Virus record (IMG/VR): IMGVR_UViG_3300020165_000007
Location: 1-64,000 of that record
DNA length: 64,000 nucleotides
Direction: 5' to 3' (one strand)
The notes under the pieces: model-generated
What the model was told of the DNA's origin: nothing
Seen by the model: the letters and a program-made list of their open reading frames with translations, nothing else
Database searches by the model: none
Part shown: positions 1 through 64,000 of the stretch, piece after piece
How positions within the stretch are numbered: position 1 is the stretch's first letter
Layout of the letters: every line of letters starts with the position of its first letter
Translations under genes and position numbers: made by a program

Positions 1-688
1 CTGAACTACCTGACGTTCCACTACTTCCTGAAGAACCTGACGTTCCACTACTTCCTGAAGAACCTGATTCTCCACTTGAACCTGAAGAACCTGATGTTCC
101 ACTACTTCCTGAAGAACCTGATGTTCCACTACTTCCTGAAGAACCTGATTCTCCACTTGAACCTGAAGAACCTGATGTTCCACTACTTCCTGAAGAACCT
201 GATGTTCCTGACGAACCTGAACTACCTGATTCTCCACTTGAACCTGATGAACCTGATGTCCCACTACTTCCTGAAGAGCCTGACGTTCCTGAAGAACCGC
301 TACTTCCGCTAGTTCCTGATGAACCTGATGTTCCACTAGAACCTGACGTTCCTGATTGTCCCGTTCTTATCCATTGAGTACCATCGGTTTGAAGTTGGAT
401 GGATTGTAAAGGTGTTAGTACTATATCATCTTGTGATAAGTCAATTAGTGTATCATCATCTGTACCAATAATTAGATTACTAGTTTCTGATAAATTTTTA
501 AATATATATAACTTACCTGTTAAAGTAGTCGCAGATGCCGGAATAGTTACCACAATGTTGGTACTACCGCTCGCTACAATACTGTAATCATCATCTAAAA
601 GAATATAATCACCGTCCTCATTTCTAATAGGTAACGTTATATCACCTTTAGAAACTAAACCATTCCTTATTACAAGTTCATTTGCCAT
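1..688 (-). CDS. GSS/GTS collagen-like fibre protein, partial (runs off the left edge; absent from the ORF track)
   Basis: ATG at 688 gives MANELVIRNGLVSKGDITLPI...LQSIQLQTDGTQWIRTGQSGTSGSSG..., a paralogue of the 755..4960 N-terminus, followed by Gly-X-X repeats up to the edge. Confidence 0.85.
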   Translation of the reverse strand, partial: MANELVIRNGLVSKGDITLPIRNEDGDYILLDDDYSIVASGSTNIVVTIPASATTLTGKLYIFKNLSETSNLIIGTDDDTLIDLSQDDIVLTPLQSIQLQTDGTQWIRTGQSGTSGSSGTSGSSGTSGSSGSSGTSGSSGSSGTSGSSGSSGESGSSGSSGTSGSSGSSGTSGSSGSSGESGSSGSSGTSGSSGSSGTSGSSGSSGESGSSGSSGTSGSSGSSGTSGSS

Positions 689-707
689 ATATAAATATTG
701 TTATATT

Positions 708-743
708 TTAAACTGAACCTGACGGTTGCCAGGTTCAGTTTAA
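708..743 (-). terminator. Hairpin, probable intrinsic terminator
   Basis: 14-bp inverted repeat TTAAACTGAACCTG/CAGGTTCAGTTTAA just downstream of the 755 stop. Confidence 0.6.
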
Positions 744-754
744 TAATTTTATTA

Positions 755-3700
755 TTACATATACTCACCTAAAGGGCGAACATTTATAGTAATAGTATAT
801 GTACCACTTGTTATTGTGAAGCCTAAACTAGCTACTCCGCCAGTGGAGGTTACCCTAAACGAAAGTCCTGCCGTGGAACCTCCAGCATCTCTAGTTGAGG
901 TGTCCGTAAATTGTACCGATGTACTTGTTCCGTCCCAAGCTGATAAGATTGTTCCTGTTCTTGCTCCTGTTGTAGCGTCTGTCTTTTTAACCACATAATC
1001 AATAACCATACCGTCATAATCTGACTGGTTTACAGAGTAGAATGTAGTGTTACTACTCACGACTCCCGCTTGACTAAAGGTTTTAACACCTCTAAACAAG
1101 TCAAATTGTATACAAACGTTATCTACAGGTGTATTTGAAGTGTCAACAAGTGGTGACGCGTATACTGCAGTTGGTGTTATAGTTAGTATGTTACTTGAGA
1201 ATGAAGTTCCTTCCGCATCGAATTCATAGATGATATAACTATCAGTATCATTAAGTTCTGTAATAGTTAACGTTCCACTTAACCGTCTGCCGTTAATCAT
1301 TGTGTAATACTGAGTCCAATCAACACCATCAAAGTTTGTATCAAATATTCTAATAGTACTTGCTGTTGTAATACCTCCAACAAATTGAATGTCACCGTTC
1401 GCATCGGGTACGTTAGAATCTACCTTATAAGTATTACATATTCCTTCACCTGATGTTCCTGAAGAACCACTACTTCCTGAAGTACCTGAAGAACCTGACG
1501 TTCCGCTACTTCCTGAAGAACCTGACGTTCCTGAAGAACCGCTACTACCACTAGTTCCGCTTGAACCTGAACTACCTGACGTTCCACTACTTCCTGAAGA
1601 ACCTGATGTTCCTGATGAACCGCTTGAACCTGAAGTTCCTGAAGAACCTGAACTACCTGATGTTCCGCTACTTCCTGAAGAACCTGATGTTCCTGAAGAA
1701 CCGCTACTTCCACTAGTTCCGCTTGAACCTGAACTACCTGACGTTCCACTACTTCCTGAAGAACCTGATGTTCCTGAAGAACCGCTACTTCCACTAGTTC
1801 CGCTTGAACCTGAACTACCTGACGTTCCACTACTTCCTGAAGAACCTGAAGTTCCTGAAGAACCTGAACTACCTGATGTTCCGCTACTTCCTGAAGAACC
1901 TGACGTTCCTGATGAACCGCTTGAACCTGAAGTTCCTGAAGAACCTGAACTACCTGATGTTCCACTACTTCCTGAAGAACCTGATGTTCCTGAAGAACCG
2001 CTACTTCCACTAGTTCCGCTTGAACCTGAACTACCTGACGTTCCACTACTTCCTGAAGAACCTGAACTACCTGATGTTCCGCTACTTCCTGAAGAACCTG
2101 ATGTTCCTGAAGAACCGCTACTTCCACTAGTTCCGCTTGAACCTGAACTACCTGACGTTCCACTACTTCCTGAAGAACCTGATGTTCCTGAAGAACCGCT
2201 ACTTCCACTAGTTCCGCTTGAACCTGAACTACCTGACGTTCCACTACTTCCTGAAGAACCTGAAGTTCCTGAAGAACCTGAACTACCTGATGTTCCGCTA
2301 CTTCCTGAAGAACCTGACGTTCCTGATGAACCTGAAGAACCTGATGTTCCTGAAGAACCGCTACTACCACTAGTTCCGCTTGAGCCTGAACTACCTGACG
2401 TTCCACTGCTTCCTGAAGAACCTGATGTTCCTGATGAACCGCTTGAACCTGAAGTTCCTGAAGAACCTGAACTACCTGATGTTCCGCTACTTCCTGAAGA
2501 ACCTGACGTTCCTGATGAACCTGAAGAACCTGATGTTCCTGATGAACCTGAACTACCTGACGTTCCACTACTTCCTGAAGAACCTGACGTTCCTGAAGAA
2601 CCAGATGAACCTGAAGTTCCGCTACTTCCTGATGAACCTGAAGAACCTGATGTTCCTGAAGAACCTGAACTACCTGAGGTTCCTGATGAACCACTACTTC
2701 CTGAAGAACCTGACGTTCCTGAAGAACCAGATGAACCTGAAGTTCCGCTACTTCCTGATGAACCTGATGTTCCTGAAGAACCTGAACTACCGGATGTTCC
2801 GCTACTTCCTGAAGAACCTGACGTTCCTGATGAACCACTACTTCCACTAGTTCCTGATGAACCTGAACTACCTGATGTTCCACTACTTCCTGATGAACCT
2901 GATGTCCCTGAAGAACCACTACTTCCGCTAGTTCCTGAAGAACCAGATGAACCTGATGTTCCTGAAGAACCACTACTTCCACTAGTTCCTGATGAACCTG
3001 AAGAACCTGATGTTCCTGAAGAACCACTACTTCCACTAGTTCCTGATGAACCTGAAGAACCTGATGTTCCTGATGAACCACTACTTCCACTAGTTCCTGA
3101 TGAACCTGAACTACCTGATGTTCCACTACTTCCTGATGAACCTGATGTTCCTGAAGAACCACTACTTCCACTAGTTCCTGATGAACCTGATGAACCTGAT
3201 GAACCTGATGAACCACTACTTCCACTAGTTCCTGATGAACCTGAAGAACCTGATGTTCCGCTACTTCCTGATGAACCTGATGTTCCGCTACTTCCTGATG
3301 AACCTGATGTTCCTGATGAACCTGAACTACCTGACGTTCCACTACTTCCTGAAGAACCTGACGTTCCACTACTTCCTGAAGAACCTGATGTTCCTGATGA
3401 ACCTGAAGAACCTGATGTTCCACTACTTCCTGAAGAACCTGATGTTCCACTACTTCCTGAAGAACCTGATGTTCCTGATGAACCTGAAGAACCTGATGTT
3501 CCTGATGAACCTGAACTACCTGATGTTCCACTACTTCCTGATGAACCTGAAGAACCTGACGTTCCGCTACTTCCTGATGAACCTGATGTTCCTGATGAAC
3601 CTGAACTACCTGATGTTCCACTACTTCCTGATGAACCTGATGTTCCTGATGAACCTGAACTGCCTGATGTTCCACTACTTCCTGATGAACCTGAAGTTCC

Positions 3701-4960
3701 GCTACTTCCTGAAGAACCTGATGTTCCTGATGAACCACTACTTCCGCTAGTTCCTGATGAACCTGAAGAACCTGATGTTCCTGATGAACCTGAAGAACCT
3801 GATGTTCCGCTACTTCCTGATGAACCTGATGTTCCTGATGAACCTGAAGAACCTGATGTTCCTGAAGAACCACTACTTCCACTAGTTCCTGATGAACCTG
3901 AACTACCTGATGTTCCACTACTTCCTGATGAACCTGATGTTCCTGATGAACCTGAACTACCTGATGTTCCACTACTTCCTGATGAACCTGAAGTTCCGCT
4001 ACTTCCTGAAGAACCTGATGTTCCTGATGAACCACTACTTCCGCTAGTTCCTGATGAACCTGAAGAACCTGATGTTCCTGATGAACCTGAAGAACCTGAT
4101 GTTCCTGAAGAACCACTACTTCCACTAGTTCCTGATGAACCTGAAGAACCTGATGTTCCGCTACTTCCTGATGAACCTGATGTTCCTGATGAACCTGAAG
4201 AACCTGATGTTCCTGATGAACCTGAAGAACCTGACGTTCCACTACTTCCTGAAGAACCTGATGTTCCATTGGTAAATGGTGTAAAGCAAATTACCGCTGA
4301 CCCTAAATCAAGCGACATAGGATTAGTACCTACAAAATTATTAGTTTGAATAGTAAATCTATAGTATGTTGTAGCTGACTGAACCGCCTGAGGTGTGATT
4401 GAAGTGAAATTATCACTACTATCAGTTATTGTTATTAAACCAGACTCATTTTCAAACTGAGATAATAGACTTGTAATATCAATTCCGTTTTGAGTCGTAT
4501 CAACAACGATAGCTGTGTTAGTAGGGATACTATTATCTATAGTAATATTGTTATCTGCAGGTGTGACTTGTGACCCACTAATATTGGAAATATTTGTGTC
4601 GTAACATCCAGCACCTAATGAACCTCCTGTTTCACTTATAGTTAACCAGTTAGTACCATTAGTAATGATTTGTAAACTTTCATTAACAGATAAAGTAATT
4701 GTACTTTCACCATCAATAGTATTACCATTACCATCTACAATGACTTTTTGGCTTGAATTAAAATTATTTTTTATGATTAGATTTAACCCCTCTACAGGTG
4801 TAGGTAGGGTCATCGTTCTATTCGACGAAGATGCTGTTACATCTATATAGTAATCTGTGTCCGCATCTATTGAGTAATTAGCGTCATTTATCTCAATCAA
4901 CGGTAGTCTAACACCCCCAAGGGATATTAGACCTTTTCTTAATACAAATCCATTTGCCAT
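755..4960 (-). CDS. Long collagen-like (GSS/GTS) fibre protein, 1401 aa
   Basis: Globular N-terminal region, ~940 aa of unbroken Gly-X-X, globular C-terminal region; lies in the tail-appendage cluster. Confidence 0.85.
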   Translation of the reverse strand: MANGFVLRKGLISLGGVRLPLIEINDANYSIDADTDYYIDVTASSSNRTMTLPTPVEGLNLIIKNNFNSSQKVIVDGNGNTIDGESTITLSVNESLQIITNGTNWLTISETGGSLGAGCYDTNISNISGSQVTPADNNITIDNSIPTNTAIVVDTTQNGIDITSLLSQFENESGLITITDSSDNFTSITPQAVQSATTYYRFTIQTNNFVGTNPMSLDLGSAVICFTPFTNGTSGSSGSSGTSGSSGSSGTSGSSGSSGTSGSSGSSGTSGSSGSSGTSGSSGSSGTSGSSGSSGTSGSSGSSGTSGSSGSSGTSGSSGSSGTSGSSGSSGTSGSSGSSGTSGSSGSSGTSGSSGSSGTSGSSGSSGTSGSSGSSGTSGSSGSSGTSGSSGSSGTSGSSGSSGTSGSSGSSGTSGSSGSSGTSGSSGSSGTSGSSGSSGTSGSSGSSGTSGSSGSSGTSGSSGSSGTSGSSGSSGSSGTSGSSGSSGTSGSSGSSGTSGSSGSSGTSGSSGSSGTSGSSGSSGTSGSSGSSGTSGSSGSSGTSGSSGSSGTSGSSGSSGTSGSSGSSGTSGSSGSSGTSGSSGSSGSSGSSGSSGTSGSSGSSGTSGSSGSSGTSGSSGSSGTSGSSGSSGTSGSSGSSGTSGSSGSSGTSGSSGSSGTSGSSGSSGTSGSSGSSGTSGSSGSSGTSGSSGSSGTSGSSGSSGTSGSSGSSGTSGSSGSSGTSGSSGSSGTSGSSGSSGTSGSSGSSGTSGSSGSSGSSGTSGSSGSSGTSGSSGSSGSSGTSGSSGSSGTSGSSGSSGTSGSSGSSGTSGSSGSSGTSGSSGSSGTSGSSGSSGTSGSSGSSGTSGSSGSSGTSGSSGSSGTSGSSGSSGTSGSSGSSGTSGSSGSSGTSGSSGSSGTSGSSGSSGTSGSSGSSGTSGSSGSSGTSGSSGSSGTSGSSGSSGTSGSSGSSGTSGSSGSSGTSGSSGSSGSSGTSGSSGSSGTSGSSGSSGTSGSSGSSGTSGSSGSSGTSGSSGSSGTSGSSGSSGTSGSSGSSGTSGSSGSSGTSGSSGSSGTSGSSGSSGTSGSSGSSGTSGSSGSSGTSGSSGSSGTSGSSGSSGTSGSSGSSGTSGSSGSSGTSGSSGSSGTSGSSGSSGTSGSSGSSGTSGSSGSSGTSGSSGTSGSSGSSGTSGEGICNTYKVDSNVPDANGDIQFVGGITTASTIRIFDTNFDGVDWTQYYTMINGRRLSGTLTITELNDTDSYIIYEFDAEGTSFSSNILTITPTAVYASPLVDTSNTPVDNVCIQFDLFRGVKTFSQAGVVSSNTTFYSVNQSDYDGMVIDYVVKKTDATTGARTGTILSAWDGTSTSVQFTDTSTRDAGGSTAGLSFRVTSTGGVASLGFTITSGTYTITINVRPLGEYM
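1448..4268 (-). repeat. Coding tandem repeat, 27-nt unit encoding (GSSGSSGTS)n
   Basis: Degenerate 9/27-nt periodicity with synonymous variation; Gly at every third codon. Confidence 0.95.
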
Positions 4961-5042
4961 ATTTTATTTTTTTTAGGTTCTTTTTATTTTTTATATAAAT
5001 ACTTTTATATTGTATATTGTTATCTATTTCTACCTTATATTA

Positions 5043-6590
5043 TTAGAATAATATTTCAGTTCTTATTTTAACGTCCCATATCGTACTATTGGTCGTTGTG
5101 GCCCTTAAAATTATATTACTACCACTAATTAAAGTACTAAATACTATATCATCAGTATTAAATGTACCGTCTAAAGTTGAGTAATCCGTAAATACGTTAC
5201 TACTTCCATTTTTACTTACCGCCGATAATATTTTTCCAGTTCTAAATCCGCTTGTTGATTGTTCATTTACATAATATGTGAATTCGTATGAACTTCCTCC
5301 TGTAGTTGGTAGTGAGACTAAATTATGATTACCATTTGTGGTGATAGTCGTATTAACTGATTGTTGATATGAACTACCATATTGTACACTGTTTCCAGAT
5401 ATTAATAGGTTATTAGTTATTCCGTCAAATGTTAAATTACTTTCTACACTTCCAGTACCATCACCATCATAAGTAATAACCCCATTTACTGTATCTCCAT
5501 CTAACTCTAAAAACCCTGATGTTCCACTACTTCCTGAGGAACCTGATGTTCCACTAGAACCTGAACTACCTGATTCTCCTGAAGAACCTGAAGAACCTGA
5601 CGTTCCACTACTTCCTGAGGAACCTGATGTTCCACTAGAACCTGAACTACCTGATTCTCCTGAAGAACCTGAAGAACCTGACGTTCCACTACTTCCTGAT
5701 GAACCTGATGTTCCACTACTACCTGAACTACCTGATTCTCCTGAAGAACCTGAAGAACCTGACGTTCCACTACTTCCTGAGGAACCTGATGTTCCACTAG
5801 AACCTGAACTACCTGATTCTCCTGAAGAACCTGAAGAACCTGACGTTCCACTACTTCCTGATGAACCTGATGTTCCACTACTACCTGAACTACCTGATTC
5901 TCCTGAAGAACCTGAAGAACCTGACGTTCCACTACTTCCTGAGGAACCTGATGTTCCACTAGAACCTGAACTACCTGATTCTCCTGAAGAACCTGAAGAA
6001 CCTGACGTTCCACTAGAACCTGAACTACCTGATTCTCCTGAAGAACCTGAAGAACCTGATGTTCCACTAGAACCTGAACTACCTGATGTTCCTGATGAAC
6101 CTGAAGAACCTGACGTTCCACTACTTCCTGAGGAACCTGATGTTCCACTAGAACCTGAACTACCTGATTCTCCTGAAGAACCTGAAGAACCTGATGTTCC
6201 ACTAGAACCTGAACTACCTGATGTTCCTGAGGAACCTGATGTTCCACTAGAACCTGAACTACCTGATTCTCCTGAAGAACCTGAACTTCCTGACGTTCCA
6301 CTAGAACCTGATGAACCTGATTCTCCACCCGCACCTCCTTCTTTTAATACTAAATCCGAATCTGTAATACCTGAAAAATACCAATAATTTTGTATTCCAT
6401 CTTCAGCCTCTGTTAATTGTAGTCCGTTATATGTTGTTGTACCAGTAACTATACCTACAGTTAACCCTACAAACCTATTCGCACTTACAATACTACTATT
6501 AGCGACTGTAGTGCTACTATACGGACCATATCTTGAATCGAGTGGTAAACCACCTTGTAAATCTATATTACTACTTAAAACTATTCCCAT
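5043..6590 (-). CDS. Collagen-like (GSS/GTS/GES) fibre protein, 515 aa
   Basis: N-domain LPLDSRYGPY...RFVGLTV, ~270 aa Gly-X-X, C-domain homologous to that of 755..4960 (RTG.ILSA...FTD.ST.D). Confidence 0.85.
   Translation of the reverse strand: MGIVLSSNIDLQGGLPLDSRYGPYSSTTVANSSIVSANRFVGLTVGIVTGTTTYNGLQLTEAEDGIQNYWYFSGITDSDLVLKEGGAGGESGSSGSSGTSGSSGSSGESGSSGSSGTSGSSGTSGSSGSSGTSGSSGSSGESGSSGSSGTSGSSGSSGTSGSSGSSGTSGSSGSSGTSGSSGSSGESGSSGSSGTSGSSGSSGESGSSGSSGTSGSSGSSGTSGSSGSSGESGSSGSSGTSGSSGSSGTSGSSGSSGESGSSGSSGTSGSSGSSGTSGSSGSSGESGSSGSSGTSGSSGSSGTSGSSGSSGESGSSGSSGTSGSSGSSGTSGSSGSSGESGSSGSSGTSGSSGSSGTSGFLELDGDTVNGVITYDGDGTGSVESNLTFDGITNNLLISGNSVQYGSSYQQSVNTTITTNGNHNLVSLPTTGGSSYEFTYYVNEQSTSGFRTGKILSAVSKNGSSNVFTDYSTLDGTFNTDDIVFSTLISGSNIILRATTTNSTIWDVKIRTEILF
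5513..6330 (-). repeat. Coding Gly-X-X repeat with GES roughly every 27 aa
   Basis: Near-exact ~81-nt higher-order repeats visible in the DNA. Confidence 0.9.
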
Positions 6591-6594
6591 GATA

Positions 6595-9516
6595 TTATAC
6601 TGTAGATGTTCTTAATTGCATCGACCCAAAACTTTGGGTTTCTGTTTGATAGTTACCTATGTAAATTTTATACCCTACTCCATTCCAATAACCGTCAGGA
6701 CTATCAATATTTGCAGTATCAAAGGTTTGGAATAATCCAGTTGAACCAAAGTTCCCTTTGTTTAAATCAGACACGAAATAACTCTGCTTTGTGTTATATT
6801 CTTCGAAATGTGCAAACCATAAGAACTCAGAAGAAGCATTAAATGTTATTGTTAATGTACTATCTTGGTTATTCGTAATTGATGACTTATTAGCCGTTCC
6901 TCCCGATATTGCGTCTTGAATAGAACTAATTGTTGGTTGGGTGGATGATGTACCATACCAATATGGATATACACCTGTAATCGTTCTGTTGGACGCATCT
7001 AAGTTTGTCCTGGCAGCCTGTGGGGTATTACTATTCGTTCCAAAACTTCTAGTATCGTCATTACCTTTATTGTCTTTTTTAACAACACCTGCGTCGCAAT
7101 CACCTTCCGCGTCATACGTAGTTGAACTACTTGTATTACTTCCTGTTGGTGTGGGTACTGTTAATGTTTCACTAAGTGCCGTACTAGTATATGTGTGGTT
7201 AGGGTTATTATTATTTGTAAATCCAAATTGGTCTGGTATATCAGTAGCGGACCCTTCTGTTGGTGAATTATCTGTTATAACATCGGATGAATTTTTTCTT
7301 AGTCTGATGGACGTGAACTCACCCGCATCATTCTTAGTAGCGACACCTGTAAAGTTTATACTTTCTGTAGTTCCTACCTCAAGAGTTTGACTATTTATAC
7401 CACTAGTAGTAATTGAAGGTGTTGTATATGTTGGTAATACAGTTGGGAATAGTAAGTCGTTAAATAAATCAACCATAGTTTTTCCTGTTAAATCGGCAAC
7501 TGTCGTTCCAGCCTCTATACCTCCTACATCTGCATCCATTTCTAAAGAACTCGTTAAATTAGTATTATATATTGTGTCCGCAGTATAAGGTGTTGATGTG
7601 GTTCCTGAACCTGTTATTCTCACTCCTTCACCACCTACAGTTTCACCACCTATACCTGATGTTCCTGATGAACCTGAACTACCTGATTCTCCTGAAGAAC
7701 CTGAACTTCCTGATGTTCCACTAGAACCTGAACTACCTGATTCTCCACTACTTCCTGATGAACCTGATGTTCCACTACTACCTGAACTACCTGATTCTCC
7801 ACTACTTCCTGATGAACCTGATGTTCCACTACTTCCTGATGAACCTGATTCTCCACTACTTCCTGATGAACCTGACGTTCCACTAGAACCTGAACTACCT
7901 GATTCTCCACTAGAACCTGATGAACCTGACGTTCCACTAGAACCTGAACTACCTGATTCTCCACTACTTCCTGATGAACCTGATGTTCCACTACTTCCTG
8001 ATGAACCTGATTCTCCTGAAGAACCTGAACTTCCTGATGTTCCACTACTACCTGAACTACCTGATTCTCCACTACTTCCTGATGAACCTGATGTTCCACT
8101 ACTACCTGAACTACCTGATTCTCCTGAAGAACCTGAACTTCCTGATGTTCCACTACTACCTGAACTACCTGATTCTCCACTACTTCCTGATGAACCTGAT
8201 GTTCCACTACTACCTGAACTACCTGATTCTCCACTACTTCCTGATGAACCTGATGTTCCACTAGAACCTGAACTACCTGATTCTCCACTAGAACCTGATG
8301 AACCTGACGTTCCACTACTTCCTGATGAACCTGATTCTCCTGAAGAACCTGAACTTCCTGATGTTCCACTAGAACCTGAACTACCTGATTCTCCACTACT
8401 TCCTGATGAACCTGATGTTCCACTACTTCCTGATGAACCTGATTCTCCTGAAGAACCTGAACTTCCTGATGTTCCACTACTTCCTGAACTACCTGATTCT
8501 CCACTACTTCCTGATGAACCTGACGTTCCACTACTTCCTGATGAACCTGATTCTCCTGAAGAACCTGAACTTCCTGATGTTCCACTAGAACCTGAACTAC
8601 CTGATTCTCCACTACTTCCTGATGAACCTGACGTTCCACTACTTCCTGATGAACCTGATTCTCCTGAAGAACCTGAACTTCCTGATGTTCCACTACTACC
8701 TGAACTACCTGATTCTCCACTACTTCCTGATGAACCTGATGTTCCACTACTTCCTGATGTTCCACTACTTCCTGATGAACCTGAACCTCCACCAGTAAAA
8801 CCCGTGACACTTACCGTATCACCTAAATTATTATAAAGTTCTAATGTTGAAGTTCCGCTTAAGTATGTTCCACCTGTTATTGTCGTTAATCCACTTATGG
8901 TAACCGTGTTACCACTATTTGAACTTAAGCTTAAATCTCCGGTACTATTATAATCTACAGTACCTCCCGTAACTTGCCAGTCAGTACCCCAAAATATCCT
9001 CCATCTTGCATTAGTGGCACTAACTCCATTATATCCTTCAACTGTTGAACCTGTCCAAGCGTTTAGTAAGTTTGTACCATCGGTTGTTGCGTTGGTGACA
9101 CTATATAGCCCATCTCCCGAATTATATGAAATCGACCCCGCACTGTCAGCAGCATTAAATAAACTTTCATAATTTGGTATGACATACTGATATGTTTTAT
9201 CAACTTCTCTGACGTAAACCAACATACCAATTTTTCTTCTTCCTGAAGATATCCCATCAGCCCAAAGTTTAACAGTGTCGGGTAAAAAAGATAATCCTCT
9301 TTCGACATACCTTATCGGTATGGTGTTAGCAGATAATTGTATATCTGAACCAGGACTACCGGTTAATATTAAATCTAAATCGCTTATAGTATTAACTTCC
9401 CTATAACCTCCAATATTATTAATACTAAAGTTACTACCTACATATGTTTCAGGTTGTAATGATATCGCGTCTGTATTAACTATTGACGATTTTGGAGTTC
9501 TATATTCGTATGCCAT
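6595..9516 (-). CDS. Collagen-like fibre protein, 973 aa
   Basis: N-domain with RRKIGMLVYV, ~380 aa (GESGSSGSSGTSGSSGSS)n, beta-rich C-terminal region. Confidence 0.85.
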   Translation of the reverse strand: MAYEYRTPKSSIVNTDAISLQPETYVGSNFSINNIGGYREVNTISDLDLILTGSPGSDIQLSANTIPIRYVERGLSFLPDTVKLWADGISSGRRKIGMLVYVREVDKTYQYVIPNYESLFNAADSAGSISYNSGDGLYSVTNATTDGTNLLNAWTGSTVEGYNGVSATNARWRIFWGTDWQVTGGTVDYNSTGDLSLSSNSGNTVTISGLTTITGGTYLSGTSTLELYNNLGDTVSVTGFTGGGSGSSGSSGTSGSSGTSGSSGSSGESGSSGSSGTSGSSGSSGESGSSGSSGTSGSSGSSGESGSSGSSGTSGSSGSSGESGSSGSSGTSGSSGSSGESGSSGSSGTSGSSGSSGESGSSGSSGTSGSSGSSGESGSSGSSGTSGSSGSSGESGSSGSSGTSGSSGSSGESGSSGSSGTSGSSGSSGESGSSGSSGTSGSSGSSGESGSSGSSGTSGSSGSSGESGSSGSSGTSGSSGSSGESGSSGSSGTSGSSGSSGESGSSGSSGTSGSSGSSGESGSSGSSGTSGSSGSSGESGSSGSSGTSGSSGSSGESGSSGSSGTSGSSGSSGESGSSGSSGTSGSSGSSGESGSSGSSGTSGSSGSSGESGSSGSSGTSGIGGETVGGEGVRITGSGTTSTPYTADTIYNTNLTSSLEMDADVGGIEAGTTVADLTGKTMVDLFNDLLFPTVLPTYTTPSITTSGINSQTLEVGTTESINFTGVATKNDAGEFTSIRLRKNSSDVITDNSPTEGSATDIPDQFGFTNNNNPNHTYTSTALSETLTVPTPTGSNTSSSTTYDAEGDCDAGVVKKDNKGNDDTRSFGTNSNTPQAARTNLDASNRTITGVYPYWYGTSSTQPTISSIQDAISGGTANKSSITNNQDSTLTITFNASSEFLWFAHFEEYNTKQSYFVSDLNKGNFGSTGLFQTFDTANIDSPDGYWNGVGYKIYIGNYQTETQSFGSMQLRTSTV
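7655..8790 (-). repeat. Coding 54-nt repeat (GESGSSGSSGTSGSSGSS)n
   Basis: Strict alternation of GES and GTS every 9 aa. Confidence 0.9.
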
Positions 9517-9527
9517 TTATTATATTT

Positions 9528-11711
9528 TTACGAGACGGTTCCACCTCTTAGGAATACATCATTTGAAGTGTTGTTTATCTGCATCCCAGAGGCCGCCCAT
9601 GTTGAATACAGTCTATACTCTGTGTTCGTATATACTGTACCTGTGTAGTCAAGTAATCTATCATATAAAGTATTACTAGTATTAAAAGTGGTTCCGTATG
9701 AACTAGAAGTGCCATACTCTATTTGTGTAACTCTATTACTTGAACCACCTAAGGTGTTCTGTGGTACCGCAACTATATACCATGCACTTTCACTTACAGT
9801 TCCATCAGGTACTTCAAATTCATCAAATAAGTTTTGTCTAGGTCCTGATTGAGGAACCGTTGATGTGTATACCTGTGGTAATCCGGTAACTCCCGAAGTA
9901 GCATACATTTCCATCCATGTGAGTAATGAATCGTTTGTTGTTGCTGCGAATCCAGCGTTAAATCCGAAGAAATCAGGGAAAGAAATTCCTTGACCATTTA
10001 AATAACCTGATATGTCGCTACTCTTGGATGCAGGCTCGATAAATAGAAGTGCGGGTCCTAAGGCAGCCGCACTAGGTGTTATACTTGGTGTCACTGTTGC
10101 TGATGGTGTTATAGTCGGCGTTGCCGTGATTGATGGCGTTGCCGTGATTGATGGCGTTGCCGTGATTGATGGCGTTGCCGTGATTGATGGCGTTGCCGTG
10201 ATTGATGGCGTTGCGGTAATTGATGGAGTTGCGGTAATTGATGGAGTTGCGGTGATTGATGGAGTTATCGATGGTGTTGCAGTTATCGATGGTGTGGCTG
10301 TTATTGACGGTGTAGCTGTTATTGACGGAGTTGCGGTGATTGATGGAGTTGCAGTTATTGATGGTGTTACTGAAGGAGTCGCGGTTATTGACGGAGTGGC
10401 TGTTATTGATGGTGTTGCGGTGACTGATGGTGTTGCAGTTATCGATGGTGTTGCAGTTATCGATGGAGTTACTGATGGTGTTGCAGTTATCGATGGTGTT
10501 GCAGTTATCGATGGTGTGGCTGTTATTGACGGTGTAGCTGTTATTGACGGAGTTGCGGTGATTGATGGAGTTGCAGTTATTGATGGAGTTGCGGTGATTG
10601 ATGGTGTTACTGAAGGAGTCGCGGTTATCGATGGTGTTGCAGTTATCGATGGTGTTGCAGTTATCGATGGTGTTGCAGTTATCGATGGAGTTACTGATGG
10701 TGTTGCAGTTATCGATGGTGTTGCAGTTATCGATGGTGTTGCAGTTATCGATGGTGTTGCAGTTATCGATGGTGTGGCTGTTATTGACGGTGTAGCAGTT
10801 ATTGACGGAGTTGCGGTGATTGATGGAGTTGCAGTTATTGACGGAGTTGCGGTGATTGATGGAGTTGCAGTTATTGATGGAGTTGCGGTGATTGATGGTG
10901 TTGCAGTTATCGATGGTGTTGCAGTTATCGATGGAGTGGCCGTTATCGATGGTGTTGCTGTTATCGATGGTGTTGCGGTTATCGATGGAGTTGCGGTGAT
11001 TGATGGAGTTGCAGTTATTGATGGTGTTGCGGTTATCGATGGCGTTGCAGTTATAGACGGTGTTGCCGTTATCGATGGTGTTGCGGTTATCGATGGAGTT
11101 ACCGATGAAGTAGGTGTAGGAGACTCTCCTGGTGTTACTGAAGGAGTCGCGGTTATCGATGGAGTTGCAGTTATCGATGGTGTTGCAGTTATCGATGGTG
11201 TTGCTGTTATCGATGGTGTTGCGGTTATCGATGGAGTTGCAGTTATCGATGGTGTGGCTGTTATTGACGGTGTAGCAGTTATTGACGGAGTTGCGGTGAT
11301 TGATGGAGTTGCCGTTATCGATGGTGTTGCAGTTATCGATGGTGTTGCGGTTATCGATGGAGTTACCGATGAAGTAGGTGTAGGAGACTCTCCTGGTGTT
11401 GCTGTTATCGATGGAGTGGCCGTTATCGATGGAGTGGCCGTTATCGATGGAGTTGCTGTTATTGATGGAGTTGGTGTTGGTGATACACCAATATTAACGG
11501 TAGTGGTAGTACCACTGCACGGTCCCGCATCACTAACAACTATATACACACTATTAGTGTCGTCATCTAAAAAAGTAATTCCGTTTACTAACTGGTTTCT
11601 AGTCACTCCAGTTATAAAGTTTGCGGGAATCTGTGAAGTGTGGTATATATCCAAGGTCGATATGTCCACACCCACACTTGTACCGCTTAATGTTACTTCT
11701 CTTTGCGCCAT
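9528..11711 (-). CDS. Mucin-like (TPSITA)n stalk protein, 727 aa
   Basis: Short N-domain, ~470 aa Thr/Pro/Ser repeat, ~180-aa globular C-domain; ATG preceded by the TATTTAT element. Confidence 0.85.
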   Translation of the reverse strand: MAQREVTLSGTSVGVDISTLDIYHTSQIPANFITGVTRNQLVNGITFLDDDTNSVYIVVSDAGPCSGTTTTVNIGVSPTPTPSITATPSITATPSITATPSITATPGESPTPTSSVTPSITATPSITATPSITATPSITATPSITATPSITATPSITATPSITATPSITATPSITATPSITATPSITATPSVTPGESPTPTSSVTPSITATPSITATPSITATPSITATPSITATPSITATPSITATPSITATPSITATPSITATPSITATPSITATPSITATPSITATPSITATPSITATPSITATPSITATPSITATPSITATPSITATPSITATPSVTPSITATPSITATPSITATPSITATPSVTPSITATPSITATPSITATPSITATPSITATPSITATPSITATPSVTPSITATPSITATPSVTATPSITATPSITATPSVTPSITATPSITATPSITATPSITATPSITATPSITPSITATPSITATPSITATPSITATPSITATPSITATPSITATPSITATPTITPSATVTPSITPSAAALGPALLFIEPASKSSDISGYLNGQGISFPDFFGFNAGFAATTNDSLLTWMEMYATSGVTGLPQVYTSTVPQSGPRQNLFDEFEVPDGTVSESAWYIVAVPQNTLGGSSNRVTQIEYGTSSSYGTTFNTSNTLYDRLLDYTGTVYTNTEYRLYSTWAASGMQINNTSNDVFLRGGTVS
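10070..11480 (-). repeat. Coding 18-nt repeat (TPSITA)n
   Basis: 18-nt periodicity with synonymous variation. Confidence 0.95.
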
Positions 11712-11791
11712 CCTTAAACCTTTTTATTTTTTATATAAATAGTGGTTAGTTTTAATTTGTACCACATTATTTTACCTATAAAAATATTTTT

Positions 11792-14692
11792 TTATTTAAT
11801 TTCACCTACAGATAATAAATCATAAGCCACAACATTTACCGAACCTTCGACATTTAATTCGCAACTTATTTGTCTAGAGGTACCAACGACCGTAAGAGTA
11901 CAACTATATACGGGTTGAGTACTCGATGGAGTCGGTGTTAAAGTAACTGTTGGGGTTGATGTTGGGGTCGCACCTGGAGTAGCGGTTAAACTAGGTGTAA
12001 CCGTTATAGTTGGAGTTACTGTAGGAGTTACTGTAGAGGTGGGTGTTGGTGACACGGGACCTATTCTTCCCGCACAATTAACATTTATTTCTATTTCAAC
12101 CTTTAGTTCAATAAATGCACCATTTAATGGGTCTATATCACCCTCACAATCACCTTTTACCGTAAATATATTATTTAGTAAATCCGTGGTATATGTAATT
12201 CCACTAAATTGTGATAACATTCCTTGAACTATAGTTTCCCATTCATTATCTGAAGGAACATCATTTAAGGTATATCCAGTATAAAATGCGTTTTCTATAG
12301 TTTGACCTACACCATAACTACCCCCTGATATCGTGAGAACTCCAGTAAACACCGCGCTTTCTAAGTAACATCCATTTCCTGGTTGATTTAAATCTAAGAA
12401 AGCCTCGTTTAACATTTCATAAAACCCTCTCTTACCTTCTGAACTGGTTACAAACTCTTGCTCACATAAAGTATTAATTACGTAGTCATCAACGTTTTCA
12501 TCATTACAGGTTATTGAAACACTCTTAATTATTGAACAACCTTCACTATCTACAATTGTTGCCGTATATGTACCTCCTGAAAGACCTGTTAAATATAAAC
12601 CTGTCTGCGAAGTAGGTACATTAGCTGACCACGTAATTGTGAATGGTGCGATACCATCTGTTATAGTTAAACTTGCAGTTCCATCATTACCTGAAACACA
12701 TGGTGTACTATATAGTACTGCCTGTACTCCTCCTGTCCCTTCTAATATAGTAAAGTACTGTGTTACTGCACATCCTTCATTATCCGTAACAACAACTTGA
12801 TACGAACCCTGAGGTAAGTTATTTACTAATTCAACATTACTTAAAGACCCAATATTGTTAGAAACTACAGTTCCATCACTAATTTGTGATACCACATAAC
12901 TAAGTGGATATTTAATCTCAGTAGTACCCGATGAAACCTCTATATTTACCTCTCCATTTGACTGTCCGCAAGTTGTTGCGGTTAATGATGTCGCAACAGT
13001 AAACTTATTCTCATTTAATATTGTGGCAGTGTCAGTATATTTACACCCATTAATTAATTCTATTCCGATTTGATATGTCCCAGAAGCAAGATTCTCAAAG
13101 GTATATGATTGATTTGTTGTTGTTACCGTTTGGATATTACCTCCACTACCCGTTAAAGTATACGTTAATGGACCTTGATTGGCATTTACATTTATTTGAA
13201 TTGACCCATCTTCACCACAATCAGAATTTTCAGTTATAATACTAACCAAACTAAATCCCGCGGTTGAGGTTAATTGAACGGGTTGGTTAATTGAACATTG
13301 TCCAGCATCTTCAATTAAGATATTATAAGCCCCTCCACATAAACTATTTAACGTAAATGTTGTTGAACCGTTCTGTATTTGTCCCGTACTACCTGAGAAA
13401 TAATAAGGTAAGGTACCTCCAGTAACTGTAACAGTGATTGTACCATCACAATCAAAACAAGTTGGTTGTGTTCCTACTATATTTGAAACCCCCAATAATG
13501 GTAACTGCGGTACTGTAAACCGTTTCGTTATTACACACCCATTCGCATCTGTCACAGTAACCGATGCATCCCCCGCGGGTAAATTAGATACAGATGGGGT
13601 AGTATCTAATGTTGACCAAAAATATGTAAAGGGAGGAGTACCACCTGTAAAGTTAGTAACCTCACCATACCCAGTATTTGCAACTAAACAAGGACTCGCA
13701 CCTGTTATTAAAACTTCATAATCAAAACTAGCAACTGAGTTAATTGTAACGGTATCCGTTTGTCCTGTTTGTCCGTTACCGTCTACTACAATTGCGTAGT
13801 ATTCACCAGGTAAAATATCACTATCTATAGTAATTATATTTTCATTATAGAATTCGTCACTAAACTCATTTCCATTATAATAAAGATATACATGATACGG
13901 ATACGACAATGAATTACCTGAAATATTAATAATACCTGTAGTTAAGTTACATGTGATATCAACACCAGATATATCAACCTCAAAACAAGGGTTAACTACC
14001 ACCTGTGTTGTTAATTCTCTAGCGGTAGGTAAAGTACTATCACTAATATTAAAAACGTAAGTAGTTGCAGATAAACCACTAAAATTAAATGGACCGTTAC
14101 CTTGCGTTGTAGGTATAGTCCCTGGTGAGGAGTTAACTATTAAGTAAGGGTTAGTTCCCCCCTCTACATCAAGATATATTGACCCGTCATCACCACAGTC
14201 AGGGGTTCCTGAAAAAGTCACACTTAACGGTCCTTCATCACAATTGGGTGTACATTCAAAACTTGTAACGTCAATACCTGAATAAGGTAATGTAGTGTTT
14301 ACGCAAAATACAACTCCTAAACTTGAACCTCTTTGTGTGACTCCACAACAATCCATAAATTCATAGTTACCATTTGTTGTACCTGAAACACAATCAGGAA
14401 CAACAGGTGGAGTCGGGGTAGGTGTCGGCGTTATAGTAGGTGTCGGTGTTGGGCTTGTGGGGATGTTAGCCGATGCATAACATATAGCACCTGAATCCAT
14501 ATCAATAACTTGATATTCAAAACAAGTCCCAGTAATAAACGACTCAACGTCAAATTGAAATGGGAAATCACTATATGTTAGTGAAGACGCAACGTCTGTA
14601 TATGTTGTTACATCACAATCTTTTACACTAACTGTATAATTACCCGGATTTGGGTCTGAAACTCCTAATGATATGTTTACTATTTGACTCAT
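11792..14692 (-). CDS. SprB-repeat-like adhesin / virion appendage protein
   Basis: Repeated GGTPPFTYFWS...LPAG...VTVTDANGC-type units typical of Bacteroidota SprB repeats; start trimmed to ATG 14692 (MSQIVN). Confidence 0.75.
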   Translation of the reverse strand: MSQIVNISLGVSDPNPGNYTVSVKDCDVTTYTDVASSLTYSDFPFQFDVESFITGTCFEYQVIDMDSGAICYASANIPTSPTPTPTITPTPTPTPPVVPDCVSGTTNGNYEFMDCCGVTQRGSSLGVVFCVNTTLPYSGIDVTSFECTPNCDEGPLSVTFSGTPDCGDDGSIYLDVEGGTNPYLIVNSSPGTIPTTQGNGPFNFSGLSATTYVFNISDSTLPTARELTTQVVVNPCFEVDISGVDITCNLTTGIINISGNSLSYPYHVYLYYNGNEFSDEFYNENIITIDSDILPGEYYAIVVDGNGQTGQTDTVTINSVASFDYEVLITGASPCLVANTGYGEVTNFTGGTPPFTYFWSTLDTTPSVSNLPAGDASVTVTDANGCVITKRFTVPQLPLLGVSNIVGTQPTCFDCDGTITVTVTGGTLPYYFSGSTGQIQNGSTTFTLNSLCGGAYNILIEDAGQCSINQPVQLTSTAGFSLVSIITENSDCGEDGSIQINVNANQGPLTYTLTGSGGNIQTVTTTNQSYTFENLASGTYQIGIELINGCKYTDTATILNENKFTVATSLTATTCGQSNGEVNIEVSSGTTEIKYPLSYVVSQISDGTVVSNNIGSLSNVELVNNLPQGSYQVVVTDNEGCAVTQYFTILEGTGGVQAVLYSTPCVSGNDGTASLTITDGIAPFTITWSANVPTSQTGLYLTGLSGGTYTATIVDSEGCSIIKSVSITCNDENVDDYVINTLCEQEFVTSSEGKRGFYEMLNEAFLDLNQPGNGCYLESAVFTGVLTISGGSYGVGQTIENAFYTGYTLNDVPSDNEWETIVQGMLSQFSGITYTTDLLNNIFTVKGDCEGDIDPLNGAFIELKVEIEINVNCAGRIGPVSPTPTSTVTPTVTPTITVTPSLTATPGATPTSTPTVTLTPTPSSTQPVYSCTLTVVGTSRQISCELNVEGSVNVVAYDLLSVGEIK

Positions 14693-14696
14693 GATA

Positions 14697-17363
14697 TTAT
14701 GAACAACCACTACTTGATGAGAAATCGAATGATATAGTTGTAAGAAGATTTTGGTTAGTTCTACTAAATACCATTGAGTTTATATTTGCACATCCATTTG
14801 TACCTGAAAGGAATGATGAGCCTCCAGCGGGTATATTTTCTGTTGTTAAGTTTCCACTACCTGATAAACCACACCTTAGGTATGTTATAGATTGTGCACT
14901 AAGAGATGTGTTAGTTATTGTAACATCATTTAAGCAGTTACAGTCCGTTCCACCACACGCAGTTGTCGAATCCGCACTTTCCAACCATGAAGTACCTACA
15001 GTCGTATTTTGATACGTCTTCATCGATGAAGTGTTACCAACTATAGTGAAACAAATTCCATCGAATCCATCAGTTACTATTATATTATTTTGTGCTCCAC
15101 CTAAGTAACCACCCGCACCTCCTAACAATTCAGGCGCCTGTATTATATCTGACAATTGTACAACTCCACCACCCAATGAACTACCCGATACGAAATCACA
15201 GGTCATGTAAACAAGTGCGTCTAATTTACTATTAGTAAGACCCCCTACCGTTGTCCCTGTATATGTATCACAACTTCTTAAGACAACATACGCTCCAGAA
15301 CATTTAGCACCAGGCGTGTCGGGCTGACAACAAGATGTTCCGTTTGAACTGTGGAATTTTAACAATGCGGTTTCGTCGTAAGTTGGGTCATATACGTAAC
15401 AGTCTTCAAAACTTACATTTTGACTTGCAGTGTTAGTTACGGTGTGTGTGAATTGTAGGTATTCATCACCCGTTCCTGTGGGGTCTACAAATGGTATAAG
15501 GTCATTATATTTTGTAGGCGCTGCCATGAGGTCGCCAGCACCATAATTTTCCTCAAAACATGCGACATATGTATGTACACACCAATATGTTTGACTTTGA
15601 GATGATAAGCAAGTATCACAGTCGAGATATGTATTTTGTGTCGATGGTGTATTGGATGATGTAAATGGTGCAACATTACCTAATGTGTAACATATACTAT
15701 CTAAGGATACTATATCTCCTGTTGTAACACTTAATGAGTCTAATACTTGTGCGTGGTTAAGGACTGTAAGACCTGAGAAGTTGTTTTCACAACAAGGCGT
15801 TAATAAGAAAGAGGTATACGAAGGTGGTGAACTTGTTGGTGTAATTGTTGGTGTAACTGTTGGTGTAATTGTTGGTGTAACTGATGGAGTATTACTAGGA
15901 GCAATACATTCATTCTCGACTATACAATCATCACAGTTATCATAATACTCTCCAGCGGTGAATACCGCATTGGTAGCTCCGGCTGGGTATGACTCGTCAT
16001 ATGTTACTCTCTTATAACAATTATTTATTATGAAATCCTGATTTCCTCCAAATTGGAAAGTTATTGCTCCTGTTTCTCCCAATGCTGGCCCATTACTCAT
16101 ATTGGTAACATTATAAACTAACCCATCACAACATCCGCTTAATGAAACGTTATTCTCCACACATGCGTTACTAACCTGACAAGTATTACAATCCGTGTAA
16201 GTATTATTGGTCCCAAAAAGATTTGGGTATCCCGCAGTTGTATTGTAATACTCGGTATAACTTGAGTTATATTCTATCCTCTCAAAACATTGGTTCGTTT
16301 CAAGCGGACTCTCTCCTGTGATTGGTGTGATTATATCTCCTATATCCGGTATTGGAAATGTCAGGTTAAATGTCGTGCTCGTTCCCGTGAATATTGTAAA
16401 CTCTCCCACTCCAGAACAACATCCACTAAACGAAAACGCATTTATAGGAGCCGCAGGTGGTGTTCCTGACGGCGTTACGGTTATAGATGGAGTTGCGGTT
16501 ATTGACGGAGTTGCTGTTATTGTTGGAGTTGCAGTTATCGATGGAGTGGATGTAATTGACGGAGTCACAGTTATTGACGGAGTTGCCGTTATTGTTGGAG
16601 TTGCGGTTATTGTTGGAGTTGCGGTTATTGTTGGAGTTTGAGTTAACGATGGAGTAACACTATTAGACGCACCAGGTGTTGCGGTTATTGATGGAGTTGC
16701 AGTAATTGATGGAGTTGCCGTAATTGATGGTGTAGTAGTTACTGATGGAGTTACGGTAATTGACGGAGTGGTAGTAATCGAAGGAGTCGCACTTATCGAA
16801 GCTCCTGGCGTCGCGGTTACTGATGGAGTTGCGGTAATTGACGGAGTGGTAGTAGGGGTAGGGGGTCCAAACTCTAAATCACAATCTAAAAAAGTAGGTA
16901 TACATGAAGAACACTTACCATAGTATAAGTTATTAGGTATTCCACTTAAGTCGGTAGGGTCAGTATTTACAACTAAAGAGGTTATTTCATAACATACTCC
17001 ATAATATAAAATACTATCGTCTATTGGTGTGTCGGTTATTAGTGTATATAAGTGTCCCGAACCTGCATCACATCTATCCCACCGATAACAACTTTGGGAT
17101 GGGTCCGACATTAACGATGAGATAAGTAAATTTGCCTCTTCACACGTTTCACAATCAACATACTCAATAAATGTACAATCGTCTCCATTTATTTCATCTA
17201 AAACTTTATTAGTATCTTCATTAATGTAATAACACCCATTATTTATATTATTACATTCAATATCCCAAATCTCACCTGAATTTAGGTGCGTAGTATTATT
17301 AAAAGTTAACCTATATTCGGATTGGTCGTTACAATTTTGTATGATATAATTTACTGATGTCAT
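14697..17363 (-). CDS. Cys-rich repeat protein with TPSITA stalk, putative virion appendage
   Basis: Repeated CC...C[YF]...DCxxC modules and Thr/Pro linkers; ATG 17363 overlaps the upstream TGA (ATGA). Confidence 0.75.
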   Translation of the reverse strand: MTSVNYIIQNCNDQSEYRLTFNNTTHLNSGEIWDIECNNINNGCYYINEDTNKVLDEINGDDCTFIEYVDCETCEEANLLISSLMSDPSQSCYRWDRCDAGSGHLYTLITDTPIDDSILYYGVCYEITSLVVNTDPTDLSGIPNNLYYGKCSSCIPTFLDCDLEFGPPTPTTTPSITATPSVTATPGASISATPSITTTPSITVTPSVTTTPSITATPSITATPSITATPGASNSVTPSLTQTPTITATPTITATPTITATPSITVTPSITSTPSITATPTITATPSITATPSITVTPSGTPPAAPINAFSFSGCCSGVGEFTIFTGTSTTFNLTFPIPDIGDIITPITGESPLETNQCFERIEYNSSYTEYYNTTAGYPNLFGTNNTYTDCNTCQVSNACVENNVSLSGCCDGLVYNVTNMSNGPALGETGAITFQFGGNQDFIINNCYKRVTYDESYPAGATNAVFTAGEYYDNCDDCIVENECIAPSNTPSVTPTITPTVTPTITPTSSPPSYTSFLLTPCCENNFSGLTVLNHAQVLDSLSVTTGDIVSLDSICYTLGNVAPFTSSNTPSTQNTYLDCDTCLSSQSQTYWCVHTYVACFEENYGAGDLMAAPTKYNDLIPFVDPTGTGDEYLQFTHTVTNTASQNVSFEDCYVYDPTYDETALLKFHSSNGTSCCQPDTPGAKCSGAYVVLRSCDTYTGTTVGGLTNSKLDALVYMTCDFVSGSSLGGGVVQLSDIIQAPELLGGAGGYLGGAQNNIIVTDGFDGICFTIVGNTSSMKTYQNTTVGTSWLESADSTTACGGTDCNCLNDVTITNTSLSAQSITYLRCGLSGSGNLTTENIPAGGSSFLSGTNGCANINSMVFSRTNQNLLTTISFDFSSSSGCS

Positions 17364-20311
17364 GACGTACAATTAATATTTATGTTGACTCCAGCGTTTA
17401 TTTGCAAACTTTCATTAGTAAAATCATTATTACACCCTATATTAGTAACTGTTATGTTATTACCGTTGATACTATAGGATAATCCGTCCTGAGATAAATT
17501 AGAAAGAGACGTTTCTACCGCAGTCAACCACTCAGTACTAGATGGGTAATCACCACTTCCATATCCAGTGTAGAATAAATCTTTTCTAAGTAATGAACCA
17601 CTAAGTCTTATATCCACATACCACAAACTTGTCAAAGTGTTTAATTGACAGTCACTTACATTATACCCTTCATTACCAACCGCACTGTTAATACTATTTA
17701 TTAATGTAGTTTGTGGGTTTGTTAATCCAATATCACAACTTAAAGTTTGTGTAGTGCAATCATTACCAAGTAATTGACCTGTAAATGTACATGGAATACA
17801 TGGTATCGGTACTAACTCACATCCTCTTTGTCTTCTCCATACTACTTTTTGTCTCTGTAATACATTATTTTCCATTTTTTGACCCCCCATCCATATAGTA
17901 GATGCGGGAATCATTTGTTCAATTAACTTCATCCAATAATCACCTATACCATTAGTGAAATCAATCATTTTTTGATAGGTATATTTGTTGGATGGTATAC
18001 CTACGGACTCCTCTGAGTTTAAATATTTCCAATAAACTGATTGTAGTGTTGGATATCCACCTCCTTTACCGTCTGTTATTGTCTGTCTATTCCTAACATT
18101 AATCATGTTACGATAAAAGGTCTGAGCAAATTCAAAAAATGTCTTTTCTTTTGGTTTTGGGTTAATTACTGTCCAATCAATCCCTTCAGGATATGGATAA
18201 GGTGATGTTAAACCAGTTGAAGGGAACGGGTAATTATATTTTTTTGACATATCCCATATGTCGTATATAATCCCTTGTCCCATATTTAAACCTAAGTCAA
18301 CATTTTTAGCATTTAATACTAATTTTTCATTATTTACCACATAATAGGCATTATAACCAGCTTCGGTATTCCTCCTTAAACCTAATTCATTATCTGTCCA
18401 AGATTTATTATTATCGTAGGTTCTTGTTAAACCAAAACCCAAATCCATATATGGAAAATCTCTAAATCTATCAAAATATTTTTGACCATAAGTAAATGGT
18501 TCTAATGTTGTCTGTATGTCAGGGTTTTGTCCTGTGAATACCGAACCTGTAGTGTCTAATACTGTAGGTGCTCTATGTTCAGGAGTCTGCTCATACCATC
18601 CCGCACCTTTTTCAAAAAATATTTCTTCACTGGATACCGGAGATTGTGGATATCCAAAACTATCAATAGGATAATCATTTCTAACAGTGTCTACGTTACT
18701 TAATGTTAGTTGAGTTGTGAATCCGGTATATGTCACCCCTTCAAAACTGAATGTGATGTTTGGGTCCAAGACCGGCGTTTCTGTAGTTTTAGTACCTCCC
18801 GTTATAGTTGCGTATTCTTCATTAAATCTTTCCACATTTATCGGACCATCAGCCAAATAAATAATTTCATTAAAATCTATTAACGCGTCGGGAGCACCGA
18901 CTAATCTCATAAGTGCCTCTATTGAACGTCTTGTACCTTTAGATTTAAATAAGTAAGCAGAATTTAAAATTAAATTTCTATAATATTGATAACTAAGTTC
19001 GGTTGGTGTCTTATTTACTGTCTGTCCAGGAAATACATTAGAATCTTGGTTTCCAAATACACTACTTAAGAACTTATCATTAGTTATGGGTGAGATGTTA
19101 GTGTCCCAACCTATTGTCTGAGCCAAATTTGTTAGTAACTGAGAAGGTATATCGTTTTGTACAACATAATGAACTGAATTCATATATGATAACGCATCAA
19201 TAAACTTTTTTGTTTCGTCAAAACTTCTACCATATAGTTGTAAAACCTTTTCTACATTTTTATTAGGTGTATCAAAATCTTTAAAAGCCCCTGTAGTTAA
19301 AAATCTCGATATTAAATTACTTTTATATTCATCTATCTCATCAGATATACTATTTAATTGTGTTAAATAATTATCAAACCTATTTGTTCTTATATCTAAA
19401 TTCCATACCCCATCTAAACTCCATGTTATACTCTGATAAGCTTTATACACTTGTCCGTCTTGACCTTCCCTTAATATTTCAAATTTAGAAGTATAGGTTG
19501 GAACTACTAAACGATTTAATAAGAAGTCCTCAACTTCGTTAAAGTCGTCAATAAATACTTTATCAGTTTCTTGTTTATTTGGTTTTAATAAAATATTATC
19601 TACTGAAGTAGATTGACCACTGAAAGGATTTCCTTCTACTACAATTTGTACCGTCCCCGCCGATAGTTTTGGTGAGGGGTCGAAATCAACAAATTTATAC
19701 TCAGTCTCTAAATCTTCAAAAAATAAAGAATACTGTAAGAAACTTCTAGTAAGATTTCTTAATGGGCTTACCTCAAAAGGTCTAACAGAAATATTTCTAT
19801 CCGAATTTTCTGAGTAATCGATATCGAATGGATTTTTAAATCTGGTAACGTCAATATCAAAAGTCGTTAAACCTTCAACATCATCATAAGAAATGTTATA
19901 AGCGGTGTATCCAGTGTTAAAATCATAATAAATTTTATCTACAGATATTGCGGCCGGAAAAAAATTAACTATATTTGTTACTGAAGATGACATTCTTTTT
20001 CTTAAAGAACCATACATCGCAAAATTAGTAACCTGACTTATATCGTAATTAGGATAAACTTTAAAGTTTTTAGCTAAGACTATCTTAGACTCTTCAATAC
20101 TGTCAAAGTCTAAATCATTTAATGAAATAGGATTAGAAAAGACACCAGTATCAAAAGTTCTATTAACCTTTTCAACAACATTTGTTGTGAACTCAAAATT
20201 TGACTGCGTAAGACCTCCACCCTCAACAAGTTGTAAACCAACTAAGTTGTCAGAAAATGTTCCTCTAGCGTTAGGAGGAGCCGGTGGGTATCTAAACTTA
20301 TTATCGGCCAT
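17360..20311 (-). CDS. Baseplate wedge protein (P2 gpI / T4 gp7-like), 983 aa
   Basis: LTNLAQTIGWD...AYLFKSKGTRRSIEALMRLVG resembles the tail protein I motif; lies downstream of the gp6-like gene. Confidence 0.6.
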   Translation of the reverse strand: MADNKFRYPPAPPNARGTFSDNLVGLQLVEGGGLTQSNFEFTTNVVEKVNRTFDTGVFSNPISLNDLDFDSIEESKIVLAKNFKVYPNYDISQVTNFAMYGSLRKRMSSSVTNIVNFFPAAISVDKIYYDFNTGYTAYNISYDDVEGLTTFDIDVTRFKNPFDIDYSENSDRNISVRPFEVSPLRNLTRSFLQYSLFFEDLETEYKFVDFDPSPKLSAGTVQIVVEGNPFSGQSTSVDNILLKPNKQETDKVFIDDFNEVEDFLLNRLVVPTYTSKFEILREGQDGQVYKAYQSITWSLDGVWNLDIRTNRFDNYLTQLNSISDEIDEYKSNLISRFLTTGAFKDFDTPNKNVEKVLQLYGRSFDETKKFIDALSYMNSVHYVVQNDIPSQLLTNLAQTIGWDTNISPITNDKFLSSVFGNQDSNVFPGQTVNKTPTELSYQYYRNLILNSAYLFKSKGTRRSIEALMRLVGAPDALIDFNEIIYLADGPINVERFNEEYATITGGTKTTETPVLDPNITFSFEGVTYTGFTTQLTLSNVDTVRNDYPIDSFGYPQSPVSSEEIFFEKGAGWYEQTPEHRAPTVLDTTGSVFTGQNPDIQTTLEPFTYGQKYFDRFRDFPYMDLGFGLTRTYDNNKSWTDNELGLRRNTEAGYNAYYVVNNEKLVLNAKNVDLGLNMGQGIIYDIWDMSKKYNYPFPSTGLTSPYPYPEGIDWTVINPKPKEKTFFEFAQTFYRNMINVRNRQTITDGKGGGYPTLQSVYWKYLNSEESVGIPSNKYTYQKMIDFTNGIGDYWMKLIEQMIPASTIWMGGQKMENNVLQRQKVVWRRQRGCELVPIPCIPCTFTGQLLGNDCTTQTLSCDIGLTNPQTTLINSINSAVGNEGYNVSDCQLNTLTSLWYVDIRLSGSLLRKDLFYTGYGSGDYPSSTEWLTAVETSLSNLSQDGLSYSINGNNITVTNIGCNNDFTNESLQINAGVNININCTS

Positions 20312-21219
20312 TACTGAGTGATATTAGTGAAGTTTTTACTGAAGTCTATATTGTCTCCTCTATTTTGTCTAACCTCGTATAATAAATTATTAAACTCATC
20401 TCTAATCTCATATAGGTTATATTGTTTGTAAATGTTAAGGTCGTTGTCATATAAGGTATAAACACCATCTTCAATAGATTTAGTCTGATTACCGTAAAGA
20501 GCAATCGCTAACGTATCTATATCATGCTCAGCTAATTCAATATCCAACGTTATCGGATTAAAAAATGTATTAGTGATTATTATATTTTGATTAGGTTGAC
20601 CTATAAATGGAGTCGCACTCGGTTTATTAGATGGTGCACTTGCCGGTGAAACTGTACAAAACAATAAATCACTACCACTATCCACATATCTGTATCTAAT
20701 AGACTTTTGTGATGAGTTAGTAAGATTAGTAACTACAGGTTCGCAATAAAATGATGATGTTATAATTCTATAAAAATTAGTAATTTTTGTACCGTCATTA
20801 TTTAAATACTCTACTCTATGACCAACTAATCCTTGATTAATAAATCTATTCCTGTATTGAGAGGGAACATTATTTAAATCTACGATTATTCCTTTTACGT
20901 TAGGTAATGACGATAATACTCCACAATCGGTAATTGTGGTTCGTATCTCCACAGGTCTGATATATAAAGTATATATACCTATTTGATTAAATTCATCCGC
21001 AGGTAATTTAAGGTTATATAACCCCCCTAATATCTCAAGGTCGGCATTTCCTCCTGTATCCGCGTTATGAAAATAAGGTGTTAATACTTCCGCAGCATTT
21101 AAAGTTTTTAACTCGAAGTTATTGGTCACATCCCTTGACGGGGTATAATTTAATATTATTTCCACGTCCTCAGGGGACATGTCTGCTGGTCTTGTTGTTC
21201 CGTATGTTCCTAAAGCCAT
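20311..21219 (-). CDS. Putative baseplate/structural protein, 302 aa
   Basis: Intact, tightly coupled ORF in the baseplate operon; family not recognised. Confidence 0.5.
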   Translation of the reverse strand: MALGTYGTTRPADMSPEDVEIILNYTPSRDVTNNFELKTLNAAEVLTPYFHNADTGGNADLEILGGLYNLKLPADEFNQIGIYTLYIRPVEIRTTITDCGVLSSLPNVKGIIVDLNNVPSQYRNRFINQGLVGHRVEYLNNDGTKITNFYRIITSSFYCEPVVTNLTNSSQKSIRYRYVDSGSDLLFCTVSPASAPSNKPSATPFIGQPNQNIIITNTFFNPITLDIELAEHDIDTLAIALYGNQTKSIEDGVYTLYDNDLNIYKQYNLYEIRDEFNNLLYEVRQNRGDNIDFSKNFTNITQ

Positions 21220-21220
21220 T

Positions 21221-22291
21221 TTACAATTGTTCTTTTATTTTAAAGAAACCGTACCCATAAGATACTAAGTCTCCGATGTTATCAACTTCTCCGAGTCTCT
21301 GTATTCCTTCGAACGCAGAATTTTTACCTCTATCAATAAATATTTGGGATTGTATTTCCGGTGAGGAAACTACACCAAATAATACTTCTTCTTTAGTAAT
21401 TGGGTCTGCAACAATCATGTTGTCGGTTATTCCACTAGATTCTATAAAAAATAAGGTCTTACCGTTAGGGTAATCGTAGTACACTACATCTTGTATTGTA
21501 TATGCAGTATACTCATCTGTTATCTCCGTAACTCTACCATAATCTTCATTATTCTTTTTTACGACAACCGAAGTATCATACTTTGTAGGTCCGTAAAGTT
21601 TTAAATTATTAAGTTGTGAAGAAGTAAATCCTGTTATAGTAAATGTCTCGTCACTTGTTTGAGCACTTACAGTATTTTCTGAGTCCCCCGTAAAAATAAA
21701 ATTATAATTAATCGGAATATTAGCCCAATTACCCCCTTGTTGAGTAAATGTTATAGTTTCTAAGGGATTTGTTATAGTGACTAATGTATTAGGTATCGAC
21801 ACTCCTTTAACTATATTTGTCACACCCCACGGATTATTTTGTGTTAACTTTATTTTATACGATAAAGTTAATGGCGGATACTCATGTTCCATATAATTTG
21901 GATAAATCGCAGTAAAAGGTTCCACAGTACCATCCCCCCAATCTATAGTGTATGTAGATAGTTTTAAAAACTTTTTTAATTGGTCTGATGTGTTATATAA
22001 TTTGATTTTAAAGTGGTTGGATGGGTCTCCACTAACTATAAAGTTAGATACCACATCTTTTTGTAAGACAAAACCATCAAATGCTGAGTAGAATCCCATA
22101 TCATCAAAAGTCTGATTAAAAACAATAGGTATTGTTAAATCTGTTAATAAACTGTCTCCGTTAGTCCCTCCACTTAATATTTGTGTCATAGCAGAATAAA
22201 CTCCAAACGTATTACCACTATACGTTTGCTGAACAACATCACTTTTAAGTGATTCTGGAGATATTTTTATGTAGTGTATATCTTCGTTCAT
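21221..22291 (-). CDS. Putative structural protein with PKD-like motif, 356 aa
   Basis: YTIDWGDGT motif; operon context. Confidence 0.5.
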   Translation of the reverse strand: MNEDIHYIKISPESLKSDVVQQTYSGNTFGVYSAMTQILSGGTNGDSLLTDLTIPIVFNQTFDDMGFYSAFDGFVLQKDVVSNFIVSGDPSNHFKIKLYNTSDQLKKFLKLSTYTIDWGDGTVEPFTAIYPNYMEHEYPPLTLSYKIKLTQNNPWGVTNIVKGVSIPNTLVTITNPLETITFTQQGGNWANIPINYNFIFTGDSENTVSAQTSDETFTITGFTSSQLNNLKLYGPTKYDTSVVVKKNNEDYGRVTEITDEYTAYTIQDVVYYDYPNGKTLFFIESSGITDNMIVADPITKEEVLFGVVSSPEIQSQIFIDRGKNSAFEGIQRLGEVDNIGDLVSYGYGFFKIKEQL

Positions 22292-23679
22292 GACGGATTT
22301 ACATATTCATACCAGTTTATTGGTGTTACCGTACCGACCCTGTTTTGAGTGTTCATATTAATAACATCATATTCATAATTTTCGTAATCAATATTAACTT
22401 GGTAGTAAAAATACTTAGAACTTTCAAAATTAAACTTCTGAGATAATGCAGACTGTCGAGTATTCATCATCCTAACAAATTGTCCAGTTTTAGCGTTAAA
22501 AAACTTAGCACTCATATAAAACTTATCTATATCGATATAATTCGGATTTTTTAACCAATAAATAAAGTATCCTTCTTTATCACCAACATAATCCAATAAA
22601 AAATTAGGCATCTTTATCTGCGAATCAGAAGGTGCCACCGCAGTAGACGCAGTATTAGGAGGTAAATTTCCTGCATTATTGTTTATTTCCCCACCACTTC
22701 CAGGTGGTTGGAATGATGCTGATGGTGTTGGTGATGGGGGTGTTGGTGTAGGTGTAGGCGTTGAACTGATTGATGGTGTTGGAGTCATCGACGGGTTTAT
22801 ACAATCGCAATTTCCAAGCGTAAAATCACTAAAATCATCTATTATATCATTAGGGGGTGCGTCCGGTATAATATCATCACCTATACTAATTATTTCAAAA
22901 CATGTTCCCTGATAATCTATTGTATAATTATTTTGAGGCCATGATAAAAGTTCATTAACGATTTGAACATCAATATATTTAGTTAACGAAACGCTATTAC
23001 AGTTTAAAAATGTCGTCTCATAAGTATCGGGAAAAAACAATATTACATCATTAATTTTTGATGTAGATGGTGTAGGTGTAGGTGTGGGCACATAGTAAAG
23101 TGGGGCCGCAAGACCAAAATCTCCACCACCTGGTAATATGTCTGGAATTGTTGGTCCCGAAACATATGGGTTAGATATCGGAGGTTCCGTTCCGGATAAT
23201 CTAGTTAATCCTTGTTGTGTAGGTAATATAATGGTTAAATAAAGTTTTTGTGTCTCACTATTGTCAGTATCATATAAATCTAACTTAAAGAAACTATTTT
23301 TATATGAGTTAGCATTATAATATATCTCACCCTCAGTAAAGCAAGTTCCTGTGAAATTTGGGTTATCGGTAAACACATAGTCACTTGTCCATAAATTGAC
23401 GTTAGATGGATTAGTTGCTCCTACATCAATACTTCTATCGAAAAAACTAAATTTGTGGTTAATACTAGTCTGTAATATATTATCTTTGTACCAATCTTTG
23501 TGAGTAAATCTTGTTAACTCAAAGTCTTCAATAGGATTTATTACTTTTTCTAAAGTCTCTTCTTCAAACTTATCCACCAAATCATCTCTACCTAATAAAT
23601 CGGTATCAATTTGAATGGGTATGTTTATATACCTATCGTTAGGTGATATTTTAATTCTATATTTATTCACAGTAGTCAT
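22288..23679 (-). CDS. Putative structural protein with Pro/Thr-flanked insertion, 463 aa
   Basis: Overlapping start/stop coupling; internal PTPTP linkers flanking a Cys-containing module. Confidence 0.5.
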   Translation of the reverse strand: MTTVNKYRIKISPNDRYINIPIQIDTDLLGRDDLVDKFEEETLEKVINPIEDFELTRFTHKDWYKDNILQTSINHKFSFFDRSIDVGATNPSNVNLWTSDYVFTDNPNFTGTCFTEGEIYYNANSYKNSFFKLDLYDTDNSETQKLYLTIILPTQQGLTRLSGTEPPISNPYVSGPTIPDILPGGGDFGLAAPLYYVPTPTPTPSTSKINDVILFFPDTYETTFLNCNSVSLTKYIDVQIVNELLSWPQNNYTIDYQGTCFEIISIGDDIIPDAPPNDIIDDFSDFTLGNCDCINPSMTPTPSISSTPTPTPTPPSPTPSASFQPPGSGGEINNNAGNLPPNTASTAVAPSDSQIKMPNFLLDYVGDKEGYFIYWLKNPNYIDIDKFYMSAKFFNAKTGQFVRMMNTRQSALSQKFNFESSKYFYYQVNIDYENYEYDVINMNTQNRVGTVTPINWYEYVNPS

Positions 23680-25375
23680 TTATTGGGGCGAATGAAATAT
23701 TACTATTGTTAATATTTCTCTTCATAGGAGTTAGTAAAAATAGTATCTCACTAAATGGGTAGTGACATCCATTTAAAAAAGGATTATCTAAACCATTACC
23801 GTCACTGTCTTTATATCCATATGGGTATAAATCTCTCCATCTCCATTGTTTTTCATATTTAGATAAAAAAGCGTAATCCGGAACTAAATCAACTGAATTT
23901 TCATCTCCAAGTTCAATATAGTCCGAATACACTCTTATGGGTACTGAATAATGTGGATTAAAAGCATATCCAGAAGGTAACGTATTAATACTGTTATTAT
24001 CAAATACTTGTGGGTTATACGATATCTTGTGACTTATGTTAGACAATACAACTTCTTTTTGATTATACTTATTAAACTCACATATACCACCCATTAATTT
24101 ATGACCAATTTCTAAATTTTCATTATAATGAAATGTATTTCCATTTTTAACGTAACTTCCGTTTGGTATGTCGTCTCTATTAGATGTGTTGTTTATATCC
24201 CACCACTCGTCTATTTCATCTTCTAAAAAGTTTAATTCCCATCCGACCTGCACTCCCGTATTATTATTACTTACGTAAGGGTTATTAAACCAACCCATAT
24301 AACCTTTATTTAGAATAGTTACAAACAATTCAGTTATAGGTCTATCTAAATTATCCCTAAGTGAAGATATATCTATATCTTTATCAAAAGAAAACCCTAC
24401 TGTAGTATTACCATCTTTAATTGAAACTCTCTGCACATTATTTGGTGTTAATGCCGAATACTCCAATTGTTTTTTAACGGGAAAAGGGTTAGTTTCATAT
24501 GCCAACTTAGTAATATCAGCATGAGTATTTTTAGTTAAAACTTTATGACACCTAACATAATATTCTGAGGTAGTCTCTTCTTTATTATTTATATCTGTAA
24601 CTTTTTTAAAATTACCTGTAGCGTAGTTACCAAAAAGTGGGTCAGTAAATCCATAATTAAATATAGAAAAAACTTTTTCCTGATTTCCGTAGTACAAATC
24701 ACCTATTTCATAAACTTCAAAATATCGTTTACCATTTATTTCGTCTTTAGTGTAAATCCAATCACCAAGAGATAAGTTATGTTTAAATCCACAATAAAAC
24801 GTAATAAGATTTTTCCCCCTGTCTTGTGTGTTAAGTATATAATACGGTACCCCTTCACTAACTACAAAATTATTTACCGAAGTTCCACTTTCAAAGTTTA
24901 CAGTCTGTCTTAAATTTTGGTCTGTTTTATTTTCAGATGCATATGTGACATACGAAACCCAATTATATGACGAAGCGCTTTTATTTATAAATGGTATGTG
25001 ACCTTCAATACCTCTAGTCCTAAAAAAAGTAAATTCGTCATATTGAGGATATCCTTTCCATTCACCTCCAAAAGTGAGAGTATTTAAAGTATCTGTATAG
25101 TATAGAGAGTTTCTAAATGGTTCGTAACTTGTTTGACCGCTAACAATATTATTAAATATATTAACTATCTTTCCAGCAATTCTAAATTTACTTGAATTTT
25201 GTCTTTCGTAGTTAAACCTTTCTTCTAAATTAAGTATTTTAGACCTTTCACCCTCTATAATATTTTTATTATTTCCTTGTAAATTTACATTTATTAATAA
25301 ATCAGTATTAGACGCACCGGCAAAACGGTCCTCTCCTCTAACAATTCTAATATCTGAATTTTTCTTATTACTCAT
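23663..25375 (-). CDS. Putative baseplate/structural protein, 570 aa
   Basis: Intact ORF overlapping both neighbours. Confidence 0.5.
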   Translation of the reverse strand: MSNKKNSDIRIVRGEDRFAGASNTDLLINVNLQGNNKNIIEGERSKILNLEERFNYERQNSSKFRIAGKIVNIFNNIVSGQTSYEPFRNSLYYTDTLNTLTFGGEWKGYPQYDEFTFFRTRGIEGHIPFINKSASSYNWVSYVTYASENKTDQNLRQTVNFESGTSVNNFVVSEGVPYYILNTQDRGKNLITFYCGFKHNLSLGDWIYTKDEINGKRYFEVYEIGDLYYGNQEKVFSIFNYGFTDPLFGNYATGNFKKVTDINNKEETTSEYYVRCHKVLTKNTHADITKLAYETNPFPVKKQLEYSALTPNNVQRVSIKDGNTTVGFSFDKDIDISSLRDNLDRPITELFVTILNKGYMGWFNNPYVSNNNTGVQVGWELNFLEDEIDEWWDINNTSNRDDIPNGSYVKNGNTFHYNENLEIGHKLMGGICEFNKYNQKEVVLSNISHKISYNPQVFDNNSINTLPSGYAFNPHYSVPIRVYSDYIELGDENSVDLVPDYAFLSKYEKQWRWRDLYPYGYKDSDGNGLDNPFLNGCHYPFSEILFLLTPMKRNINNSNISFAPINDYCE

Positions 25376-28300
25376 CTTGAGCGAAAATGTATTTTTTTAT
25401 GTATCTATTCATCGCACTTTTACCCCTTTTAAGACCAAAATAATAGTAAAAGGGTCCACCTACTTTAAAGTTACCACCATTCACATCATTCGTAGGGTAT
25501 GAGTCGTATTCAGGGTCTGTCGAGCTTCTGTTATAAATATAACCAAGACCATATCCTGAATTAGGTTTCATATATGTACTATTGTTATTATAAAAATCAT
25601 CTCCTTGGTATTTAGAGTTGAATATATATTCAGTATTCCATGAGTTATGTTGGGTCCCAAATAATCCATTGTCATTTACGTTCCACATATAATACGGAAC
25701 TACTTGGGTATTCGAATATCCAAATGTATTTGTCGGACCTGTCGGTTCGGTTCCAAATGTAGTCACTCCATTCGTAATAACTCTCCTATTAATTGTATTC
25801 GAACTAAACCAAATACCAAATCTATCATCTATTAAAGAAATACTATCTTCATAATTACCTTCTAAAAATGGTATAACACCATACTCAGAGTTAATACCTA
25901 CCATTTGAGCGTAGTCCCCATCAACCCGACTGTCAAGTGGATTTGAGAGCCCTAAAATCTGAGTCTCTCTTGAGAAAAGCATTCCCACAGAACCGTCTCC
26001 AGCACCTAACACTTGTTCCAAAAAGTTGGCGTTCGCCAAACGGGAGACTATAAATAAAATATCAATATTAGATGGGTCGTTATAACTTGTAGTTTCTATT
26101 GTATCAATTATATAACCTTCAAATTCAGGTGAAAACGCAATCTCTTTTGTGAACTCATCTCTTGGTCCTAACTCATTAATAGTTGTTGGGTACCAAATGT
26201 TTTTATCATTTTGACCGGAGTAATAATCCCTACCTGGCTCCTGACCTATAAATTGATTCGTATCATCATTAAAAGGTGTCGAACGATAAAAGAATGAGTT
26301 TGTTTCGGTATTAAAATATAATGGTCCTTGGTACCTTCTATTGACCCAAAATTGTTGGGGGTCACCACAGAAACGATACCGTTTAGGTTGATTATCTGAA
26401 TTATATATGGTTTGTTTTTGAAATGAGGGCATATATAGAGACCCATTTAACCAGTTATTTTGAAACATTTGCCCAATAACTCCCTGGCATAGTGCAAACA
26501 TAAATCTTATCCTTACTCTCCATTCAAAAAACATTTGTATGTCTCTAGGAATTGTAAGTATTAATCTTCTAATCACGAAACGGTAACATCCGTTAACAAC
26601 TCTTTCATCACTATCAATAGGTCCAGGTAGGTCACATGGGTTAACAACTTCAAATTCCTCACCCTGTCCTTGATAACAGTTTAAAGGTACCATACCTTGA
26701 CATCCGAAACTTTGTATTACTTCCGATGTTACTGAATTTGCGTCTTCTGAAGCGTCGGCAGCATTGCCAGTGTCGTCCGATGAAGTCACCACTTCTCCCT
26801 CTATATTTGTTACCGTACCCTCTTCATCTAAAAAGAATAACTGTTGTCTTAGATTTAAATGTAATCCATACCTTCTAAATTCAGGTTCGTTATTGTTATA
26901 TTCAAACCTATCAAATTGGTCTCCTGTTGGTATTCTATCCGACCTAAACACTAACCTGTTGACATTAGACATATTAGTAATTACCTGTTGGTCTGATAAA
27001 TTTCTAGAGAGGTATAGTGGAGATACCGTAATGATTTTCGTATCGTCAGTATTTTTTAAGTTCCTTTTATCATTATTTTTATCTGAGTATTGATACCCGC
27101 AACCTTCTATTCCTCTTTGAAACCATGGGTCCATACCTTTGTTGGGGTATCCACTACCTGGTCCGTCAGGACAATTTACCCCATTACCATCAACACCCAT
27201 ATAATTTTTGTAACGGTTATCATTAACTAATTGTTTATCTAAAGAAACGTATTTGTTAAAACATTCGGTAGAAAAGGATTGGTAATTTTCCCCGCTATTA
27301 CCAAAATTAGCAGTATAAGATGGGTGATATAACGCTTTGGCACTAAATCCGTCTCCACCATATCCATAGTTATTAGTGTCTTCGAACTTAAGGTCATCAC
27401 CCACCCACTTAAAGTGAGGTACTGGGGTTTTATTCGAATTTCTCCAAATACCGTCTTGGGTTGCGGTATTTTCACCTGTTAATACATTGGGTTGTATCGG
27501 TATATTTAAGTAGTATTCTCCTTCTACAGTTACTTCATTAGCCCAATCATCAAACTCACCCGAACTAGTCTCATATCCAAATAGTTTAGATAAATCATAT
27601 TTCATCTTTTGCTTTGGACTATATGGGTCAACTCCTCTTGTTGCAAATACAATAACTAAATCATTTTCGTTAGTATTACCCTGTTTATAGAAGTGACTTA
27701 CCGTCGCTAAGTTATGGGCATCTCCATCAGTTTGGTCATTTTCCTCACATTGGTAACCCACCTTATAATCTAAGAGATACCTCCTAAGTAATCCGTTAGT
27801 GGTTCCAGTAGTTATAGAGTTAACCTCAGACCTAGTCATACCTGTTATAACTTGGAAGTACTCTACTCCCGCCTTATATTTATAACTTGTAGTTGCACCA
27901 GTATTTACTATAGTGACTCCCTGTGCAGTACTTGCGACACCATTAGGTTTCAAATATTTTATATCTATAGTAGTGTAACCATTTTCATTATAATTTATGG
28001 AATTACCCGTAAGACCATTATTATTAAACTGATTACCGCTAGGGTAACGATTAACGTTAGGGTCTGAAATGGTAGACGGGTCATTAAAGGTAAATAACTG
28101 TCCTGGTATTACTACACTACCTGGGTCCAATACCATAATAAAACAACTGTCTGTCCATGGCGTAGATGCGTTATATCCAAAGTGGTCGTTTACTGTCCTA
28201 ACAAGCATTCTGTTAGTTGTTGATGGACCGAAGTTTTGGTTACCGTTATCTCCGAAGTACATATGTCTTCGGTTCATAAGATTTAAAGCTTGAGCCCATG

Positions 28301-30422
28301 TTGGGTTAGGTGAAAATCTCCATCTAGTTTTGCTCGGAGGTTCATTTGGCCCGTCTTTATATATGGGATATACAGGTGATTTATACCATTCGGGTTGGTC
28401 CCTTTCTCCATCTTTATCAGTTTCTAGTTTTATTTGGTTTTTATAAAATCCAGGACCACTGTTACTGTCATATCCACTACTTAAAAATCTACCAGTCCAT
28501 GGAGACATAATGGTTGGTGTAGATGTTCCGTCAACATTCGCATTACACGCGTTTACCTGATAAGACTCACTCCAAGTAATATCCGCAATTGGTCCAAATG
28601 TTAGCTCATCCGCTAAGTCATTTAACTCTTGACTATCTTCTTCTGAAACACTATCAGAACTACAATTACAAGTCTCACAATCAGGATAACTAATCATAGG
28701 TAGTGAAATGTTTTTAAATGGATTTTCTTTAGGTAGTGGTTCGATTAATGCACTTTTACAATCTTCCCTACTTAGTCTCCTTGAGAAAATGGATATGATA
28801 ACACACATCACATATATAATTCCATTTATAATTGCTATTATAATATTTAGTATGGCCCTTACTATCGGATATAAAACAGCCAAAACATGCATTAAAATTA
28901 TTAACGAAATAAATGAAGGAACTAAAATAGTGATAAGATAATTAAATAAAAGTATAAAAAAGTTACCGTTTCTTTGTGCGTCATTTATGGGTGGTTTATT
29001 AATTTCTGACTGACACGTTTTATCGTTAATCTCTTTTATCCCAAGATGTTTTATTCTATTAAACCCCCATTTAAATCTGTCAATATGAGACGCAACTGTA
29101 TAAACTTTATTAAAATTAAACTCATAAAAACTATCATCACAATTAATAGCCGCGTTCTTATCGTAGTAATCATCCCAATTCAAAGAAAATGAATACGATT
29201 TATTCCATGTCTCTTCATCAGGTCTATCGTTAACGGTCGTTCCTGTCCATCCATGTTCTTTTATGTTGGGAATTAAGTAGTTCGCTCTTATTATTTCCCC
29301 GTCTAATCCCGACTCATTTTGCCATTTTATTTTAAATCTACTTTTACTTTTAGTAGGGATTCCGATAGATGGGTCTATTGATATAATTTGTTCCCCGAAT
29401 TCATTAGTTATTACATAGTCTAAATTCATCGGAAGGTCAATTAACCACGTACCGTTATCGTCAATTATATTACCACCTTCTTCAAAAATAAATTGTTCTA
29501 AAATAGGATTACCTGAAAAATCGACATCCGTTGTTTGTCTTATACATAGTATTTGACCCGGACCTGTAGATAAATCACATAATTTACCTGTATCATTTTT
29601 AGGTTTACAATTCCCTTTTAAATAATCCTCATCAGTACTACTAAATATGGAGCCCATAAAAACTGCCTGTGGTTGTATTTCAATACCTAAATCTCTTAAA
29701 TCGAAATCACTTCTAGTAATCCCAACATCACATAAATCATTTTCACCCCAAAATGGTGTGACATCCACTTCTTGTACGCTATTGACTATTTGTGGTAAAC
29801 TTTTTAAATCTTGTGAAGCTTTAAATTGTTGTCCATTAAACTGTGTCGGAACTCCCATCCCCATCCTTATTAAGTCAGAGGGTCGTAATGAGAATTGACC
29901 TATATTAGATAGGTCTAAGTCCATAACTAACTTTTGTTGACCCAATGGTACCCCGACTATCATAAAGTCTCCTGAGTTGTTTGTTTTTACTGTGTACTTG
30001 TAATATTTCTCGTAAACGTGTAAAACTTCTTTTCGAGTTAAAACATCTTCTCGGTCAGGAAAAGTACCCGTAGGTGTATGACCTCCATACTCTTTTACGT
30101 ATGGTAAAAGATTATATCTATACCCATCTTCATTTTTTGTCTGTATATTTTTATAAGGGTAAAGAGTAGATATAATATTATCATTTTGGTCAATATCATC
30201 TAATGGTACAAATATAGAAATATTTACATTAGGTACTCCAAATCCACCATTAGCAATCACTCGTCCAGTTACAACTCCATAATCCGCACAAAATCTTTCA
30301 TATAAATCTTCTTGTCGTAATTTTAACGATAAGATTTCCAAAAAATCAAAATCTTGCTCTATATTAAGACGTACTTCCCTGTCGACCCCAACTTTTGTTC
30401 TAAACCTATATGACTTTGACAT
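25368..30422 (-). CDS. Large baseplate-associated protein with long hydrophobic segment, 1684 aa
   Basis: N-terminal Ig/transthyretin-like signature (GVVTGRV...GVPNVNISIF...TNNSGDFMIVGVP); ~60-aa hydrophobic stretch near residues 490-547. Confidence 0.6.
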   Translation of the reverse strand: MSKSYRFRTKVGVDREVRLNIEQDFDFLEILSLKLRQEDLYERFCADYGVVTGRVIANGGFGVPNVNISIFVPLDDIDQNDNIISTLYPYKNIQTKNEDGYRYNLLPYVKEYGGHTPTGTFPDREDVLTRKEVLHVYEKYYKYTVKTNNSGDFMIVGVPLGQQKLVMDLDLSNIGQFSLRPSDLIRMGMGVPTQFNGQQFKASQDLKSLPQIVNSVQEVDVTPFWGENDLCDVGITRSDFDLRDLGIEIQPQAVFMGSIFSSTDEDYLKGNCKPKNDTGKLCDLSTGPGQILCIRQTTDVDFSGNPILEQFIFEEGGNIIDDNGTWLIDLPMNLDYVITNEFGEQIISIDPSIGIPTKSKSRFKIKWQNESGLDGEIIRANYLIPNIKEHGWTGTTVNDRPDEETWNKSYSFSLNWDDYYDKNAAINCDDSFYEFNFNKVYTVASHIDRFKWGFNRIKHLGIKEINDKTCQSEINKPPINDAQRNGNFFILLFNYLITILVPSFISLIILMHVLAVLYPIVRAILNIIIAIINGIIYVMCVIISIFSRRLSREDCKSALIEPLPKENPFKNISLPMISYPDCETCNCSSDSVSEEDSQELNDLADELTFGPIADITWSESYQVNACNANVDGTSTPTIMSPWTGRFLSSGYDSNSGPGFYKNQIKLETDKDGERDQPEWYKSPVYPIYKDGPNEPPSKTRWRFSPNPTWAQALNLMNRRHMYFGDNGNQNFGPSTTNRMLVRTVNDHFGYNASTPWTDSCFIMVLDPGSVVIPGQLFTFNDPSTISDPNVNRYPSGNQFNNNGLTGNSINYNENGYTTIDIKYLKPNGVASTAQGVTIVNTGATTSYKYKAGVEYFQVITGMTRSEVNSITTGTTNGLLRRYLLDYKVGYQCEENDQTDGDAHNLATVSHFYKQGNTNENDLVIVFATRGVDPYSPKQKMKYDLSKLFGYETSSGEFDDWANEVTVEGEYYLNIPIQPNVLTGENTATQDGIWRNSNKTPVPHFKWVGDDLKFEDTNNYGYGGDGFSAKALYHPSYTANFGNSGENYQSFSTECFNKYVSLDKQLVNDNRYKNYMGVDGNGVNCPDGPGSGYPNKGMDPWFQRGIEGCGYQYSDKNNDKRNLKNTDDTKIITVSPLYLSRNLSDQQVITNMSNVNRLVFRSDRIPTGDQFDRFEYNNNEPEFRRYGLHLNLRQQLFFLDEEGTVTNIEGEVVTSSDDTGNAADASEDANSVTSEVIQSFGCQGMVPLNCYQGQGEEFEVVNPCDLPGPIDSDERVVNGCYRFVIRRLILTIPRDIQMFFEWRVRIRFMFALCQGVIGQMFQNNWLNGSLYMPSFQKQTIYNSDNQPKRYRFCGDPQQFWVNRRYQGPLYFNTETNSFFYRSTPFNDDTNQFIGQEPGRDYYSGQNDKNIWYPTTINELGPRDEFTKEIAFSPEFEGYIIDTIETTSYNDPSNIDILFIVSRLANANFLEQVLGAGDGSVGMLFSRETQILGLSNPLDSRVDGDYAQMVGINSEYGVIPFLEGNYEDSISLIDDRFGIWFSSNTINRRVITNGVTTFGTEPTGPTNTFGYSNTQVVPYYMWNVNDNGLFGTQHNSWNTEYIFNSKYQGDDFYNNNSTYMKPNSGYGLGYIYNRSSTDPEYDSYPTNDVNGGNFKVGGPFYYYFGLKRGKSAMNRYIKKYIFAQDE

Positions 30423-30495
30423 AAAATTACTTTTAAAATAAATAGTTATTTATACTAATTTTAAAACTATTTAAATAAAAGTATATGGAAGAAAA

Positions 30496-32334
30496 TTATG
30501 AGAAATCTACGTTCTTCAATTGTTTTATTCTAACTTTGATATCTTTTTCAGGAAACTTTACCTGATATATCTGATTTGGTTGTGCAAAAATAGTATCATC
30601 AATTAATTCAATTTGTTTAGTGTTTTTGTCCAAATATCTTTGTGAAGTTTCTGAAGACGAATATTGACCCCCAGTTTTATTAAAAACTTTTAAATCCGCC
30701 AATGTACTAACTCCAGGAATATCTTGTATTAATCTCCTTATGTCGGATATATTTATGTTCTTACCTAATAGATTAGTCGATGGTGACATATATGAATTAA
30801 CACTATCAACTATACTCGTTATTACTTGTCCTTGATTTTCACTAGATTCCATTGACACTGAAAATACAAATTCTAAATCAATTACTTGAGCACTTCTTAC
30901 TGAAATATAATCATTAATCATCCTGTAATTAGATAAATAATTTGCAATATTTTGTTTTAATGTATTTGATACGTTACTAGTTAACTTACCATTATCATCA
31001 AATGATAATATTTCTATTTTAATCTTATTATCCTCTTCCGTTATAGACGCCTTAGCCGGCGCTCCAAACCTACTCGGCATAGTTCTAATTAAAGAATTAT
31101 AATCATTTACCGTAACGGCCCTTTTTTGTGCCGCAAAATTATAGGTAACCATATTACGCACTTCCTCAGTAGTAGGTAAGTTACCCCCACCTATCGCTGC
31201 GGTTACATTATTAGACCTTAAACTTTGAATTACATTCTGATTAATGTTAGGTGATGGTCCGTTAACCGAAAAATTAATGGTTCCGATTTGGTTGATTGTG
31301 TTTACCCCGATGTTAGAACCTATCCCACCCCCTATTCTATATTTAACAAATAGTGTAGTATTAGCCTTAACAGTTCTACCTAACCCAATATTGTTTTGAT
31401 AATTTTCAAGCCTAAGCGGTATTCCTGTTTTTGCAAATTGAGCTAACTGGTCGTCAGCAGTAACTGTAGCGGAACCGAAAGTTAATTTACAATAACCCTC
31501 AGGTGTATATTCAGAAATAAATCTACTTTCAGTTTCAATATAACGACCCACTTTTATCCCTGGATTATCTGAAGCCTTTGTGGGGTCTTCAACAAATACT
31601 GTATTTTCTGCCAACGCATCTACCTCATACCATCTATCAGGTGCAGTTATAAATTCACCATAAGTAGGTGGGCTTGAGTAAGTAATACCATCTTTCTGAA
31701 TTAATGATGTTATACTTATAACGTTTTTTTCAGGTAAGAAGAACTCATAAAATGGTTTAACATCATTATTATTAATTACTTTTTTAAATATTTTAGTGGT
31801 ACCATTAACAACAACCTCTCGTTTAGTTATAGTATAATTAATAATTCGATTATTACTATCAAAATTCGGTATTTTAGTTCTGTTAGGGAATCCACTACTA
31901 TTATATTGAGTACTAAAGTCGATATCGTCTTGGTTTTCAAATATTTGACCCGCACCTATAAACTGAGAACCTGACCTTATAATACCTAAATACCTACTGT
32001 CTTCTTGGTCTCCAAAAGCTGGAACAGTAATAGACACATCTAATAACGCAATAGAAGGTCTATTACCAGGTATTTTTAATCCATATGTTCTAGCGATATT
32101 ATATATTGAAGATTTTTGTTGAGCGTATTGTAATACAGTTTCTTGTATACTTCTGTCTATATGATAATTTAAGTTGTCTCCAATAGCCGCGTTTAAATCT
32201 AAAAATACTGAGAATACGGAAGCGTCATTAAAATTATCAATGAGGTCCGGATAATACTGTCTTGTAAAGTTTATAAGGTCTTGTCTTAAACCTTCAAAAT
32301 CTCTTTCCGTATATGATATTTTACGATTAGCCAT
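30496..32334 (-). CDS. Baseplate wedge protein (T4 gp6 / baseplate J-like)
   Basis: N-terminal YTERDFEGLRQDL, YRIGGG..SN, AQKRAVTVNDY motifs; follows the gp25-like gene. Confidence 0.85.
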   Translation of the reverse strand: MANRKISYTERDFEGLRQDLINFTRQYYPDLIDNFNDASVFSVFLDLNAAIGDNLNYHIDRSIQETVLQYAQQKSSIYNIARTYGLKIPGNRPSIALLDVSITVPAFGDQEDSRYLGIIRSGSQFIGAGQIFENQDDIDFSTQYNSSGFPNRTKIPNFDSNNRIINYTITKREVVVNGTTKIFKKVINNNDVKPFYEFFLPEKNVISITSLIQKDGITYSSPPTYGEFITAPDRWYEVDALAENTVFVEDPTKASDNPGIKVGRYIETESRFISEYTPEGYCKLTFGSATVTADDQLAQFAKTGIPLRLENYQNNIGLGRTVKANTTLFVKYRIGGGIGSNIGVNTINQIGTINFSVNGPSPNINQNVIQSLRSNNVTAAIGGGNLPTTEEVRNMVTYNFAAQKRAVTVNDYNSLIRTMPSRFGAPAKASITEEDNKIKIEILSFDDNGKLTSNVSNTLKQNIANYLSNYRMINDYISVRSAQVIDLEFVFSVSMESSENQGQVITSIVDSVNSYMSPSTNLLGKNINISDIRRLIQDIPGVSTLADLKVFNKTGGQYSSSETSQRYLDKNTKQIELIDDTIFAQPNQIYQVKFPEKDIKVRIKQLKNVDFS

Positions 32335-32339
32335 ATAAT

Positions 32340-32819
32340 TTAAATATTAATTATTATAAAATCTCTACTTTCAAATGTAGTATCTTTAATAGAATAGTCT
32401 ATTTTTACTTTCGCAGTATATTCATCTACCCCTTCACCTGCAGTTCTAAAAATGTCAAACATTTCATATTCAGAATTTTCGTCTTCGGTATTTAGAGTAC
32501 CCGAAACATTCCTATCATCTTCACTATAAGGGGATATAGATATGTCATTAATCTGTAAATTAGGTATGTATTTATCAACTGATGTTTGTATATCTGATTT
32601 TATTGCATCAAATGTTGGTCCGTCCATTGGTTCAAAAATAAACTCATATATCCTAGTTCCAAAGTCAGGTAAGTAATATCTACTACCTTTCCTTGTTAAT
32701 ATTAAATGTAATAAATCCGTCCTTATCTCATCTTCGGCAGTTTTTGTCCGAGTGAGATAGTTACCATTAACACTTTCAGAAAATGGAAATTTTATACCAT
32801 ATGATTTATTTATTGCCAT
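32340..32819 (-). CDS. Baseplate wedge / sheath initiator (gp25-like)
   Basis: LILTRKGSRYYLPDFGTRIYEFIFEP is the GPW/gp25 signature. Confidence 0.9.
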   Translation of the reverse strand: MAINKSYGIKFPFSESVNGNYLTRTKTAEDEIRTDLLHLILTRKGSRYYLPDFGTRIYEFIFEPMDGPTFDAIKSDIQTSVDKYIPNLQINDISISPYSEDDRNVSGTLNTEDENSEYEMFDIFRTAGEGVDEYTAKVKIDYSIKDTTFESRDFIIINI

Positions 32820-32849
32820 AACAATAAATATTCGATATAATATTTTTAT

Positions 32850-32883
32850 AAATAAAACCCACCTTTTTAGATGGGTTTTATTT
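32850..32883 (-). terminator. Intrinsic terminator after nrdA
   Basis: AAATAAAACCCA...TGGGTTTTATTT inverted repeat with U-rich tail immediately after the stop. Confidence 0.7.
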
Positions 32884-32885
32884 TA

Positions 32886-34592
32886 TTATCCTTCACAAGC
32901 AACACATTGTAAGTCGTTGAGGTTTAATTTCTTCCTTGAGAAAGCCTGAGCTGAGTTCATCGAATGTTGATAATATAGTGTTTTTACTCCTAGTTTCCAA
33001 GCGTCAATTAACAGTTTATTTATATCTTTTGTTGGCATATCAGGTGAAACCATTAAGTTTAATGACTGTGATTGGTCAATATAGTCTTGTCTGATAGCCG
33101 CTTGGTTGATTATGGACGCTTGATTTATTTCGGCAAATGTTCTAAATACATCTTTTTGCTCTTTAGTTAAAAAATCTAAGTGTTGAGCTGAACCATCTCT
33201 TTTCTTAATACTGTCCCACACTTGTTTGGTATCTTTACCTAACTCTTGTAATAGTTTTTTAAGTACCGGATTTTTAATAGTAACTTTTAATTTAGCAACG
33301 TCTTTAACATAACAATTAGACCATATAGGTTCTATTGATTGTGATACTTGTCCTAAAATAAACGCTGATGAGGTAGTAGGTGCAATTGCATTTAGAGTAA
33401 CATTTCTTCTACCATAACCTTCAAGATATTCAGGTTCTCCAAAAATTTTAGCCAAGTCTTCAGAAGCCTTATATGACTTTTCTTTTATCAATTTAAAAAC
33501 TTCTACATTAAGTTTAGCGCTTTCTTTAGTGTCAAAAGGTAAGTTTTTAGATTGTAATAGTGAGTGCCAACCTAAAACACCTAAACCTAACGCTCTTTGT
33601 CTTTTTGCGAAGTTATATGCCTTCTCCAAATAAAAGAATCCTCTTTTACCTTCTATAGTACCATCGTCTCTAATATTTTCAATTTTTGTTAAAAATTCAC
33701 TTACAACGGCATCTAAAAAGAAGGTCATTATCTCAACCGCATCTGTATTTTTCCACTCATCATAATGAAGTACATTCATGGATGAAAGAACACATACGAA
33801 TGACTCCTCATCTGAGTTATGTAAAGCTATTTCCGAACAAAGGTTAGAGTTATAAATTTTAGCACCTTTATCTCTATAAACATCGGGAGCTTTATTATTC
33901 ATAGTATCGTTAAACATAATATAAGGATATCCAATTTCCCCCCTTCTTTGTATTACTTTAGCCCAAATCGCTCTTTTTTCATTATCCCCACCTATCATAT
34001 CATTCATAAACTCATCAGTAACAGTTACCGCATGTGTTAAGTCCTGAATAGGAAAACCTTCGGTACCAATTTCTAAAAATTCCATAATATCAGGATGTTC
34101 TACAGGTAAATATGGAGAGAATCTACCTCTTCTAGTAGACCCCTGTGAAATATTATCGACAACACTTTCAAATAAGTTCATAAAATGAACTGAGCCTGGA
34201 GCATGTCCATTGTCTGTAATCTCAGCACCTCTTTCTCTAATATTACCAAAGTAACCTGAGGTACCTCCACCCATTTTACTCATTTCGCCCACTTCTGCTT
34301 GTGTATATAATATTGACTCTATGTTGTCACATATATTTGACCCAAAACAACTGACAGGTAGACCTCTTTTTTTACCAAAATTAGCCCAAACAGGTGAAGA
34401 TAGTGAATACCATCCTCGACCCATATATTCATAAAATTTATCCGCGAACCCTTCAATTCCTAGTATTTTTTCAGCGTGATTAGCTATAGTGCGAATTCTA
34501 TCTAACGCCTCTTCTCCGTCACTAAGATATCCTCTACGAAGAAAGGTAATGGACTCCTCATTTATCCATTCAAAATTTTCTCTATTTTCCAT
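32886..34592 (-). CDS. nrdA: Class I ribonucleotide reductase alpha subunit, no ATP-cone
   Basis: GGGTSG, SNLCSEI (radical Cys), VCVLSS, APTTSS, KTLYY and C-terminal CVAC. Confidence 0.95.
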   Translation of the reverse strand: MENRENFEWINEESITFLRRGYLSDGEEALDRIRTIANHAEKILGIEGFADKFYEYMGRGWYSLSSPVWANFGKKRGLPVSCFGSNICDNIESILYTQAEVGEMSKMGGGTSGYFGNIRERGAEITDNGHAPGSVHFMNLFESVVDNISQGSTRRGRFSPYLPVEHPDIMEFLEIGTEGFPIQDLTHAVTVTDEFMNDMIGGDNEKRAIWAKVIQRRGEIGYPYIMFNDTMNNKAPDVYRDKGAKIYNSNLCSEIALHNSDEESFVCVLSSMNVLHYDEWKNTDAVEIMTFFLDAVVSEFLTKIENIRDDGTIEGKRGFFYLEKAYNFAKRQRALGLGVLGWHSLLQSKNLPFDTKESAKLNVEVFKLIKEKSYKASEDLAKIFGEPEYLEGYGRRNVTLNAIAPTTSSAFILGQVSQSIEPIWSNCYVKDVAKLKVTIKNPVLKKLLQELGKDTKQVWDSIKKRDGSAQHLDFLTKEQKDVFRTFAEINQASIINQAAIRQDYIDQSQSLNLMVSPDMPTKDINKLLIDAWKLGVKTLYYQHSMNSAQAFSRKKLNLNDLQCVACEG

Positions 34593-34607
34593 TTTAGTTA
34601 TATCGTT

Positions 34608-35888
34608 TTAAAATAAATCGTTTGATGTGATTGATTTTGATTTTTTACTATAGTTAATACTTCTTTTATTAAAGAAGTCTGTGTGTTTTGTAGTTAAAAT
34701 CTCATCGTCAAACCATTCCGTGGTTTCTAATATTGTTTCATTAACTTCAAAAACACTATCAATACCAATTGAATTTAAAGATACATTAAATCTGTGTTTA
34801 ATAAACTCCAATGTTTGTTTTTTAGTGAGAAATTCTAAGTCTCCCTCTTCAAAAATCCAATTTACCACTTCTTGCTCAGCCTCATACGCTTCGTGAGTTG
34901 AGATTATTAAATCCTCCACTAGTTCTTGTGTCCACCAATCGGGGTTTTCTTGTTTGATTAAGTTAACCAACTCAAATCCAAATTCAGCGTGAATATTTTC
35001 TTCTTTCGATGTCGCTTCAACCGCATTACTAATCCCTTTCAATTTGTTTTTATGTTTATTAAATGACATAATAACTAAAAATTGTGAAAATAATGATACA
35101 TTTTCAATAAACATAGAGAACAATACAATCGATTCAAAGTATTCTTTGTTTTCTACCGCTTTTGAGTTAGTAATAGATTTTTCTAAGTATTTAATTCTTC
35201 TTCTAATTGCGGGTACTTCAAGTAAATTTTCAAATTTTTTATTTAAACCTAAAAGCTGTATTAGGTGTGAATAAGCATCCGCATGTCTAACCTCTGATTC
35301 CGCAAAAGTAGCCCCTACACTTCCAATCTCAGGTTTAGGCATTCTTTTGTATATGTCACCCCAAAATGTTTTAACTGCAATTTCTATTTGTGATATTGCT
35401 AACATAGCTCTTTCAACTGCAGATTTTTCTTTCTTATTTAAATGGACCTTATAGTCTTGTATGTCGGACGTAAAATTAAATTCTGTGTGAACCCAATATG
35501 AATGTCTTATAGCGTCTACATATTCATTAAGATTAGGGTAATCATATGGTTTTAGATTTGTTCTTTTAGAAAAAATATTGGGTCTACTTTTTGAACGGTA
35601 AATGATGTACTCTTTCGCAACGTCATTCAAACCATTATCCATTAATTTATTTTCCACCATGTCGTGTATTTCATCAACATGAGGAACGTGTTCTTTATTA
35701 TTCCTAAAAATCGCTTTAGTGGTTAGTCTAGCGATTTTTTCAGCCATTTCCTCATCTACCATTTCGATGCTTTTCATCGCCTTTATGACCGCCCTTTCAA
35801 TTTTTTCAGAATGAAATGGTACTTTATCTCCACTTCTTTTTACGACATAGCGTATATCTCTATCAATTTTATCTATTAATCTTTCCAT
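34608..35888 (-). CDS. nrdB: Ribonucleotide reductase beta subunit with N-terminal ATP-cone, class Id-like
   Basis: VVKRSG...F..EKI...VAKEYIIYR ATP-cone; ferritin-like ligands QIE, ESEVRHADAY, IEN, KEENIH; C-terminal DFF. Confidence 0.93.
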   Translation of the reverse strand: MERLIDKIDRDIRYVVKRSGDKVPFHSEKIERAVIKAMKSIEMVDEEMAEKIARLTTKAIFRNNKEHVPHVDEIHDMVENKLMDNGLNDVAKEYIIYRSKSRPNIFSKRTNLKPYDYPNLNEYVDAIRHSYWVHTEFNFTSDIQDYKVHLNKKEKSAVERAMLAISQIEIAVKTFWGDIYKRMPKPEIGSVGATFAESEVRHADAYSHLIQLLGLNKKFENLLEVPAIRRRIKYLEKSITNSKAVENKEYFESIVLFSMFIENVSLFSQFLVIMSFNKHKNKLKGISNAVEATSKEENIHAEFGFELVNLIKQENPDWWTQELVEDLIISTHEAYEAEQEVVNWIFEEGDLEFLTKKQTLEFIKHRFNVSLNSIGIDSVFEVNETILETTEWFDDEILTTKHTDFFNKRSINYSKKSKSITSNDLF

Positions 35889-35911
35889 TTTTATAATAAT
35901 TTTAGGGTTTA

Positions 35912-37288
35912 TTAATTACTCTCCTTTTGTTTTTTTCTATCAAGGAGTTCTTTAATTCGTTTCCTATTGTTTTCTTCTTTTTGTTCTTCCAAACCTAAGA
36001 AGGTTACACTTTGTTCAGTATCTATAACTAACATCTCGTTATCAAATTTACAATTTTCAAACACAACACCGTCTTTCCCAATTCTAGACTTAGTGATGGC
36101 GATTGTAGCTAAATTCATTTCTTTTTGCTGTAAGGATTTCGCGACAGAAATAATTACGTGCCCTACTTGAGCCTTTTTAATCGAGCCTCCCATTTGGTCA
36201 GTAGTAACCACATCAGAAGATATAGAACTTCTATTACCTTGGGTTGCTGTCCATCCTACCAAATCCAATTCGTGACACATCGATTCAAATCCTCTCATTA
36301 CTGAACCCTCACTTTTCCACTCATCACCTAAGTTTTTGTCAGGAACTACACAATCAATATAATCTAGTACTACCATGTCAACTTTATTACCTTCTGCAGT
36401 CATCTTACGAATTTGATTTTTAATCTGATTCATAGTAAGTGTATCTGACGGAAGTTTCTTTAAGATTAACTTATTTGGTGTATTTTCACGAATATCTTTA
36501 ATTTTGTCCATGACTTTGTCCTTATGTAAAGACAATAAATCAGGAGCTATTTCAGTCCATAACGTAAAATGTTTTCTTTGTATAATTTTAGGGTTATCCT
36601 CAAAGAATATCTGAAGTACGTTATAACCTAAATTAAATGCGTGGTTAGAGATTTTAGTTAGGAGGGTGGATTTTCCAACACCTGTAGGTGCTAATATAAC
36701 TCCCAATTCTCCTTTCGCCATACCTCCTTTCAAAAGGTTATCAATACCTGGTATACCCATAGGTATCGGATGTCTAAAATCTTCTTCTAAAACGTCATCT
36801 AAGTTAGCAAAAACATCTGCAGTTCCAGTGTCTACCTCACCAACTTGTAATGCTTCTCTAACCATTTCCTCCAAATGGTCATAACTCTCAAAATCACCTT
36901 TATCAATGATTTTCTGAGCCTTACCCATAACCTTTTGTAGTTCTTGTTGTTTACAGAATTTTAAAGCCTTTTCTTGTACAAAAATTTCACCTTCCGATGG
37001 GGCTTCCTTAATTTGTTCTACCATATCCAAAACCATTTTTTGAGCCATGGGTGAGGACACTTCAGACTTAATAAGTTGTTCTAAGGTGTTGTAAGAAGGA
37101 GTATGTTCATACTTTATATAATACTCCTTAATAATTTGCATAATCAGTTTAAAGTACTGATTGTCAAAGTATTTTGGTTCAATTACATCAACAATAGACG
37201 CCGCAAAGTCCTTGTAAAGAACGATGTTATTAAGTAGTTGATTTTGAAATGTGTTTCCGAGATAACCAAAATTTTTTTCCTTAGACAT
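35912..37288 (-). CDS. dnaB: Replicative DNA helicase (DnaB / T4 gp41-like)
   Basis: Walker A APTGVGKS, VVLDYID, ATQGNR, KSRIG. Confidence 0.9.
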   Translation of the reverse strand: MSKEKNFGYLGNTFQNQLLNNIVLYKDFAASIVDVIEPKYFDNQYFKLIMQIIKEYYIKYEHTPSYNTLEQLIKSEVSSPMAQKMVLDMVEQIKEAPSEGEIFVQEKALKFCKQQELQKVMGKAQKIIDKGDFESYDHLEEMVREALQVGEVDTGTADVFANLDDVLEEDFRHPIPMGIPGIDNLLKGGMAKGELGVILAPTGVGKSTLLTKISNHAFNLGYNVLQIFFEDNPKIIQRKHFTLWTEIAPDLLSLHKDKVMDKIKDIRENTPNKLILKKLPSDTLTMNQIKNQIRKMTAEGNKVDMVVLDYIDCVVPDKNLGDEWKSEGSVMRGFESMCHELDLVGWTATQGNRSSISSDVVTTDQMGGSIKKAQVGHVIISVAKSLQQKEMNLATIAITKSRIGKDGVVFENCKFDNEMLVIDTEQSVTFLGLEEQKEENNRKRIKELLDRKKQKESN

Positions 37289-37327
37289 GTTTATCAGTTT
37301 TTAAAATACGTGTCTTAATAAATATAA

Positions 37328-37783
37328 TCAAACTAGGTTATATCCCGCGATTTCATATGTCAATTTGTCAGTAGAAAAAACATTAGTTAATGCCTTTAAT
37401 ACAGACTTCAAATGAGGTCTTACGTCAACGGTATACCTTACTTTGGGTGGGTAAACTTTCCCATCCCATATACGATGGTATATAACATCATCATTCAATT
37501 TAATGTATACGTTAAAATCTTCTGCCTCGTCCGTCATAGACGTCTCCATAATCTTTGGGTCAGCAGCAATTTGATACTCGTTATCTAACATATAGGTTAT
37601 AGATTTCATTTTAAGGTCGTTATGAATCTCCTCTTGAATTCCCATAACTGTCTCGTACAACTCAAAACTATTTTTCGCGTTTTTGTTATAACTTTTAACA
37701 TTATAATATCTCTGAACAATGATATTATCATTAAGAGTTAGAAGAAACTCCATTTTAGTCATTTCACTTTTTTCCTTACTCAT
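37328..37783 (-). CDS. Hypothetical protein, 151 aa
   Basis: Intact ATG ORF inside the replication cassette. Confidence 0.7.
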   Translation of the reverse strand: MSKEKSEMTKMEFLLTLNDNIIVQRYYNVKSYNKNAKNSFELYETVMGIQEEIHNDLKMKSITYMLDNEYQIAADPKIMETSMTDEAEDFNVYIKLNDDVIYHRIWDGKVYPPKVRYTVDVRPHLKSVLKALTNVFSTDKLTYEIAGYNLV

Positions 37784-37801
37784 TTTTTAATTTTTTTTAA
37801 G

Positions 37802-38809
37802 TTAGTTTTTTTTAAATCTTCTTTTTTCTTTTCTTGTTAGTTTCATAAATGGGGTAAGAAAATAAACCCATGCGTTGTCAGTTTTAGGTAGGTATTTGAA
37901 TATTCCATCATCCATCATCATCCTCATCAAATTTTGATACCCCCTACCTTCAGGGTCAATATCTTCAGAGTAATAAAGTTCAACTAGTTCTTTCGCTTCT
38001 TCAGTTAACAAAGGTACTGATAAATCCACAAGTTTCCTATTAATAACATAAAATTCATCACCATATACCCCTCTCTTAGTTTTACCCGATAGTAGGTTTT
38101 GTAACGCTCTGTTATCCTTATCATTTTCGTGTAGTTTTTCACCTTTTTCTAAAATATCGTCAACAGAGACCACGGAATCAACTATCTCAGGGAAAAGTTT
38201 TACAAAAGTTTTTTCACCAAAATAGTAAATACCATCAATATTGTCGGACTTATCTCCTGATATAATTTTAAAAGTAGAAACATTTTGATGGGGTATTGAT
38301 ATATCTTTCAATTTAACTTTATCTCCGTACTTAATCATTTGTTTCTGTGTTGGAGAATATATTTGTACTTTTTCAGATATTAGTTGTGTTAGGTCTTTAT
38401 CCGCAGAAAATATAGTTTTGTTTTCATCCTCAGAGATATGACAATAATACGCTATCATATCATCTGACTCATTACCATCAACTATAATCTGACGTATAAA
38501 CATTTCCTCAAGATACTCTTTTACTCTTTTGAGTTGCCATTCAAATGATTGTTTTTGAATATCATTAAGTCTGTTATACCTTCTATTTTCTTTATATTCT
38601 GCGAAAATTTTCTTCCTCTGTATTGAGTTATCATTTCCGTCCCAAAAAACGATTACCTTATCATAGTTATACTCTGAAATAAATCTACGTAAAGTATTAA
38701 CAAAGTGATATATACCACCAATATGGTTACCTTTATGATAATACTCACGTACTCCATGATAACCTATCTTAAATAGGTTATTTCCATCCACTAATAAGGT
38801 CTTAGTCAC
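37802..38809 (-). CDS. 5'-3' exonuclease / flap endonuclease (T4 RNase H-like)
   Basis: LLVDGNNL, YKENR, ESDDMIA, SADKDLTQL, GDKSDNIDG motifs. Confidence 0.92.
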   Translation of the reverse strand: MTKTLLVDGNNLFKIGYHGVREYYHKGNHIGGIYHFVNTLRRFISEYNYDKVIVFWDGNDNSIQRKKIFAEYKENRRYNRLNDIQKQSFEWQLKRVKEYLEEMFIRQIIVDGNESDDMIAYYCHISEDENKTIFSADKDLTQLISEKVQIYSPTQKQMIKYGDKVKLKDISIPHQNVSTFKIISGDKSDNIDGIYYFGEKTFVKLFPEIVDSVVSVDDILEKGEKLHENDKDNRALQNLLSGKTKRGVYGDEFYVINRKLVDLSVPLLTEEAKELVELYYSEDIDPEGRGYQNLMRMMMDDGIFKYLPKTDNAWVYFLTPFMKLTRKEKRRFKKN

Positions 38810-38819
38810 ATTAAAATAC

Positions 38820-39824
38820 TTAAAGAATTAAACTTTCTTCTTCCAACTTAAAGTCACTACCTGTACCAATAATATCTTTCCAATATTCAGAGTTTTCAGA
38901 TTTATACTTTTCGATAGATTTTTTTTCCTCAGAGGAATCCTTTCCGGGTAAAAACCCGTGAGCAGTAACTAATATTCTACCGTCTTCATAACCTAACCCA
39001 TTAATGTGGTTTTTCATAACTGAGACCTTAGTTCTAGTTGCAAATTTTACTTTTCTTTTATCTTTAACCGCAGTTATCTTTGTAGTACCCGCATTTTTTT
39101 GATTTCCAAAAAGAAAAACTAATGATGAGTTTAACCAAATAGCCTCTCCTCCTTTAGCTTTAATCTTAGGCTGACCAAAAGGATTATCTGGAAGTTCAAC
39201 CCATGGTTGGTTAACAATTACTAAAGTATTTTCGTGTTTTGAATCTGACCTACGAGAACCTGATATTCTTTGGTTTATTCCCATACCTATCTTATCTGCC
39301 AAAACTGCCGCATTATGTTGCTTACCACCTTTACCGTCATATGTCATCTTACATGGAACTGAACCAACTGAATCCCATAAAAATAGTAAGTCATAATCCA
39401 AATCTCCACTACTTTGAGCATCTAACAATTCATTAATAAAATTAGTAATTTGTTCAATATATTCAAAGTTATTATTAAAAAGGAAAAATCCATCCCAATC
39501 TAATTCTCCCGTTTCTTTATCAACAACTTCTTCACATTCAAAACCCATAAGTTTTGCATGCTCAAAAGACCATTTCTGCTCTGTTATTATAAAAACAGGG
39601 AGTATACCTTTTTTTTGTGCGTCAACAGCAGCTTTAACAAGTGCTGTAGTTTTTCCTGTATCCGAGTGACCTAAAAACATATTAAGGTGACCCATTGCCG
39701 GTCCAGGTACCCCTACTGCATCTAAGAAATCAGTACCTAAATCATAAAACCTTTGCGGTTTAAACTTAGCTGATGAAGAAAATTTCTTCTTAATATCTTT
39801 AAAGTCTTTCTTTTTAATTGCCAT
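38820..39824 (-). CDS. recA: RecA/UvsX-family recombinase
   Basis: GHSDTGKTT Walker A, LFLWDSVGS Walker B, VNQ, KGG and KNH motifs. Confidence 0.88.
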   Translation of the reverse strand: MAIKKKDFKDIKKKFSSSAKFKPQRFYDLGTDFLDAVGVPGPAMGHLNMFLGHSDTGKTTALVKAAVDAQKKGILPVFIITEQKWSFEHAKLMGFECEEVVDKETGELDWDGFFLFNNNFEYIEQITNFINELLDAQSSGDLDYDLLFLWDSVGSVPCKMTYDGKGGKQHNAAVLADKIGMGINQRISGSRRSDSKHENTLVIVNQPWVELPDNPFGQPKIKAKGGEAIWLNSSLVFLFGNQKNAGTTKITAVKDKRKVKFATRTKVSVMKNHINGLGYEDGRILVTAHGFLPGKDSSEEKKSIEKYKSENSEYWKDIIGTGSDFKLEEESLIL

Positions 39825-39840
39825 TTTTTTTTAATTAAAA

Positions 39841-39874
39841 TAATGGTGAGGAGGATTATCCCTCCTCACCATTA
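39841..39874 (-). terminator. Perfect 14-bp hairpin between SSB and recA
   Basis: TAATGGTGAGGAGG-ATTATC-CCTCCTCACCATTA followed by T-run on the minus strand. Confidence 0.7.
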
Positions 39875-39887
39875 ACATTTGTAATCT

Positions 39888-40742
39888 TTAGAAAGGAAGA
39901 TTTTCATCGACTTTAGTAGTCGACTGTGGGTCCTTTTCTTCATTAATTTTTACTTTCTCATCACCACCACCAATCGTTTCAATAGTATTGTCTCCATAAA
40001 CAAACTTTTTAAGTTCTGAGTCCCATACAGGTGTCTCTCCCCTTGCGACCGCTTCAAGATACTCTACAGGTCTTTGTGCGTACACATCAGACCACGTCAT
40101 TTCATCCTCCATCCATTCTTTCATCGTATCACTATCATCACTTAGAGGTGTTGGGTCATCGTACATAATAGTTTGAACTACAGTGTACTCAATACCTGAG
40201 TTAGTTTTAGATTTAGAAAGTTCGACAATTAAGTCTCTGCCCTCTTGAGAGTCAGTAACGTCTCCCTTAGCTCTCCATATTGGGATAATCTTATCCAAGA
40301 TACCTTCTTGTTTATAGTTATCCTTAAATCTCCAAAATTTAACCCCGTCTGATTCATTATCACGGTCAACAACCTTTACTATATAAAACTTGCGTGGACG
40401 GTACTGCATAGCCAGTTTTTTATCTGACTCTTTTCCTGTTGACATAAGTTCTTCGTAGACTTCAGTCAATGGGGAGCGTTCACCATCATTTTTACCTGGG
40501 TCGTATAGTTTAACCCATCTACCGTCTACTTGAACCTCGTGAAACCAAACTTCCTTAAATGGTGATGAACCATCGGGTGTTGGTAGTATCCTTATCTTAG
40601 ACTGTCCGGATTTAGTACCTTTAGGTAGGTACGTAGTGAAGTACTTCTTCAACCTTTGCTCTTGAGTCATTCCATCCCCGTTACCGCGAGATGTGACATT
40701 TTTGTCGTACTGAGCTAGTACTGCGTCGAGTGCGTTTGCCAT
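39888..40742 (-). CDS. Single-stranded DNA-binding protein (gp32-like)
   Basis: KIRILP, FKEVWFH, GRDL motifs, acidic tail ending LPF; next to recA; start trimmed to ATG 40742 because the upstream start lies within the promoter. Confidence 0.75.
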   Translation of the reverse strand: MANALDAVLAQYDKNVTSRGNGDGMTQEQRLKKYFTTYLPKGTKSGQSKIRILPTPDGSSPFKEVWFHEVQVDGRWVKLYDPGKNDGERSPLTEVYEELMSTGKESDKKLAMQYRPRKFYIVKVVDRDNESDGVKFWRFKDNYKQEGILDKIIPIWRAKGDVTDSQEGRDLIVELSKSKTNSGIEYTVVQTIMYDDPTPLSDDSDTMKEWMEDEMTWSDVYAQRPVEYLEAVARGETPVWDSELKKFVYGDNTIETIGGGDEKVKINEEKDPQSTTKVDENLPF

Positions 40743-40781
40743 TTTTCTTTTATTCTTTAAAAATTTATCTATTATTCTATA

Positions 40782-40812
40782 CAAATATAAATGATTTTTA
40801 ACTTAAGTCAAA
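40782..40812 (-). promoter_or_regulatory. Bacteroidota primary-sigma promoter
   Basis: Minus strand TTTG-N19-TATATTTG matches the -33 TTTG / -7 TAnnTTTG consensus. Confidence 0.75.
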
Positions 40813-40825
40813 TTACTGAGAATAA

Positions 40826-40851
40826 AAAAAGAGACTCAATAGTCTCTTTTT
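40826..40851 (-). terminator. Intrinsic terminator upstream of the replication cassette
   Basis: AAAAAGAGACT-CAAT-AGTCTCTTTTT with A/T tails on both sides. Confidence 0.7.
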
Positions 40852-40875
40852 AATAAAAATATTTACACGGTTTAA

Positions 40876-41496
40876 TTACATGAGACCTTCATCTTCAAAT
40901 GGTTGGTCGAACGATTTTTTAATATTGCCGTCCGAATAACTTTCAATGTCATCACTTGTAAGTACGTATTCGTTTTTTCCTGTCTTTTCTAAATCTTCTT
41001 GCTTATCCATAAAGAAGTCAGTTAGTTTTTGATTATATGGATAACTATCTAAACTCCTTAACTGTAATTTTTCTTCAGGAGATTTTTGTCTATATTTTTC
41101 TATTTTAGTTTCCAACTGATTAATTCGGTCTAATATACTATCCATCTCTCCGAGTTTACTTGTTAAATCATCTAATTTACCAAACATAGTATCCATATAT
41201 TCATCCTGTTTATTAGACATATCTTTTTGTGTCGTCACTAAATCTGTAATGTCTAACTCTTCGGTACCGACTTCATCGGTAACATCAACTTCATCATCAC
41301 CACTAACAACTTCAACGTCTGGGTCATCACTTACATCCACAGGTTCAGGGACTTCGTCAACCTCTAAGTCATCTGTCTGAGCAATGTCTTCACCACCTTC
41401 ATCAGGTAAGTCCGTAACTTCCTCTTGCTCAAAAACATAATTATTTATGTTTTGATGTCTTTTTATTTCTTTTAATATTTTTTTATCTATTGACAT
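40876..41496 (-). CDS. Acidic coiled-coil protein, 206 aa (possibly virion-internal)
   Basis: Basic leader, D/E-rich region, heptad segment LDDLTSKLGEMDSILDRINQLETKIE. Confidence 0.7.
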   Translation of the reverse strand: MSIDKKILKEIKRHQNINNYVFEQEEVTDLPDEGGEDIAQTDDLEVDEVPEPVDVSDDPDVEVVSGDDEVDVTDEVGTEELDITDLVTTQKDMSNKQDEYMDTMFGKLDDLTSKLGEMDSILDRINQLETKIEKYRQKSPEEKLQLRSLDSYPYNQKLTDFFMDKQEDLEKTGKNEYVLTSDDIESYSDGNIKKSFDQPFEDEGLM

Positions 41497-41509
41497 AATA
41501 TTTTTTATT

Positions 41510-41734
41510 TTATCCGTTTAATAGTGTCTTCATTCCCTGTGGGGTCTCAACTCTTAGAGTTTTATTAACTTTCATAGTATTATCTACTCTTTCGATTAAC
41601 CCGTCTCTCATTCTTACCGTATAACAGTCTCCGGTATCTAAATCACACACTTCTTTATATCCGTTTCCGTTATCACGCTCAGTTAATCGACTATCCTTTT
41701 GTAGATATGTGTCTAATAAATTTTTTATGTTCAT
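41510..41734 (-). CDS. Hypothetical protein, 74 aa
   Basis: ATG ORF preceded by TATTTAT; contains EVCDLDTGDCY. Confidence 0.7.
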   Translation of the reverse strand: MNIKNLLDTYLQKDSRLTERDNGNGYKEVCDLDTGDCYTVRMRDGLIERVDNTMKVNKTLRVETPQGMKTLLNG

Positions 41735-41773
41735 TACTCTTTTTTATATAAATATATTGATTATTTGGAATAT

Positions 41774-44700
41774 TCAAATATCCCCCCTAGAAACTACCGA
41801 TGTAAAAATATCAAGCCATTCTTGATACTCATCTTTGTATTGAGTATTACCATTTATTTTAGTTTTTATAATGGCAATAATCTGTTGTGGAGTCCCTTGT
41901 ATTGGCTCAATCTCATATATTTGAGCTAAATATAAATACGCTAAAGCCTTAGGTGTTGTATTAGTCGTTTGAGTTTGTTGAAGTTCATTATCCATCGCCT
42001 CAAGTATTGAACCCAGTGGGTTAAATGTAGCTCTCATAAAATCGAGCGAATCTTTAATACTTGAAAATGAAGCGATAGGAAATGTTTGTTCGTTAACAAT
42101 AATACAAGTTTGAGAGTTGAAATATTGCGTCCTTTGTGTTGGTTTTATTTCTCTACTTGTAACCAAATCCATTAAATTATTATTATACACATTTTGCCTA
42201 ACTGGTAGGTTATGAGTAGCAATTCCATATATGAAAAATTTTAATTTATTGTTTGTGAATTGGTTGTTATTTACGTATTCTTTTACTTCTTGTCCATTAA
42301 CAGTAGTTGGTGTCATATCAACAAATGTCTTATCACTATATTTAGTTAGTGATTTACATTTTTCTTCAGGGACTTGACTAACATTTTTGGATTCAGATAA
42401 TGCAATTGTATTATTTGTTTTTCCTGATGGGTTATTAACTTCAATAGACCTTAACTTCTTTTGATATAGGCCTAACAATTCTCTGTTTACACTGGCAACC
42501 AATTTATCTGGTTTTGGGAATGAGTATTTAGGCATTCTTACCCCTTCAAAATTAGTCGTGAATCCCCTCGTACTTATACTATGATTAACATTCATTATAT
42601 AATATGGACCGTAAAACATAGGTACATTTGTTAGGTTAAAGTACATAGTCGGTTGTATCATAACATTACCTAAAGACTGTACCTGACATGTATAACTTCT
42701 AGATTTATAAAAATTATAAAGTGATTGAGTTTGTTGTGCAACCTTTTGACCTGACGCCTGCGCACCTAATTGTTCTAAGACCCCAAATGTCGGTCCAATA
42801 TTTTTATGTTGATTCATGTCAATAGATACTGAGTTAAATACTCCTTGGTTTCTTTTACCAAAGTCTACTTGAAACCCAACACATCTATTACTATCCGAAT
42901 AATTATCTTTATTTTGTTGATTTTCTCTCAATGGACAGTCTGACGGGTTAGTAATATCAAATGAGTCATTACCTTTCCTAATATTTTTATTTTGTTCCAT
43001 ACCTAAATTTTCTGATGGAGGTCCCATCCATATCCCTAACATTTTTGGTCTACTGTTTCTCGCATCGACCTCCATGAATGTTCCAAACAAATCATTCGGT
43101 ATATCTTGTGGGAAAGGTTCCCCTTTTTTTACTCTATCATCTCTACCATAAAAGTTTGTATATGCCGGTGTTGGCATAAAAACAAAATTATTTTTTTCAT
43201 ATATTGTCCCAAGTAAAGAATATACGGTAGTTTTATCATTTCTACCTCTTAAATACCCCTCAAGTTCTTTAATATTTATCACAATTTTATCCCCTATAGG
43301 TCTGTTGGCCCGGTCTAAAAATAAAAAATCTTCAAATATAGTTCTAGTTTTAAAATCTTGTCCAGACACCCACTTATCATTTAGTAGTTGGAACGATTTC
43401 CATAACTCTAACTTAGGTACATTTCCATCAATTTTTGAAATTCTAAGCGCGTCATCCGTGACCGAAACAGAGGGTAATTGTCTGTTTAGTTTAATAAAAA
43501 TATTATTTAATATATTCTGTTGGAATTTTTCCTTACCTATAAGTGCGTCATTTAAATCTTTTATGAATTTACTCTTATTGTATGTGTTGTCTTGTGATTT
43601 TTTAGCTGCGTATATTTTTATTAGGGATGATAAGTTTACAACGTTACTTTCGTTGAATTCGTAATCCATGTCTACGAAAAAATCTGTTAAATACGAACCA
43701 TTATCAGAGTATTTAAATCCGACCTCACTAAACTCTCCCACATTTAGATACATAGAGTTCCATGCGTCTGTGTAATTTCCCCTACTTTCACCTAAAGTAG
43801 TACTTCCACTTTGTGTTGGTAAACTGTTAGGGATGTATGTTTTAAAGTCATAAGGGTCCTTAATCATTTGATTACTGACTGTGGTTATTGAGCCGTAAAC
43901 TTTATTGTCATATTTTCCCGGATTTCCTATTTTTAATACAACTTCACGATATAACGCCTTTTCAATATGATAATTTAAAAAAGTAGTTAATTGCCCGTCA
44001 CTTATATTCTTAAGGTCTTCATCTATGTTATTGGTTATTGTTGGCTTATCGATGATAAATAGTGACTTCATAACCGTAGATAAATTTATATTGTATCCGT
44101 TAACGTTTAATCCGTTAAATGTAGATGGTATGTTGTTATATATCCTTTCTAATTCTAGTATCCTTTCATTATCTATTTCGACAGGACCCATACTTAATTC
44201 TACAAACTTTTCAAATGTAGTTTCACCTCTATTTACCTTATTAATGTTATATTTAGTATCTACTTCACAAAAGTTTAAGAAGTAAGACTCAAAATTATCC
44301 AACATTTCTTTTGTGAATACTCCAAATATATCGTCTATAGATGAGTATTGTAAAGTATCTGAATTACTTATATTAAACGGTTGAGTGTTTTTATTTTCGG
44401 GGTCTATATTTTTAATGTACTGTAATGGTGTTGGTTTATTTACCATTTCATTAGAAAAATACCCGAAGTTAGATGACGCCCAAAAAGACCTGACACTTCC
44501 ATTATAAATAGAATTATTAGTTGTTAAATTCTGTTTATATTTACCCTGATTATTAAAACATTCAAACTCCGCTTGATTAAATTTAACATCACCAAAAGAC
44601 GGTATAATTAATATCTTATCTTCTTGGTTTTCTCTAAAATCATAATTTCCTTTTATGTTAAAGTACTGTGACCAACTGTTCATATTGTATTGACCCCTCG

Positions 44701-47700
44701 TATCTCCGCTAGATATTATTTTATCTATACTTCCATTATCTGAATTACCTATTTTTAAATTTTTCTCAGTTTGTGCGGTTTGTATTTCATCTGAAGTGTA
44801 AGACGTAAAAATATCTTTTTTAGTGAAGTAGTAATATAGTTCGTTTATTACCTTTGGATAAAATCCATTTTCTACTTTCTTAGTGACGTATGGGTATGTT
44901 ATATTTAACACCTCATTAGGTATAGGGGAAATATCTTCCACTATAGTTCCGCTCACCTCCTCTAATTGTTTTATTGTAACGTTATTCCCACCATAATCTT
45001 CAAAAGTGTATGACTTAGATGTATCTCCTCCAATAGGGTCATACGCAAATTTATAGTCAAAGTCTTTCCATACATCATCTAAAATGTCGACACCACTCTC
45101 TTTATATTCTTTATATCTATGCCATATGGAACCATATTTTAATATCCAATAATAAGGGACTTTATGTACTGAAGAAAATTTATTTAATGTTGCAAAAATA
45201 TAGTTTAAATCTGTAGTGACATTATTATTGTATGATTTAAATTTTTCTTTTAATGTTGTTAGAGGTAAGGAATTTAAATATAGATACCCTAAAGCCACGT
45301 ATGGATTTTCTATTTCATTTTTTTCATTTTCAACTCCTTTAAGAATTGCGTTAGTAAAATAAGGCGTATTTAATAATGACGTGGTTTGAGTTTTAGTTAT
45401 AAAGTTTTTGGTAGTATCGTAATTATTACCGTATTCTAAAGTAGATTCTGTAATTATAAATTTTTCTTTTGTTCTATTATTATAATAGTTAATTACTTGA
45501 TTATTAGTCTCAAATATATTTTCACTGTTACTGTTTGGATTTGGATTAATTTCCGAAACTTCTTGGTTAGGTGAGGTAGACGTGTTTGTTATCCATTCAA
45601 AATATGAAAACATTTTTTTATCATATGTTTCGTCCTCATTAGAAAACGAAGCTATTGTCTTTTGGTCCTCGTTAAATGAAAACATTTTAGAAGTGTCGTT
45701 ACTAATTCTTATAGAATTGACTTTACTCCCTTCCGATAGATTGTTTTGTAACCAAGTAAGGTTATTAAATGGATAACCATCCGTAAATGTTAACTCGTCT
45801 GATTGATTTGAGTTAAGATATTTTATCAGTTTATCACTACTCTCACTAGACGAGGATACCCTAATCGAATTACCCTCTAAATATGAAAGTTTATAAACCC
45901 CAAAATCTTGATTTATTAAAGACTTAATATATGGGGTAGTAAAATCACCCCTGTTAAATAAATTCCAACTCTGACCCTGTCCGTTATTAGAAATACTTCT
46001 CATGTATTTTAATAAGTTTTCGTAACTGAATGAAAAGTTTTTTAATAGTTCAATTAATTCAGGAGATTTTACTACCGATTCTTGTAAATTAATGTATTCA
46101 AAATCACTGAAAACACTATACAATTCATTATTATAACCACTTTCTCTATATAATTTAGTGTAGTTAGAATTTAAAAAAGTTCTTTCAAATAATTCGTAAA
46201 AAAATGAAACAATCCTTAAATCATTATATGGCTGTCCTTGAAATGGGAACTCAATGGCGTTACAACTAATAAATGGGTTTTCTTTAAGTTCGTTGGGATA
46301 GTTAAAACCTAATGTTTGATTTTCAATCTGTACCGACCCTTTAACAAACTCTTCAACAAACTGTATTTCAGGCCACACACTATATTTCCACCCTTGTACT
46401 TTATTAACTTCCGACGAGTCGCCAGGATATTTGTCTTCATATAGCTCGTTACCATCCTCATCTATAGAGGTTACAAAATATTGAGGCCACGGGTATATTG
46501 TTGGTGAATCTTCTTTTTCAGTTCCGTAAGCACTTAACCCATTTAATAAGGCGTTTACCATAGTTGTCTCTGTTCCTTCCGATTTTTCGGGTGACATAAT
46601 GGCACCAACTCTAATGGGGTCTTTTCTTTTATCCCAAGCATCATCGTGAACTTTATCCATTAACCTTAAAAATCCGTCTGCGGATGCACATATCACAGCC
46701 ATAACGTTATTTATTGTAGGGTTAAATCCTAAACCAACATCAGGAGACTTTATTTTTTCGGCTAAAGCATAAGAAATTGTTTCTTCAACTTGTTGTTTTT
46801 TAGTTTCAAAATTATCTTGTAATTCTTCTAATTTTCTTAAAAAACTATTTTTAGTTAAATTGTTAGAATTATTTTGGTCTCCAAATACAATATACTGATT
46901 TAATAAAGAATCTTCTTCGACTGTCAATGTTTCCGCGTTAACAACTGTAGGTGGCACCGCAAGTTCCTTTATAATCACATTATTTTTAAAGTCGGATAAC
47001 TCTAACTCAGTAGGCGTCCCTTTGTATCTTAACTCATATGTATTATTATAATCCACTTCCGATTCTGTCGGTTTTTGTTTCTTAAAGTCAGATATCTTAA
47101 TATCACAATTTAATGAAGTCTCTATTTTTTTTCCATTCACTTTCACACTCCCATTAGTACCAAAAACAGGATTTTCATTAAGTATGGTATTGTATTTTTT
47201 AATTATACTTTCTAAGTTTGAGATTGAGTCTTTTCTTTTTTGTAGTTTTTCGTTTTTTCCTCCGTTATTTTTTATGGGATATAATATAGGTGAGTTTGGT
47301 GTTCTGTCTATTAAACCTAACCTGTTACTAATGTTTTCACTAAACCAATTATCCGTAAATAACCCATATATTTGATTCCTATATTCTGTAATCGTGTTTG
47401 AGTATTTTTGAATTTCAGTTAGTGGAGACATATCTTCCTTACCATAGGCCTCCATAACATACCTTTCAAAATTTTGTAGTTTCATTAACATTTGATTAAT
47501 TGTTAACTCTGGAAAATTATCTTCTATGAGTCCTTTGGCTTTGTAAGCGGAGTAGACCTCTTTAATTGTGTCGTAACCTTTTGTGGATTTTATTTGACGT
47601 AATTCTTGTGTATCCAAACCTGGTTGACTACTAGTCTTATTAGTTCCTATTGTTGTAGTCCTACTGTACATATGTGGTAATGCAAATAACGCCTCTATTG

Positions 47701-48388
47701 GAATGTCCGATAACATTGCATATGTTCGACTTATAAAATTGGTACTGATTTTATAGTTACCTGAAGATGGTTCAAATCTAGCGTTAAAATCTTTTAACAT
47801 TAACTCATACCTAATAGCCTTACCATAGTATCCTTTAAGTGTTAATGTAAATAATGGATATGGGAACTGAAAGAATGCACTATACGGTGAGTTTTCTCCT
47901 TGTTCAAATAGAACTCTTCCTTGCACATCCTCCATTTCAATACTAACTATAGCAGCAAAAGACGCATTAACTTTAACTGAAATATTAGTAATTCCTAACA
48001 TTTGACTGTCAGCGTCCCCACCTCTATTTTGACCTAAAGTTAAATTATCAGTCCATGAGGTATCTAAGTAATCGTCTTGCGTTTGAGATTGACCATTATT
48101 AACGGTCTGAGGTTTCATAAAATTTATAACAGTAGACTTATCTTGGTCTAACGCCCCTATTCGTATATTTTCAATAGTATCCTGAAAATTACTACCCACA
48201 ACTAATTTACTTCTAGGTATAACTTTAGTCTCTAAATTAGCGTACATAACTAACTCTTCTTGGTTGATTAACCGTTCAGATACTGTACCATCACTATCAA
48301 CAACTTTATTTGGGTCTATAATTATTATGTTGTCATAGTCTGTTTCTACATATACGTCTTGATTGTTAAAAAATTTGTTACCTGCCAT
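41774..48388 (-). CDS. Very large baseplate hub protein (gp27/VgrG/gpD-like), 2204 aa
   Basis: C-terminal SYTCQVQSLGNVMIQPTMYFNL...GPYYIMNVNHSIS..GFTTNFEGVR resembles the hub signature; follows the LysM/gp53-like gene. Confidence 0.65.
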   Translation of the reverse strand: MAGNKFFNNQDVYVETDYDNIIIIDPNKVVDSDGTVSERLINQEELVMYANLETKVIPRSKLVVGSNFQDTIENIRIGALDQDKSTVINFMKPQTVNNGQSQTQDDYLDTSWTDNLTLGQNRGGDADSQMLGITNISVKVNASFAAIVSIEMEDVQGRVLFEQGENSPYSAFFQFPYPLFTLTLKGYYGKAIRYELMLKDFNARFEPSSGNYKISTNFISRTYAMLSDIPIEALFALPHMYSRTTTIGTNKTSSQPGLDTQELRQIKSTKGYDTIKEVYSAYKAKGLIEDNFPELTINQMLMKLQNFERYVMEAYGKEDMSPLTEIQKYSNTITEYRNQIYGLFTDNWFSENISNRLGLIDRTPNSPILYPIKNNGGKNEKLQKRKDSISNLESIIKKYNTILNENPVFGTNGSVKVNGKKIETSLNCDIKISDFKKQKPTESEVDYNNTYELRYKGTPTELELSDFKNNVIIKELAVPPTVVNAETLTVEEDSLLNQYIVFGDQNNSNNLTKNSFLRKLEELQDNFETKKQQVEETISYALAEKIKSPDVGLGFNPTINNVMAVICASADGFLRLMDKVHDDAWDKRKDPIRVGAIMSPEKSEGTETTMVNALLNGLSAYGTEKEDSPTIYPWPQYFVTSIDEDGNELYEDKYPGDSSEVNKVQGWKYSVWPEIQFVEEFVKGSVQIENQTLGFNYPNELKENPFISCNAIEFPFQGQPYNDLRIVSFFYELFERTFLNSNYTKLYRESGYNNELYSVFSDFEYINLQESVVKSPELIELLKNFSFSYENLLKYMRSISNNGQGQSWNLFNRGDFTTPYIKSLINQDFGVYKLSYLEGNSIRVSSSSESSDKLIKYLNSNQSDELTFTDGYPFNNLTWLQNNLSEGSKVNSIRISNDTSKMFSFNEDQKTIASFSNEDETYDKKMFSYFEWITNTSTSPNQEVSEINPNPNSNSENIFETNNQVINYYNNRTKEKFIITESTLEYGNNYDTTKNFITKTQTTSLLNTPYFTNAILKGVENEKNEIENPYVALGYLYLNSLPLTTLKEKFKSYNNNVTTDLNYIFATLNKFSSVHKVPYYWILKYGSIWHRYKEYKESGVDILDDVWKDFDYKFAYDPIGGDTSKSYTFEDYGGNNVTIKQLEEVSGTIVEDISPIPNEVLNITYPYVTKKVENGFYPKVINELYYYFTKKDIFTSYTSDEIQTAQTEKNLKIGNSDNGSIDKIISSGDTRGQYNMNSWSQYFNIKGNYDFRENQEDKILIIPSFGDVKFNQAEFECFNNQGKYKQNLTTNNSIYNGSVRSFWASSNFGYFSNEMVNKPTPLQYIKNIDPENKNTQPFNISNSDTLQYSSIDDIFGVFTKEMLDNFESYFLNFCEVDTKYNINKVNRGETTFEKFVELSMGPVEIDNERILELERIYNNIPSTFNGLNVNGYNINLSTVMKSLFIIDKPTITNNIDEDLKNISDGQLTTFLNYHIEKALYREVVLKIGNPGKYDNKVYGSITTVSNQMIKDPYDFKTYIPNSLPTQSGSTTLGESRGNYTDAWNSMYLNVGEFSEVGFKYSDNGSYLTDFFVDMDYEFNESNVVNLSSLIKIYAAKKSQDNTYNKSKFIKDLNDALIGKEKFQQNILNNIFIKLNRQLPSVSVTDDALRISKIDGNVPKLELWKSFQLLNDKWVSGQDFKTRTIFEDFLFLDRANRPIGDKIVINIKELEGYLRGRNDKTTVYSLLGTIYEKNNFVFMPTPAYTNFYGRDDRVKKGEPFPQDIPNDLFGTFMEVDARNSRPKMLGIWMGPPSENLGMEQNKNIRKGNDSFDITNPSDCPLRENQQNKDNYSDSNRCVGFQVDFGKRNQGVFNSVSIDMNQHKNIGPTFGVLEQLGAQASGQKVAQQTQSLYNFYKSRSYTCQVQSLGNVMIQPTMYFNLTNVPMFYGPYYIMNVNHSISTRGFTTNFEGVRMPKYSFPKPDKLVASVNRELLGLYQKKLRSIEVNNPSGKTNNTIALSESKNVSQVPEEKCKSLTKYSDKTFVDMTPTTVNGQEVKEYVNNNQFTNNKLKFFIYGIATHNLPVRQNVYNNNLMDLVTSREIKPTQRTQYFNSQTCIIVNEQTFPIASFSSIKDSLDFMRATFNPLGSILEAMDNELQQTQTTNTTPKALAYLYLAQIYEIEPIQGTPQQIIAIIKTKINGNTQYKDEYQEWLDIFTSVVSRGDI

Positions 48389-48695
48389 AATAGAAGAAGT
48401 GAGTGTCTAATGCCTTTTTATAATCTTGTAAAGAATTTACCAAAGGAAAGGGTATAATTAAAACTGACCCGTCACTAATGTTGTTTTCCAACCCACCATA
48501 TTTTGGGTTAGCCATTAATATTAACCAACCAAAATAAGGAGTACCATAAAATTCTTGGCTTAATTTATCTAACCTACTCTGTGTCACTTTATAAATAAAT
48601 TTTTTATCTGTGGGTTTTGCAGGTAATGACACAAACGGTACAACCGTTTGTTTTCCGTTGATTAAGAAGTCTTGATATCTGTCGTAGTATCTCAT
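48378..48695 (-). CDS. LysM-like baseplate wedge protein (gp53/gpX-like)
   Basis: RLDKLSQEFYG.P..GWLILMANP...G.VLIIP. Confidence 0.8.
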   Translation of the reverse strand: MRYYDRYQDFLINGKQTVVPFVSLPAKPTDKKFIYKVTQSRLDKLSQEFYGTPYFGWLILMANPKYGGLENNISDGSVLIIPFPLVNSLQDYKKALDTHFFYYGR

Positions 48696-51600
48696 TAGTT
48701 AAATGTATATTTTCCGTTAAATTCTAAGTCTGTCCCTGAGTTTATACCATCAGTAAATATTGTATTAAAATAAAACACTTGATTGCTGTCAGCCTGCGAT
48801 TGTGGTTTTTGTATGTACGTAAAGTTTCTTTCTTTTTCTAAATTAAATGGATTATACAATGTAAATTTCTGAGAGAATCCAAACTTTAAAGAAGATATTT
48901 CTAGGTCGGACGAACGTTTTAATTCTTTATATACGTCAACCAATCCTGACTGTCCATCAATCGTTATCGGGTCTTGTCCGTCAAGTGATTCTGATGTGTT
49001 AGGGATTATTAACGTATCAAAACCGTATAGAATTTCATTTATATATTTTACCCAATCCTCTTTAAGTATAAGCTCTTCACCTAAAATTGTTTTTTTAACA
49101 GATTCAGGGTCATTTAATATGTTAAAATACGATGCAGTGCAAAATCTTGTTTGTGGTTCAGTATCATAGTCTTCAGATAAAAACCCTTGATAAAGGTTGT
49201 CTTTCCTTGGGTATTTTCCAAGTTCATCATCAAATAGAATATTATAGAACGCCTCTAAATCTCCCGCAACTGTTTGTATGTCCGCAATCATTTCTAAATT
49301 TGTATTTGCCTGTGATGATGATGGGTCAACAGTACTACTACCTGAGAGTTCAAAAATATCTATACTTCCTGTTTTATTTTTATACCCATCCGTATTTGCC
49401 GTAATTAAATTTGAAATATCGTTTTGTCTAACAAAATCGGTCTGAACATTTAATAAGTCCGTAATTTTACTGTTAAAAATACTTTGAAATACTCCCATCC
49501 TTAGATTAATAAAAGATTTTAGATTTTTTTTGAATTTTTTAACATCGCTGTTTTTGAAGTTTTGTTTGTCAATATTAGTAAATGGACTCTTTAAGAAAGG
49601 ATTTAAATTGTTATCAATATCTTCTATTAATTTAGTTTTAAGGTCGGATTCTTTATCTTGTAGTTTAATTGGTTTACCAAAAATTCTTGTAGTAAATCCA
49701 TCGGAACCGCTTAGGTATCCAGTTGAAGTTCCATTGGTATAGAGTCTATCTTGTGTGAAGTAACACACACCAATCTTAGATTGTAATCTGCTTATTGTTT
49801 CTAAAGAACTAATTACATTTTGTACATATGCCTGAGATTTTAAAACATAATCTTTCATAAATGATTTATAGTTAATATCACCCGTTAAAAAATCTTCAAC
49901 CTCTGTAGACGTTACCTGTCCTATAGTTTCGCCAGCCTCTTCGGTCCTTTCAACTTTCCCGTCTTTAACTGTAAAGTTACTATTCGCCTCTATTTTATCT
50001 AACTCGGACCTATCCAAATCTGTAGTATCTTCTGTAGGTACTGAACGTTCATCATATATTTCAGTATTACCAAAATAATTAAATGAAACCGCATTTTGTA
50101 ATCTACTAACAGGTTCTTTAAGACCTTGTCCCCCTATAAAATTAAATGACATATTTATATCGGCAATCATTGGTTGAACTCCTATACCTTCCGGATTTAA
50201 ATCAAACGTTAATGGTTCATAATTAATACTCATTTGTTGTATAACAATTTTAGTATGATAAAAATCACCTATTCTTAATATACAAATAGGTGGTGAACCA
50301 AACGCAGTATTTTTTATATCTCCCTGTCTAGGTTTACCGTCTTCACCTATTACCGGTATTGTGTCTCCGGGTCTTAAACATTGTTGTAAAAAAGTAAGAC
50401 GTGAGTTTAGTCCTTCAGGTGTTATTGAGTGAAATGTCGGATGAAAAAAACTAAGTTTATCTTTTATTCCTTGATATACTTGTGGTGAGTCCTCTTTCAT
50501 TTTGTTGAAGTAGTCGCACTCGGTTAGTAATTTTTTGACTATTATCTTAGCAACATTTCTTTTTTCTCTCACTTCTTTGGCTTCTATTTGTCTTTGAACT
50601 TCCGTCTTACCTGTAACGGTTTCAGTTATAATTGTTTCTTCAATAATAGGCTCTAAGTCTTGTGGATTGGGTTCTGGTGGAATTTCCTCAATTGTAGTAG
50701 CAAAGGAAACCGCTCTACACCCCATAGCTGCTGTGGAATATATTTTGTCAGCTCCTGTTAATTCTTCACTACACGAAACACCATTAATATTTGTGTTTTC
50801 ACCTACGGTCACTTCAATAATATTTAACTTATCTTGATGCTTGTCTAAATCTGAAAAACTTAAAATATATTTTTTTACTGAGTCTACCCTTCTTTTACTT
50901 AAGGATAAATTGTACGCATCACTATTAGGTGAAGAGGCGGAACCCTCTAATTTTATATTAACTATAGCTCCCTTATCAATCGCTTCTTTTATTTTAACAC
51001 ATAATTCTTTTGTTTTTTGTTCAATATTAAAAATATTTTCTTGGAAGAATACTCCAGTAGGTTCTTTTTGGTCCTCATCGGCGTATGTATAATAATTCGC
51101 TTGATTAAGAATATATGCGGATAAATTAGACGAGTAAGACTCTTCGGTGGTGGTTGAGTTTGCGTTTTGGGGGCCAGGAACATCATTGTCAAAGTAGAAC
51201 GAATAACTATAATCATTTGTAGTTATTATGGGTGTATATTCTTCAATGACGGGCTCTGTGGTTGTTATCTGAGTGCTTTGTATTTCATTTTGAAAATATT
51301 CATAGTCAGTGACATTTTGTGTTGTAGTCACAATATCATATATATCTTTAAGAGTAAACTGAGGAAACCTCTGAGCTAATTCGTAAATATCATATTTTCT
51401 ACATCCTGCAAAGAACGAATCAACAATATCATTTATCTTTTGGTTGTCTTTCCCGTCTAATTCTTTATCGACTATAGCGTTCAATATTGATGGGTGGTCA
51501 ACAACTATCTTCCAGTTTAAATTACCCTGTCTAGTCGTGTAATTATATGTGTAAATGGGTTCAGGTCTTCCTAAAAATTGATTTGTAGTCCAGTCAGCAC

Positions 51601-53452
51601 TATTTTGTTCACTTACTTTCATATCATATGGTGGGAACCACATAATTCTACCACCGTTCGGACCTCTTTCACATGAAGGTAAATCTTGTACTGTAAAACC
51701 AGGTTTAGAGGATGTTCTCCAAGCTAAATTTTCTATCGAAAACATGTACTTTTTTACCTTTCCGTCTTGAATATTAGTTGATTCATTACCTCTCCAAGGT
51801 GCGATATTTAAATTATAGGTATTATCCAGTACTGAATATGTGAATTTTCTATTTTTTGTTGTTATACCCTCACTTTTTTGTAATTCATCGTTACTAAAGT
51901 ACGGCATATCTTTAGTGAAAACTCTACAATACTCTATTCCTTTAATTTCACCAGTACTTAAGTCTTCGTATTTAAAAACTGTTGAGCCTTTTGTAATCTC
52001 GCGAGTACCGTCATTAAATACTTTTGATACTTGATTTATTGCAGTACCAACGTGTTGTAACCTTGCGTCTCCTTGTAACCCTTCTGCAGAGTTAATTAAC
52101 CTTTGTGTGTCGTCTAATATAGACCCTTGAGTAAAGGTGTATTGTGTTGATACACCCGCATCAAATGATGACCTAATACTCGATGGTGCTTTCTGCGTTT
52201 TCTTTTCAAACCTATCCGTTTCAAAATTACTGTCGAAATTGGTATTATCTATATTTCCCCCTATACCTACAAATTTTCCCGCAGATTTTACACCGTCTAA
52301 ACTAGTCCATGTAAATCCTCCTTGTAATCTAGGTGCGTCATAATTACTATTGGTTTTGGTGTTAGACCTTAAAAATTTACTTCCGTTTAATCCAAATTTA
52401 AAATCGTTTGGTCCGTCTTTGGTTTCATATAATTTGGCAATTTCACCATACCCCCTTACTGCGGTTCTTACCTTATTACCAAATTGGTCTGTGGGTAATT
52501 CACCTGCCGGAGCGACCATATCAGTTAATTCTTGTTCTTTACTCCCTACGTAGTAATTTCCGGCGGGAGCTCGTAACCCAAAACTTCTACTATTTTCGGT
52601 ATAGTCAGGCGCAAAAACATTTAATGATATACTCTTAAATAATCTTTTAGTTTGTCCCCTACCTGTATTTGATATGAATGTGTCAGACGACTTTTTATTG
52701 GCTTGTGGAAGTAATGTACCTCTACTACTGAATTCACCTTTATTACCTGAAGCCTGATTAATACTAGATTGTTGAGCCACTTCACCAAAATAACTTCCTG
52801 GTATCCATGAGTATGGTGAGTATATTCCAGAAATTCTACTTATAAAATCTAAACCTTTACCTACTATGTTATTTGGAACAGAAATTTTCCAGTCACTTTC
52901 AATTAATTGTTCATTTCCAGTCGCAATGGCTAACACATCAAAAGGGTCTCCTAACGCATCAAGTATATTTACCCTACCAAGTGTTTGTTGATAGGTTTCT
53001 TCCGCAACTCTAAATTGAAATTGTGTTTTTAGTTGGTTTCCTGCTATTTGAGCTAATGTAGAATCTTGTGCTAGTCTTCCGTTGGAACCCATAGGGTCTA
53101 AAGTTGTCAGTAGAGTAAGTGAGTTGTACGTTGAAGCAACAAACGTATAGTACGTCTCTCGTTGTTCTATTTTTCTTTCTATATCTCTAATGTTTATTAA
53201 ATCATTGAATCCACCTTCAGGTCCATATTGATTTTGTATAAACGCTCTTTTTTGTGCTTGGTCAGTTACTTGAGACTCTTCGATTCTAATGGCATCTAAA
53301 ACTGCGACATCGTTAATTGAGAACTCCGAATTACCCGGTGAATCATTACCTTTATAACCTTCAGCATATGGTTCTAAATTCCTTACTAAAAGTTTTTTTC
53401 TAAAACCTTCAGTAGCGCTAAACGTTAATTGACTATTTGATTGGTTCGCCAT
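48695..53452 (-). CDS. Tail-tube initiator-like protein with inserted OmpA-like domain, 1585 aa
   Basis: W....FLGRPEPIYTY..T.R and PPICILRIGDF...I..MSINYE segments; internal LEGSASS..SDAYNLSLSKRRVDSVKKY; lies between tape measure and LysM genes. Confidence 0.6.
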   Translation of the reverse strand: MANQSNSQLTFSATEGFRKKLLVRNLEPYAEGYKGNDSPGNSEFSINDVAVLDAIRIEESQVTDQAQKRAFIQNQYGPEGGFNDLINIRDIERKIEQRETYYTFVASTYNSLTLLTTLDPMGSNGRLAQDSTLAQIAGNQLKTQFQFRVAEETYQQTLGRVNILDALGDPFDVLAIATGNEQLIESDWKISVPNNIVGKGLDFISRISGIYSPYSWIPGSYFGEVAQQSSINQASGNKGEFSSRGTLLPQANKKSSDTFISNTGRGQTKRLFKSISLNVFAPDYTENSRSFGLRAPAGNYYVGSKEQELTDMVAPAGELPTDQFGNKVRTAVRGYGEIAKLYETKDGPNDFKFGLNGSKFLRSNTKTNSNYDAPRLQGGFTWTSLDGVKSAGKFVGIGGNIDNTNFDSNFETDRFEKKTQKAPSSIRSSFDAGVSTQYTFTQGSILDDTQRLINSAEGLQGDARLQHVGTAINQVSKVFNDGTREITKGSTVFKYEDLSTGEIKGIEYCRVFTKDMPYFSNDELQKSEGITTKNRKFTYSVLDNTYNLNIAPWRGNESTNIQDGKVKKYMFSIENLAWRTSSKPGFTVQDLPSCERGPNGGRIMWFPPYDMKVSEQNSADWTTNQFLGRPEPIYTYNYTTRQGNLNWKIVVDHPSILNAIVDKELDGKDNQKINDIVDSFFAGCRKYDIYELAQRFPQFTLKDIYDIVTTTQNVTDYEYFQNEIQSTQITTTEPVIEEYTPIITTNDYSYSFYFDNDVPGPQNANSTTTEESYSSNLSAYILNQANYYTYADEDQKEPTGVFFQENIFNIEQKTKELCVKIKEAIDKGAIVNIKLEGSASSPNSDAYNLSLSKRRVDSVKKYILSFSDLDKHQDKLNIIEVTVGENTNINGVSCSEELTGADKIYSTAAMGCRAVSFATTIEEIPPEPNPQDLEPIIEETIITETVTGKTEVQRQIEAKEVREKRNVAKIIVKKLLTECDYFNKMKEDSPQVYQGIKDKLSFFHPTFHSITPEGLNSRLTFLQQCLRPGDTIPVIGEDGKPRQGDIKNTAFGSPPICILRIGDFYHTKIVIQQMSINYEPLTFDLNPEGIGVQPMIADINMSFNFIGGQGLKEPVSRLQNAVSFNYFGNTEIYDERSVPTEDTTDLDRSELDKIEANSNFTVKDGKVERTEEAGETIGQVTSTEVEDFLTGDINYKSFMKDYVLKSQAYVQNVISSLETISRLQSKIGVCYFTQDRLYTNGTSTGYLSGSDGFTTRIFGKPIKLQDKESDLKTKLIEDIDNNLNPFLKSPFTNIDKQNFKNSDVKKFKKNLKSFINLRMGVFQSIFNSKITDLLNVQTDFVRQNDISNLITANTDGYKNKTGSIDIFELSGSSTVDPSSSQANTNLEMIADIQTVAGDLEAFYNILFDDELGKYPRKDNLYQGFLSEDYDTEPQTRFCTASYFNILNDPESVKKTILGEELILKEDWVKYINEILYGFDTLIIPNTSESLDGQDPITIDGQSGLVDVYKELKRSSDLEISSLKFGFSQKFTLYNPFNLEKERNFTYIQKPQSQADSNQVFYFNTIFTDGINSGTDLEFNGKYTFN

Positions 53453-53468
53453 ACGAATCTATTTTTAT

Positions 53469-53475
53469 ATAAATA
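53469..53475 (-). promoter_or_regulatory. TATTTAT element, representative copy of a putative late promoter
   Basis: The same heptamer precedes 13 minus-strand operon-leading starts (listed under findings). Confidence 0.6.
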
Positions 53476-53491
53476 GATTAGATATTCATTT

Positions 53492-55585
53492 TTAAGCGGA
53501 ATATGTATTATTAGAATCGGTAAGTATTGTCATTAGTTTACTTGTAAAAGTAGGGTTATTAACAATTTCATTTGCCAATTGTTCAGATGATATGTTTTGT
53601 GGGAGATTTCTTCCGTCAACCGATAAATCTATTTTACCACCCACATTTAGATTAATTTCACCATTAACATTATTGCCGGTGTCGTCCATATTTTCTAATA
53701 AACTAGTTCCACCAATTATTATATCATCTTTCAAGAATCTTTGAACGGGCATTCCAGGTCTAGAAATAAAATCCTGATTCACAGGTGAGGTTGTGTCTGC
53801 AGATGTGTCAGGTGTTCCGGCAGCCGCATCGTCTATATTTTCACCCAAAAACATAGCAGCATTTGTAGCTAAATCACCAACTATATCACTAAAATTACCA
53901 AATAGTGTTTTGGCTGTAGTAAGTTGAGATAAAACACTATCAGGTATTAAACCTTCCATTTTAGTTTTAAATTCTGTAAGTCCACTCTCAGTTGATTGAT
54001 ATGCTGCGGTTATAAAATTCTCAACACTAAGACCAGAATCTTTCATTAAGTTAGTTTCGGGTAACTTATCATTCATATCTATAAGTGACGTCTCAATCGC
54101 GGTTCCAAATGTAGATGAAATGTTAAATGCGGCATTTTTAAAATGTTTTCTTGCTTCTTCATCTTGAAATCCTTCAGCGATATTCTGAGTTAACGCGTTT
54201 CCATAAATTTTTAAATTTTCTTCATTAATAGAGGCGTCTAAACCTTCCCTAACAACTTCAGCGTAAGCATCTAAACCACCTAAAGCATCAATCACTCCAT
54301 CAGTTTTTACACCCACTAAAGTAGTTGCCGACTTAGCGCTTTGATTGGCCCCCGCAATTTCTTGAAGTGCTGTAAGTTGTTCCATAGCGATTTCTCTATC
54401 GCTCATTTCATTCTTACTTTGTTGCTCTTTTAACGCCTTAAAATCATCTTGATTTAAATCTGCTGCCGATTTAATTGCGGGAATCATCTTTTTAGTCGCC
54501 TCATCAAAAGTAGGTATGGACACTTTTAAGTCACCTCCCTCAATTGTACTCATATTTGCAACTAGTTCTTTAAACTCTTCAGGAACTGTGGCCGTTCCCA
54601 ACATATCTAATTTTTTTGTTCTTTCAGCGGCTTTAAATGCGGTTTGAGTCATATCTTGGTAGGACATTCCAGCTAAATTAGCCGCCTCTCTTAGTCGATA
54701 CATTTCCGTAACAGGTATATCAAACTCACCAGTTTCCTCATTAAATACTGCAGCACTTTCAGCCATACCAACAACCGCATCCATCAATCCTTCAGTGTCT
54801 GTCTGAGCTAAATGTAGTAATTTAAATGGGTCACCTAAATCTCCTACAGCACCTCCCAACATCTGAAATCCGGCTGCAGTTTCTATTGCCGTTTCAGGGT
54901 CAAGTAACTTTTCAGAAAGTGAAAACGTTTGGGATACGTCCATCCTTAACGCTTGTGCCTTCGCCACCATACGAGAAAATCCTTCTACACCATCTTTAAA
55001 ATTGTAACTAGATAACATTTTTATGTTACTACCTATATCTTTCATAAACTTACCAACATTAATACCATAATCCCTGGCTTGTTTTTGCATGTCACTAATT
55101 TTTGAGATTGCATCTGATGTACCTACACCAATATTTCTAAATCCTTCAACAATTGGGACTATCTCAGCAGATGTAAGTCCAGCGTTACGTGCTAAGAGTT
55201 GCATATTTTCAACTTGCTCAGAAGATAGTAAAGTATTAACCCCCATTACATCATTTATTTGTTGTATTAAAATTAAGTTCTCTTCTAATCCAACTCCAAA
55301 TTTAGTAGTTTCAAATGTGGCTTCAGCCATAGTGGTCATTAACGCATTACCAATCGCACTAGTTTGTCCCATGGACTTAGTAGTTAGATTAAATGTTAGT
55401 TCTTGTAATTTAGCAGTATCTTCTATTACTGATGTCGGCATAATCATCCTCGCTAAACTTGAGGTTATATTTAATACCGTTGTATCTAAAAGTCCGGCGG
55501 CTTTATTTAAGCCGTCCATACCTTTACTAATATCGTTTATCGCGTTTTTAGCGTTATCTGCCGCTTCTCCAATTTTGTTAGCCAT
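53492..55585 (-). CDS. Tape measure protein, 697 aa
   Basis: Ala/Met/Leu-rich helical protein in the canonical position after the tube and chaperones. Confidence 0.7.
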   Translation of the reverse strand: MANKIGEAADNAKNAINDISKGMDGLNKAAGLLDTTVLNITSSLARMIMPTSVIEDTAKLQELTFNLTTKSMGQTSAIGNALMTTMAEATFETTKFGVGLEENLILIQQINDVMGVNTLLSSEQVENMQLLARNAGLTSAEIVPIVEGFRNIGVGTSDAISKISDMQKQARDYGINVGKFMKDIGSNIKMLSSYNFKDGVEGFSRMVAKAQALRMDVSQTFSLSEKLLDPETAIETAAGFQMLGGAVGDLGDPFKLLHLAQTDTEGLMDAVVGMAESAAVFNEETGEFDIPVTEMYRLREAANLAGMSYQDMTQTAFKAAERTKKLDMLGTATVPEEFKELVANMSTIEGGDLKVSIPTFDEATKKMIPAIKSAADLNQDDFKALKEQQSKNEMSDREIAMEQLTALQEIAGANQSAKSATTLVGVKTDGVIDALGGLDAYAEVVREGLDASINEENLKIYGNALTQNIAEGFQDEEARKHFKNAAFNISSTFGTAIETSLIDMNDKLPETNLMKDSGLSVENFITAAYQSTESGLTEFKTKMEGLIPDSVLSQLTTAKTLFGNFSDIVGDLATNAAMFLGENIDDAAAGTPDTSADTTSPVNQDFISRPGMPVQRFLKDDIIIGGTSLLENMDDTGNNVNGEINLNVGGKIDLSVDGRNLPQNISSEQLANEIVNNPTFTSKLMTILTDSNNTYSA

Positions 55586-55609
55586 TATTAAGTATTATAT
55601 TATAAATAC

Positions 55610-55802
55610 TTATCTTTTAGATTTTACTTTTTCGGACTGTTGTTTTCGTTTATCAAATTCCTCAACTAACTTTCCTATAAAGTATTTTCTTTCGTATGTA
55701 GGCATATTAATTAAGTCGTTATAAGAAAAATTTGCATGACGAGTTAAGTAATATATTTCATCAAGCACAGATACCCTAGATTCAGAAGAAAGGCCGAAAA
55801 AA
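55610..55802 (-). CDS. Tail chaperone C-terminal extension (probably made by frameshift)
   Basis: EIYYL....FSYNDLINMPTYERKYFI resembles tail-chaperone second ORFs; no ATG near its start; overlaps the upstream gene in the +1 frame. Confidence 0.65.
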
Positions 55803-56537
55803 CTCCACCCCAAAGGTGACTCTAACTGTCAACTCTTCTCCTGACGGGGCGTTTAAACTCCTTTCTAAGTCTAATTTTGGTTCCGAATTAGAAAGGCTAT
55901 TTCTTATGAATTTAGAATCCATAATTGGTAATTTTATGACGAAGCTTGTTATAAACTCTCTATCGGTGTTGTTGTCTACACTTACTATTTGTTTTGATAA
56001 CCTATTGGTTACTATGGGGGCCGTAACATTGTTTGGGTACTTCTCTAACATATCGTTAAGTTCCTGTACTTCTCCTACCGTAAGTAGTTTACATTTTACC
56101 ATATTTCCTGACTTAGGTAGTTTAAATGTAAATGTCCCGTCTTCTTCGGGTTCTTTTTCAAGTTTTTTGAAATTTAGCTCATCGAGACGAACCGTATGTT
56201 CAAATGAATTATTAGTTTTAGGGTCTCTTAATGTAAAATTATAATCGGGACCAAACGCTGTGTTTCTCAAAAATATTAAAATAGCCTCTAAATCACCTTC
56301 TAATAAGTCATTAACCTTAACGTCTGGTTCATATATCTTATTTTTAACTAAATCATTTATAATGTTTGGATTTTTACCGTTTCCGGCAGATACCAAAATA
56401 TTTTCATCCTGAGCTGTCAGATATCCAATTTTAAGACTCTTTTTTTTGTTTTTATAAAACTTACCCTGCGAGGGAAGTGTTACCACGTCATGTGGTAAAT
56501 TAAAGTCTTGTTGTCCATATTGTTTCGCTTCGTCCAT
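55782..56537 (-). CDS. Tail/baseplate assembly chaperone (T4 gp26-like), 251 aa
   Basis: VTLPSQGKFY, YLTAQDENIL, GDLEAILIFLR..AFG.DY, ends EFFRP; lies between tube and tape measure. Confidence 0.75.
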   Translation of the reverse strand: MDEAKQYGQQDFNLPHDVVTLPSQGKFYKNKKKSLKIGYLTAQDENILVSAGNGKNPNIINDLVKNKIYEPDVKVNDLLEGDLEAILIFLRNTAFGPDYNFTLRDPKTNNSFEHTVRLDELNFKKLEKEPEEDGTFTFKLPKSGNMVKCKLLTVGEVQELNDMLEKYPNNVTAPIVTNRLSKQIVSVDNNTDREFITSFVIKLPIMDSKFIRNSLSNSEPKLDLERSLNAPSGEELTVRVTFGVEFFRPFF

Positions 56538-56554
56538 ATTTTTGTGTAAAAAAA

Positions 56555-56580
56555 AACCATAGGGAATAAACCCTATGGTT
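56555..56580 (-). terminator. Intrinsic terminator after the tail tube gene
   Basis: AACCATAGGG-AATAAA-CCCTATGGTT followed by a long T-run on the minus strand. Confidence 0.75.
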
Positions 56581-56614
56581 AATTATATAAACTATTATTT
56601 TTTTTTCAATAGTA

Positions 56615-57103
56615 TTAGTAAACCAAAATACATCTATCAGGACGTAATGTCGCTGTAATTGTTGCCAATGCGTCATCACTATATCCCAAACTATCAAAAT
56701 TAACATCAGTTAAGAAAGTACCCTGTAGAATCCATTTTTCAACCGCAACTCCTGTAGGGTCTAACATTTCAAGGTCTAGGTCTTTCTTATAACCAGCTGC
56801 GTATCCCATACGACCTGTAACGGACTCTGAGGTTAATCTTACCCATTCCATTAAGGCTTGTGCTGCCGATGGTCCTATGGGGTCTCTAAACGTCACGTTT
56901 ATCGTATTCCAAGTAAATCTACCAGCAACATAAGTAGATGTGTTTAAGAAAGGAATCTCAGTTGCGTTAATTTGGACGTTAGGTCTAGATGTGGACTCAA
57001 CATACCAAGAGTTAATACCCAATGATGAAGGAAAACTTAGAACAAATCTATTTTTTCTTTTCGGTTCATACGGTACGGGCATTTTCATTAATAAATCAGC
57101 CAT
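56615..57103 (-). CDS. Tail tube protein (gp19-like)
   Basis: EPKRKNRF, YVAGRFTWNTINVTFRD, YKKD..L..LDP.G..VEKW.L.G.F. Confidence 0.88.
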   Translation of the reverse strand: MADLLMKMPVPYEPKRKNRFVLSFPSSLGINSWYVESTSRPNVQINATEIPFLNTSTYVAGRFTWNTINVTFRDPIGPSAAQALMEWVRLTSESVTGRMGYAAGYKKDLDLEMLDPTGVAVEKWILQGTFLTDVNFDSLGYSDDALATITATLRPDRCILVY

Positions 57104-57224
57104 TGTATTTTGGTTTTAAATTTCGTTGTTTATTTTATTATAAATATCAGTGTTAAACTTTTTTCTCTTTACTTTTACTTTTTTAATTGTAAAATCCTTA
57201 ACTAGAGATTAGAAACTAGAATTT

Positions 57225-58076
57225 TTAAACTTCTTTTTTTTCTCCTCCTTTAGTTAAATAAGTTTTTACTGGGCTTTCATCTTTATATTCTTTATCTAAA
57301 AATGTTTTTATAGATTCTATATTTCCTGGGTCGTCATCAGAAAATCCTATTTGAGGTACAAAGTTATTACTCACATCATTAGTAAATGATACTTTTTGAC
57401 CTAATTTTTTACTTTGGTATTTAACGTAATTAATAAACTCTCTTAACGCTTTTATCTTACCTTCCTCCGGATTAGAGGCCGACCCCTCACCATAAGTAAC
57501 AGGATAATATTTATTCATATCTAAATATTCTTTTATTAAAAGTTGGTCGTCTTTCATAAGTTCTCCTGATAAATCCCGATATTTTTTTAAGTTTTCTACT
57601 AACTTACTTGAGTCTATTCCATTGTGGTTTGTAACAATAAGGTTATAAATAGAGTCTCTTAACACTGACGGAGTGTGACCTCTAGCAGTAATAATTGCAA
57701 ATATAGAACCTCCGTTAATACATTCCACAAAATCATTCCATGAAGGACCTGGAGAAGCTAATAAAGAGTCCACTATAAATTTCTTATCACCATCTACTCC
57801 AAAATTACGATAGGGATTTTCGGAATAACCTACAACAGTCTCATTATTATATTCAAAAGGCTCCACACCAATCTTTTGTCGATATTCGGCAAAATCTTCA
57901 GTAGACATACCTATCTCATTACCTTCATCAGTTTTTAAAATTATTCGAGTCGGCATAACGACAATATTATCATCCCAGTCAAAAGCATAATACTTTAAGT
58001 CAGGTTGACCGTCTTCGATACCTTCACTTATAAATAATTTATTAAGACTTTGATGTATAATACTTCTTAGACTCAT
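57225..58076 (-). CDS. HAD-superfamily phosphatase-like protein
   Basis: Motif I AFDWDDNI, motif II ITARGH, Lys (EEGK), motif IV FSDDD..N. Confidence 0.75.
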   Translation of the reverse strand: MSLRSIIHQSLNKLFISEGIEDGQPDLKYYAFDWDDNIVVMPTRIILKTDEGNEIGMSTEDFAEYRQKIGVEPFEYNNETVVGYSENPYRNFGVDGDKKFIVDSLLASPGPSWNDFVECINGGSIFAIITARGHTPSVLRDSIYNLIVTNHNGIDSSKLVENLKKYRDLSGELMKDDQLLIKEYLDMNKYYPVTYGEGSASNPEEGKIKALREFINYVKYQSKKLGQKVSFTNDVSNNFVPQIGFSDDDPGNIESIKTFLDKEYKDESPVKTYLTKGGEKKEV

Positions 58077-58081
58077 GTATT

Positions 58082-58219
58082 TTAATTATTTAGATTTTCA
58101 ATTAATCTCTCTAATTGTGATTCCGTCAAAACAATATTTTGAGGTTTTTCAGAATAGGTCTTAACTCCATTACCATTAATTTGTAATGACTCTCTTAGTA
58201 ATTTTTTTTTAAATTCCAT
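58082..58219 (-). CDS. Small 45-aa protein (not in ORF track)
   Basis: MEFKKKLLRESLQINGNGVKTYSEKPQNIVLTESQLERLIENLNN; A-rich 5' context; stop 5 nt before the next ATG. Confidence 0.65.
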   Translation of the reverse strand: MEFKKKLLRESLQINGNGVKTYSEKPQNIVLTESQLERLIENLNN

Positions 58220-58255
58220 TTTTTTATTTTATTAAACGTTTAATTATATGGCTAA

Positions 58256-58285
58256 AAATGGGGGATACTTTTGTACCCCCCATTT
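58256..58285 (-). terminator. Hairpin after the tail sheath gene
   Basis: AAATGGGGG...CCCCCATTT inverted repeat with T-run. Confidence 0.6.
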
Positions 58286-58293
58286 AATAAATA

Positions 58294-61200
58294 TCAGATA
58301 TCCTCAAATGATGCACCTGTCGGAGTAATTAAGAATTCTATATCGATGAATTCTAACGCTCTTGTTGGTTTTAGATATATTTTACCTACTAAGGTGTTAT
58401 TATCTAAATCTTCAGGAGTGTTCTGAACGACAACTCTAAAGTCAATCAAACCTCTATCTCTTCTGATAGAATCTAAGATTGGGTTTACTGAGTCCAAGAA
58501 TTCTTGTCTTACTTGGTCATCATTCTGTTCGAACAATAGTCTTACCGCTACTGCTGAAATCAACTTACGAGCTTGTAATAACAATCTTCTAACATTGATT
58601 CTGTCGAGTGCTGACTGTTTAACTTGAGTAGTTTTATTACCCCATATTACTGTACCAACATCTGAGAAAGTTGCGATTGGGTTGATTCTACCTTTATATA
58701 GAATGTCTCTATCATCTTGAGTTAACTTCTTACGAGCTTTAATACCATTTACTAAACCTCTTGTATAACCCGCGGATGCGAACCATGGGAATGATATATT
58801 ATCTGTTAACGCTAAGTTTCTAACAACTTCAGCGGTAGGTGGTAAGTAAATCTGTGTGTTATTAACAGTATCTCTTGTAAGAATCCATGGGTAATAAGTT
58901 GCAGTATAGTTAGAGTCAATTCCAGTATCTTCTAAGTTTTCGGTCGCTTCTTGTGGGTAAATAAAGTCAGTTGTAAAATTAGACGTAGTATTAACAAACA
59001 TGTTATAGTCAGGTGTGGTACAGATATAAATTGAGTCCGCTCTATCCGTTTCAATCATATCAATCGCCTCCTCTACTAAGTTTGAGTTATTAACATAATC
59101 TATACCTGAAGTAGTAAACACATTAATATTTACAGCTTCAGGGTTAACAAAAGTCCACTGACCCCATAAGTAAGCATAATAGTCAGTATTACCCCAATCT
59201 TGTTTATCTGGACCAACAATTGTTTTAAACGCCCCCCATCCTGTTGCACTTGGGAATCTAACTGATGGTGCCGCTCCACGTAGATATCCATTATTACCTA
59301 ATATAAATGTATCTCCATTAGTACGAGACTCTCGATAGATATCCCATCCATCAAATCCTCCAGTAGGAACTAATGTAAATTTACGAGAATTTAATCTGTA
59401 ATATGGACTATCTTCGTTAGGTTCACTATCGAATGATGCGTCACCAACCTCAAACGCAGTTTCACCCGAAGTTACATACTGAGATGGGATTAGAACTACA
59501 GTCGCTCCTGAGTCCATATGATATCCTTTTGTTAATTCCGCCCACGGAGATGACTCAGTAGCGGTAGATAAGTTAGTCGGATTTTGTTTACCCTTATAAG
59601 AGGTAAAGTCGACATCAATACCGACAGTATTCGATACACCTAAGAAAACTCTTCTTGGGTTATCGCCCGCACTTCTTGTTAAGTTATCTCCATTAGAAGA
59701 CCCAAAAGGAGGGTTAAATAACACCTCACCTGGAGTATCATACTTAGTCTTATAAAGTAGGTGTGGTGATTTATAACTACTGTACTGTCGAGTTTGGTAA
59801 CCTTTAAAACCACAAGGTAATGAATCGGACGGAGCCTCTTCATTTACTTCTAACATAATATATCTTGACTTTAACTCAAAATCTCCATTAGCTGTACCGA
59901 TTTTTTTAGCCACATAACTATTAAGATTTATATCCATGGTACAGTTTGTGAATTTTTCTAATACGATTGGGTTAGAATCGGTATCATAAAAACTTCTAAC
60001 AACAACGTCAAAGGTTAGGTTATTAAATGATATATTCATTATAGAGACTTTAATCTCTCTGTTCGCCGAGTTACCGTCTGAGATTGAAATAACTTTAAAT
60101 AAGTCGGAAACTTCATTACCTCTTAATTCTGAAACTAAATATGGTGTAGAGGGGGTTTGATACCTATCTAAGTACCATCCGATACCTGTATTATCAACAT
60201 CTTCTCTCGCACTTTGTAATCCTAATAAAGTAGTATTTAATCCTCTAATCTTACCTTCTTTGTATCCTGTATTTAATAAGTTATAATAAATTTCCTCGAC
60301 AAATAATGGAATTTCATTACTTGGTTTAGAAAAATTACTTTGACCTAACACTTTACTTATAAAGTTAGGGTCACTTAAAGAAAGTGATGTGTTGAACGTA
60401 AATATCTCTGAGTCGTTTGTTATACCTGAAATTTGGAAATTAGAGAATGGATTATTAGTTATTCCTGAATATACTCCTGTAGAGTTAATTGTTACATTGG
60501 TTAATCCTGAAACTTCGTAATCGGGATTATTAGAATTACTAGTTGTTGATATCCCTCTTGACCTTAGTGTACTAACAACCATATTATGGTAATCAGTGAT
60601 TGGTGTTCCTGTATATGTGGTAGTATATACAACACCCACACCTGTATAATTGTTACCTACAGTATTTGTTAATCCTGTGATAGACAATCCAAAACCGACA
60701 CCACTGTATTCACCTGTACCACTATTATATGGGAATAAAGCGTAATACCATGAATCATTTTCAGACGCTTCAAAATCTGCGGTATCAATGGTAAGACCAT
60801 CCACACCCAATACGTTAGTTGTACCTGTCCATGTTCCCGAAGCTCCAGTTATTGCGTCATAAGTTTCGCCACTAACAGTACCAAACATAAATGATGTGGC
60901 TCCTGAACTGACGGGGTTAACAATACTTTGATAAACCGCAGATTCAAAGTTGCCCTGTAATGTTGATATATTACCTGAAAATGTTGTATAAGGTAATCCG
61001 AACACACTTTCTATAGATGAAGGTAAGTTACTAAAATCAGTAATTTCAGTTGAACTACTATTACCTGATACACCACTAAAAGTTATTGTATAAGCAATTC
61101 CGTCAGAATCTTTAGGAGTAATTAATGATTTATTTACGTTACCCACCGTTGATATTGACCATGATGGTCCAGCATCGTATCCTGATAAACCTAAGACACG

Positions 61201-61479
61201 AGTCACAAAAAGTTGATTGGATTGTTGTAAGTAGGCTTTGGCAATATATGCCGCCTCATATTTTGGAATCTGTGTGTTTACAAATTTAGTTGGTTCTGTC
61301 CCCCCAAAAAATGAGGTAAACTCATCAAAGTTTGTAATGAAGATAGGTTCGAACGCCGGACCTGATAAGGTTTCACCGACGACACCTAAAGTCGTTACAC
61401 CGACACTTTGAGCCACAAAACTTAAATCTCTTTCTGATGTATATACACCTGGAGATACGAATACTTTTTCTGCTGCCAT
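58294..61479 (-). CDS. Contractile tail sheath protein (gp18-like), 1061 aa
   Basis: SPGVYTSERD, GPAFEP, YYPW, PWFASAGYTRG, RINPI, WGNKT, RINVRRLL, FEQND, EFIDI. Confidence 0.95.
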   Translation of the reverse strand: MAAEKVFVSPGVYTSERDLSFVAQSVGVTTLGVVGETLSGPAFEPIFITNFDEFTSFFGGTEPTKFVNTQIPKYEAAYIAKAYLQQSNQLFVTRVLGLSGYDAGPSWSISTVGNVNKSLITPKDSDGIAYTITFSGVSGNSSSTEITDFSNLPSSIESVFGLPYTTFSGNISTLQGNFESAVYQSIVNPVSSGATSFMFGTVSGETYDAITGASGTWTGTTNVLGVDGLTIDTADFEASENDSWYYALFPYNSGTGEYSGVGFGLSITGLTNTVGNNYTGVGVVYTTTYTGTPITDYHNMVVSTLRSRGISTTSNSNNPDYEVSGLTNVTINSTGVYSGITNNPFSNFQISGITNDSEIFTFNTSLSLSDPNFISKVLGQSNFSKPSNEIPLFVEEIYYNLLNTGYKEGKIRGLNTTLLGLQSAREDVDNTGIGWYLDRYQTPSTPYLVSELRGNEVSDLFKVISISDGNSANREIKVSIMNISFNNLTFDVVVRSFYDTDSNPIVLEKFTNCTMDINLNSYVAKKIGTANGDFELKSRYIMLEVNEEAPSDSLPCGFKGYQTRQYSSYKSPHLLYKTKYDTPGEVLFNPPFGSSNGDNLTRSAGDNPRRVFLGVSNTVGIDVDFTSYKGKQNPTNLSTATESSPWAELTKGYHMDSGATVVLIPSQYVTSGETAFEVGDASFDSEPNEDSPYYRLNSRKFTLVPTGGFDGWDIYRESRTNGDTFILGNNGYLRGAAPSVRFPSATGWGAFKTIVGPDKQDWGNTDYYAYLWGQWTFVNPEAVNINVFTTSGIDYVNNSNLVEEAIDMIETDRADSIYICTTPDYNMFVNTTSNFTTDFIYPQEATENLEDTGIDSNYTATYYPWILTRDTVNNTQIYLPPTAEVVRNLALTDNISFPWFASAGYTRGLVNGIKARKKLTQDDRDILYKGRINPIATFSDVGTVIWGNKTTQVKQSALDRINVRRLLLQARKLISAVAVRLLFEQNDDQVRQEFLDSVNPILDSIRRDRGLIDFRVVVQNTPEDLDNNTLVGKIYLKPTRALEFIDIEFLITPTGASFEDI

Positions 61480-61617
61480 ATTAATTATTTTTCTTTTTAT
61501 TTATTTTATTGATAAATATTATAGAAAAAACCAAACGACAAATGTTATGGCGTTATATTTATTTACAAGTATGAAAAATTTCTTACTTTTTTCTACCTTT
61601 TTAAAAACCTTTCTTAA

Positions 61618-61767
61618 ATGATAAAAATAAAGAATTTAAAAATATCTGAAGAATCACATGATATGTTGAAAAAACACTGTCAAAAAAACGGATTAAAAAT
61701 GTTTAAGTTTATTGAAAAACTTATTGAAGAAAACTGTAAAGAAGAAATCGACATCTATGGTGAATAA
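61618..61767 (+). CDS. Small ribbon-helix-helix-like DNA-binding protein, 49 aa (not in ORF track)
   Basis: MIKIKNLKISEESHDMLKKHCQKNGLKMFKFIEKLIEENCKEEIDIYGE has a strand-helix-Gly-helix pattern; stop abuts the convergent gene. Confidence 0.65.
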   Translation: MIKIKNLKISEESHDMLKKHCQKNGLKMFKFIEKLIEENCKEEIDIYGE

Positions 61768-62817
61768 TTAATTACTATAGGGTATGTGTGCTTTTGTCTT
61801 AATAGTGGAATCCTTACTGTCATCTATTTTAACGACATCGAACTTAATGATGTCATTGGTGTTAACCTGTATATTACTTAAATCATCTCCCATATAATTG
61901 TCGTTAATATATACTGAAAACTCATCGACGTTATCTGTCGACAAAAAAGTTAGGTCTATGGTATATGGATATTTTTCAGATAAACTATTAATTCCCGACA
62001 TAAATAAAATATCTATGTCGAAGTTCTGAGGATTAGGTGGGTTTTTTCTAGCCCTTCTTGATTGTGTCCCCGTCTCCACTTCATATAATGTTAATGCCCT
62101 ACTAATTGCCGGAGAAACTTGGAACTCTTCCTCGTCAATTAAAAAACCCATCATTAAGAACTCATAGTTTTGAACGTAGTACTTCCTTTTTTCAATATCC
62201 AATACTGACTCATCAGATATACCATTTAAAATTATAGGAACGTAATGACCCTTAACAAATGTATAAGCTTGTCTTGAAGAAAATTTCTGTAAAACTAATT
62301 TGTTAAACTCATTCAAGTGTCGCATTTTAGTACAAAATATTTTTATATTATACGTAATATCTACAGGTACGGGTTGAGGGATTTTATAAATATCCATTCC
62401 TTTTCTTTGACCGTCCCACGTTGGAACCTTAGCGTAGTAAAATTGTTTTCTGTTTGGTATGGTGTACTGTAGTGAAGGGTTGGTACCGTACTTAACGTCT
62501 GGATTTCTTACAGTTGCAATAAATGGGGGTTTGATGTTTTTATCTAAGTTCTGAAAATCCCAAGTCTCAGCAAACTGAGACCAGTTTTGAGTTGTAATAA
62601 TAATATCAACAGGGTTAACTTTTTTACCCTCTGCAGTCATCTCTAAATCGTTCTTAACAAAATCTAACATACCCCTATCTAAGTCAGCATGTAAAACACT
62701 CTTAGGTAAATATGTACCATCTTTTTGAATATATTCCAGTAGTTGCTCCCTCCTCTCTAATAAAATTTTATCAGGAGTTAAAGGTAGATGTTTTTTTATT
62801 TTTTTAGGAAATGACAT
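61768..62817 (-). CDS. Putative tail terminator / neck protein (gp15-like)
   Basis: PQPVPVDITYNIKIF motif; position between head-closure and sheath genes. Confidence 0.55.
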   Translation of the reverse strand: MSFPKKIKKHLPLTPDKILLERREQLLEYIQKDGTYLPKSVLHADLDRGMLDFVKNDLEMTAEGKKVNPVDIIITTQNWSQFAETWDFQNLDKNIKPPFIATVRNPDVKYGTNPSLQYTIPNRKQFYYAKVPTWDGQRKGMDIYKIPQPVPVDITYNIKIFCTKMRHLNEFNKLVLQKFSSRQAYTFVKGHYVPIILNGISDESVLDIEKRKYYVQNYEFLMMGFLIDEEEFQVSPAISRALTLYEVETGTQSRRARKNPPNPQNFDIDILFMSGINSLSEKYPYTIDLTFLSTDNVDEFSVYINDNYMGDDLSNIQVNTNDIIKFDVVKIDDSKDSTIKTKAHIPYSN

Positions 62818-63290
62818 TAGATTACTATTTCATTTATATGGAAGATTTTATTTCGAGTATTAATCATATCAATCTCATTTGCGTTATAAATTGGTTCTTC
62901 GCTATCTTTTTTAACAAATGAATCGTATTTGTATGGGTTATATGTGATTACGTTATCATTAGTTTCTGCAGGCATTTCTTCACAAGGGAACTGACAATAG
63001 TCAACTAAATCACCAATAACAAATGCGTGTACGTTCTTTCTCATTTCTTGTCTTACTTTGTCTTTTCCCCCCTTTCTTACCCTAAACTCTACATTTCTTA
63101 ATTTAACGTAGTCGGCATACAAAATTACCCTACCCCCATAAGTCACTGAAAATGTATGTTTATGTAAGTTATAATATACCATAACCCTCAAACCAGTTAA
63201 ATCCTCAGGAGTTAATTCTTCCTCCTGTTCAATAATTAAACCCATATGAGTCTTCATTTTATTAATTTCTTTTAATAGATATCTATTCAT
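62817..63290 (-). CDS. Conserved-looking phage hypothetical protein, 157 aa
   Basis: VYYNLHK..FSV, RKNVHAFVIG, YNPYK core preceded by a ~30-aa leader. Confidence 0.7.
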   Translation of the reverse strand: MNRYLLKEINKMKTHMGLIIEQEEELTPEDLTGLRVMVYYNLHKHTFSVTYGGRVILYADYVKLRNVEFRVRKGGKDKVRQEMRKNVHAFVIGDLVDYCQFPCEEMPAETNDNVITYNPYKYDSFVKKDSEEPIYNANEIDMINTRNKIFHINEIVI

Positions 63291-63802
63291 AATCCTCTAA
63301 ATTCATTTTCACTAACAGGTGATGCAGTAATTGACCTATAATAAGGTTTGTAACCACCATAAGTATGTTTATTATCACTCGTGACTCTTCCGTCATTAGA
63401 TACCGAGTAGTATCTAACACGAGATTCAGTCTCATAGTAACCTATATAATCACCATAATTAATATCTATTTCTAACTCATCTAAAGTCGTTTGATATACG
63501 CCAACCTTTAAGTTACCCGGCTCCATTTGTGTCATGTTACTATTACCGTAATTTTGATTTTCAGGTTGTTCTATTTGGACGTACCCCCTAAATTCAACGG
63601 GAGGATGGAACTTTACTCCGTCTTCTACGGTTTCACCGTAAACATCATCAGTTACTGTTTTTTGTTGGTCGATTCTATATAAAACTAACCTAAAATTCAT
63701 ATCACCCTCAAGCCATTCTCGACCCATTGCGATATCTAACTCAAAGTCTTCCGACCCGAAAAACTTTTCTAATCTTGTAATTGGAACCTTTCTATTACTC
63801 AT
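63287..63802 (-). CDS. Putative head-closure / neck protein (gp14-like)
   Basis: LYRID....DDVYGE......F.PPVE, L...I..GDYI pattern; position upstream of the tail genes. Confidence 0.55.
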   Translation of the reverse strand: MSNRKVPITRLEKFFGSEDFELDIAMGREWLEGDMNFRLVLYRIDQQKTVTDDVYGETVEDGVKFHPPVEFRGYVQIEQPENQNYGNSNMTQMEPGNLKVGVYQTTLDELEIDINYGDYIGYYETESRVRYYSVSNDGRVTSDNKHTYGGYKPYYRSITASPVSENEFRGL

Positions 63803-63853
63803 TATTGATAAATATTAAGTTATTTGTTATATTTAAGTGTATTTAGTCGACTT

Positions 63854-64000
63854 TTGGAAAATAAAACATTAAATAGCTTGCCTGAAGTGAGGGCTCTTCG
63901 TATTTTAGAGAAATACGAGGGGTATAATAATTACATTATCCGGTTACAGGATAAGATGAAAAAATTTAATCATTTTAAACTTACTCGTGCCCAAGCGGAT
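63854..64000 (+). CDS. Start of a divergent gene, partial
   Basis: TTG-started frame (MENKTLNSLPEVRALRILEKYEGYNNYI...) open for 49 codons to the edge; function not assignable. Confidence 0.55.
   Translation, partial: MENKTLNSLPEVRALRILEKYEGYNNYIIRLQDKMKKFNHFKLTRAQAD

What the first reader, a model, noticed from the sequence alone, without database searches (positions are those of the whole stretch)
5043..61479. [S/T]-G-x-T motif enriched in surface-exposed virion proteins: candidate glycosylation sequon
Seen (approximate hand counts outside the repeats): about 9-10 copies in the sheath (SGAT, SGET, TGTT, TGLT, SGLT, SGIT x2, SGAT, SGET), mostly in the variable insertion near aa 130-360; ~8 in 6595..9516; ~9 in the SprB-like protein; 4-5 each in 17360..20311, 21221..22291 and 25368..30422. 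I saw almost none in the replication enzymes (only the RecA Walker A TGKT) and few in the tape measure. Composition predicts roughly 1-2 per 1000 aa. Inference: convergent enrichment in unrelated outer proteins suggests a modification sequon. With the Ser-rich and mucin-like stalks, this suggests a glycan-coated virion. It differs from the Bacteroidota D-[ST]-[AILVMT] sequon. No glycosyltransferase is in this window.
Basis: partly seen in the sequence, partly recalled or inferred. Interest (0 to 1): 0.8.

Follow-up and report, generated by a model that had tools for sequence, protein, structure and literature searches.

The report
Ser/Thr-Gly-x-Thr motif on phage tail
A short motif, [Ser/Thr]-Gly-x-Thr, really is 3-8 times too frequent on the outward-facing tail proteins of this uncultured marine jumbo phage, and just outside the window the phage carries bacterial-type enzymes that put heptose sugars on proteins; so a sugar-coated virion is plausible, but it is not proven that this motif is the attachment site.

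Summary
The counts are right and the enrichment is real. In six non-homologous outer virion proteins [ST]-G-x-T occurs 40 times against 10 expected. In inner tail and replication proteins it occurs 7 times against 5.4. Composition, local composition, codon bias and paralogy do not explain this. The pattern is position-specific: only S/T, only G, and T more than S. A hydrophobic residue usually precedes it, and it is kept in orthologs down to 30-50% identity. T4 and LR756508 lack the enrichment.

In 99%-identical contigs a glycosylation island starts about 7 kb beyond window position 1, next to five collagen-like fibre genes. It encodes two TibC/AAH-type protein O-heptosyltransferases, with catalytic Asp and iron-finger cysteines conserved. 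It also encodes ADP-heptose synthesis genes and two polypeptide-GlcNAc-transferase-like genes.

The link between motif and enzyme is circumstantial and mixed. Known acceptors are Ser-Gly loops, but AIDA-I is not enriched in the motif. Microcystis phage Mel-JY01 has the enzyme and a different [ST]-G-S motif. Huge phage LR756501 has both the enzyme and motif-rich neighbours.

Verdict: an O-heptosylation acceptor is about as likely (0.42) as a purely structural strand-exit motif (0.40).

The parts
58294..61479 (-). Tail sheath, 1061 aa, with 9 [ST]G.T sites, all in the inserted outer domains
   Evidence: PHROG 23 tail sheath E 9e-55 and Pfam Phage_sheath_1C. 9 vs 2.3 expected. In 117 homologs: mean 6.1 vs 1.7.
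59383..61149 (-). Sheath insertion, aa 111-699 (outer domains). It carries all 9 sites; the conserved core (aa 1-110 and 700-1061) carries none
   Evidence: Insertion 9 vs 1.4; core 0 vs 0.5. In 117 homologs: insertion 6.1 vs 1.3, core 0.0 vs 0.48. AlphaFold2 pLDDT is mostly 70-93 over aa 103-620 and lower (43-79) over aa 620-700.
60412..60522 (-). Three [ST]G[LI]TN units spaced 13-14 residues apart (aa 324, 338, 351) in the sheath insertion
   Evidence: Read from the sequence. Sites 324 and 351 are kept as the motif in 94 and 100 of 117 homologs.
6595..9516 (-). Collagen-like tail fibre protein, 973 aa. 9 sites, all outside the (GSS)n repeat; six lie in aa 155-241 (window 8794-9054)
   Evidence: Pfam Collagen E 1e-53. 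PHROG tail fibre families. 9 vs 2.7 after masking the repeats, p=0.0005.
11792..14710 (-). SprB-repeat outer protein, 972 aa, 9 sites. At least the two TGGT sites (aa 355, 430) are followed by a proline and aromatic residues (PPFTYFW, LPYYF), which I take to be part of the SprB repeat; aa 430 lies inside the best-matching Pfam stretch (414-439)
   Evidence: Pfam SprB E 3e-11. 9 vs 3.3, p=0.004. Orthologs: 8-17 vs 3-7.
17360..20311 (-). Unknown distal-tail protein, 983 aa, 4 sites
   Evidence: 4 vs 1.1, p=0.02. Orthologs at 50-81% identity have 3-6 vs about 1.
21221..22291 (-). Unknown 356-aa distal-tail protein with a PKD-like middle domain. 4 sites here; 7 in the family consensus
   Evidence: 4 vs 0.5, p=0.001. 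Consensus of 76 homologs contains SGNT, SGMT, SGGT, TGLT, TGVT, SGYT and SGLT. S40-G41-G42-T43, G221/T223 and S286-G287-T289 are invariant or nearly so.
25368..30422 (-). Unknown 1684-aa baseplate or fibre protein, 5 sites (three within aa 841-875)
   Evidence: 5 vs 1.4, p=0.01. Orthologs vary from 1 to 6.
755..4960 (-). Collagen-like fibre protein, 1401 aa, (GSS/GTS)n. 0 copies of [ST]G.T but 314 S-G-x-S triplet junctions. It is the window gene nearest to the glycosylation island
   Evidence: Pfam Collagen E 7e-130. Triplet census: GSS 210, GTS 103. Island neighbourhood.
5043..6590 (-). Collagen-like fibre protein, 515 aa, not enriched (2 vs 0.9 outside the repeats)
30496..57103 (-). Comparison set without enrichment: baseplate wedge, ribonucleotide reductase, DnaB, exonuclease, UvsX, SSB, two giant internal tail proteins, hub and tube
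   Evidence: Annotations. 7 vs 5.4 pooled (this pooled set also includes 57225-58076 and 61768-63802).

Best explanation
The motif, more fully hydrophobic-[Ser/Thr]-Gly-x-Thr, marks the exit of a beta-strand into a short loop on the outer domains of the sheath, distal baseplate and fibre proteins.

The phage is an uncultured marine T4-like jumbo phage of about 300 kb. Next to its fibre genes it carries a protein-glycosylation island. The island contains a GT4 glycosyltransferase fused to a TibC/AAH-type O-heptosyltransferase, a second short heptosyltransferase, ADP-heptose kinase, adenylyltransferase and 6-epimerase genes, and further sugar enzymes.

The most likely mechanism is as follows. 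In the infected cytoplasm these enzymes transfer heptose from ADP-heptose to the Ser/Thr that precedes Gly in such strand-loop-strand elements, and the GT4 domain or other island transferases may then extend the sugar. The hundreds of S-G junctions in the (G-S-S)n collagen-like stalks are probably modified as well. The result would be a glycan-coated tail surface.

Shown:
- The enrichment, its specificity and its conservation.
- The presence, family membership and conserved catalytic residues of the enzymes.
- Their position next to the fibre genes.

Inferred:
- That virion proteins are the substrates.
- That the motif's Ser/Thr is the acceptor.
- What the glycan does (shielding, stability or adhesion).
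For: - Enrichment is 40 vs 10 in six non-homologous outer proteins, and 7 vs 5.4 in inner and replication proteins. With a hydrophobic residue at -1 it is 34 vs 5.4.
- Only hydroxyl residues are enriched at position 1. N is 1.7x and D 0.57x, unlike generic hairpin turns. Only G is enriched at position 2.
- In the sheath, all sites lie in the outer insertion and none in the core, in any of 117 homologs.
- The enrichment is kept in orthologs at 30-80% identity, e.g. up to 7 vs 0.5 for the 21221 family.
- It is absent from T4 (18 vs 13.7; sheath 0) and from the heptosyltransferase-negative relative LR756508.
- The island sits on the same 309-kb contig as the window genes, at 99% identity.
- The 766-aa protein scores 206.5 bits against TIGR04414, cutoff 200.
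- It aligns to TibC (PDB 4RAP) at E 8e-35, with Asp110, Thr226, Lys230, Trp305 and Cys339/342/358/370 conserved (residue roles from PMC4358343).
- The split HldE and HldD-like genes are present.
- In bacteria these enzymes modify Ser followed by Gly in strand-loop-strand repeats, and their genes sit next to the substrate gene.
- The unrelated 735-kb phage LR756501 has the same GT4-heptosyltransferase fusion and two nearby ORFs with 8 vs 0.7 and 6 vs 1.4.
- The structural protein next to Mel-JY01's enzyme gene has [ST]GS 13 vs 2.5.
Against: - There are no mass-spectrometry data.
- AIDA-I, a proven substrate, is not enriched in [ST]G.T (4 vs 2.8). Its loops are S-G-G followed by I/Q/V/A.
- TibC modified Ser but not Thr, whereas half of the sites here begin with Thr.
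- Mel-JY01 has the orthologous enzyme but no [ST]G.T enrichment genome-wide.
- LR756504 has the enzyme and shows no enrichment within 20 kb.
- 80 IMG/VR heptosyltransferase loci show 1.05x in their flanks.
- Flavobacterium phage immuto lacks the enzyme yet has 22 vs 12.7, with similar [ST]G[LI]T sites in its tail spikes.
- Some sites look like part of the SprB repeat (TGGT followed by P and aromatic residues).
- Residue -1 is hydrophobic and several sites are invariant, as expected for a fold element.
- In the models the sites sit in mixed contexts: strand ends, loops, and one helix N-cap.
- The [ST]GS and LR756501 observations were found after the fact.
Confidence: 0.42

Rival explanations
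1. Purely structural motif. Hydrophobic-[ST]-G-x-T is a strand-exit or turn element (Ser/Thr capping the turn, Gly giving backbone freedom, beta-branched Thr starting the next strand). It belongs to the beta-rich PKD-, SprB- and fibre-type domains this lineage uses for its outer proteins. It is not modified. The glycosylation island acts on other targets, such as the collagen-like (GSS)n stalks or host envelope molecules.
For: - Residue -1 is hydrophobic (2.35x; charged residues 0.13x) and -2 is often Thr, a beta-strand signature.
- Several sites are invariant across more than 70 homologs.
- TGGT sites followed by a proline and aromatic residues lie in or near the SprB-repeat matches.
- In the sheath family the enrichment comes from retention at about 15 columns, not from extra gains.
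- Immuto, which lacks the enzyme, has similar sites in its tail spikes.
- Mel-JY01 has the enzyme but not the motif.
- AIDA-I is not enriched.
- There is no concerted loss of sites across proteins in the subclade where the 356-aa protein lost four sites.
Against: - Generic turns prefer Asn/Asp before Gly, but here only Ser/Thr are enriched.
- Six non-homologous proteins share the preference, while the equivalent proteins of T4, Mel-JY01 and LR756508 do not.
- Sites occupy mixed secondary-structure contexts in the models.
- One subclade replaced Ser by Glu/Gln/Asn, or deleted sites, in a protein that is otherwise 75% identical. So the hydroxyl is not needed for the fold.
Confidence: 0.4
2. The motif serves another hydroxyl-dependent function: another modification (for example GlcNAc from the PF11397-like enzymes, or phosphorylation), or direct binding to a ligand or partner on the host surface.
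For: - The island has at least four further transferase-like genes, including two PF11397 proteins (E 3e-75 and 5e-48).
- The hydroxyl-specific preference at positions 1 and 4.
Against: There is no specific evidence for any of these. As far as I recall, the characterised PF11397 enzymes act on hydroxyproline, not on Ser/Thr.
Confidence: 0.1
3. Chance or composition artefact of a pattern chosen after seeing the data.
For: - The motif was defined post hoc.
- As a single-residue pattern, SG.T has p=6e-6 among about 48,000 patterns.
- The collagen-like proteins as whole proteins show no enrichment.
Against: - The enrichment survives local block shuffles.
- It is specific at every position.
- It recurs in orthologs down to 30-50% identity and in 117 sheath homologs.
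- It recurs in a further protein outside the window (6 vs 1.1).
Confidence: 0.03

Closest known systems
Bacterial autotransporter heptosyltransferases (TibC, AAH) acting on TibA and AIDA-I
   Same: - Same enzyme family: TIGR04414 above its cutoff, with the catalytic Asp, sugar-binding Thr/Lys/Trp and the four iron-finger Cys conserved.
- ADP-heptose is the likely donor, and the synthesis genes are co-located.
- The enzyme gene sits beside the genes of repetitive beta-rich surface proteins.
- Acceptors are Ser followed by Gly in strand-loop-strand elements.
   Different: - The genes are encoded by a phage, and no autotransporter is present.
- One copy is fused to an N-terminal GT4 domain, and the other lacks the N-terminal beta-barrel.
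- Arg286 is not conserved, and Pro300 is replaced by Gly or Ser.
- The candidate motif has Thr at +3 and a hydrophobic residue at -1, whereas AIDA-I loops are [SN]-S-G-G-x and are not enriched in [ST]G.T.
- Thr is as common as Ser at position 1.
Virion glycosylation in mycobacteriophages (Freeman et al. 2023, cited as reference 80 in PMC12582341)
   Same: Phage-encoded glycosyltransferases are thought to coat exposed virion proteins with glycans.
   Different: The host phylum, the enzyme families and the donor sugar all differ. Here the targets would be sheath, baseplate and fibres, and no experiment exists for this phage.
Glycan-coated capsids and fibrils of giant viruses, with virus-encoded sugar pathways (review PMC9614988)
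   Same: The virus carries its own nucleotide-sugar synthesis and transferase genes. From my own knowledge, collagen-like and fibril proteins are among the substrates.
   Different: Those are eukaryotic viruses with different enzymes and sequons, and heptose is not involved.
Bacteroidota general O-glycosylation sequon D-[ST]-[AILVMT]
   Same: A short linear Ser/Thr sequon on surface proteins.
   Different: It is a periplasmic system. Tested here, D[ST][AILVMT] is not enriched (31 vs 38.6 in outer proteins), and neither is N-x-[ST] (123 vs 131).
BclA-type glycosylated collagen-like filaments of Bacillus spores (own knowledge, not tested here)
   Same: Collagen-like G-X-Y repeats rich in hydroxyl residues that carry O-glycans on an outer filament.
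   Different: The repeats here are GSS/GTS/GES, not GPT. The enzymes differ, and there is no evidence of modification.

Membership tests
BAHT (TibC/AAH autotransporter O-heptosyltransferase; TIGR04414) | Profile score above the curated cutoff | tested here: met
   The 766-aa protein (L044:7704-10004) scores 206.5 bits against a cutoff of 200, E 5.7e-61, over aa 416-765. The 295-aa paralog scores 192.5 bits, just below the cutoff.
BAHT (TibC/AAH autotransporter O-heptosyltransferase; TIGR04414) | Catalytic base Asp110 and sugar-binding Thr226, Lys230, Trp305 and Arg286 (TibC numbering) | tested here: inconclusive
   Asp110, Thr226, Lys230 and Trp305 are conserved in both proteins. Arg286 falls in a gap in the fusion protein and is Ser in the short paralog (residue roles).
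BAHT (TibC/AAH autotransporter O-heptosyltransferase; TIGR04414) | Iron-finger with four Cys (339, 342, 358, 370) | tested here: met
   All four Cys are aligned and conserved in both phage proteins and in the Mel-JY01 ortholog.
BAHT (TibC/AAH autotransporter O-heptosyltransferase; TIGR04414) | N-terminal beta-barrel, required for TibC activity | tested here: inconclusive
   The fusion protein aligns from TibC residue 20, so the barrel region is present. The short paralog starts at TibC residue 99 and lacks it.
BAHT (TibC/AAH autotransporter O-heptosyltransferase; TIGR04414) | Transfers heptose from ADP-heptose to Ser of a protein; forms a dodecameric ring | not testable with these tools
   Only context is available: heptose-7-P kinase (E 1e-37), heptose-1-P adenylyltransferase (E 1e-28) and ADP-heptose 6-epimerase-like (E 2e-52) genes lie in the same island.
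BAHT (TibC/AAH autotransporter O-heptosyltransferase; TIGR04414) | Substrate is an adjacent autotransporter beta-helix | tested here: not met
   No autotransporter is present. The neighbours are five collagen-like fibre genes and a MAM-domain protein.
O-glycosylation sequon (the claim for [ST]-G-x-T) | Enriched over composition, and only in exposed proteins | tested here: met
   40 vs 10 in six outer proteins and 7 vs 5.4 in inner and replication proteins. In the sheath the sites are only in the outer insertion.
O-glycosylation sequon (the claim for [ST]-G-x-T) | A cognate protein glycosyltransferase is encoded by the genome | tested here: met
   The island lies 7-30 kb beyond window position 1 on 99%-identical contigs. 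It is not inside the window.
O-glycosylation sequon (the claim for [ST]-G-x-T) | Matches known acceptor sites of that enzyme family | tested here: inconclusive
   Ser-Gly is shared (TibA Ser313 in NSGGA). Thr at +3 is not shared, and the AIDA-I passenger is not enriched (4 vs 2.8).
O-glycosylation sequon (the claim for [ST]-G-x-T) | Motif density tracks the presence of the enzyme across genomes | tested here: inconclusive
   Enzyme present: window clade yes, LR756501 yes, Mel-JY01 no (it has [ST]GS instead), LR756504 no. Enzyme absent: T4 no, LR756508 no or weak, immuto mild.
O-glycosylation sequon (the claim for [ST]-G-x-T) | Site hydroxyls are solvent-exposed, and glycan is detected on them | not testable with these tools
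   The models return only secondary structure. Sites lie at strand ends and loops, with one at a helix cap. No proteomic data are available.
Collagen-like triple-helix fibre proteins | Long uninterrupted G-X-Y repeats matching Pfam Collagen | tested here: met
   E values are 7e-130, 6e-40 and 1e-53 for the three window genes, and 9e-56 and 3e-46 for two more beyond the window. The triplets are GSS, GTS and GES.

The most novel reading that the evidence does not exclude
A widespread clade of marine jumbo phages, and other large aquatic phages (at least 586 viral contigs carry the enzyme), has taken up the bacterial autotransporter heptosyltransferase. These phages would use it, with their own ADP-heptose supply, to O-heptosylate sheath, baseplate and fibre proteins at hydrophobic-[ST]-G-x-T strand-exit loops and along (G-S-S)n collagen-like stalks. 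This would be the first phage glycosylation system with a definable sequon and the first non-autotransporter substrates for this enzyme family.
Probability: 0.35. Interest if true: 0.8.

Novelty: new variant of a known kind. Interest (0 to 1): 0.62.

Why it matters
Glycosylation of phage virions has been shown experimentally in very few systems, mainly mycobacteriophages. It affects immune recognition, stability and possibly host range.

If this motif is an acceptor, it would give a sequence-readable mark of glycosylated surfaces on an abundant group of uncultured marine phages. It would extend the TibC/AAH enzyme family from pathogen adhesins to virus particles. It would also offer a compact enzyme-plus-tag pair for putting heptose on chosen proteins.

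Even if the motif proves purely structural, the heptosyltransferase and ADP-heptose island beside collagen-like fibre genes is unreported. I found it in no paper of the searched library. Only 4 of 50,697 GenBank phage records carry a homolog, and in the one annotated record of the four (the other three carry no annotation) it is annotated as a methyltransferase. The island can be tested directly by co-expression in E. coli.

Tried and rejected
- DNA-level or codon explanation: codons at the sites are diverse. Rejected.
- Shared paralogous domains: all-against-all BLAST of window proteins gave only one weak pair, 11792 with 17360. Rejected as the cause.
- A general property of T4-like virion proteins: T4 has 18 vs 13.7 with 0 in its sheath, and Mel-JY01's structural region has 4 vs 6.7. 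Rejected.
- Local composition: 20-100-aa block shuffles keep the enrichment.
- Other sequons: D[ST][AILVMT] and N-x-[ST] are not enriched.
- Excess independent gains of the motif in the sheath family: the number of columns with the motif (21) is like that of control motifs (11-32). Only retention is higher.
- Concerted loss of sites across proteins in the subclade where the 356-aa protein lost sites: not seen.
- Foldseek of the sheath model against the PDB: no significant match for the insertion.
- Scan of bacterial genomes for relatives of the SprB-like protein, wanted as a fold-class control: nothing found.
- Flanks of 80 viral heptosyltransferase loci: no general enrichment. 12 of 75 have a collagen-like ORF within 10 kb.
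- Homology of the motif-rich 581-aa protein beyond the window to the Mel-JY01 capsid or portal protein: none.
- Walking the whole 300-kb genome was not possible within the look-up cap. The head module was not reached, so capsid proteins could not be tested.


Full report
WHAT THE WINDOW IS. All long ORFs lie on the minus strand. They encode the following:
- a tail sheath (58294-61479), tube and baseplate hub;
- two giant internal tail proteins;
- gp25- and gp6-like wedge proteins;
- ribonucleotide reductase, DnaB, exonuclease, UvsX and SSB;
- a block of unknown distal-tail proteins (17360-30422);
- a SprB-repeat protein (11792-14710) and two Thr/Pro-rich proteins;
- three collagen-like fibre proteins (755-9516).

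The nearest cultured relatives are very distant. They are Microcystis phage Mel-JY01, Flavobacterium phage immuto and the uncultured 484-kb phage LR756508, at about 26-31% identity for sheath and wedge. The same phage occurs in many metagenomes on contigs of up to about 309 kb, and its sheath has more than 5,000 homologs.

THE OBSERVATION. Whole-protein shuffles and shuffles within 20-100-residue blocks give the same answer:
- sheath: 9 vs 2.3;
- 11792-14710: 9 vs 3.3;
- 17360-20311: 4 vs 1.1;
- 21221-22291: 4 vs 0.5;
- 25368-30422: 5 vs 1.4.

For 6595-9516 the whole-protein test shows nothing (9 vs 8). The (G-S-S)n repeat inflates the expectation while contributing no copies. With the repeats masked it is 9 vs 2.7, p=0.0005.

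Pooled, the six proteins have 40 vs 10.0, all twelve outer proteins 49 vs 17.7, and the inner tail plus replication proteins 7 vs 5.4.

Scanning one position at a time shows a true pattern rather than a composition effect:
- At position 1 only Ser (3.6x) and Thr (2.6x) are enriched. Asn is 1.7x and Asp 0.57x.
- At position 2 only Gly is enriched.
- At position 4 Thr (3.0x) exceeds Ser (1.9x).
- The reversed pattern is depleted (0.69x).

Around the core, residue -1 is hydrophobic (2.35x; charged residues 0.13x), -2 is often Thr and +4 often Asn. With the hydrophobic residue included, the count is 34 vs 5.4. Codons are diverse, and the proteins are not paralogs.

The motif was chosen after seeing the data, so the raw p-value (2e-8) overstates the case. 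Replication in relatives removes chance as an explanation.

CONSERVATION.
- In 117 sheath homologs (65-100% identity) the mean is 6.1 vs 1.7.
- Sites 324, 351 and 657 are kept in 80-97% of them. Other sites turn over, with Gly replaced by Ala, Ser or Thr.
- All sites lie in the inserted outer domains and none in the conserved core, in any homolog.
- Orthologs of the other proteins at 30-80% identity keep or exceed the enrichment.
- The consensus of 76 homologs of the 356-aa protein contains seven copies, several of them invariant.
- Compared with control motifs, the sheath family does not gain the motif at more positions. It retains it for longer.
- One subclade of the 356-aa protein lost four sites by deletion or by Ser-to-Glu/Gln/Asn change, at 75% overall identity. 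So the hydroxyl is not indispensable for the fold. There is no concerted loss in the neighbouring proteins.

CONTROLS IN OTHER PHAGES.
- T4 virion proteins: 18 vs 13.7, with 0 in the sheath.
- Mel-JY01, whole genome: 33 vs 25.9, with 0 in the sheath and no enriched ORF.
- LR756508: 3 vs 3.0 around the baseplate and 4 vs 2.2 around the sheath.
- Flavobacterium phage immuto: 22 vs 12.7, mostly [ST]G[LI]T in a tail spike and a 211-aa protein.

So this is not a general property of T4-like virions, though a milder version exists elsewhere.

THE KEY NEW FACT LIES OUTSIDE THE WINDOW. A 309-kb contig carries the window's sheath-side gene and its first collagen-like gene, and it is 99% identical over the aligned DNA. 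Beyond window position 1 this contig continues with two more collagen-like fibre genes and a MAM-domain protein. A glycosylation island then starts about 7 kb out. It contains:
- an ADP-glyceromanno-heptose 6-epimerase-like gene (E 2e-52);
- a 295-aa and a 766-aa protein matching TIGR04414, 'autotransporter strand-loop-strand O-heptosyltransferase' (192.5 and 206.5 bits, cutoff 200), the larger one fused to an N-terminal GT4 domain;
- a split HldE, i.e. heptose-7-phosphate kinase (E 1e-37) and heptose-1-phosphate adenylyltransferase (E 1e-28);
- a PseC/DegT aminotransferase, acetyltransferases and a cupin;
- two PF11397 GlcNAc-transferase-family proteins (E 3e-75 and 5e-48);
- a methyltransferase and an HtrL/GT2 protein.

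Both heptosyltransferase homologs align to TibC (PDB 4RAP; E 8e-35 and 1e-31). They conserve the catalytic Asp110, Thr226, Lys230, Trp305 and all four iron-finger cysteines. Arg286 is not conserved, and the short paralog lacks the N-terminal barrel (residue roles from PMC4358343).

These enzymes are known only as cytoplasmic protein O-glycosyltransferases of repetitive beta-helical adhesins, and their genes usually sit next to the substrate gene. Only 4 of 50,697 GenBank phage records have a homolog. The Mel-JY01 copy is annotated as a methyltransferase. At least 586 IMG/VR contigs carry one. I found no paper in the searched library describing such an enzyme in a phage.

DOES THE MOTIF FIT THE ENZYME? 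Partly. TibC heptosylates Ser313 (in NSGGA) and Ser322 of TibA, on Ser and not Thr. Acceptor choice is thought to depend on a strand-loop-strand element rather than a linear sequon. The phage motif is also a Ser/Thr-Gly at a strand exit.

Evidence against the fit:
- The AIDA-I passenger is not enriched in [ST]G.T (4 vs 2.8). Its loops are [SN]-S-G-G-x.
- Half of the phage sites start with Thr.
- Mel-JY01 carries an ortholog of the whole fusion (99% coverage, 42% identity) without any [ST]G.T enrichment.
- LR756504 has the enzyme and shows no enrichment nearby.
- The flanks of 80 viral heptosyltransferase loci are at 1.05x.

Evidence for the fit:
- The unrelated 735-kb phage LR756501 has the same GT4-heptosyltransferase fusion and two nearby large ORFs with 8 vs 0.7 and 6 vs 1.4.
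- The structural protein next to the Mel-JY01 enzyme gene is rich in a sister pattern, hydrophobic-[ST]-G-S-hydrophobic ([ST]GS 13 vs 2.5).
- 12 of 75 viral heptosyltransferase loci have a collagen-like gene within 10 kb, six of them of the (G-[ST]-S)n type.

A common denominator, Ser/Thr-Gly at a strand exit with lineage-specific following residues, is attractive but was found post hoc.

STRUCTURE. AlphaFold2 models the sheath insertion well (pLDDT mostly 70-93 for aa 103-620, lower towards aa 700) but not the core. It models the 356-aa protein only in part. In these models the sites lie in the following places:
- at strand ends, or in the two-residue loop of a hairpin (aa 25-26 of the 356-aa protein);
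- at loop-to-strand transitions (sheath 192, 218, 324);
- inside a long strand (268);
- at a helix N-cap (203);
- in a short helix (338).

The tools return no coordinates, so exposure of individual hydroxyls could not be computed. Foldseek found no solved analogue of the insertion.

WEIGHING. For a modification site:
- hydroxyl-only specificity;
- restriction to outer domains of six unrelated proteins;
- absence from the equivalent proteins of T4 and LR756508;
- a rare family of protein O-glycosyltransferases with its donor pathway beside the fibre genes;
- the LR756501 parallel.

For a purely structural element:
- the buried-type residue at -1;
- invariance of several sites;
- TGGT sites that look like part of the SprB repeat;
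- the Mel-JY01, AIDA-I and immuto results.

I put the acceptor reading at 0.42, the purely structural reading at 0.40, another hydroxyl-dependent function at 0.10 and chance at 0.03. Separately, I estimate roughly 0.6-0.7 that the virion is glycosylated somewhere. The (GSS/GTS/GES)n stalks are at least as good a target: the three window genes alone contain 534 triplets, each an S-G-x-S junction.

NOVELTY. Phage virion glycosylation and the TibC/AAH family are each known. The combination is not. It consists of a phage-encoded heptosyltransferase with its own ADP-heptose genes, next to collagen-like fibres, plus a conserved candidate acceptor motif on sheath and baseplate. I rate it a new variant of a known kind. 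It is testable by simple co-expression and mass spectrometry.

Noticed in passing
Outside the window: L044:1-12220 and L132:1-19107 (ENA ERZ10646685 contig_29657), about 7-30 kb beyond window position 1: A glycosylation island of at least 20 kb. It holds two TibC/AAH-type O-heptosyltransferases (one fused to GT4), HldD-like and split HldE genes, a PseC/DegT aminotransferase, PseH-like and hexapeptide acetyltransferases, a cupin, two PF11397 GlcNAc-transferase-like genes, a methyltransferase and an HtrL/GT2 protein. GmhA and GmhB equivalents were not identified.
   Followed up: yes
window 755-9516, plus L044:13240-19509: Five tandem collagen-like fibre genes. Their triplets are almost only GSS, GTS and GES. 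Thr is always at the X position and almost never at Y (one GET triplet), which is why the repeats contain no [ST]G.T but hundreds of S-G-x-S.
   Followed up: partly
window 9528-11742: The Thr/Pro-rich gene 9528-11711 (-) has a long antisense ORF, 10012-11742 (+). Gene callers on sister contigs called the antisense strand (L039:2577-4751). A PHROG 15511 match (E 1e-25) supports the minus-strand product. The local reversal of GC skew fits ACN/CCN codon richness.
   Followed up: partly
L139:679-2424 (about 18 kb beyond the window end): A 581-aa unknown protein with a Pro/Ser/Ile/Thr-rich linker is also motif-rich (6 vs 1.1). It has no similarity to the Mel-JY01 capsid or portal proteins, and a protease-like gene follows it.
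   Followed up: partly
L003:5611-7170 (just beyond the window end): A 519-aa protein with Fe/Mn superoxide dismutase N- and C-terminal domains lies between a gp13-like neck gene and an SNF2 helicase. This is unusual for a phage.
   Followed up: no
window 41774-53452: Two giant proteins (2204 and 1585 aa, the latter with a weak OmpA-domain hit) lie between the hub/tube genes and the replication block, separated by a small gp25-like gene at 48378-48695. They have no family match, and which of them is the tape measure is unclear.
   Followed up: no
window 32886-35888: Ribonucleotide reductase large- and small-subunit genes sit directly between baseplate wedge genes and the replication genes.
   Followed up: no
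L136 (LR756501.1 560168-601010) and L046 (Mel-JY01 3065-8430): The GT4-heptosyltransferase fusion recurs in unrelated huge phages. In Mel-JY01 it carries an extra domain and is annotated 'methyltransferase FkbM'. The adjacent 508-aa 'structural protein' is rich in hydrophobic-[ST]-G-S-hydrophobic.
   Followed up: partly
window 58294-61479 (model m8d17942f9d7a): AlphaFold2, given 62 close homologs, modelled the novel 600-aa sheath insertion confidently. It left the conserved sheath core (aa 1-102 and 708-1061) below pLDDT 50.
   Followed up: no

What the first reader, a model, noticed from the sequence alone, without database searches (positions are those of the whole stretch)
40876..63290. Shared N-terminal leaders on unrelated proteins: possible capsid-targeting and cleavage tag
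Seen: 40876..41496 begins KKILKEIKRHQNINNYVFEQEE and 62817..63290 begins RYLLKEINKMKTHMGLIIEQEEE. The 45-aa 58082..58219 has KKLLRES...LTESQLERLIE, and the HAD protein has LRSIIHQSLNKLFISEG before its catalytic motif. All sit among late structural genes. Known: T4 internal proteins carry a short capsid-targeting leader removed by gp21 after [IL]-x-E. Inference: a portable tag that loads non-structural cargo into the head for injection.
Basis: partly seen in the sequence, partly recalled or inferred. Interest (0 to 1): 0.65.

Follow-up and report, generated by a model that had tools for sequence, protein, structure and literature searches.

The report
Portable N-terminal leaders on phage proteins
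A 270-kb marine T4-like jumbo phage puts short helical leaders ending in a hydrophobic-x-Glu motif on about 28 otherwise unrelated late proteins, which looks like an expanded form of the T4 tag that loads proteins into the head and is then cut off, though packaging and cleavage are not shown.

Summary
The window is the first 64 kb of a 270,383-bp far-T4 myovirus, probably of a marine Bacteroidota host.

About 28 of 319 ORFs carry an 11-30 residue amphipathic N-terminal leader. There are at least four sequence classes (A-D), and every one ends in [LIVF]-x-Glu, usually followed by Gln and a variable polar linker.

- **Cargos are unrelated.** The parts after the leaders give no BLASTP hit to one another.
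- **Leaders are interchangeable.** Syntenic orthologues of 62817..63290 in related phages carry class A, B or C leaders. Bacillus and Mycobacterium phage homologues have none.
- **The T4 machinery is present.** The genome encodes a T4 gp21-type prohead protease (Peptidase_S77). Its gp23-type capsid protein has an invariant prodomain ending L-I-N-E|A.
- **Timing fits.** Leader genes are enriched for the promoter-like motif that precedes the structural genes.

The most likely explanation is a multi-class T4-style capsid-targeting propeptide system (confidence about 0.5). Neither virion location nor cleavage is shown. The class C motif also occurs internally or C-terminally in a few proteins. 40876..41496 looks more like an assembly protein than like cargo.

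Verdict: real, a new variant of a known kind, interpretation partly supported.

The parts
63228..63290 (-). Class A leader (residues 1-21, ending I-I-E|Q) of the L5_gp82-domain protein 62817..63290
   Evidence: In 88 orthologues the leader positions and the Glu are >=90% conserved. An indel-rich linker follows, then a highly conserved cargo. The Pfam domain starts at residue 33.
62817..63227 (-). Acidic linker plus cargo: Phage_L5_gp82 domain (PF25735), function unknown
   Evidence: Pfam E = 1.6e-31, residues 33-146; PHROG 586. Bacillus and Mycobacterium phage homologues align from residue 30-33 only.
41428..41496 (-). Class-A-like leader (residues 1-23, ending V-F-E|Q) of the acidic coiled-coil protein 40876..41496
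   Evidence: The leader and its E-Q are invariant in 7 aligned family members, and a linker of variable length follows. It is modelled as helix 2-25.
40876..41427 (-). Acidic disordered linker, long helix 83-135 and a conserved helical C-terminal domain. This is the last gene of a late operon (promoter-like motif at 41748..41754, terminator at 40785..40875).
   Evidence: Structure model; net charge -39, pI 4.1; conserved synteny of 74-aa ORF, this gene, then gp32; promoter motif and terminator.
58082..58219 (-). Conserved 45-aa ORF made almost only of leader-like motifs: K-K-L-L-R-E|S at residues 5-11 and a class C motif at residues 28-45
   Evidence: The class C HMM gives 30.3 bits at residues 28-45. 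The ORF is conserved as 45 and 47 aa in L092 and L094 and is absent in L096.
58023..58076 (-). Class-B-like leader (residues 1-18, ending I-S-E|G) of the HAD-like protein
   Evidence: In 120 homologues the leader varies in length (about 14-19 residues before the Glu) and the E-G is >=90% conserved; it is invariant in the 32-member alignment A2. It is modelled as helix 3-14 at low pLDDT, separate from the fold.
57225..58022 (-). Cargo: probable HAD-superfamily phosphatase between the sheath and tube genes
   Evidence: Invariant F-D-W-D-D-N, I-T-A-R-G-H and G-F-S-D-D-D motifs. Weak structural matches to HAD phosphatases and the T4 Pnkp phosphatase. Homologues in huge phages carry other short leaders.
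63808..63814 (-). Candidate late-promoter motif TATTTAT upstream of the operon 63287..63802, 62817..63290, 61768..62817
   Evidence: The motif is 15-19-fold enriched upstream of start codons. It precedes the sheath, tube, baseplate, protease, portal and bS21 genes.
58294..61479 (-). Tail sheath gene (context: the tagged genes are embedded in the tail module)
   Evidence: tblastn matches to phage sheath proteins; Pfam Phage_sheath_1C in orthologues.
56615..57103 (-). Tail tube gene (context)
   Evidence: PHROG 4542, E = 8e-30.

Best explanation
The leaders are capsid-targeting propeptides of the T4 kind, diversified into at least four sequence classes. Each is a short amphipathic helix; classes C and D add a short basic-hydrophobic strand in front of the helix.

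Proposed mechanism (inferred):
1. The helix docks a late-made protein onto the scaffolding core of the assembling prohead.
2. The gp21-type serine protease (genome 115943..116665) then cuts after the Glu of the terminal [LIV]-x-E. It cuts the capsid protein the same way, after L-I-N-E.
3. The cargo is left free inside the head and is expelled with the DNA.

Shown:
- The leaders exist on about 28 of 319 ORFs.
- Their cargos are unrelated.
- Leader classes are interchangeable on one orthologous gene.
- Each class ends in an invariant Glu followed by a variable linker.
- The protease and a gp23-type capsid protein are encoded.
- The leader genes carry the same promoter-like motif as the structural genes.

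Inferred: binding to the core, cleavage, packaging and injection.
For: - An all-against-all comparison of N-termini finds four leader families. Their HMMs hit only N-termini in this genome, apart from the C-terminal half of the 45-aa ORF 58082..58219 and one internal match in g183747.
- The 29 cargos give no BLASTP hit to each other at E < 0.01.
- [LIVMF]-x-E-Q is 4-fold enriched in the first 30 residues, p = 2.5e-6. All listed leaders end in h-x-E. Glu is invariant in the class C alignment, >=90% conserved in the 62817 family and invariant in the aligned HAD family members.
- Orthologues of 62817..63290 in the same synteny carry class A, class C or class B leaders. Unrelated phages have the domain without a leader.
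- Peptidase_S77 is present at E = 1.1e-22 and Gp23 at 4.3e-73. The capsid prodomain is invariant up to L-I-N-E|A in 72 relatives and is followed by a variable stretch, as at the known T4 gp23 site.
- 15 of 30 leader genes, against 57 of 289 others, have the TATTTAT motif that also precedes the sheath, tube, portal, protease and bS21 genes (Fisher p = 8e-4).
- In relatives, 29 class C and 17 class D leader ORFs lie within 10 kb of the capsid gene. They include a small poly-Lys protein that resembles the basic T4 internal proteins.
- Leaders are conserved as amino acids across synonymous codon differences.
- T4 precedent: 10-19 residue propeptides, L/I-x-E cleavage, and Ip proteins that share only the leader (PMC9026906; PMC12373910).
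Against: - There is no virion proteome or N-terminal data for this phage or any relative.
- The leaders have no sequence similarity to the T4 CTS.
- Hydrophobic-x-Glu is a weak motif: [LI]-x-E alone is only about 1.5-fold enriched at N-termini.
- The class C motif occurs internally or C-terminally in a few proteins (and the 45-aa ORF). Cleavage after the Glu there would not remove it as a leader.
- One carrier has a PG_binding_1 domain matching endolysin families. An endolysin needs no head targeting.
- About 28 tagged proteins is far more than T4 has.
- Four of the tagged genes sit in the tail module, not the head module.
- The protease-leader co-fold gave no verdict.
Confidence: 0.5

Rival explanations
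1. The element is an uncleaved docking helix. It attaches diverse proteins to some other common hub, such as the capsid exterior, the tail or baseplate, or a non-virion assembly. This would resemble the way conserved N-terminal anchors hold variable fibre or decoration domains. The terminal Glu would be part of the binding surface or a helix cap, not a cleavage site.
For: The motif is modular and exchangeable. It can sit internally or at a C-terminus (58082..58219). Four carriers lie in the tail module. The genes carry the candidate late promoter motif.
Against: Cargos such as the L5_gp82 domain, an HAD-like phosphatase, a peptidoglycan-binding protein and an LRR protein are not typical external virion parts. 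A conserved helix followed by an invariant Glu and then an indel-rich linker matches the capsid protein's own predicted processing site. Many carriers cluster beside the head genes in this genome and in relatives.
Confidence: 0.22
2. There is no shared protein-level function. The N-termini look alike because an AT-rich genome whose Bacteroidota host makes little use of Shine-Dalgarno sequences (general knowledge) selects A/T-rich, unstructured first codons, which code for Lys, Glu, Ile, Leu and Asn. The phage-encoded bS21 might add to this. Helix-like, Glu-rich starts then arise by convergence, and some paralogy adds to the resemblance.
For: GC is 33%. A bS21 gene is present, and the literature links it to late translation (PMC9723584). 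Profile searches do not connect the leader families to each other. [LI]-x-E alone is barely enriched.
Against: The most highly expressed late proteins (capsid, sheath, tube, portal) lack such leaders. The motifs are conserved as amino acids with synonymous variation. Spacing and specific residues, for example T/S-E-x-D/Q-L in class C, are conserved across distant relatives. One cargo carries three different leader classes, with the junction always at the Glu. Family HMM hits are confined to termini.
Confidence: 0.13
3. The leaders recruit a chaperone or protease other than the prohead protease. One candidate is the phage-encoded Hsp70/DnaJ pair, since the basic-hydrophobic start of classes C and D resembles the general Hsp70 binding pattern. 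The purpose would be folding, delivery or timed turnover of late proteins.
For: The genome encodes Hsp70 (PF00012, E = 1e-253) and a full DnaJ. Classes C and D begin with Lys/Arg followed by three or four hydrophobic residues and Thr/Ser.
Against: Hsp70 motifs are degenerate and would not explain the conserved helix, the invariant terminal Glu or classes A and B, which lack that start. There is no co-localisation of leader genes with the chaperone genes.
Confidence: 0.05

Closest known systems
T4 capsid targeting sequences (CTS) of internal proteins IpI-III, Alt and gp24, removed by the prohead protease gp21
   Same: A short N-terminal amphipathic propeptide sits on otherwise unrelated proteins and ends in L/I-x-Glu. 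The phage has a gp21-type (Peptidase_S77) protease and a gp23-type capsid protein with a prodomain ending in h-x-E|A. The carriers include small, very basic proteins encoded near the head genes, and many sit in a variable accessory region. Class B (11 residues, M-K-E-L-I-R-K-I-L-R-E) matches T4 leaders in length and layout.
   Different: There is no sequence similarity to M-K-T-Y-Q-E-F-I-A-E. At least four distinct leader classes of 11-30 residues exist instead of one. About 28 carriers (9% of ORFs) compare with fewer than ten in T4. The residue after the Glu is mostly Gln. Some carriers lie in tail operons. The motif is occasionally internal or C-terminal. Packaging and cleavage are unproven here.
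Propeptides of head and ejection proteins in phiKZ-like giant phages (phiKZ gp175, SPN3US gp245 proteases)
   Same: A jumbo phage with many head-associated proteins processed after Glu by a diverged gp21 homologue. Identical N-termini on diverged paralogues have been noted (PMC5694885).
   Different: Those cleavage motifs are S/A/G-x-E or A-x-E, and most propeptides are longer than 100 residues. Here the protease is a clear S77 match, the leaders are short, and the motif has a hydrophobic residue two positions before the Glu.
Encapsulin cargo-loading peptides and the P22 scaffolding C-terminal helix
   Same: A short portable helix docks cargo or scaffold to the inside of an HK97-fold shell.
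   Different: Those peptides are mostly C-terminal and are not removed by a maturation protease. The resemblance is analogy only (my own knowledge, not tested here).
bS21-encoding Bacteroidetes phages (Chen et al. 2022, PMC9723584)
   Same: The head-module layout is the same, with a bS21 gene on the opposite strand between the portal and protease genes. The predicted host phylum is Bacteroidota, and genomes reach over 300 kb.
   Different: In the passages I read, that paper describes freshwater genomes and does not mention N-terminal leaders. This genome recurs in marine and estuarine samples.

Membership tests
T4-type CTS / gp21-processed head proteins | The phage encodes a gp21-type prohead core serine protease | tested here: met
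   Genome 115943..116665: Pfam Peptidase_S77 E = 1.1e-22, PHROG 207 E = 2e-43.
T4-type CTS / gp21-processed head proteins | gp23-type major capsid protein with an N-terminal prodomain ending in L/I-x-Glu | tested here: met
   Pfam Gp23 E = 4.3e-73. The 60-residue N-terminus is invariant in 72 relatives, ends L-I-N-E|A, and is followed by a variable S/T/D/G stretch. Cleavage itself is inferred.
T4-type CTS / gp21-processed head proteins | A short N-terminal leader is the only similarity between otherwise unrelated proteins | tested here: met
   Leader families; no cargo-to-cargo BLASTP hit; leader classes swapped on one orthologue.
T4-type CTS / gp21-processed head proteins | The leader ends in the protease motif L/I-x-Glu | tested here: met
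   All 28 listed leaders end in [LIVFY]-x-E or a close variant. The Glu is invariant in alignments. h-x-E-Q enrichment is p = 2.5e-6.
T4-type CTS / gp21-processed head proteins | Sequence similarity to the T4 CTS consensus | tested here: not met
   No class resembles M-K-T-Y-Q-E-F-I-A-E (T4 consensus from my own knowledge). A pattern search for aromatic-x-x-[FL]-h-x-E at N-termini finds only a few unrelated cases. Closer look-alikes occur in other phages (immuto; LR756501 neighbour ORF).
T4-type CTS / gp21-processed head proteins | Tagged proteins are present inside mature heads and lack the leader | not testable with these tools
   Needs virion mass spectrometry or N-terminomics. The literature searches found no proteome for this clade.
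T4-type CTS / gp21-processed head proteins | The protease binds and cuts the leader | tested here: inconclusive
   Co-fold of the protease with residues 1-45 of 62817..63290 scored 0.00, which is no verdict and is not evidence either way.
HAD-superfamily phosphatase (for 57225..58076) | Rossmann-like HAD fold with DxDx(T/V), a Thr/Ser motif, Lys, and an acidic motif IV | tested here: inconclusive
   Invariant F-D-W-D-D-N, I-T-A-R-G-H and G-F-S-D-D-D. No Pfam or PDB sequence hit. Model pLDDT is 72.6. Foldseek's best matches are HAD phosphatases at E = 0.02-0.06. VIA Z is 6.5 for the T4 Pnkp phosphatase, with many HAD rows at Z 4-5.4, all within the noise band that tool states.
Phage_L5_gp82 (PF25735) for 62817..63290 | Match to the family model above the curated cut-off | tested here: met
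   109.1 bits against a cut-off of 27, residues 33-146.

The most novel reading that the evidence does not exclude
The four or more leader classes are not redundant. They would form an addressing code that sends cargo to different virion compartments (head core, portal-proximal space, tail lumen or baseplate) or sets copy number and order of ejection. On this reading about 9% of this uncultured marine phage's proteome is a sequence-readable arsenal of injected effectors. New cargos would be recruited simply by swapping a 20-residue module.
Probability: 0.12. Interest if true: 0.85.

Novelty: new variant of a known kind. Interest (0 to 1): 0.6.

Why it matters
Which phage proteins travel inside the particle and enter the cell with the DNA is known for only a handful of model phages. 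In T4, all three such proteins turned out to be specific inhibitors of host restriction systems (PMC12373910).

If these leaders are true targeting propeptides, injected effectors could be read directly from sequence in an abundant, uncultured clade of marine and freshwater Bacteroidota jumbo phages. That would give dozens of candidate anti-defence or host-takeover proteins.

It would also show that the T4 loading mechanism tolerates several unrelated address peptides. That is useful for engineering protein delivery by phage heads.

Tried and rejected
- **Co-fold of protease and leader.** The prohead protease with residues 1-45 of 62817..63290 scored 0.00, which is no verdict. I do not use it as evidence.
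- **tblastn with a leader alone.** A 28-residue class C leader against 50,697 phage records found no match; the query is too short.
- **Profile search for class C.** The class C alignment searched against the whole records of Flavobacterium phage immuto and two huge phages produced no candidates. Without a positive control this is uninformative.
HMMs built only from each gene's orthologues do not find the other gene. I therefore do not claim that the two leaders are homologous.
- **[LI]-x-E as a signal.** On its own it is only about 1.5-fold enriched at N-termini. The density of [LI]-x-E in the scaffold-like protein is a modest 1.9-fold.
- **Family scans of cargos.** Pfam and PHROG scans of about 25 cargos left nearly all of them as ORFans.
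- **Solved-structure sequence searches.** Nothing was found for the HAD-like or L5_gp82 proteins.
- **Nearby phage records.** Megablast of the region against phage records found no match, and 40876..41496 has no tblastn match there.
- **Fold search of 40876..41496.** I did not run it, because long helices give meaningless matches.
- **Paralogy as the explanation.** I rejected the idea that the carriers are simply paralogues.
- **A DNA-level cassette as the explanation.** I rejected this because codons differ at synonymous sites.
Full report
**What the window is.** The 64-kb window is the start of a single 270,383-bp contig with 33% GC. Nearly all genes in the region of the finding are on the minus strand.

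The region holds the tail module of a distant T4-like myovirus:
- tail sheath at 58294..61479;
- tail tube at 56615..57103 and a T4-type baseplate hub at 55782..56537;
- a gp32-type single-strand DNA-binding protein at 39888..40784.

Outside the window, at 112-122 kb, lies a T4-type head module. It contains a gp23-type capsid protein, an acidic scaffold-like protein, a Peptidase_S77 (gp21-type) prohead protease, the portal and the large terminase. A ribosomal protein bS21 gene sits on the opposite strand. That is the layout described for bS21-encoding Bacteroidetes phages (PMC9723584).

The nearest isolates are Flavobacterium phage immuto (about 39% capsid identity), Microcystis phage Mel-JY01 and Rhodothermus phage RM378. 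A SusC-like receptor gene fits a Bacteroidota host. Near-identical DNA recurs in marine and seawater metagenomes.

**The observation.** 40876..41496 and 62817..63290 share [IL]-L-K-E-I, eleven residues, then E-Q-E-E.

As a pair they are each other's best or second-best match among 304 N-termini. The shuffle test gives p = 7e-4. Leader profiles built from the orthologues of one gene do not find the other. So the pair shares an architecture rather than demonstrable homology.

The important point is that these are four of many. An all-against-all comparison of the first 45 residues of 319 ORFs gives four families:
- **Class A:** h-L-N/K-E-h-N-R-h-K-x-x-M-G-h.
- **Class B:** M-K-E-L-I-R-K-I-L-R-E.
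- **Class C:** K-h-h-K-L-T-E-S-D-L-x-x-h-h-x-x-V-h-x-E.
- **Class D:** R-I-I-L-S-E-x-E-K-x-x-I-x-x-h-Y/H ... E-Q.

About 28 proteins carry one of them. Every leader ends in a hydrophobic residue, any residue, then Glu. The next residue is most often Gln, and a polar, often acidic or Pro-rich linker follows.

The four-residue pattern [LIVMF]-x-E-Q is about four times more frequent in the first 30 residues than elsewhere (21 occurrences; Fisher p = 2.5e-6).

**Are the carriers unrelated?** Yes, as far as sequence can tell. After removing the leaders, the 29 cargos give no BLASTP hit to each other at E < 0.01.

The few cargos that can be named are diverse:
- a Phage_L5_gp82 domain;
- a probable HAD-type phosphatase (weak support);
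- a peptidoglycan-binding domain that matches endolysin families;
- a leucine-rich repeat protein;
- a tiny poly-Lys protein.

**Are the leaders portable?** This is the strongest result. The database holds 1,940 homologues of 62817..63290.

Among the best 120, the nearly invariant cargo is preceded by a class A leader in most. In others it is preceded by a class C leader, by a class C leader plus a zinc-ribbon insert, or by a class B leader plus the same insert.

The class C version lies in the same gene order as in the window: 171-aa gene, this gene, 349-aa gene, sheath, HAD-like gene, tube, hub. It is therefore an orthologue with an exchanged leader.

In 88 class A orthologues the leader positions and the Glu are at least 90% conserved. 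The next 5-15 residues vary in sequence and length, and then the cargo is highly conserved.

Homologues in Bacillus and Mycobacterium phages start at the cargo. The tblastn alignments and the Pfam model begin at residue 30-33.

The HAD-like protein behaves the same way. In 120 homologues its class-B-like leader varies in length while the E-G junction is conserved; it is invariant in the 32-member alignment. Remote homologues in huge phages have other short leaders ending in h-x-E|N.

The 40876 family keeps its leader and E-Q invariant in front of a linker that changes length and composition between relatives.

**Link to head maturation.** T4 gp21 cuts after L/I-x-Glu. It removes 10-19 residue targeting propeptides from internal proteins that otherwise share no similarity (PMC9026906; PMC12373910).

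This phage has a clear gp21 homologue. Its capsid protein has a 60-residue N-terminus that is invariant in 72 relatives and ends L-I-N-E|A. A variable Ser/Thr/Asp/Gly stretch follows, and then the conserved body. This matches the arrangement at the known T4 gp23 cleavage site. The endings h-N-E and h-x-E are exactly what the leaders have.

A helical 246-aa protein next to the portal gene has 3.7-fold excess [LI]-x-E, as expected for a core protein that is cut to pieces.

In this genome the class A carriers lie just beyond the head module on the same strand (127-147 kb). Thirteen more carriers cluster in a small-gene accessory region at 178-217 kb.

In 80 related contigs, 29 class C and 17 class D leader ORFs lie within 10 kb of the capsid gene, often directly downstream of it. 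They include a conserved small protein made of a class C leader, a poly-Lys run and a short Cys-containing tail. That recalls the small basic T4 internal proteins.

**Timing.** The octamer TATTTATA is 15-fold enriched just upstream of start codons. The core TATTTAT precedes the sheath, tube, baseplate, protease, portal and bS21 genes, 72 genes in all.

Half of the leader genes have it, against a fifth of the others (Fisher p = 8e-4). Others follow in the same operons:
- 62817..63290 is the second gene behind such a motif at 63808..63814.
- 40876..41496 is the last gene behind the motif at 41748..41754 and is followed by a terminator.

I read this motif as the late promoter; that is an inference. 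Contigs from metatranscriptomes of three studies lie on the HAD-like gene, the 45-aa ORF, the sheath gene and 62817..63290. DNA carry-over cannot be excluded, and contigs give no expression levels.

**What speaks against a simple T4 copy.**
- The leaders do not resemble the T4 sequence.
- There are several classes and many carriers.
- The class C motif is the C-terminal half of the conserved 45-aa ORF 58082..58219. In some relatives it is internal, with no Met in front, or C-terminal.
- One carrier may be an endolysin.
- 40876..41496 is modelled as a leader helix, a 55-residue acidic disordered segment and a long coiled-coil helix. It looks like an assembly or scaffold-type protein rather than a passenger.

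These points fit a general docking module at least as well as a strictly N-terminal cleaved signal. They keep the uncleaved-anchor rival alive.

**Rivals considered.**
- *Translation or composition artefact.* This is unlikely. The most abundant late proteins lack leaders. Conservation is at the amino-acid level across synonymous changes. The junction of swapped leaders is always at the Glu.
- *Chaperone-recruitment tag.* The phage encodes Hsp70 and DnaJ, so this is possible, but it explains little of the pattern.

**Verdict.** I put 0.5 on a T4-style targeting and cleavage system, about 0.2 on an uncleaved docking helix, and the rest on weaker alternatives.

Relative to what is known, this is a new variant of a known kind.

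Noticed in passing
genome 117230..117415 (+), outside the window (L001:9230-9415): A ribosomal protein bS21 gene (PF01165, E = 6.8e-11) sits on the opposite strand inside the head module, between the portal and protease genes. This matches the published bS21 Bacteroidetes phages.
   Followed up: partly
window 1..346: A 27-bp tandem repeat with about 10.7 copies (78% matches; an 81-bp super-unit at 92%). Read on the minus strand it is a Ser/Gly-rich repeat. It is probably the 3' part of a gene that runs over the contig end.
   Followed up: no
genome-wide; in the window at 41748..41754, 53469..53475, 55602..55608, 57140..57146, 61512..61518 and 63808..63814 (minus strand): The motif TATTTAT(A) lies within 70 nt upstream of 72 start codons, mostly 4-40 nt, including nearly all structural operons. 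It is a candidate late promoter. A host-like TAnnTTTG motif precedes 27 other genes.
   Followed up: partly
genome 159494..161374, 238027..239001, 228082..230835: The phage encodes a full Hsp70 (PF00012, E = 1e-253), a DnaJ with J, zinc-finger and C-terminal domains, and a SusC-like TonB-dependent receptor with a CarboxypepD_reg domain.
   Followed up: no
genome 114024..115619: The scaffold-like acidic protein between the protease and capsid genes contains five tandem copies of a 21-residue unit rich in Gly, Lys, Asp, Glu, Ser, Arg and His.
   Followed up: no
relatives of 62817..63290 (P0107-P0119): A small CxxC...CxxC zinc-ribbon module is inserted between the leader and the L5_gp82 cargo in some lineages. 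It is combined with class B or class C leaders.
   Followed up: no
genome 183747..184889: This ORF has a class-A-like motif internally (residues 180-198, after an in-frame Met) and a poly-Arg run at its called start. It is either two genes in one frame, an internal processing site, or a miscalled start.
   Followed up: no
window 58220..58293 and 40785..40875: There are strong stem-loop plus T-run terminators directly after the sheath gene and after 40876..41496. The 45-aa ORF and the HAD-like gene therefore lie behind a terminator with no TATTTAT motif of their own. The L096 lineage has one upstream of its HAD-like gene.
   Followed up: partly
L099 (Flavobacterium phage vB_FspM_immuto_2-6A, NC_055915.1 117631..118931 and 125241..125468): Two adjacent head-module proteins share an N-terminus of the form N-F-x-L-x-x-F-L-x-E-N-K-L-T ... 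L-K-E, and a third similar one follows the protease gene. These are closer to the T4 CTS pattern and sit in a culturable phage. One of them is annotated as cob(I)alamin adenosyltransferase, which looks doubtful.
   Followed up: partly
genome 163842..176421: Twelve tRNA genes lie in two clusters, and there are none in the window. Several small spurious-looking ORFs overlap them.
   Followed up: no
window 41510..41734: A conserved 74-aa protein with an invariant D-T-G-D-C-Y-T motif always precedes the 40876 family gene in relatives, with abutting stop and start codons. Its function is unknown.
   Followed up: no

What the first reader, a model, noticed from the sequence alone, without database searches (positions are those of the whole stretch)
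50700..51205. OmpA-like peptidoglycan-binding domain inserted into a tube-initiator-like fold
Seen: FYFDND...IKLEGSASSPNSDAYNLSLSKRRVDSVKKYI...GE...CRAVSF follows the OmpA/MotB C-terminal pattern (F-D, G-x-x-S, N..LS..R...V, R.V). It is flanked by Glu/Thr/Pro linkers and lies between the two tube-like halves (~51650-51490 and ~50295-50130). Inference: the tail tip carries a cell-wall-binding module that could anchor the tube in the periplasm after contraction.
Basis: partly seen in the sequence, partly recalled or inferred. Interest (0 to 1): 0.6.

Follow-up and report, generated by a model that had tools for sequence, protein, structure and literature searches.

The report
OmpA-like module inside phage tube-base protein
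A giant tail protein of an uncultured 270-kb aquatic phage has a cell-wall-binding-type (OmpA-like) domain spliced into the fold that normally forms the first ring of the tail tube, which suggests these phages tether their tube to the host cell wall, although one of the four classic wall-binding residues is always changed.

Summary
Window 50699-51217 (- strand), aa 746-918 of a 1585-aa protein (48695-53452), is an OmpA-like domain. It passes Pfam's PF00691 cut-off, and its confident AlphaFold model matches solved peptidoglycan-binding domains at Z up to 11.5.

The two flanks together match tail-tube and tube-initiator ring proteins (Z 6-7.7). They align collinearly, with the insert removed, to an uninterrupted domain at the end of a giant Microcystis phage Mel-JY01 protein (78%, E 1.8e-5). 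The OmpA domain therefore sits in a roughly 350-aa insertion, between two poorly conserved Thr/Glu/Ile-rich linkers of about 40 aa.

The gene follows the putative tape-measure gene and precedes a LysM-like gp53-type gene in a T4-like tail module. All 200 relatives examined keep the order half 1, OmpA, half 2.

Of the four DAP-contact residues, Asn, Leu and Arg are (near-)invariant. The Asp is an invariant Ser, so wall binding is plausible but unproven.

A second phage lineage fuses OmpA-like domains to the C-terminal side of the same tube-type domain, again without the Asp.

Verdict: real, a new variant of a known kind (tail-tip wall-binding modules), moderately interesting. The periplasmic-anchor function is inferred.

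The parts
48695..53452 (-). Whole gene, 1585 aa (P0001): giant tail/baseplate protein carrying the split tube-like domain and the OmpA-like insert
   Evidence: ORF. More than 6345 relatives in metagenomes.
51761..53452 (-). N-terminal region, aa 1-564, fold unknown
   Evidence: No Pfam or PHROG match. AF2 model has mean pLDDT 51 and is not usable. Mean pairwise identity 0.56.
51473..51760 (-). Tube-like fold, first half (aa 565-660)
   Evidence: Strands at model residues 25-107. VIA matches span model 1..564. hhalign to the Mel-JY01-like domain gives 88% probability, E 3e-6. Mean pairwise identity 0.81.
51341..51472 (-). Start of the insertion: conserved helical segment A (aa 661-704)
   Evidence: Helices in a low-confidence part of the model. 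Mean pairwise identity 0.65. Has no counterpart in the Mel-JY01-like domain.
51218..51340 (-). Linker 1 (aa 705-745), Thr/Ile/Glu-rich
   Evidence: Composition and mean pairwise identity 0.29. Modelled as a strand paired with linker 2 at low pLDDT.
50699..51217 (-). OmpA-like domain (aa 746-918). It has an extra helical stretch of about 45 aa (aa 757-809) between strand 1 and helix 1. The DAP-contact positions are S840, N848, L851 and R855. C894 and C912 form an invariant Cys pair.
   Evidence: Pfam match. pLDDT 80-92. Z up to 11.5. Column counts. Alignment to 3TD3 and others.
50579..50698 (-). Linker 2 (aa 919-958), Glu/Thr/Ile/Pro-rich
   Evidence: Composition and mean pairwise identity 0.22.
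50423..50578 (-). End of the insertion: conserved helical segment B (aa 959-1010)
   Evidence: Helices at model residues 423-455. Mean pairwise identity 0.60.
50048..50422 (-). Tube-like fold, second half (aa 1011-1135)
   Evidence: Helix at model residues 468-482 and strands at 512-563. VIA matches. Collinear hhalign to the Mel-JY01-like domain. Mean pairwise identity 0.83.
48695..50047 (-). C-terminal region, aa 1136-1585, fold unknown
   Evidence: Only a weak match to phrog_36407, a family of unknown function. Not folded. Mean pairwise identity 0.35.
53492..55585 (-). Upstream gene, 697 aa. Candidate tape measure, assigned by position only.
   Evidence: ORF. No family match. It occupies the slot of T4 gene 29 between the gp26-like gene and this gene.
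48378..48695 (-). Downstream gene, 105 aa. LysM-like gp53-type baseplate protein. Its start overlaps the stop of the 1585-aa gene.
   Evidence: phrog_7145 'baseplate wedge subunit', E 3.5e-6. Weak Pfam Phage_gp53 match.
55782..61479 (-). Tail module context: gp26-like hub (55782-56537), tail tube (56615-57103), 283-aa ORF (57225-58076), tail sheath (58294-61479)
   Evidence: PF12322, E 2.7e-10. phrog_4542 and phrog_23. phrog_45 match on the genome.

Best explanation
The 1585-aa protein is most likely the ring protein at the baseplate end of the tail tube, the counterpart of tube initiators or caps, in an uncultured 270-kb T4-like ('moraphage'-like) aquatic phage.

Its tube-like domain is interrupted, between the strands of the first half and the helix of the second half, by an insertion of about 350 aa. 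The insertion consists of two conserved helical segments and two fast-evolving linkers of about 40 aa each. The linkers hold out an OmpA-like domain.

Proposed mechanism (inferred):
1. The ring displays several OmpA heads on flexible stalks on the outside of the tube's tip.
2. After contraction drives the tip through the outer membrane, the heads bind peptide stems of the peptidoglycan. The pocket keeps Asn848, Leu851 and Arg855 but has Ser840 in place of the canonical Asp.
3. This holds the tube in the cell wall during the long ejection of a very large genome.

Shown here: the fold, the insertion topology, the gene context, the family-wide conservation and the state of the pocket residues.

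Inferred: ring formation, the position of the heads, entry into the periplasm and binding to peptidoglycan.
For: - OmpA fold: Pfam match above the cut-off. Model pLDDT 80-92. Foldseek probability 1.00. VIA Z 11.5 to 8 against Pal, OmpA, OprF, PorE, TagL and MotB.
- Tube fold built from both flanks: matches span model residues 1..564. They are 9ay5_G (P1 tail-baseplate) Z 7.7, 9gtp_P Z 7.5, 9qgl_7A (PVC baseplate) Z 7.4, 9euf_M Z 7.0, 6u5b_h (pyocin R2 baseplate) Z 6.7 and 8kea_P (cyanophage A-1(L) baseplate-initiators) Z 6.4. Dit proteins also match. BFVD hits are named 'contractile injection system tube protein'.
- Uninterrupted relative: with the insert columns removed, the family aligns collinearly over both halves to the C-terminal domain of the Mel-JY01-like giant proteins (78%, E 1.8e-5; first half alone 88%, E 3e-6).
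- Gene order: sheath, tube, gp26-like hub, 697-aa gene, this gene, LysM-like gp53-type gene. This parallels T4's 26-51-27-28-29-48-54. No other gp48- or gp54-like gene was found in the genome, although one search is uninformative.
- Conservation: all 120 database relatives and all 80 IMG/VR relatives (42-93% identity) keep half 1, OmpA, half 2 in that order.
- Most conserved OmpA positions: these are the pocket positions S840, N848, L851, R854 and R855, plus C894 and C912. The four DAP-contact residues of TagL, D486/N494/L497/R501 (PMC8253398), map to S840/N848/L851/R855 with identical spacing.
- Recurrence: a second lineage fuses OmpA-like domains to the same type of tube domain.
Against: - The canonical Asp that contacts the DAP amino group is an invariant Ser. 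To my knowledge, mutating this Asp in A. baumannii OmpA abolishes binding.
- The strand 1 to helix 1 loop that lines the pocket carries an extra 45 aa, so the pocket may be remodelled.
- Tube-fold Z-scores of 6-7.7 are in the range the tool itself calls 'middling', and that part of the model has pLDDT 57-79.
- There is no sequence-level link to T4 gp48 or gp54.
- A ring of 1585-aa subunits may be too bulky to travel through the baseplate with the tube. If it stays behind, the heads would stay outside the outer membrane.
- LysM-like folds in baseplates (gp53/gpX type) are generally regarded as structural, so a wall-binding fold in a baseplate need not bind the wall.
Confidence: 0.45

Rival explanations
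1. Structural module. The OmpA-like fold has been re-used as a protein-protein adaptor inside the baseplate, for example clamping the tube-base ring to wedge or hub proteins, and no longer binds the cell wall. This would parallel the LysM-like fold of gp53/gpX-type baseplate proteins.
For: - Invariant loss of the canonical Asp.
- The same loss (Ser or Asn) in the independent C-terminal fusions of the Mel-JY01-like lineage.
- An extra 45-aa elaboration next to the pocket.
- The insertion carries strongly conserved helical segments that look like packing elements.
Against: - The residues under the strongest constraint are those that line the ligand pocket in solved OmpA-like domains, N848, L851 and R855.
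- The module hangs on two fast-evolving, low-complexity linkers (identity 0.22-0.29). This is typical of a tethered, mobile head rather than a fixed structural brick.
- The module can sit either inside or after the tube domain. That is easier to reconcile with a free-standing binding head.
Confidence: 0.3
2. Altered-ligand binder. The module binds an envelope component other than canonical uncross-linked meso-DAP stems. Candidates are a modified or amidated stem peptide, another anionic polymer, or a surface glycan. It could act as an adhesion or trigger sensor at the cell surface or in the periplasm.
For: - The Asp-to-Ser change removes the negative charge that pairs with the DAP amino group, while the Arg that pairs with a carboxylate is kept.
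- Conserved Tyr773, Tyr780 and Tyr787 lie in the extra loop beside the pocket.
- By analogy, siphophage 'evolved Dit' rings carry inserted carbohydrate-binding modules (my knowledge). Dit folds are among the structural matches.
Against: No ligand information at all. The host is unknown (Bacteroidota is only suggested). OmpA-like domains with proven non-peptidoglycan ligands are rare.
Confidence: 0.2
3. Artefact. The arrangement is a chimeric assembly or a mis-called ORF that fuses a host OmpA gene fragment to a phage gene.
For: None beyond the unusual architecture.
Against: The same uninterrupted architecture occurs in more than 6000 protein clusters and in 80 of 80 independent IMG/VR contigs, at 42-93% identity. 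Base composition is uniform across the gene.
Confidence: 0.01

Closest known systems
OmpA/Pal/MotB-type peptidoglycan-binding domains that anchor machines to the wall (T6SS TagL, T9SS PorE, flagellar MotB/PomB, Zorya ZorB)
   Same: Same fold (Z 8-11.5). The Pfam family threshold is passed. The Asn, Leu and Arg that contact DAP are present with the same spacing. The proposed role is the same: tethering a force-bearing nanomachine to the wall.
   Different: The canonical Asp is Ser. There are an extra 45 aa between strand 1 and helix 1. The domain is carried by a phage virion protein, not a host envelope protein. It is inserted inside another domain instead of lying at a C-terminus after a membrane anchor.
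Tube initiators and caps of contractile systems (T4 gp48/gp54; initiators in the PVC, pyocin R2, A-1(L), P1 and phi812 baseplate structures)
   Same: Tube-type fold. The gene lies directly after the putative tape-measure gene and next to a LysM-like small gene. To my knowledge, several initiators or their neighbours (Pvc7/Afp7, gpX, gp53) carry LysM-type wall-binding folds.
   Different: No detectable sequence similarity to gp48 or gp54. The protein is four to five times longer. Its tube domain is split by about 350 aa. It carries an OmpA-type rather than a LysM-type module.
Giant C-terminal tube-domain proteins of Microcystis phage Mel-JY01 and its metagenomic relatives
   Same: They occupy the same slot after a tape-measure-like gene and before a LysM-like gp53-type gene. 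The tube domain is homologous at profile level. Fifteen of 120 also carry an OmpA-like domain that lacks the Asp.
   Different: Their tube domain is uninterrupted and lies at or near the C-terminus. Where OmpA is present, it is appended about 85-110 aa after the tube domain, not inserted. The two sets of OmpA modules do not find each other with HMMs.
'Evolved' distal tail proteins (Dit) of siphophages with inserted carbohydrate-binding modules (my knowledge, not tested here)
   Same: The design principle is the same: a tube-like ring protein at the tail tip with a cell-envelope-binding module inserted into a loop. Dit folds are among the structural matches.
   Different: Those are non-contractile tails of Gram-positive-infecting phages. 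The inserted modules have CBM folds that bind wall polysaccharide, and the insertion site is different.

Membership tests
OmpA family (Pfam PF00691) | Profile score above the curated gathering threshold | tested here: met
   29.2 bits on the whole protein and 32.7 bits on aa 700-960, against 27.2. 34.6 bits in the genome scan.
OmpA family (Pfam PF00691) | Beta-alpha-beta-alpha-beta-beta fold of solved OmpA/Pal/MotB domains | tested here: met
   pLDDT 80-92. Z 11.5, rmsd 2.4 A, 116 of 119 aligned to 5n2c_A, with more than 20 further OmpA-like chains at Z 8 or above or close to it. Foldseek's top 48 hits are all OmpA-like.
OmpA family (Pfam PF00691) | Asn, Leu and Arg of the DAP-binding site (TagL N494/L497/R501; the Arg corresponds to A. 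baumannii OmpA R286) | tested here: met
   N848 in 120 of 121, L851 in 120 of 121, R855 in 121 of 121. Register confirmed by HMMER alignments to 3TD3, 5U1H and 5WTP. Residue roles are from PMC8253398.
OmpA family (Pfam PF00691) | Asp of the GHTD motif that contacts the DAP amino group (TagL D486; A. baumannii OmpA D271) | tested here: not met
   Ser840 in 121 of 121. The 'xxAS' motif appears in 64 of the 68 IMG/VR translations scanned by pattern; 4 missed the strict pattern and 12 of the 80 loci were not retrieved by the ORF filter. All 80 loci carry the domain by HMM.
OmpA family (Pfam PF00691) | Non-covalent binding to peptidoglycan | not testable with these tools
   Needs a sacculus pull-down or muropeptide binding assay.
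Tail-tube-type ring proteins (tube, tube initiator, Dit) | Tube-type beta-sandwich plus helix fold | tested here: met
   About 20 of the top 50 VIA rows are tail tube, initiator or Dit chains spanning model 1..564, with Z 5.7-7.7 and 117-173 residues aligned. BFVD 'tube protein' hits. Scores are moderate, and this part of the model has pLDDT 57-79.
Tail-tube-type ring proteins (tube, tube initiator, Dit) | Gene placed between the tape-measure gene and the hub, LysM or wedge genes | tested here: met
   The order is sheath, tube, gp26-like, 697-aa gene, this gene, gp53-like LysM gene. The 697-aa gene is called a tape measure by position only.
Tail-tube-type ring proteins (tube, tube initiator, Dit) | Forms a ring at the baseplate end of the tube in the virion | not testable with these tools
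   Six copies of even the 596-aa piece exceed the complex predictor's limit of 1000 residues. Needs cryo-EM of a virion.
T4 gp48 (phrog_230) and gp54 (phrog_45) sequence families | Significant profile or sequence match | tested here: not met
   No hit at E up to 10 for either half. hhalign probability below 1%. In the genome, phrog_45 finds only the tube gene. phrog_230 found nothing, but its control also rang nowhere.
'Moraphages' (PMC12619734) | Aquatic phage of 200-307 kb with T4-like gp19, gp25, sheath and gp6 core genes; DnaK in some members | tested here: inconclusive
   The genome record is 270,383 bp and 88% complete. It has gp19-like, sheath and gp25-like genes and a DnaK at 159503-161278. 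No phylogeny or direct comparison with the published genomes was made.

The most novel reading that the evidence does not exclude
Large aquatic myophages have repeatedly recruited a phage-specific, Asp-less (Ser or Asn) variant of the OmpA peptidoglycan-binding domain to the protein that forms the tip-proximal ring of the tail tube. One lineage has it as an internal insertion and another as a C-terminal fusion. The heads would act as a periplasmic 'stator' that locks the ejected tube into the sacculus. Their changed pocket would recognise a stem-peptide state different from the one bound by the host's own OmpA and Pal, and so avoid competition with them.
Probability: 0.25. Interest if true: 0.7.

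Novelty: new variant of a known kind. Interest (0 to 1): 0.5.

Why it matters
How the tube of a contractile phage is held in the envelope while DNA passes is poorly understood, and for very large genomes ejection should take long. A wall-tethering module built into the first tube ring would be a simple answer that can be tested directly.

The protein family is very large: more than 6000 clusters, and contigs up to about 311 kb. None of the paper searches I ran turned up a description of it. Automatic pipelines label the whole 1585-aa tail protein 'outer membrane protein OmpA-like', which is misleading for viromics and for host or auxiliary-gene calls.

The invariant Asp-to-Ser pocket, seen again as Ser or Asn in an independent fusion, is a natural experiment on the ligand specificity of OmpA-like domains.

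Tried and rejected
- tblastn of the whole protein, and of aa 955-1140, against 50,697 phage records: no match. No cultured close relative was found.
- Pfam and PHROG scans of the two tube halves and of the N- and C-terminal regions: nothing usable.
- hhalign of the family profile, and of insert-deleted sub-alignments, against T4 gp48 and gp54: probability below 1%. The same was found for the Mel-JY01-like domain against gp48 and gp54. A hand alignment to the gp48 motif looked suggestive, but it is not statistically supported and I dropped it.
- phrog_230 on the phage's own genome: nothing. The control rang nowhere either, so this is uninformative.
- ESM Atlas look-alikes for aa 1-545 and 1140-1585: no lead.
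- AF2 model of aa 1-562: mean pLDDT 51, not searched.
- Cluster-member look-up for names: none carried a name.
- Five paper searches on OmpA-type or peptidoglycan-binding domains in phage tails, baseplates and marine jumbo phages: no description of this protein. One hit, the Tenacibaculum phage paper, was irrelevant.
Also not used: the reads tools and the complex predictor, because no protein-protein binding claim is made.
Full report
**What is there**

The finding lies in a single long gene, window 48695-53452 on the - strand, encoding 1585 aa (P0001). The window is the first 64 kb of a 270,383-bp IMG/VR virus record that CheckV estimates to be 88% complete. Nearly all long ORFs in the window are on the - strand, and G+C is about 31-36% apart from the first 12 kb.

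Read in the direction of transcription, the neighbourhood is a T4-like contractile-tail module:
- tail sheath, 58294-61479 (phrog_23, E 9e-55)
- a 283-aa ORF
- tail tube, 56615-57103 (phrog_4542, E 8e-30)
- a gp26-like hub protein, 55782-56537 (PF12322, E 2.7e-10)
- a 697-aa protein with no family match, 53492-55585, which I take to be the tape measure from its position only
- the 1585-aa gene
- a 105-aa LysM-like gp53-type protein, 48378-48695 (phrog_7145, E 3.5e-6)
- a 2204-aa protein with no match

A gp25-like gene lies further down at 32340-32819. In T4 the corresponding order is 26-51-27-28-29-48-54. The gene therefore sits where the tube cap and initiator genes sit.

**The observation**

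The quoted motifs are at aa 752 (FYFDND), 833 (IKLEGSAS) and 912 (CRAVSF), which correspond to window about 50702-51199.
- Pfam OmpA (PF00691) is passed: 29.2 bits for the whole protein and 32.7 bits for aa 700-960, against a cut-off of 27.2. The six-frame genome scan gives 34.6 bits.
- An AlphaFold2 model of aa 545-1140, built on 108 family sequences, has pLDDT 80-92 across aa 745-925.
- Foldseek against the PDB returns OmpA, Pal, OprF, PorE, YfiB and TagL peptidoglycan-binding domains as its first 48 hits, most at probability 0.9-1.00.
- VIA-align against 48,161 representative chains gives Z 11.5 (5n2c_A, rmsd 2.4 A, 116 of 119 residues). A long series of OmpA-like domains follows, down to Z about 8.

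A helical stretch of about 45 aa (aa 757-809) separates it from the canonical helix 1. The Pfam alignment instead starts at aa 802.

**The flanks form one tube-like fold**

The same VIA search lists, interleaved with the OmpA hits, about 20 chains that align across model residues 1 to about 564. That range covers both sides of the OmpA domain, with 117-173 residues aligned:

| Chain | Source | Z |
|---|---|---|
| 9ay5_G | phage P1 tail-baseplate | 7.7 |
| 9gtp_P | Streptomyces contractile injection system baseplate | 7.5 |
| 9qgl_7A | PVC baseplate | 7.4 |
| 9euf_M | phi812 baseplate | 7.0 |
| 9g8s_T | phiCD508 | 6.8 |
| 6u5b_h | pyocin R2 baseplate | 6.7 |
| 8v3w_G | diffocin | 6.6 |
| 8kea_P | cyanophage A-1(L) 'baseplate-initiators' | 6.4 |
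| 2wzp_P | lactococcal phage p2 baseplate (taken to be its Dit) | 6.2 |
| 7aeb_M | Algoriphagus contractile injection system | 6.2 |
| 9f4a_BM | Klebsiella phage KP1 baseplate-tube interface (173 aligned) | 5.9 |

Each score alone is 'middling' by the tool's own caveat, and this part of the model has pLDDT 57-79. However, the non-OmpA hits are almost exclusively tail-tube-type ring proteins. BFVD adds proteins named 'contractile injection system tube protein'. I regard the tube-type fold as well supported, and the finer label 'initiator' as supported by gene order only.

At sequence level there is no link to T4 gp48 or gp54. This holds for PHROG and Pfam scans of the halves at E up to 10 and for hhalign.

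**It is an insertion**

An HMM of the family finds one weak hit in Microcystis phage Mel-JY01 (E 1.4e-3). The hit lies near the C-terminus of a 2255-aa protein, which itself follows a tape-measure-like 1348-aa gene and precedes a LysM-like 111-aa gene.

I collected 119 further relatives of that C-terminal domain and compared profiles.
- The first half of our tube fold aligns to it with 88% probability (E 3e-6).
- With the insert columns removed in a script, both halves align collinearly over 105 columns (78%, E 1.8e-5). This step was analysis only, and nothing altered was sent to restricted tools.

In the Mel-JY01-like domain the two halves are contiguous. In our family they are separated by aa about 660-1015.

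The insertion has an ordered anatomy. Mean pairwise identity among 121 family members is as follows:

| Segment | Residues | Mean pairwise identity |
|---|---|---|
| tube half 1 | 565-660 | 0.81 |
| helical segment A | 661-704 | 0.65 |
| linker 1 (Thr/Ile/Glu-rich) | 705-745 | 0.29 |
| OmpA-like domain | 746-918 | 0.40 |
| linker 2 (Glu/Thr/Ile/Pro-rich) | 919-958 | 0.22 |
| helical segment B | 959-1010 | 0.60 |
| tube half 2 | 1011-1135 | 0.83 |

AF2 pairs the two linkers as a long ribbon, but at low confidence.

The insertion point lies between the last strand of half 1 and the helix of half 2. From general knowledge of tube proteins, that helix packs on the outside of the tube ring. The heads would then point outward and not into the lumen. 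This is inference.

**Distribution**

The family is very large. The word search scored more than 6345 clusters at E 1e-3 or better, from JGI, ENA, Logan and Tara data. Members lie on contigs of up to about 311 kb.

In the 120 best database relatives (49-100% identity) and in 80 IMG/VR loci (42-93% identity), every complete protein has half 1, OmpA and half 2 in that order. The arrangement is therefore old and fixed in this lineage, and an assembly artefact is excluded.

The genome also encodes a DnaK. Its size and its T4-like core genes fit the recently described 'moraphages', whose predicted hosts are Flavobacteriia (PMC12619734). I did not test membership. Foldseek's two best PDB hits are OmpA-like domains of Bacteroidota (Capnocytophaga OmpA and P. 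gingivalis PorE), which is only a hint about origin.

**State of the ligand site**

PMC8253398 names the residues of T6SS TagL that contact DAP as Asp486, Asn494, Leu497 and Arg501. It states that DAP is buried between the strand 1-helix 1 loop and the strand 2-helix 2 loop.

HMMER alignments of our family profile to 3TD3, 5U1H, 5WTP and others put GSAS opposite GHTD. This gives S840, N848, L851 and R855 with the same +8, +11 and +15 spacing.

Column counts over 121 sequences:
- S840 in 121
- N848 in 120
- L851 in 120
- R854 and R855 in 121 each

Of the 68 IMG/VR translations scanned by pattern, 64 show 'xxAS' and 4 missed my strict pattern. All 80 loci carry the domain by HMM.

So three of the four contact residues are kept under strong constraint, and the Asp is replaced by an invariant Ser. 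Further (near-)invariant positions are P759, Y773, Y780, Y787, F802, G884, C894, C912 and R913.

The Cys pair brackets the loop before the last strand. To my recollection the disulfide of E. coli OmpA's C-terminal domain is placed in the same way, but I did not test this.

The pattern argues for a functional pocket with altered chemistry. It does not look like a decayed domain, but it does not show peptidoglycan binding.

**A second, independent arrangement**

Among the 120 Mel-JY01-like proteins, 15 carry an OmpA-like domain. Pfam scores were 29-46 bits in the four I scanned. The domain starts about 85-110 aa after the end of the tube domain, behind a Pro/Lys/Glu-rich linker.

At the Asp position the twelve whose motif could be read have Ser (GHAS, GHTS, GNAS, GFCS) or Asn (GHAN). 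HMMs of the two phage OmpA groups do not detect each other. The two groups are either independent acquisitions or very old.

Either way, OmpA-like heads attached to the tube-base protein recur, at different topological positions and always without the Asp. This recurrence is the strongest indirect argument that the head does something on its own. Its simultaneous loss of the Asp is the strongest argument that it does not simply copy host OmpA or Pal.

**Mechanism**

The best-supported reading is a tethered wall-binding head on the first tube ring, used after penetration to hold the tube in the sacculus. My confidence in this is about 0.45. My confidence in the architecture itself is about 0.85.

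Rivals:
- A purely structural adaptor inside the baseplate (0.3).
- A binder of a different envelope ligand (0.2).

One physical difficulty applies to the anchor model. A ring of 1585-aa subunits might not pass through the baseplate with the tube.

**Comparison and novelty**

The closest known things are the following:
- OmpA-type anchors of T6SS, T9SS and flagellar machines. These share the fold and the proposed logic, but have a different carrier and keep the Asp.
- Tube initiators with associated LysM folds. These share the position and have an analogous wall-binding-type fold.
- Siphophage 'evolved Dit' rings with inserted carbohydrate-binding modules. These share the design principle.

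None of the five paper searches I ran turned up a description of an OmpA-like domain in a tail-tube-base protein. Automatic annotation already flags the Pfam domain, but it mislabels the protein as an outer membrane protein.

I rate this a new variant of a known kind, with interest 0.5.

**Limits**

- The N-terminal 564 aa gave a model that cannot be used (pLDDT 51).
- The C-terminal 450 aa were not folded.
- Ring formation, virion location and ligand binding are untested.

Noticed in passing
window 9528-11711 (- strand): A 727-aa ORF consists largely of about 85 tandem copies of the hexapeptide PSITAT (with PSVT variants) between short unique ends. This explains the raised G+C (0.45), the strong GC skew and the long shadow ORF on the + strand (10012-11742).
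   Followed up: partly
proteins P0225, P0226, P0239-P0245, P0250, P0253-P0255, P0257, P0259 (relatives of Microcystis phage Mel-JY01 WWT39329.1; L002:28595-35362): In a second lineage of giant tail proteins, 15 of 120 members carry an OmpA-like domain appended after the C-terminal tube-type domain. Where the motif could be read (12 of 15), the canonical Asp is replaced by Ser or Asn (GHAS, GHTS, GHAN). Mel-JY01 itself lacks the domain.
   Followed up: partly
L002:28595-35362 (Mel-JY01 2255-aa protein, P0122): The middle of this protein is a long array of repeats of about 44 aa (consensus around FDWDGKR..AP.V.FFD; Pfam WDGH PF25311 in relatives), upstream of the tube-type domain.
   Followed up: no
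G000:C1:133958-134086 (- strand; outside the window): A second, sub-threshold OmpA-like match (17.6 bits, E 9e-4) lies in a 478-aa open frame elsewhere in the phage genome.
   Followed up: no
G000:C1:159503-161278 (+ strand; outside the window): The phage encodes a full-length DnaK/HSP70 (843 bits). This trait is reported for some 'moraphages', whose predicted hosts are Flavobacteriia (PMC12619734).
   Followed up: partly
window 48378-48697: The start codon of the 105-aa LysM-like gene overlaps the stop of the 1585-aa gene. The 2204-aa gene (start at 48388) overlaps the end of the 105-aa gene by 11 bases. This tight arrangement is consistent with coupled translation of three baseplate proteins.
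   Followed up: no
window 50714-50772 (aa 894-912 of P0001): Two invariant cysteines (C894 and C912, each 121 of 121) bracket the loop before the last OmpA strand. This may be a disulfide that could only form outside the cytoplasm.
   Followed up: no
window 41774-48388 (- strand): The 2204-aa protein directly downstream has no Pfam or PHROG match at all. By position it could be the hub/spike or an inner baseplate protein.
   Followed up: no
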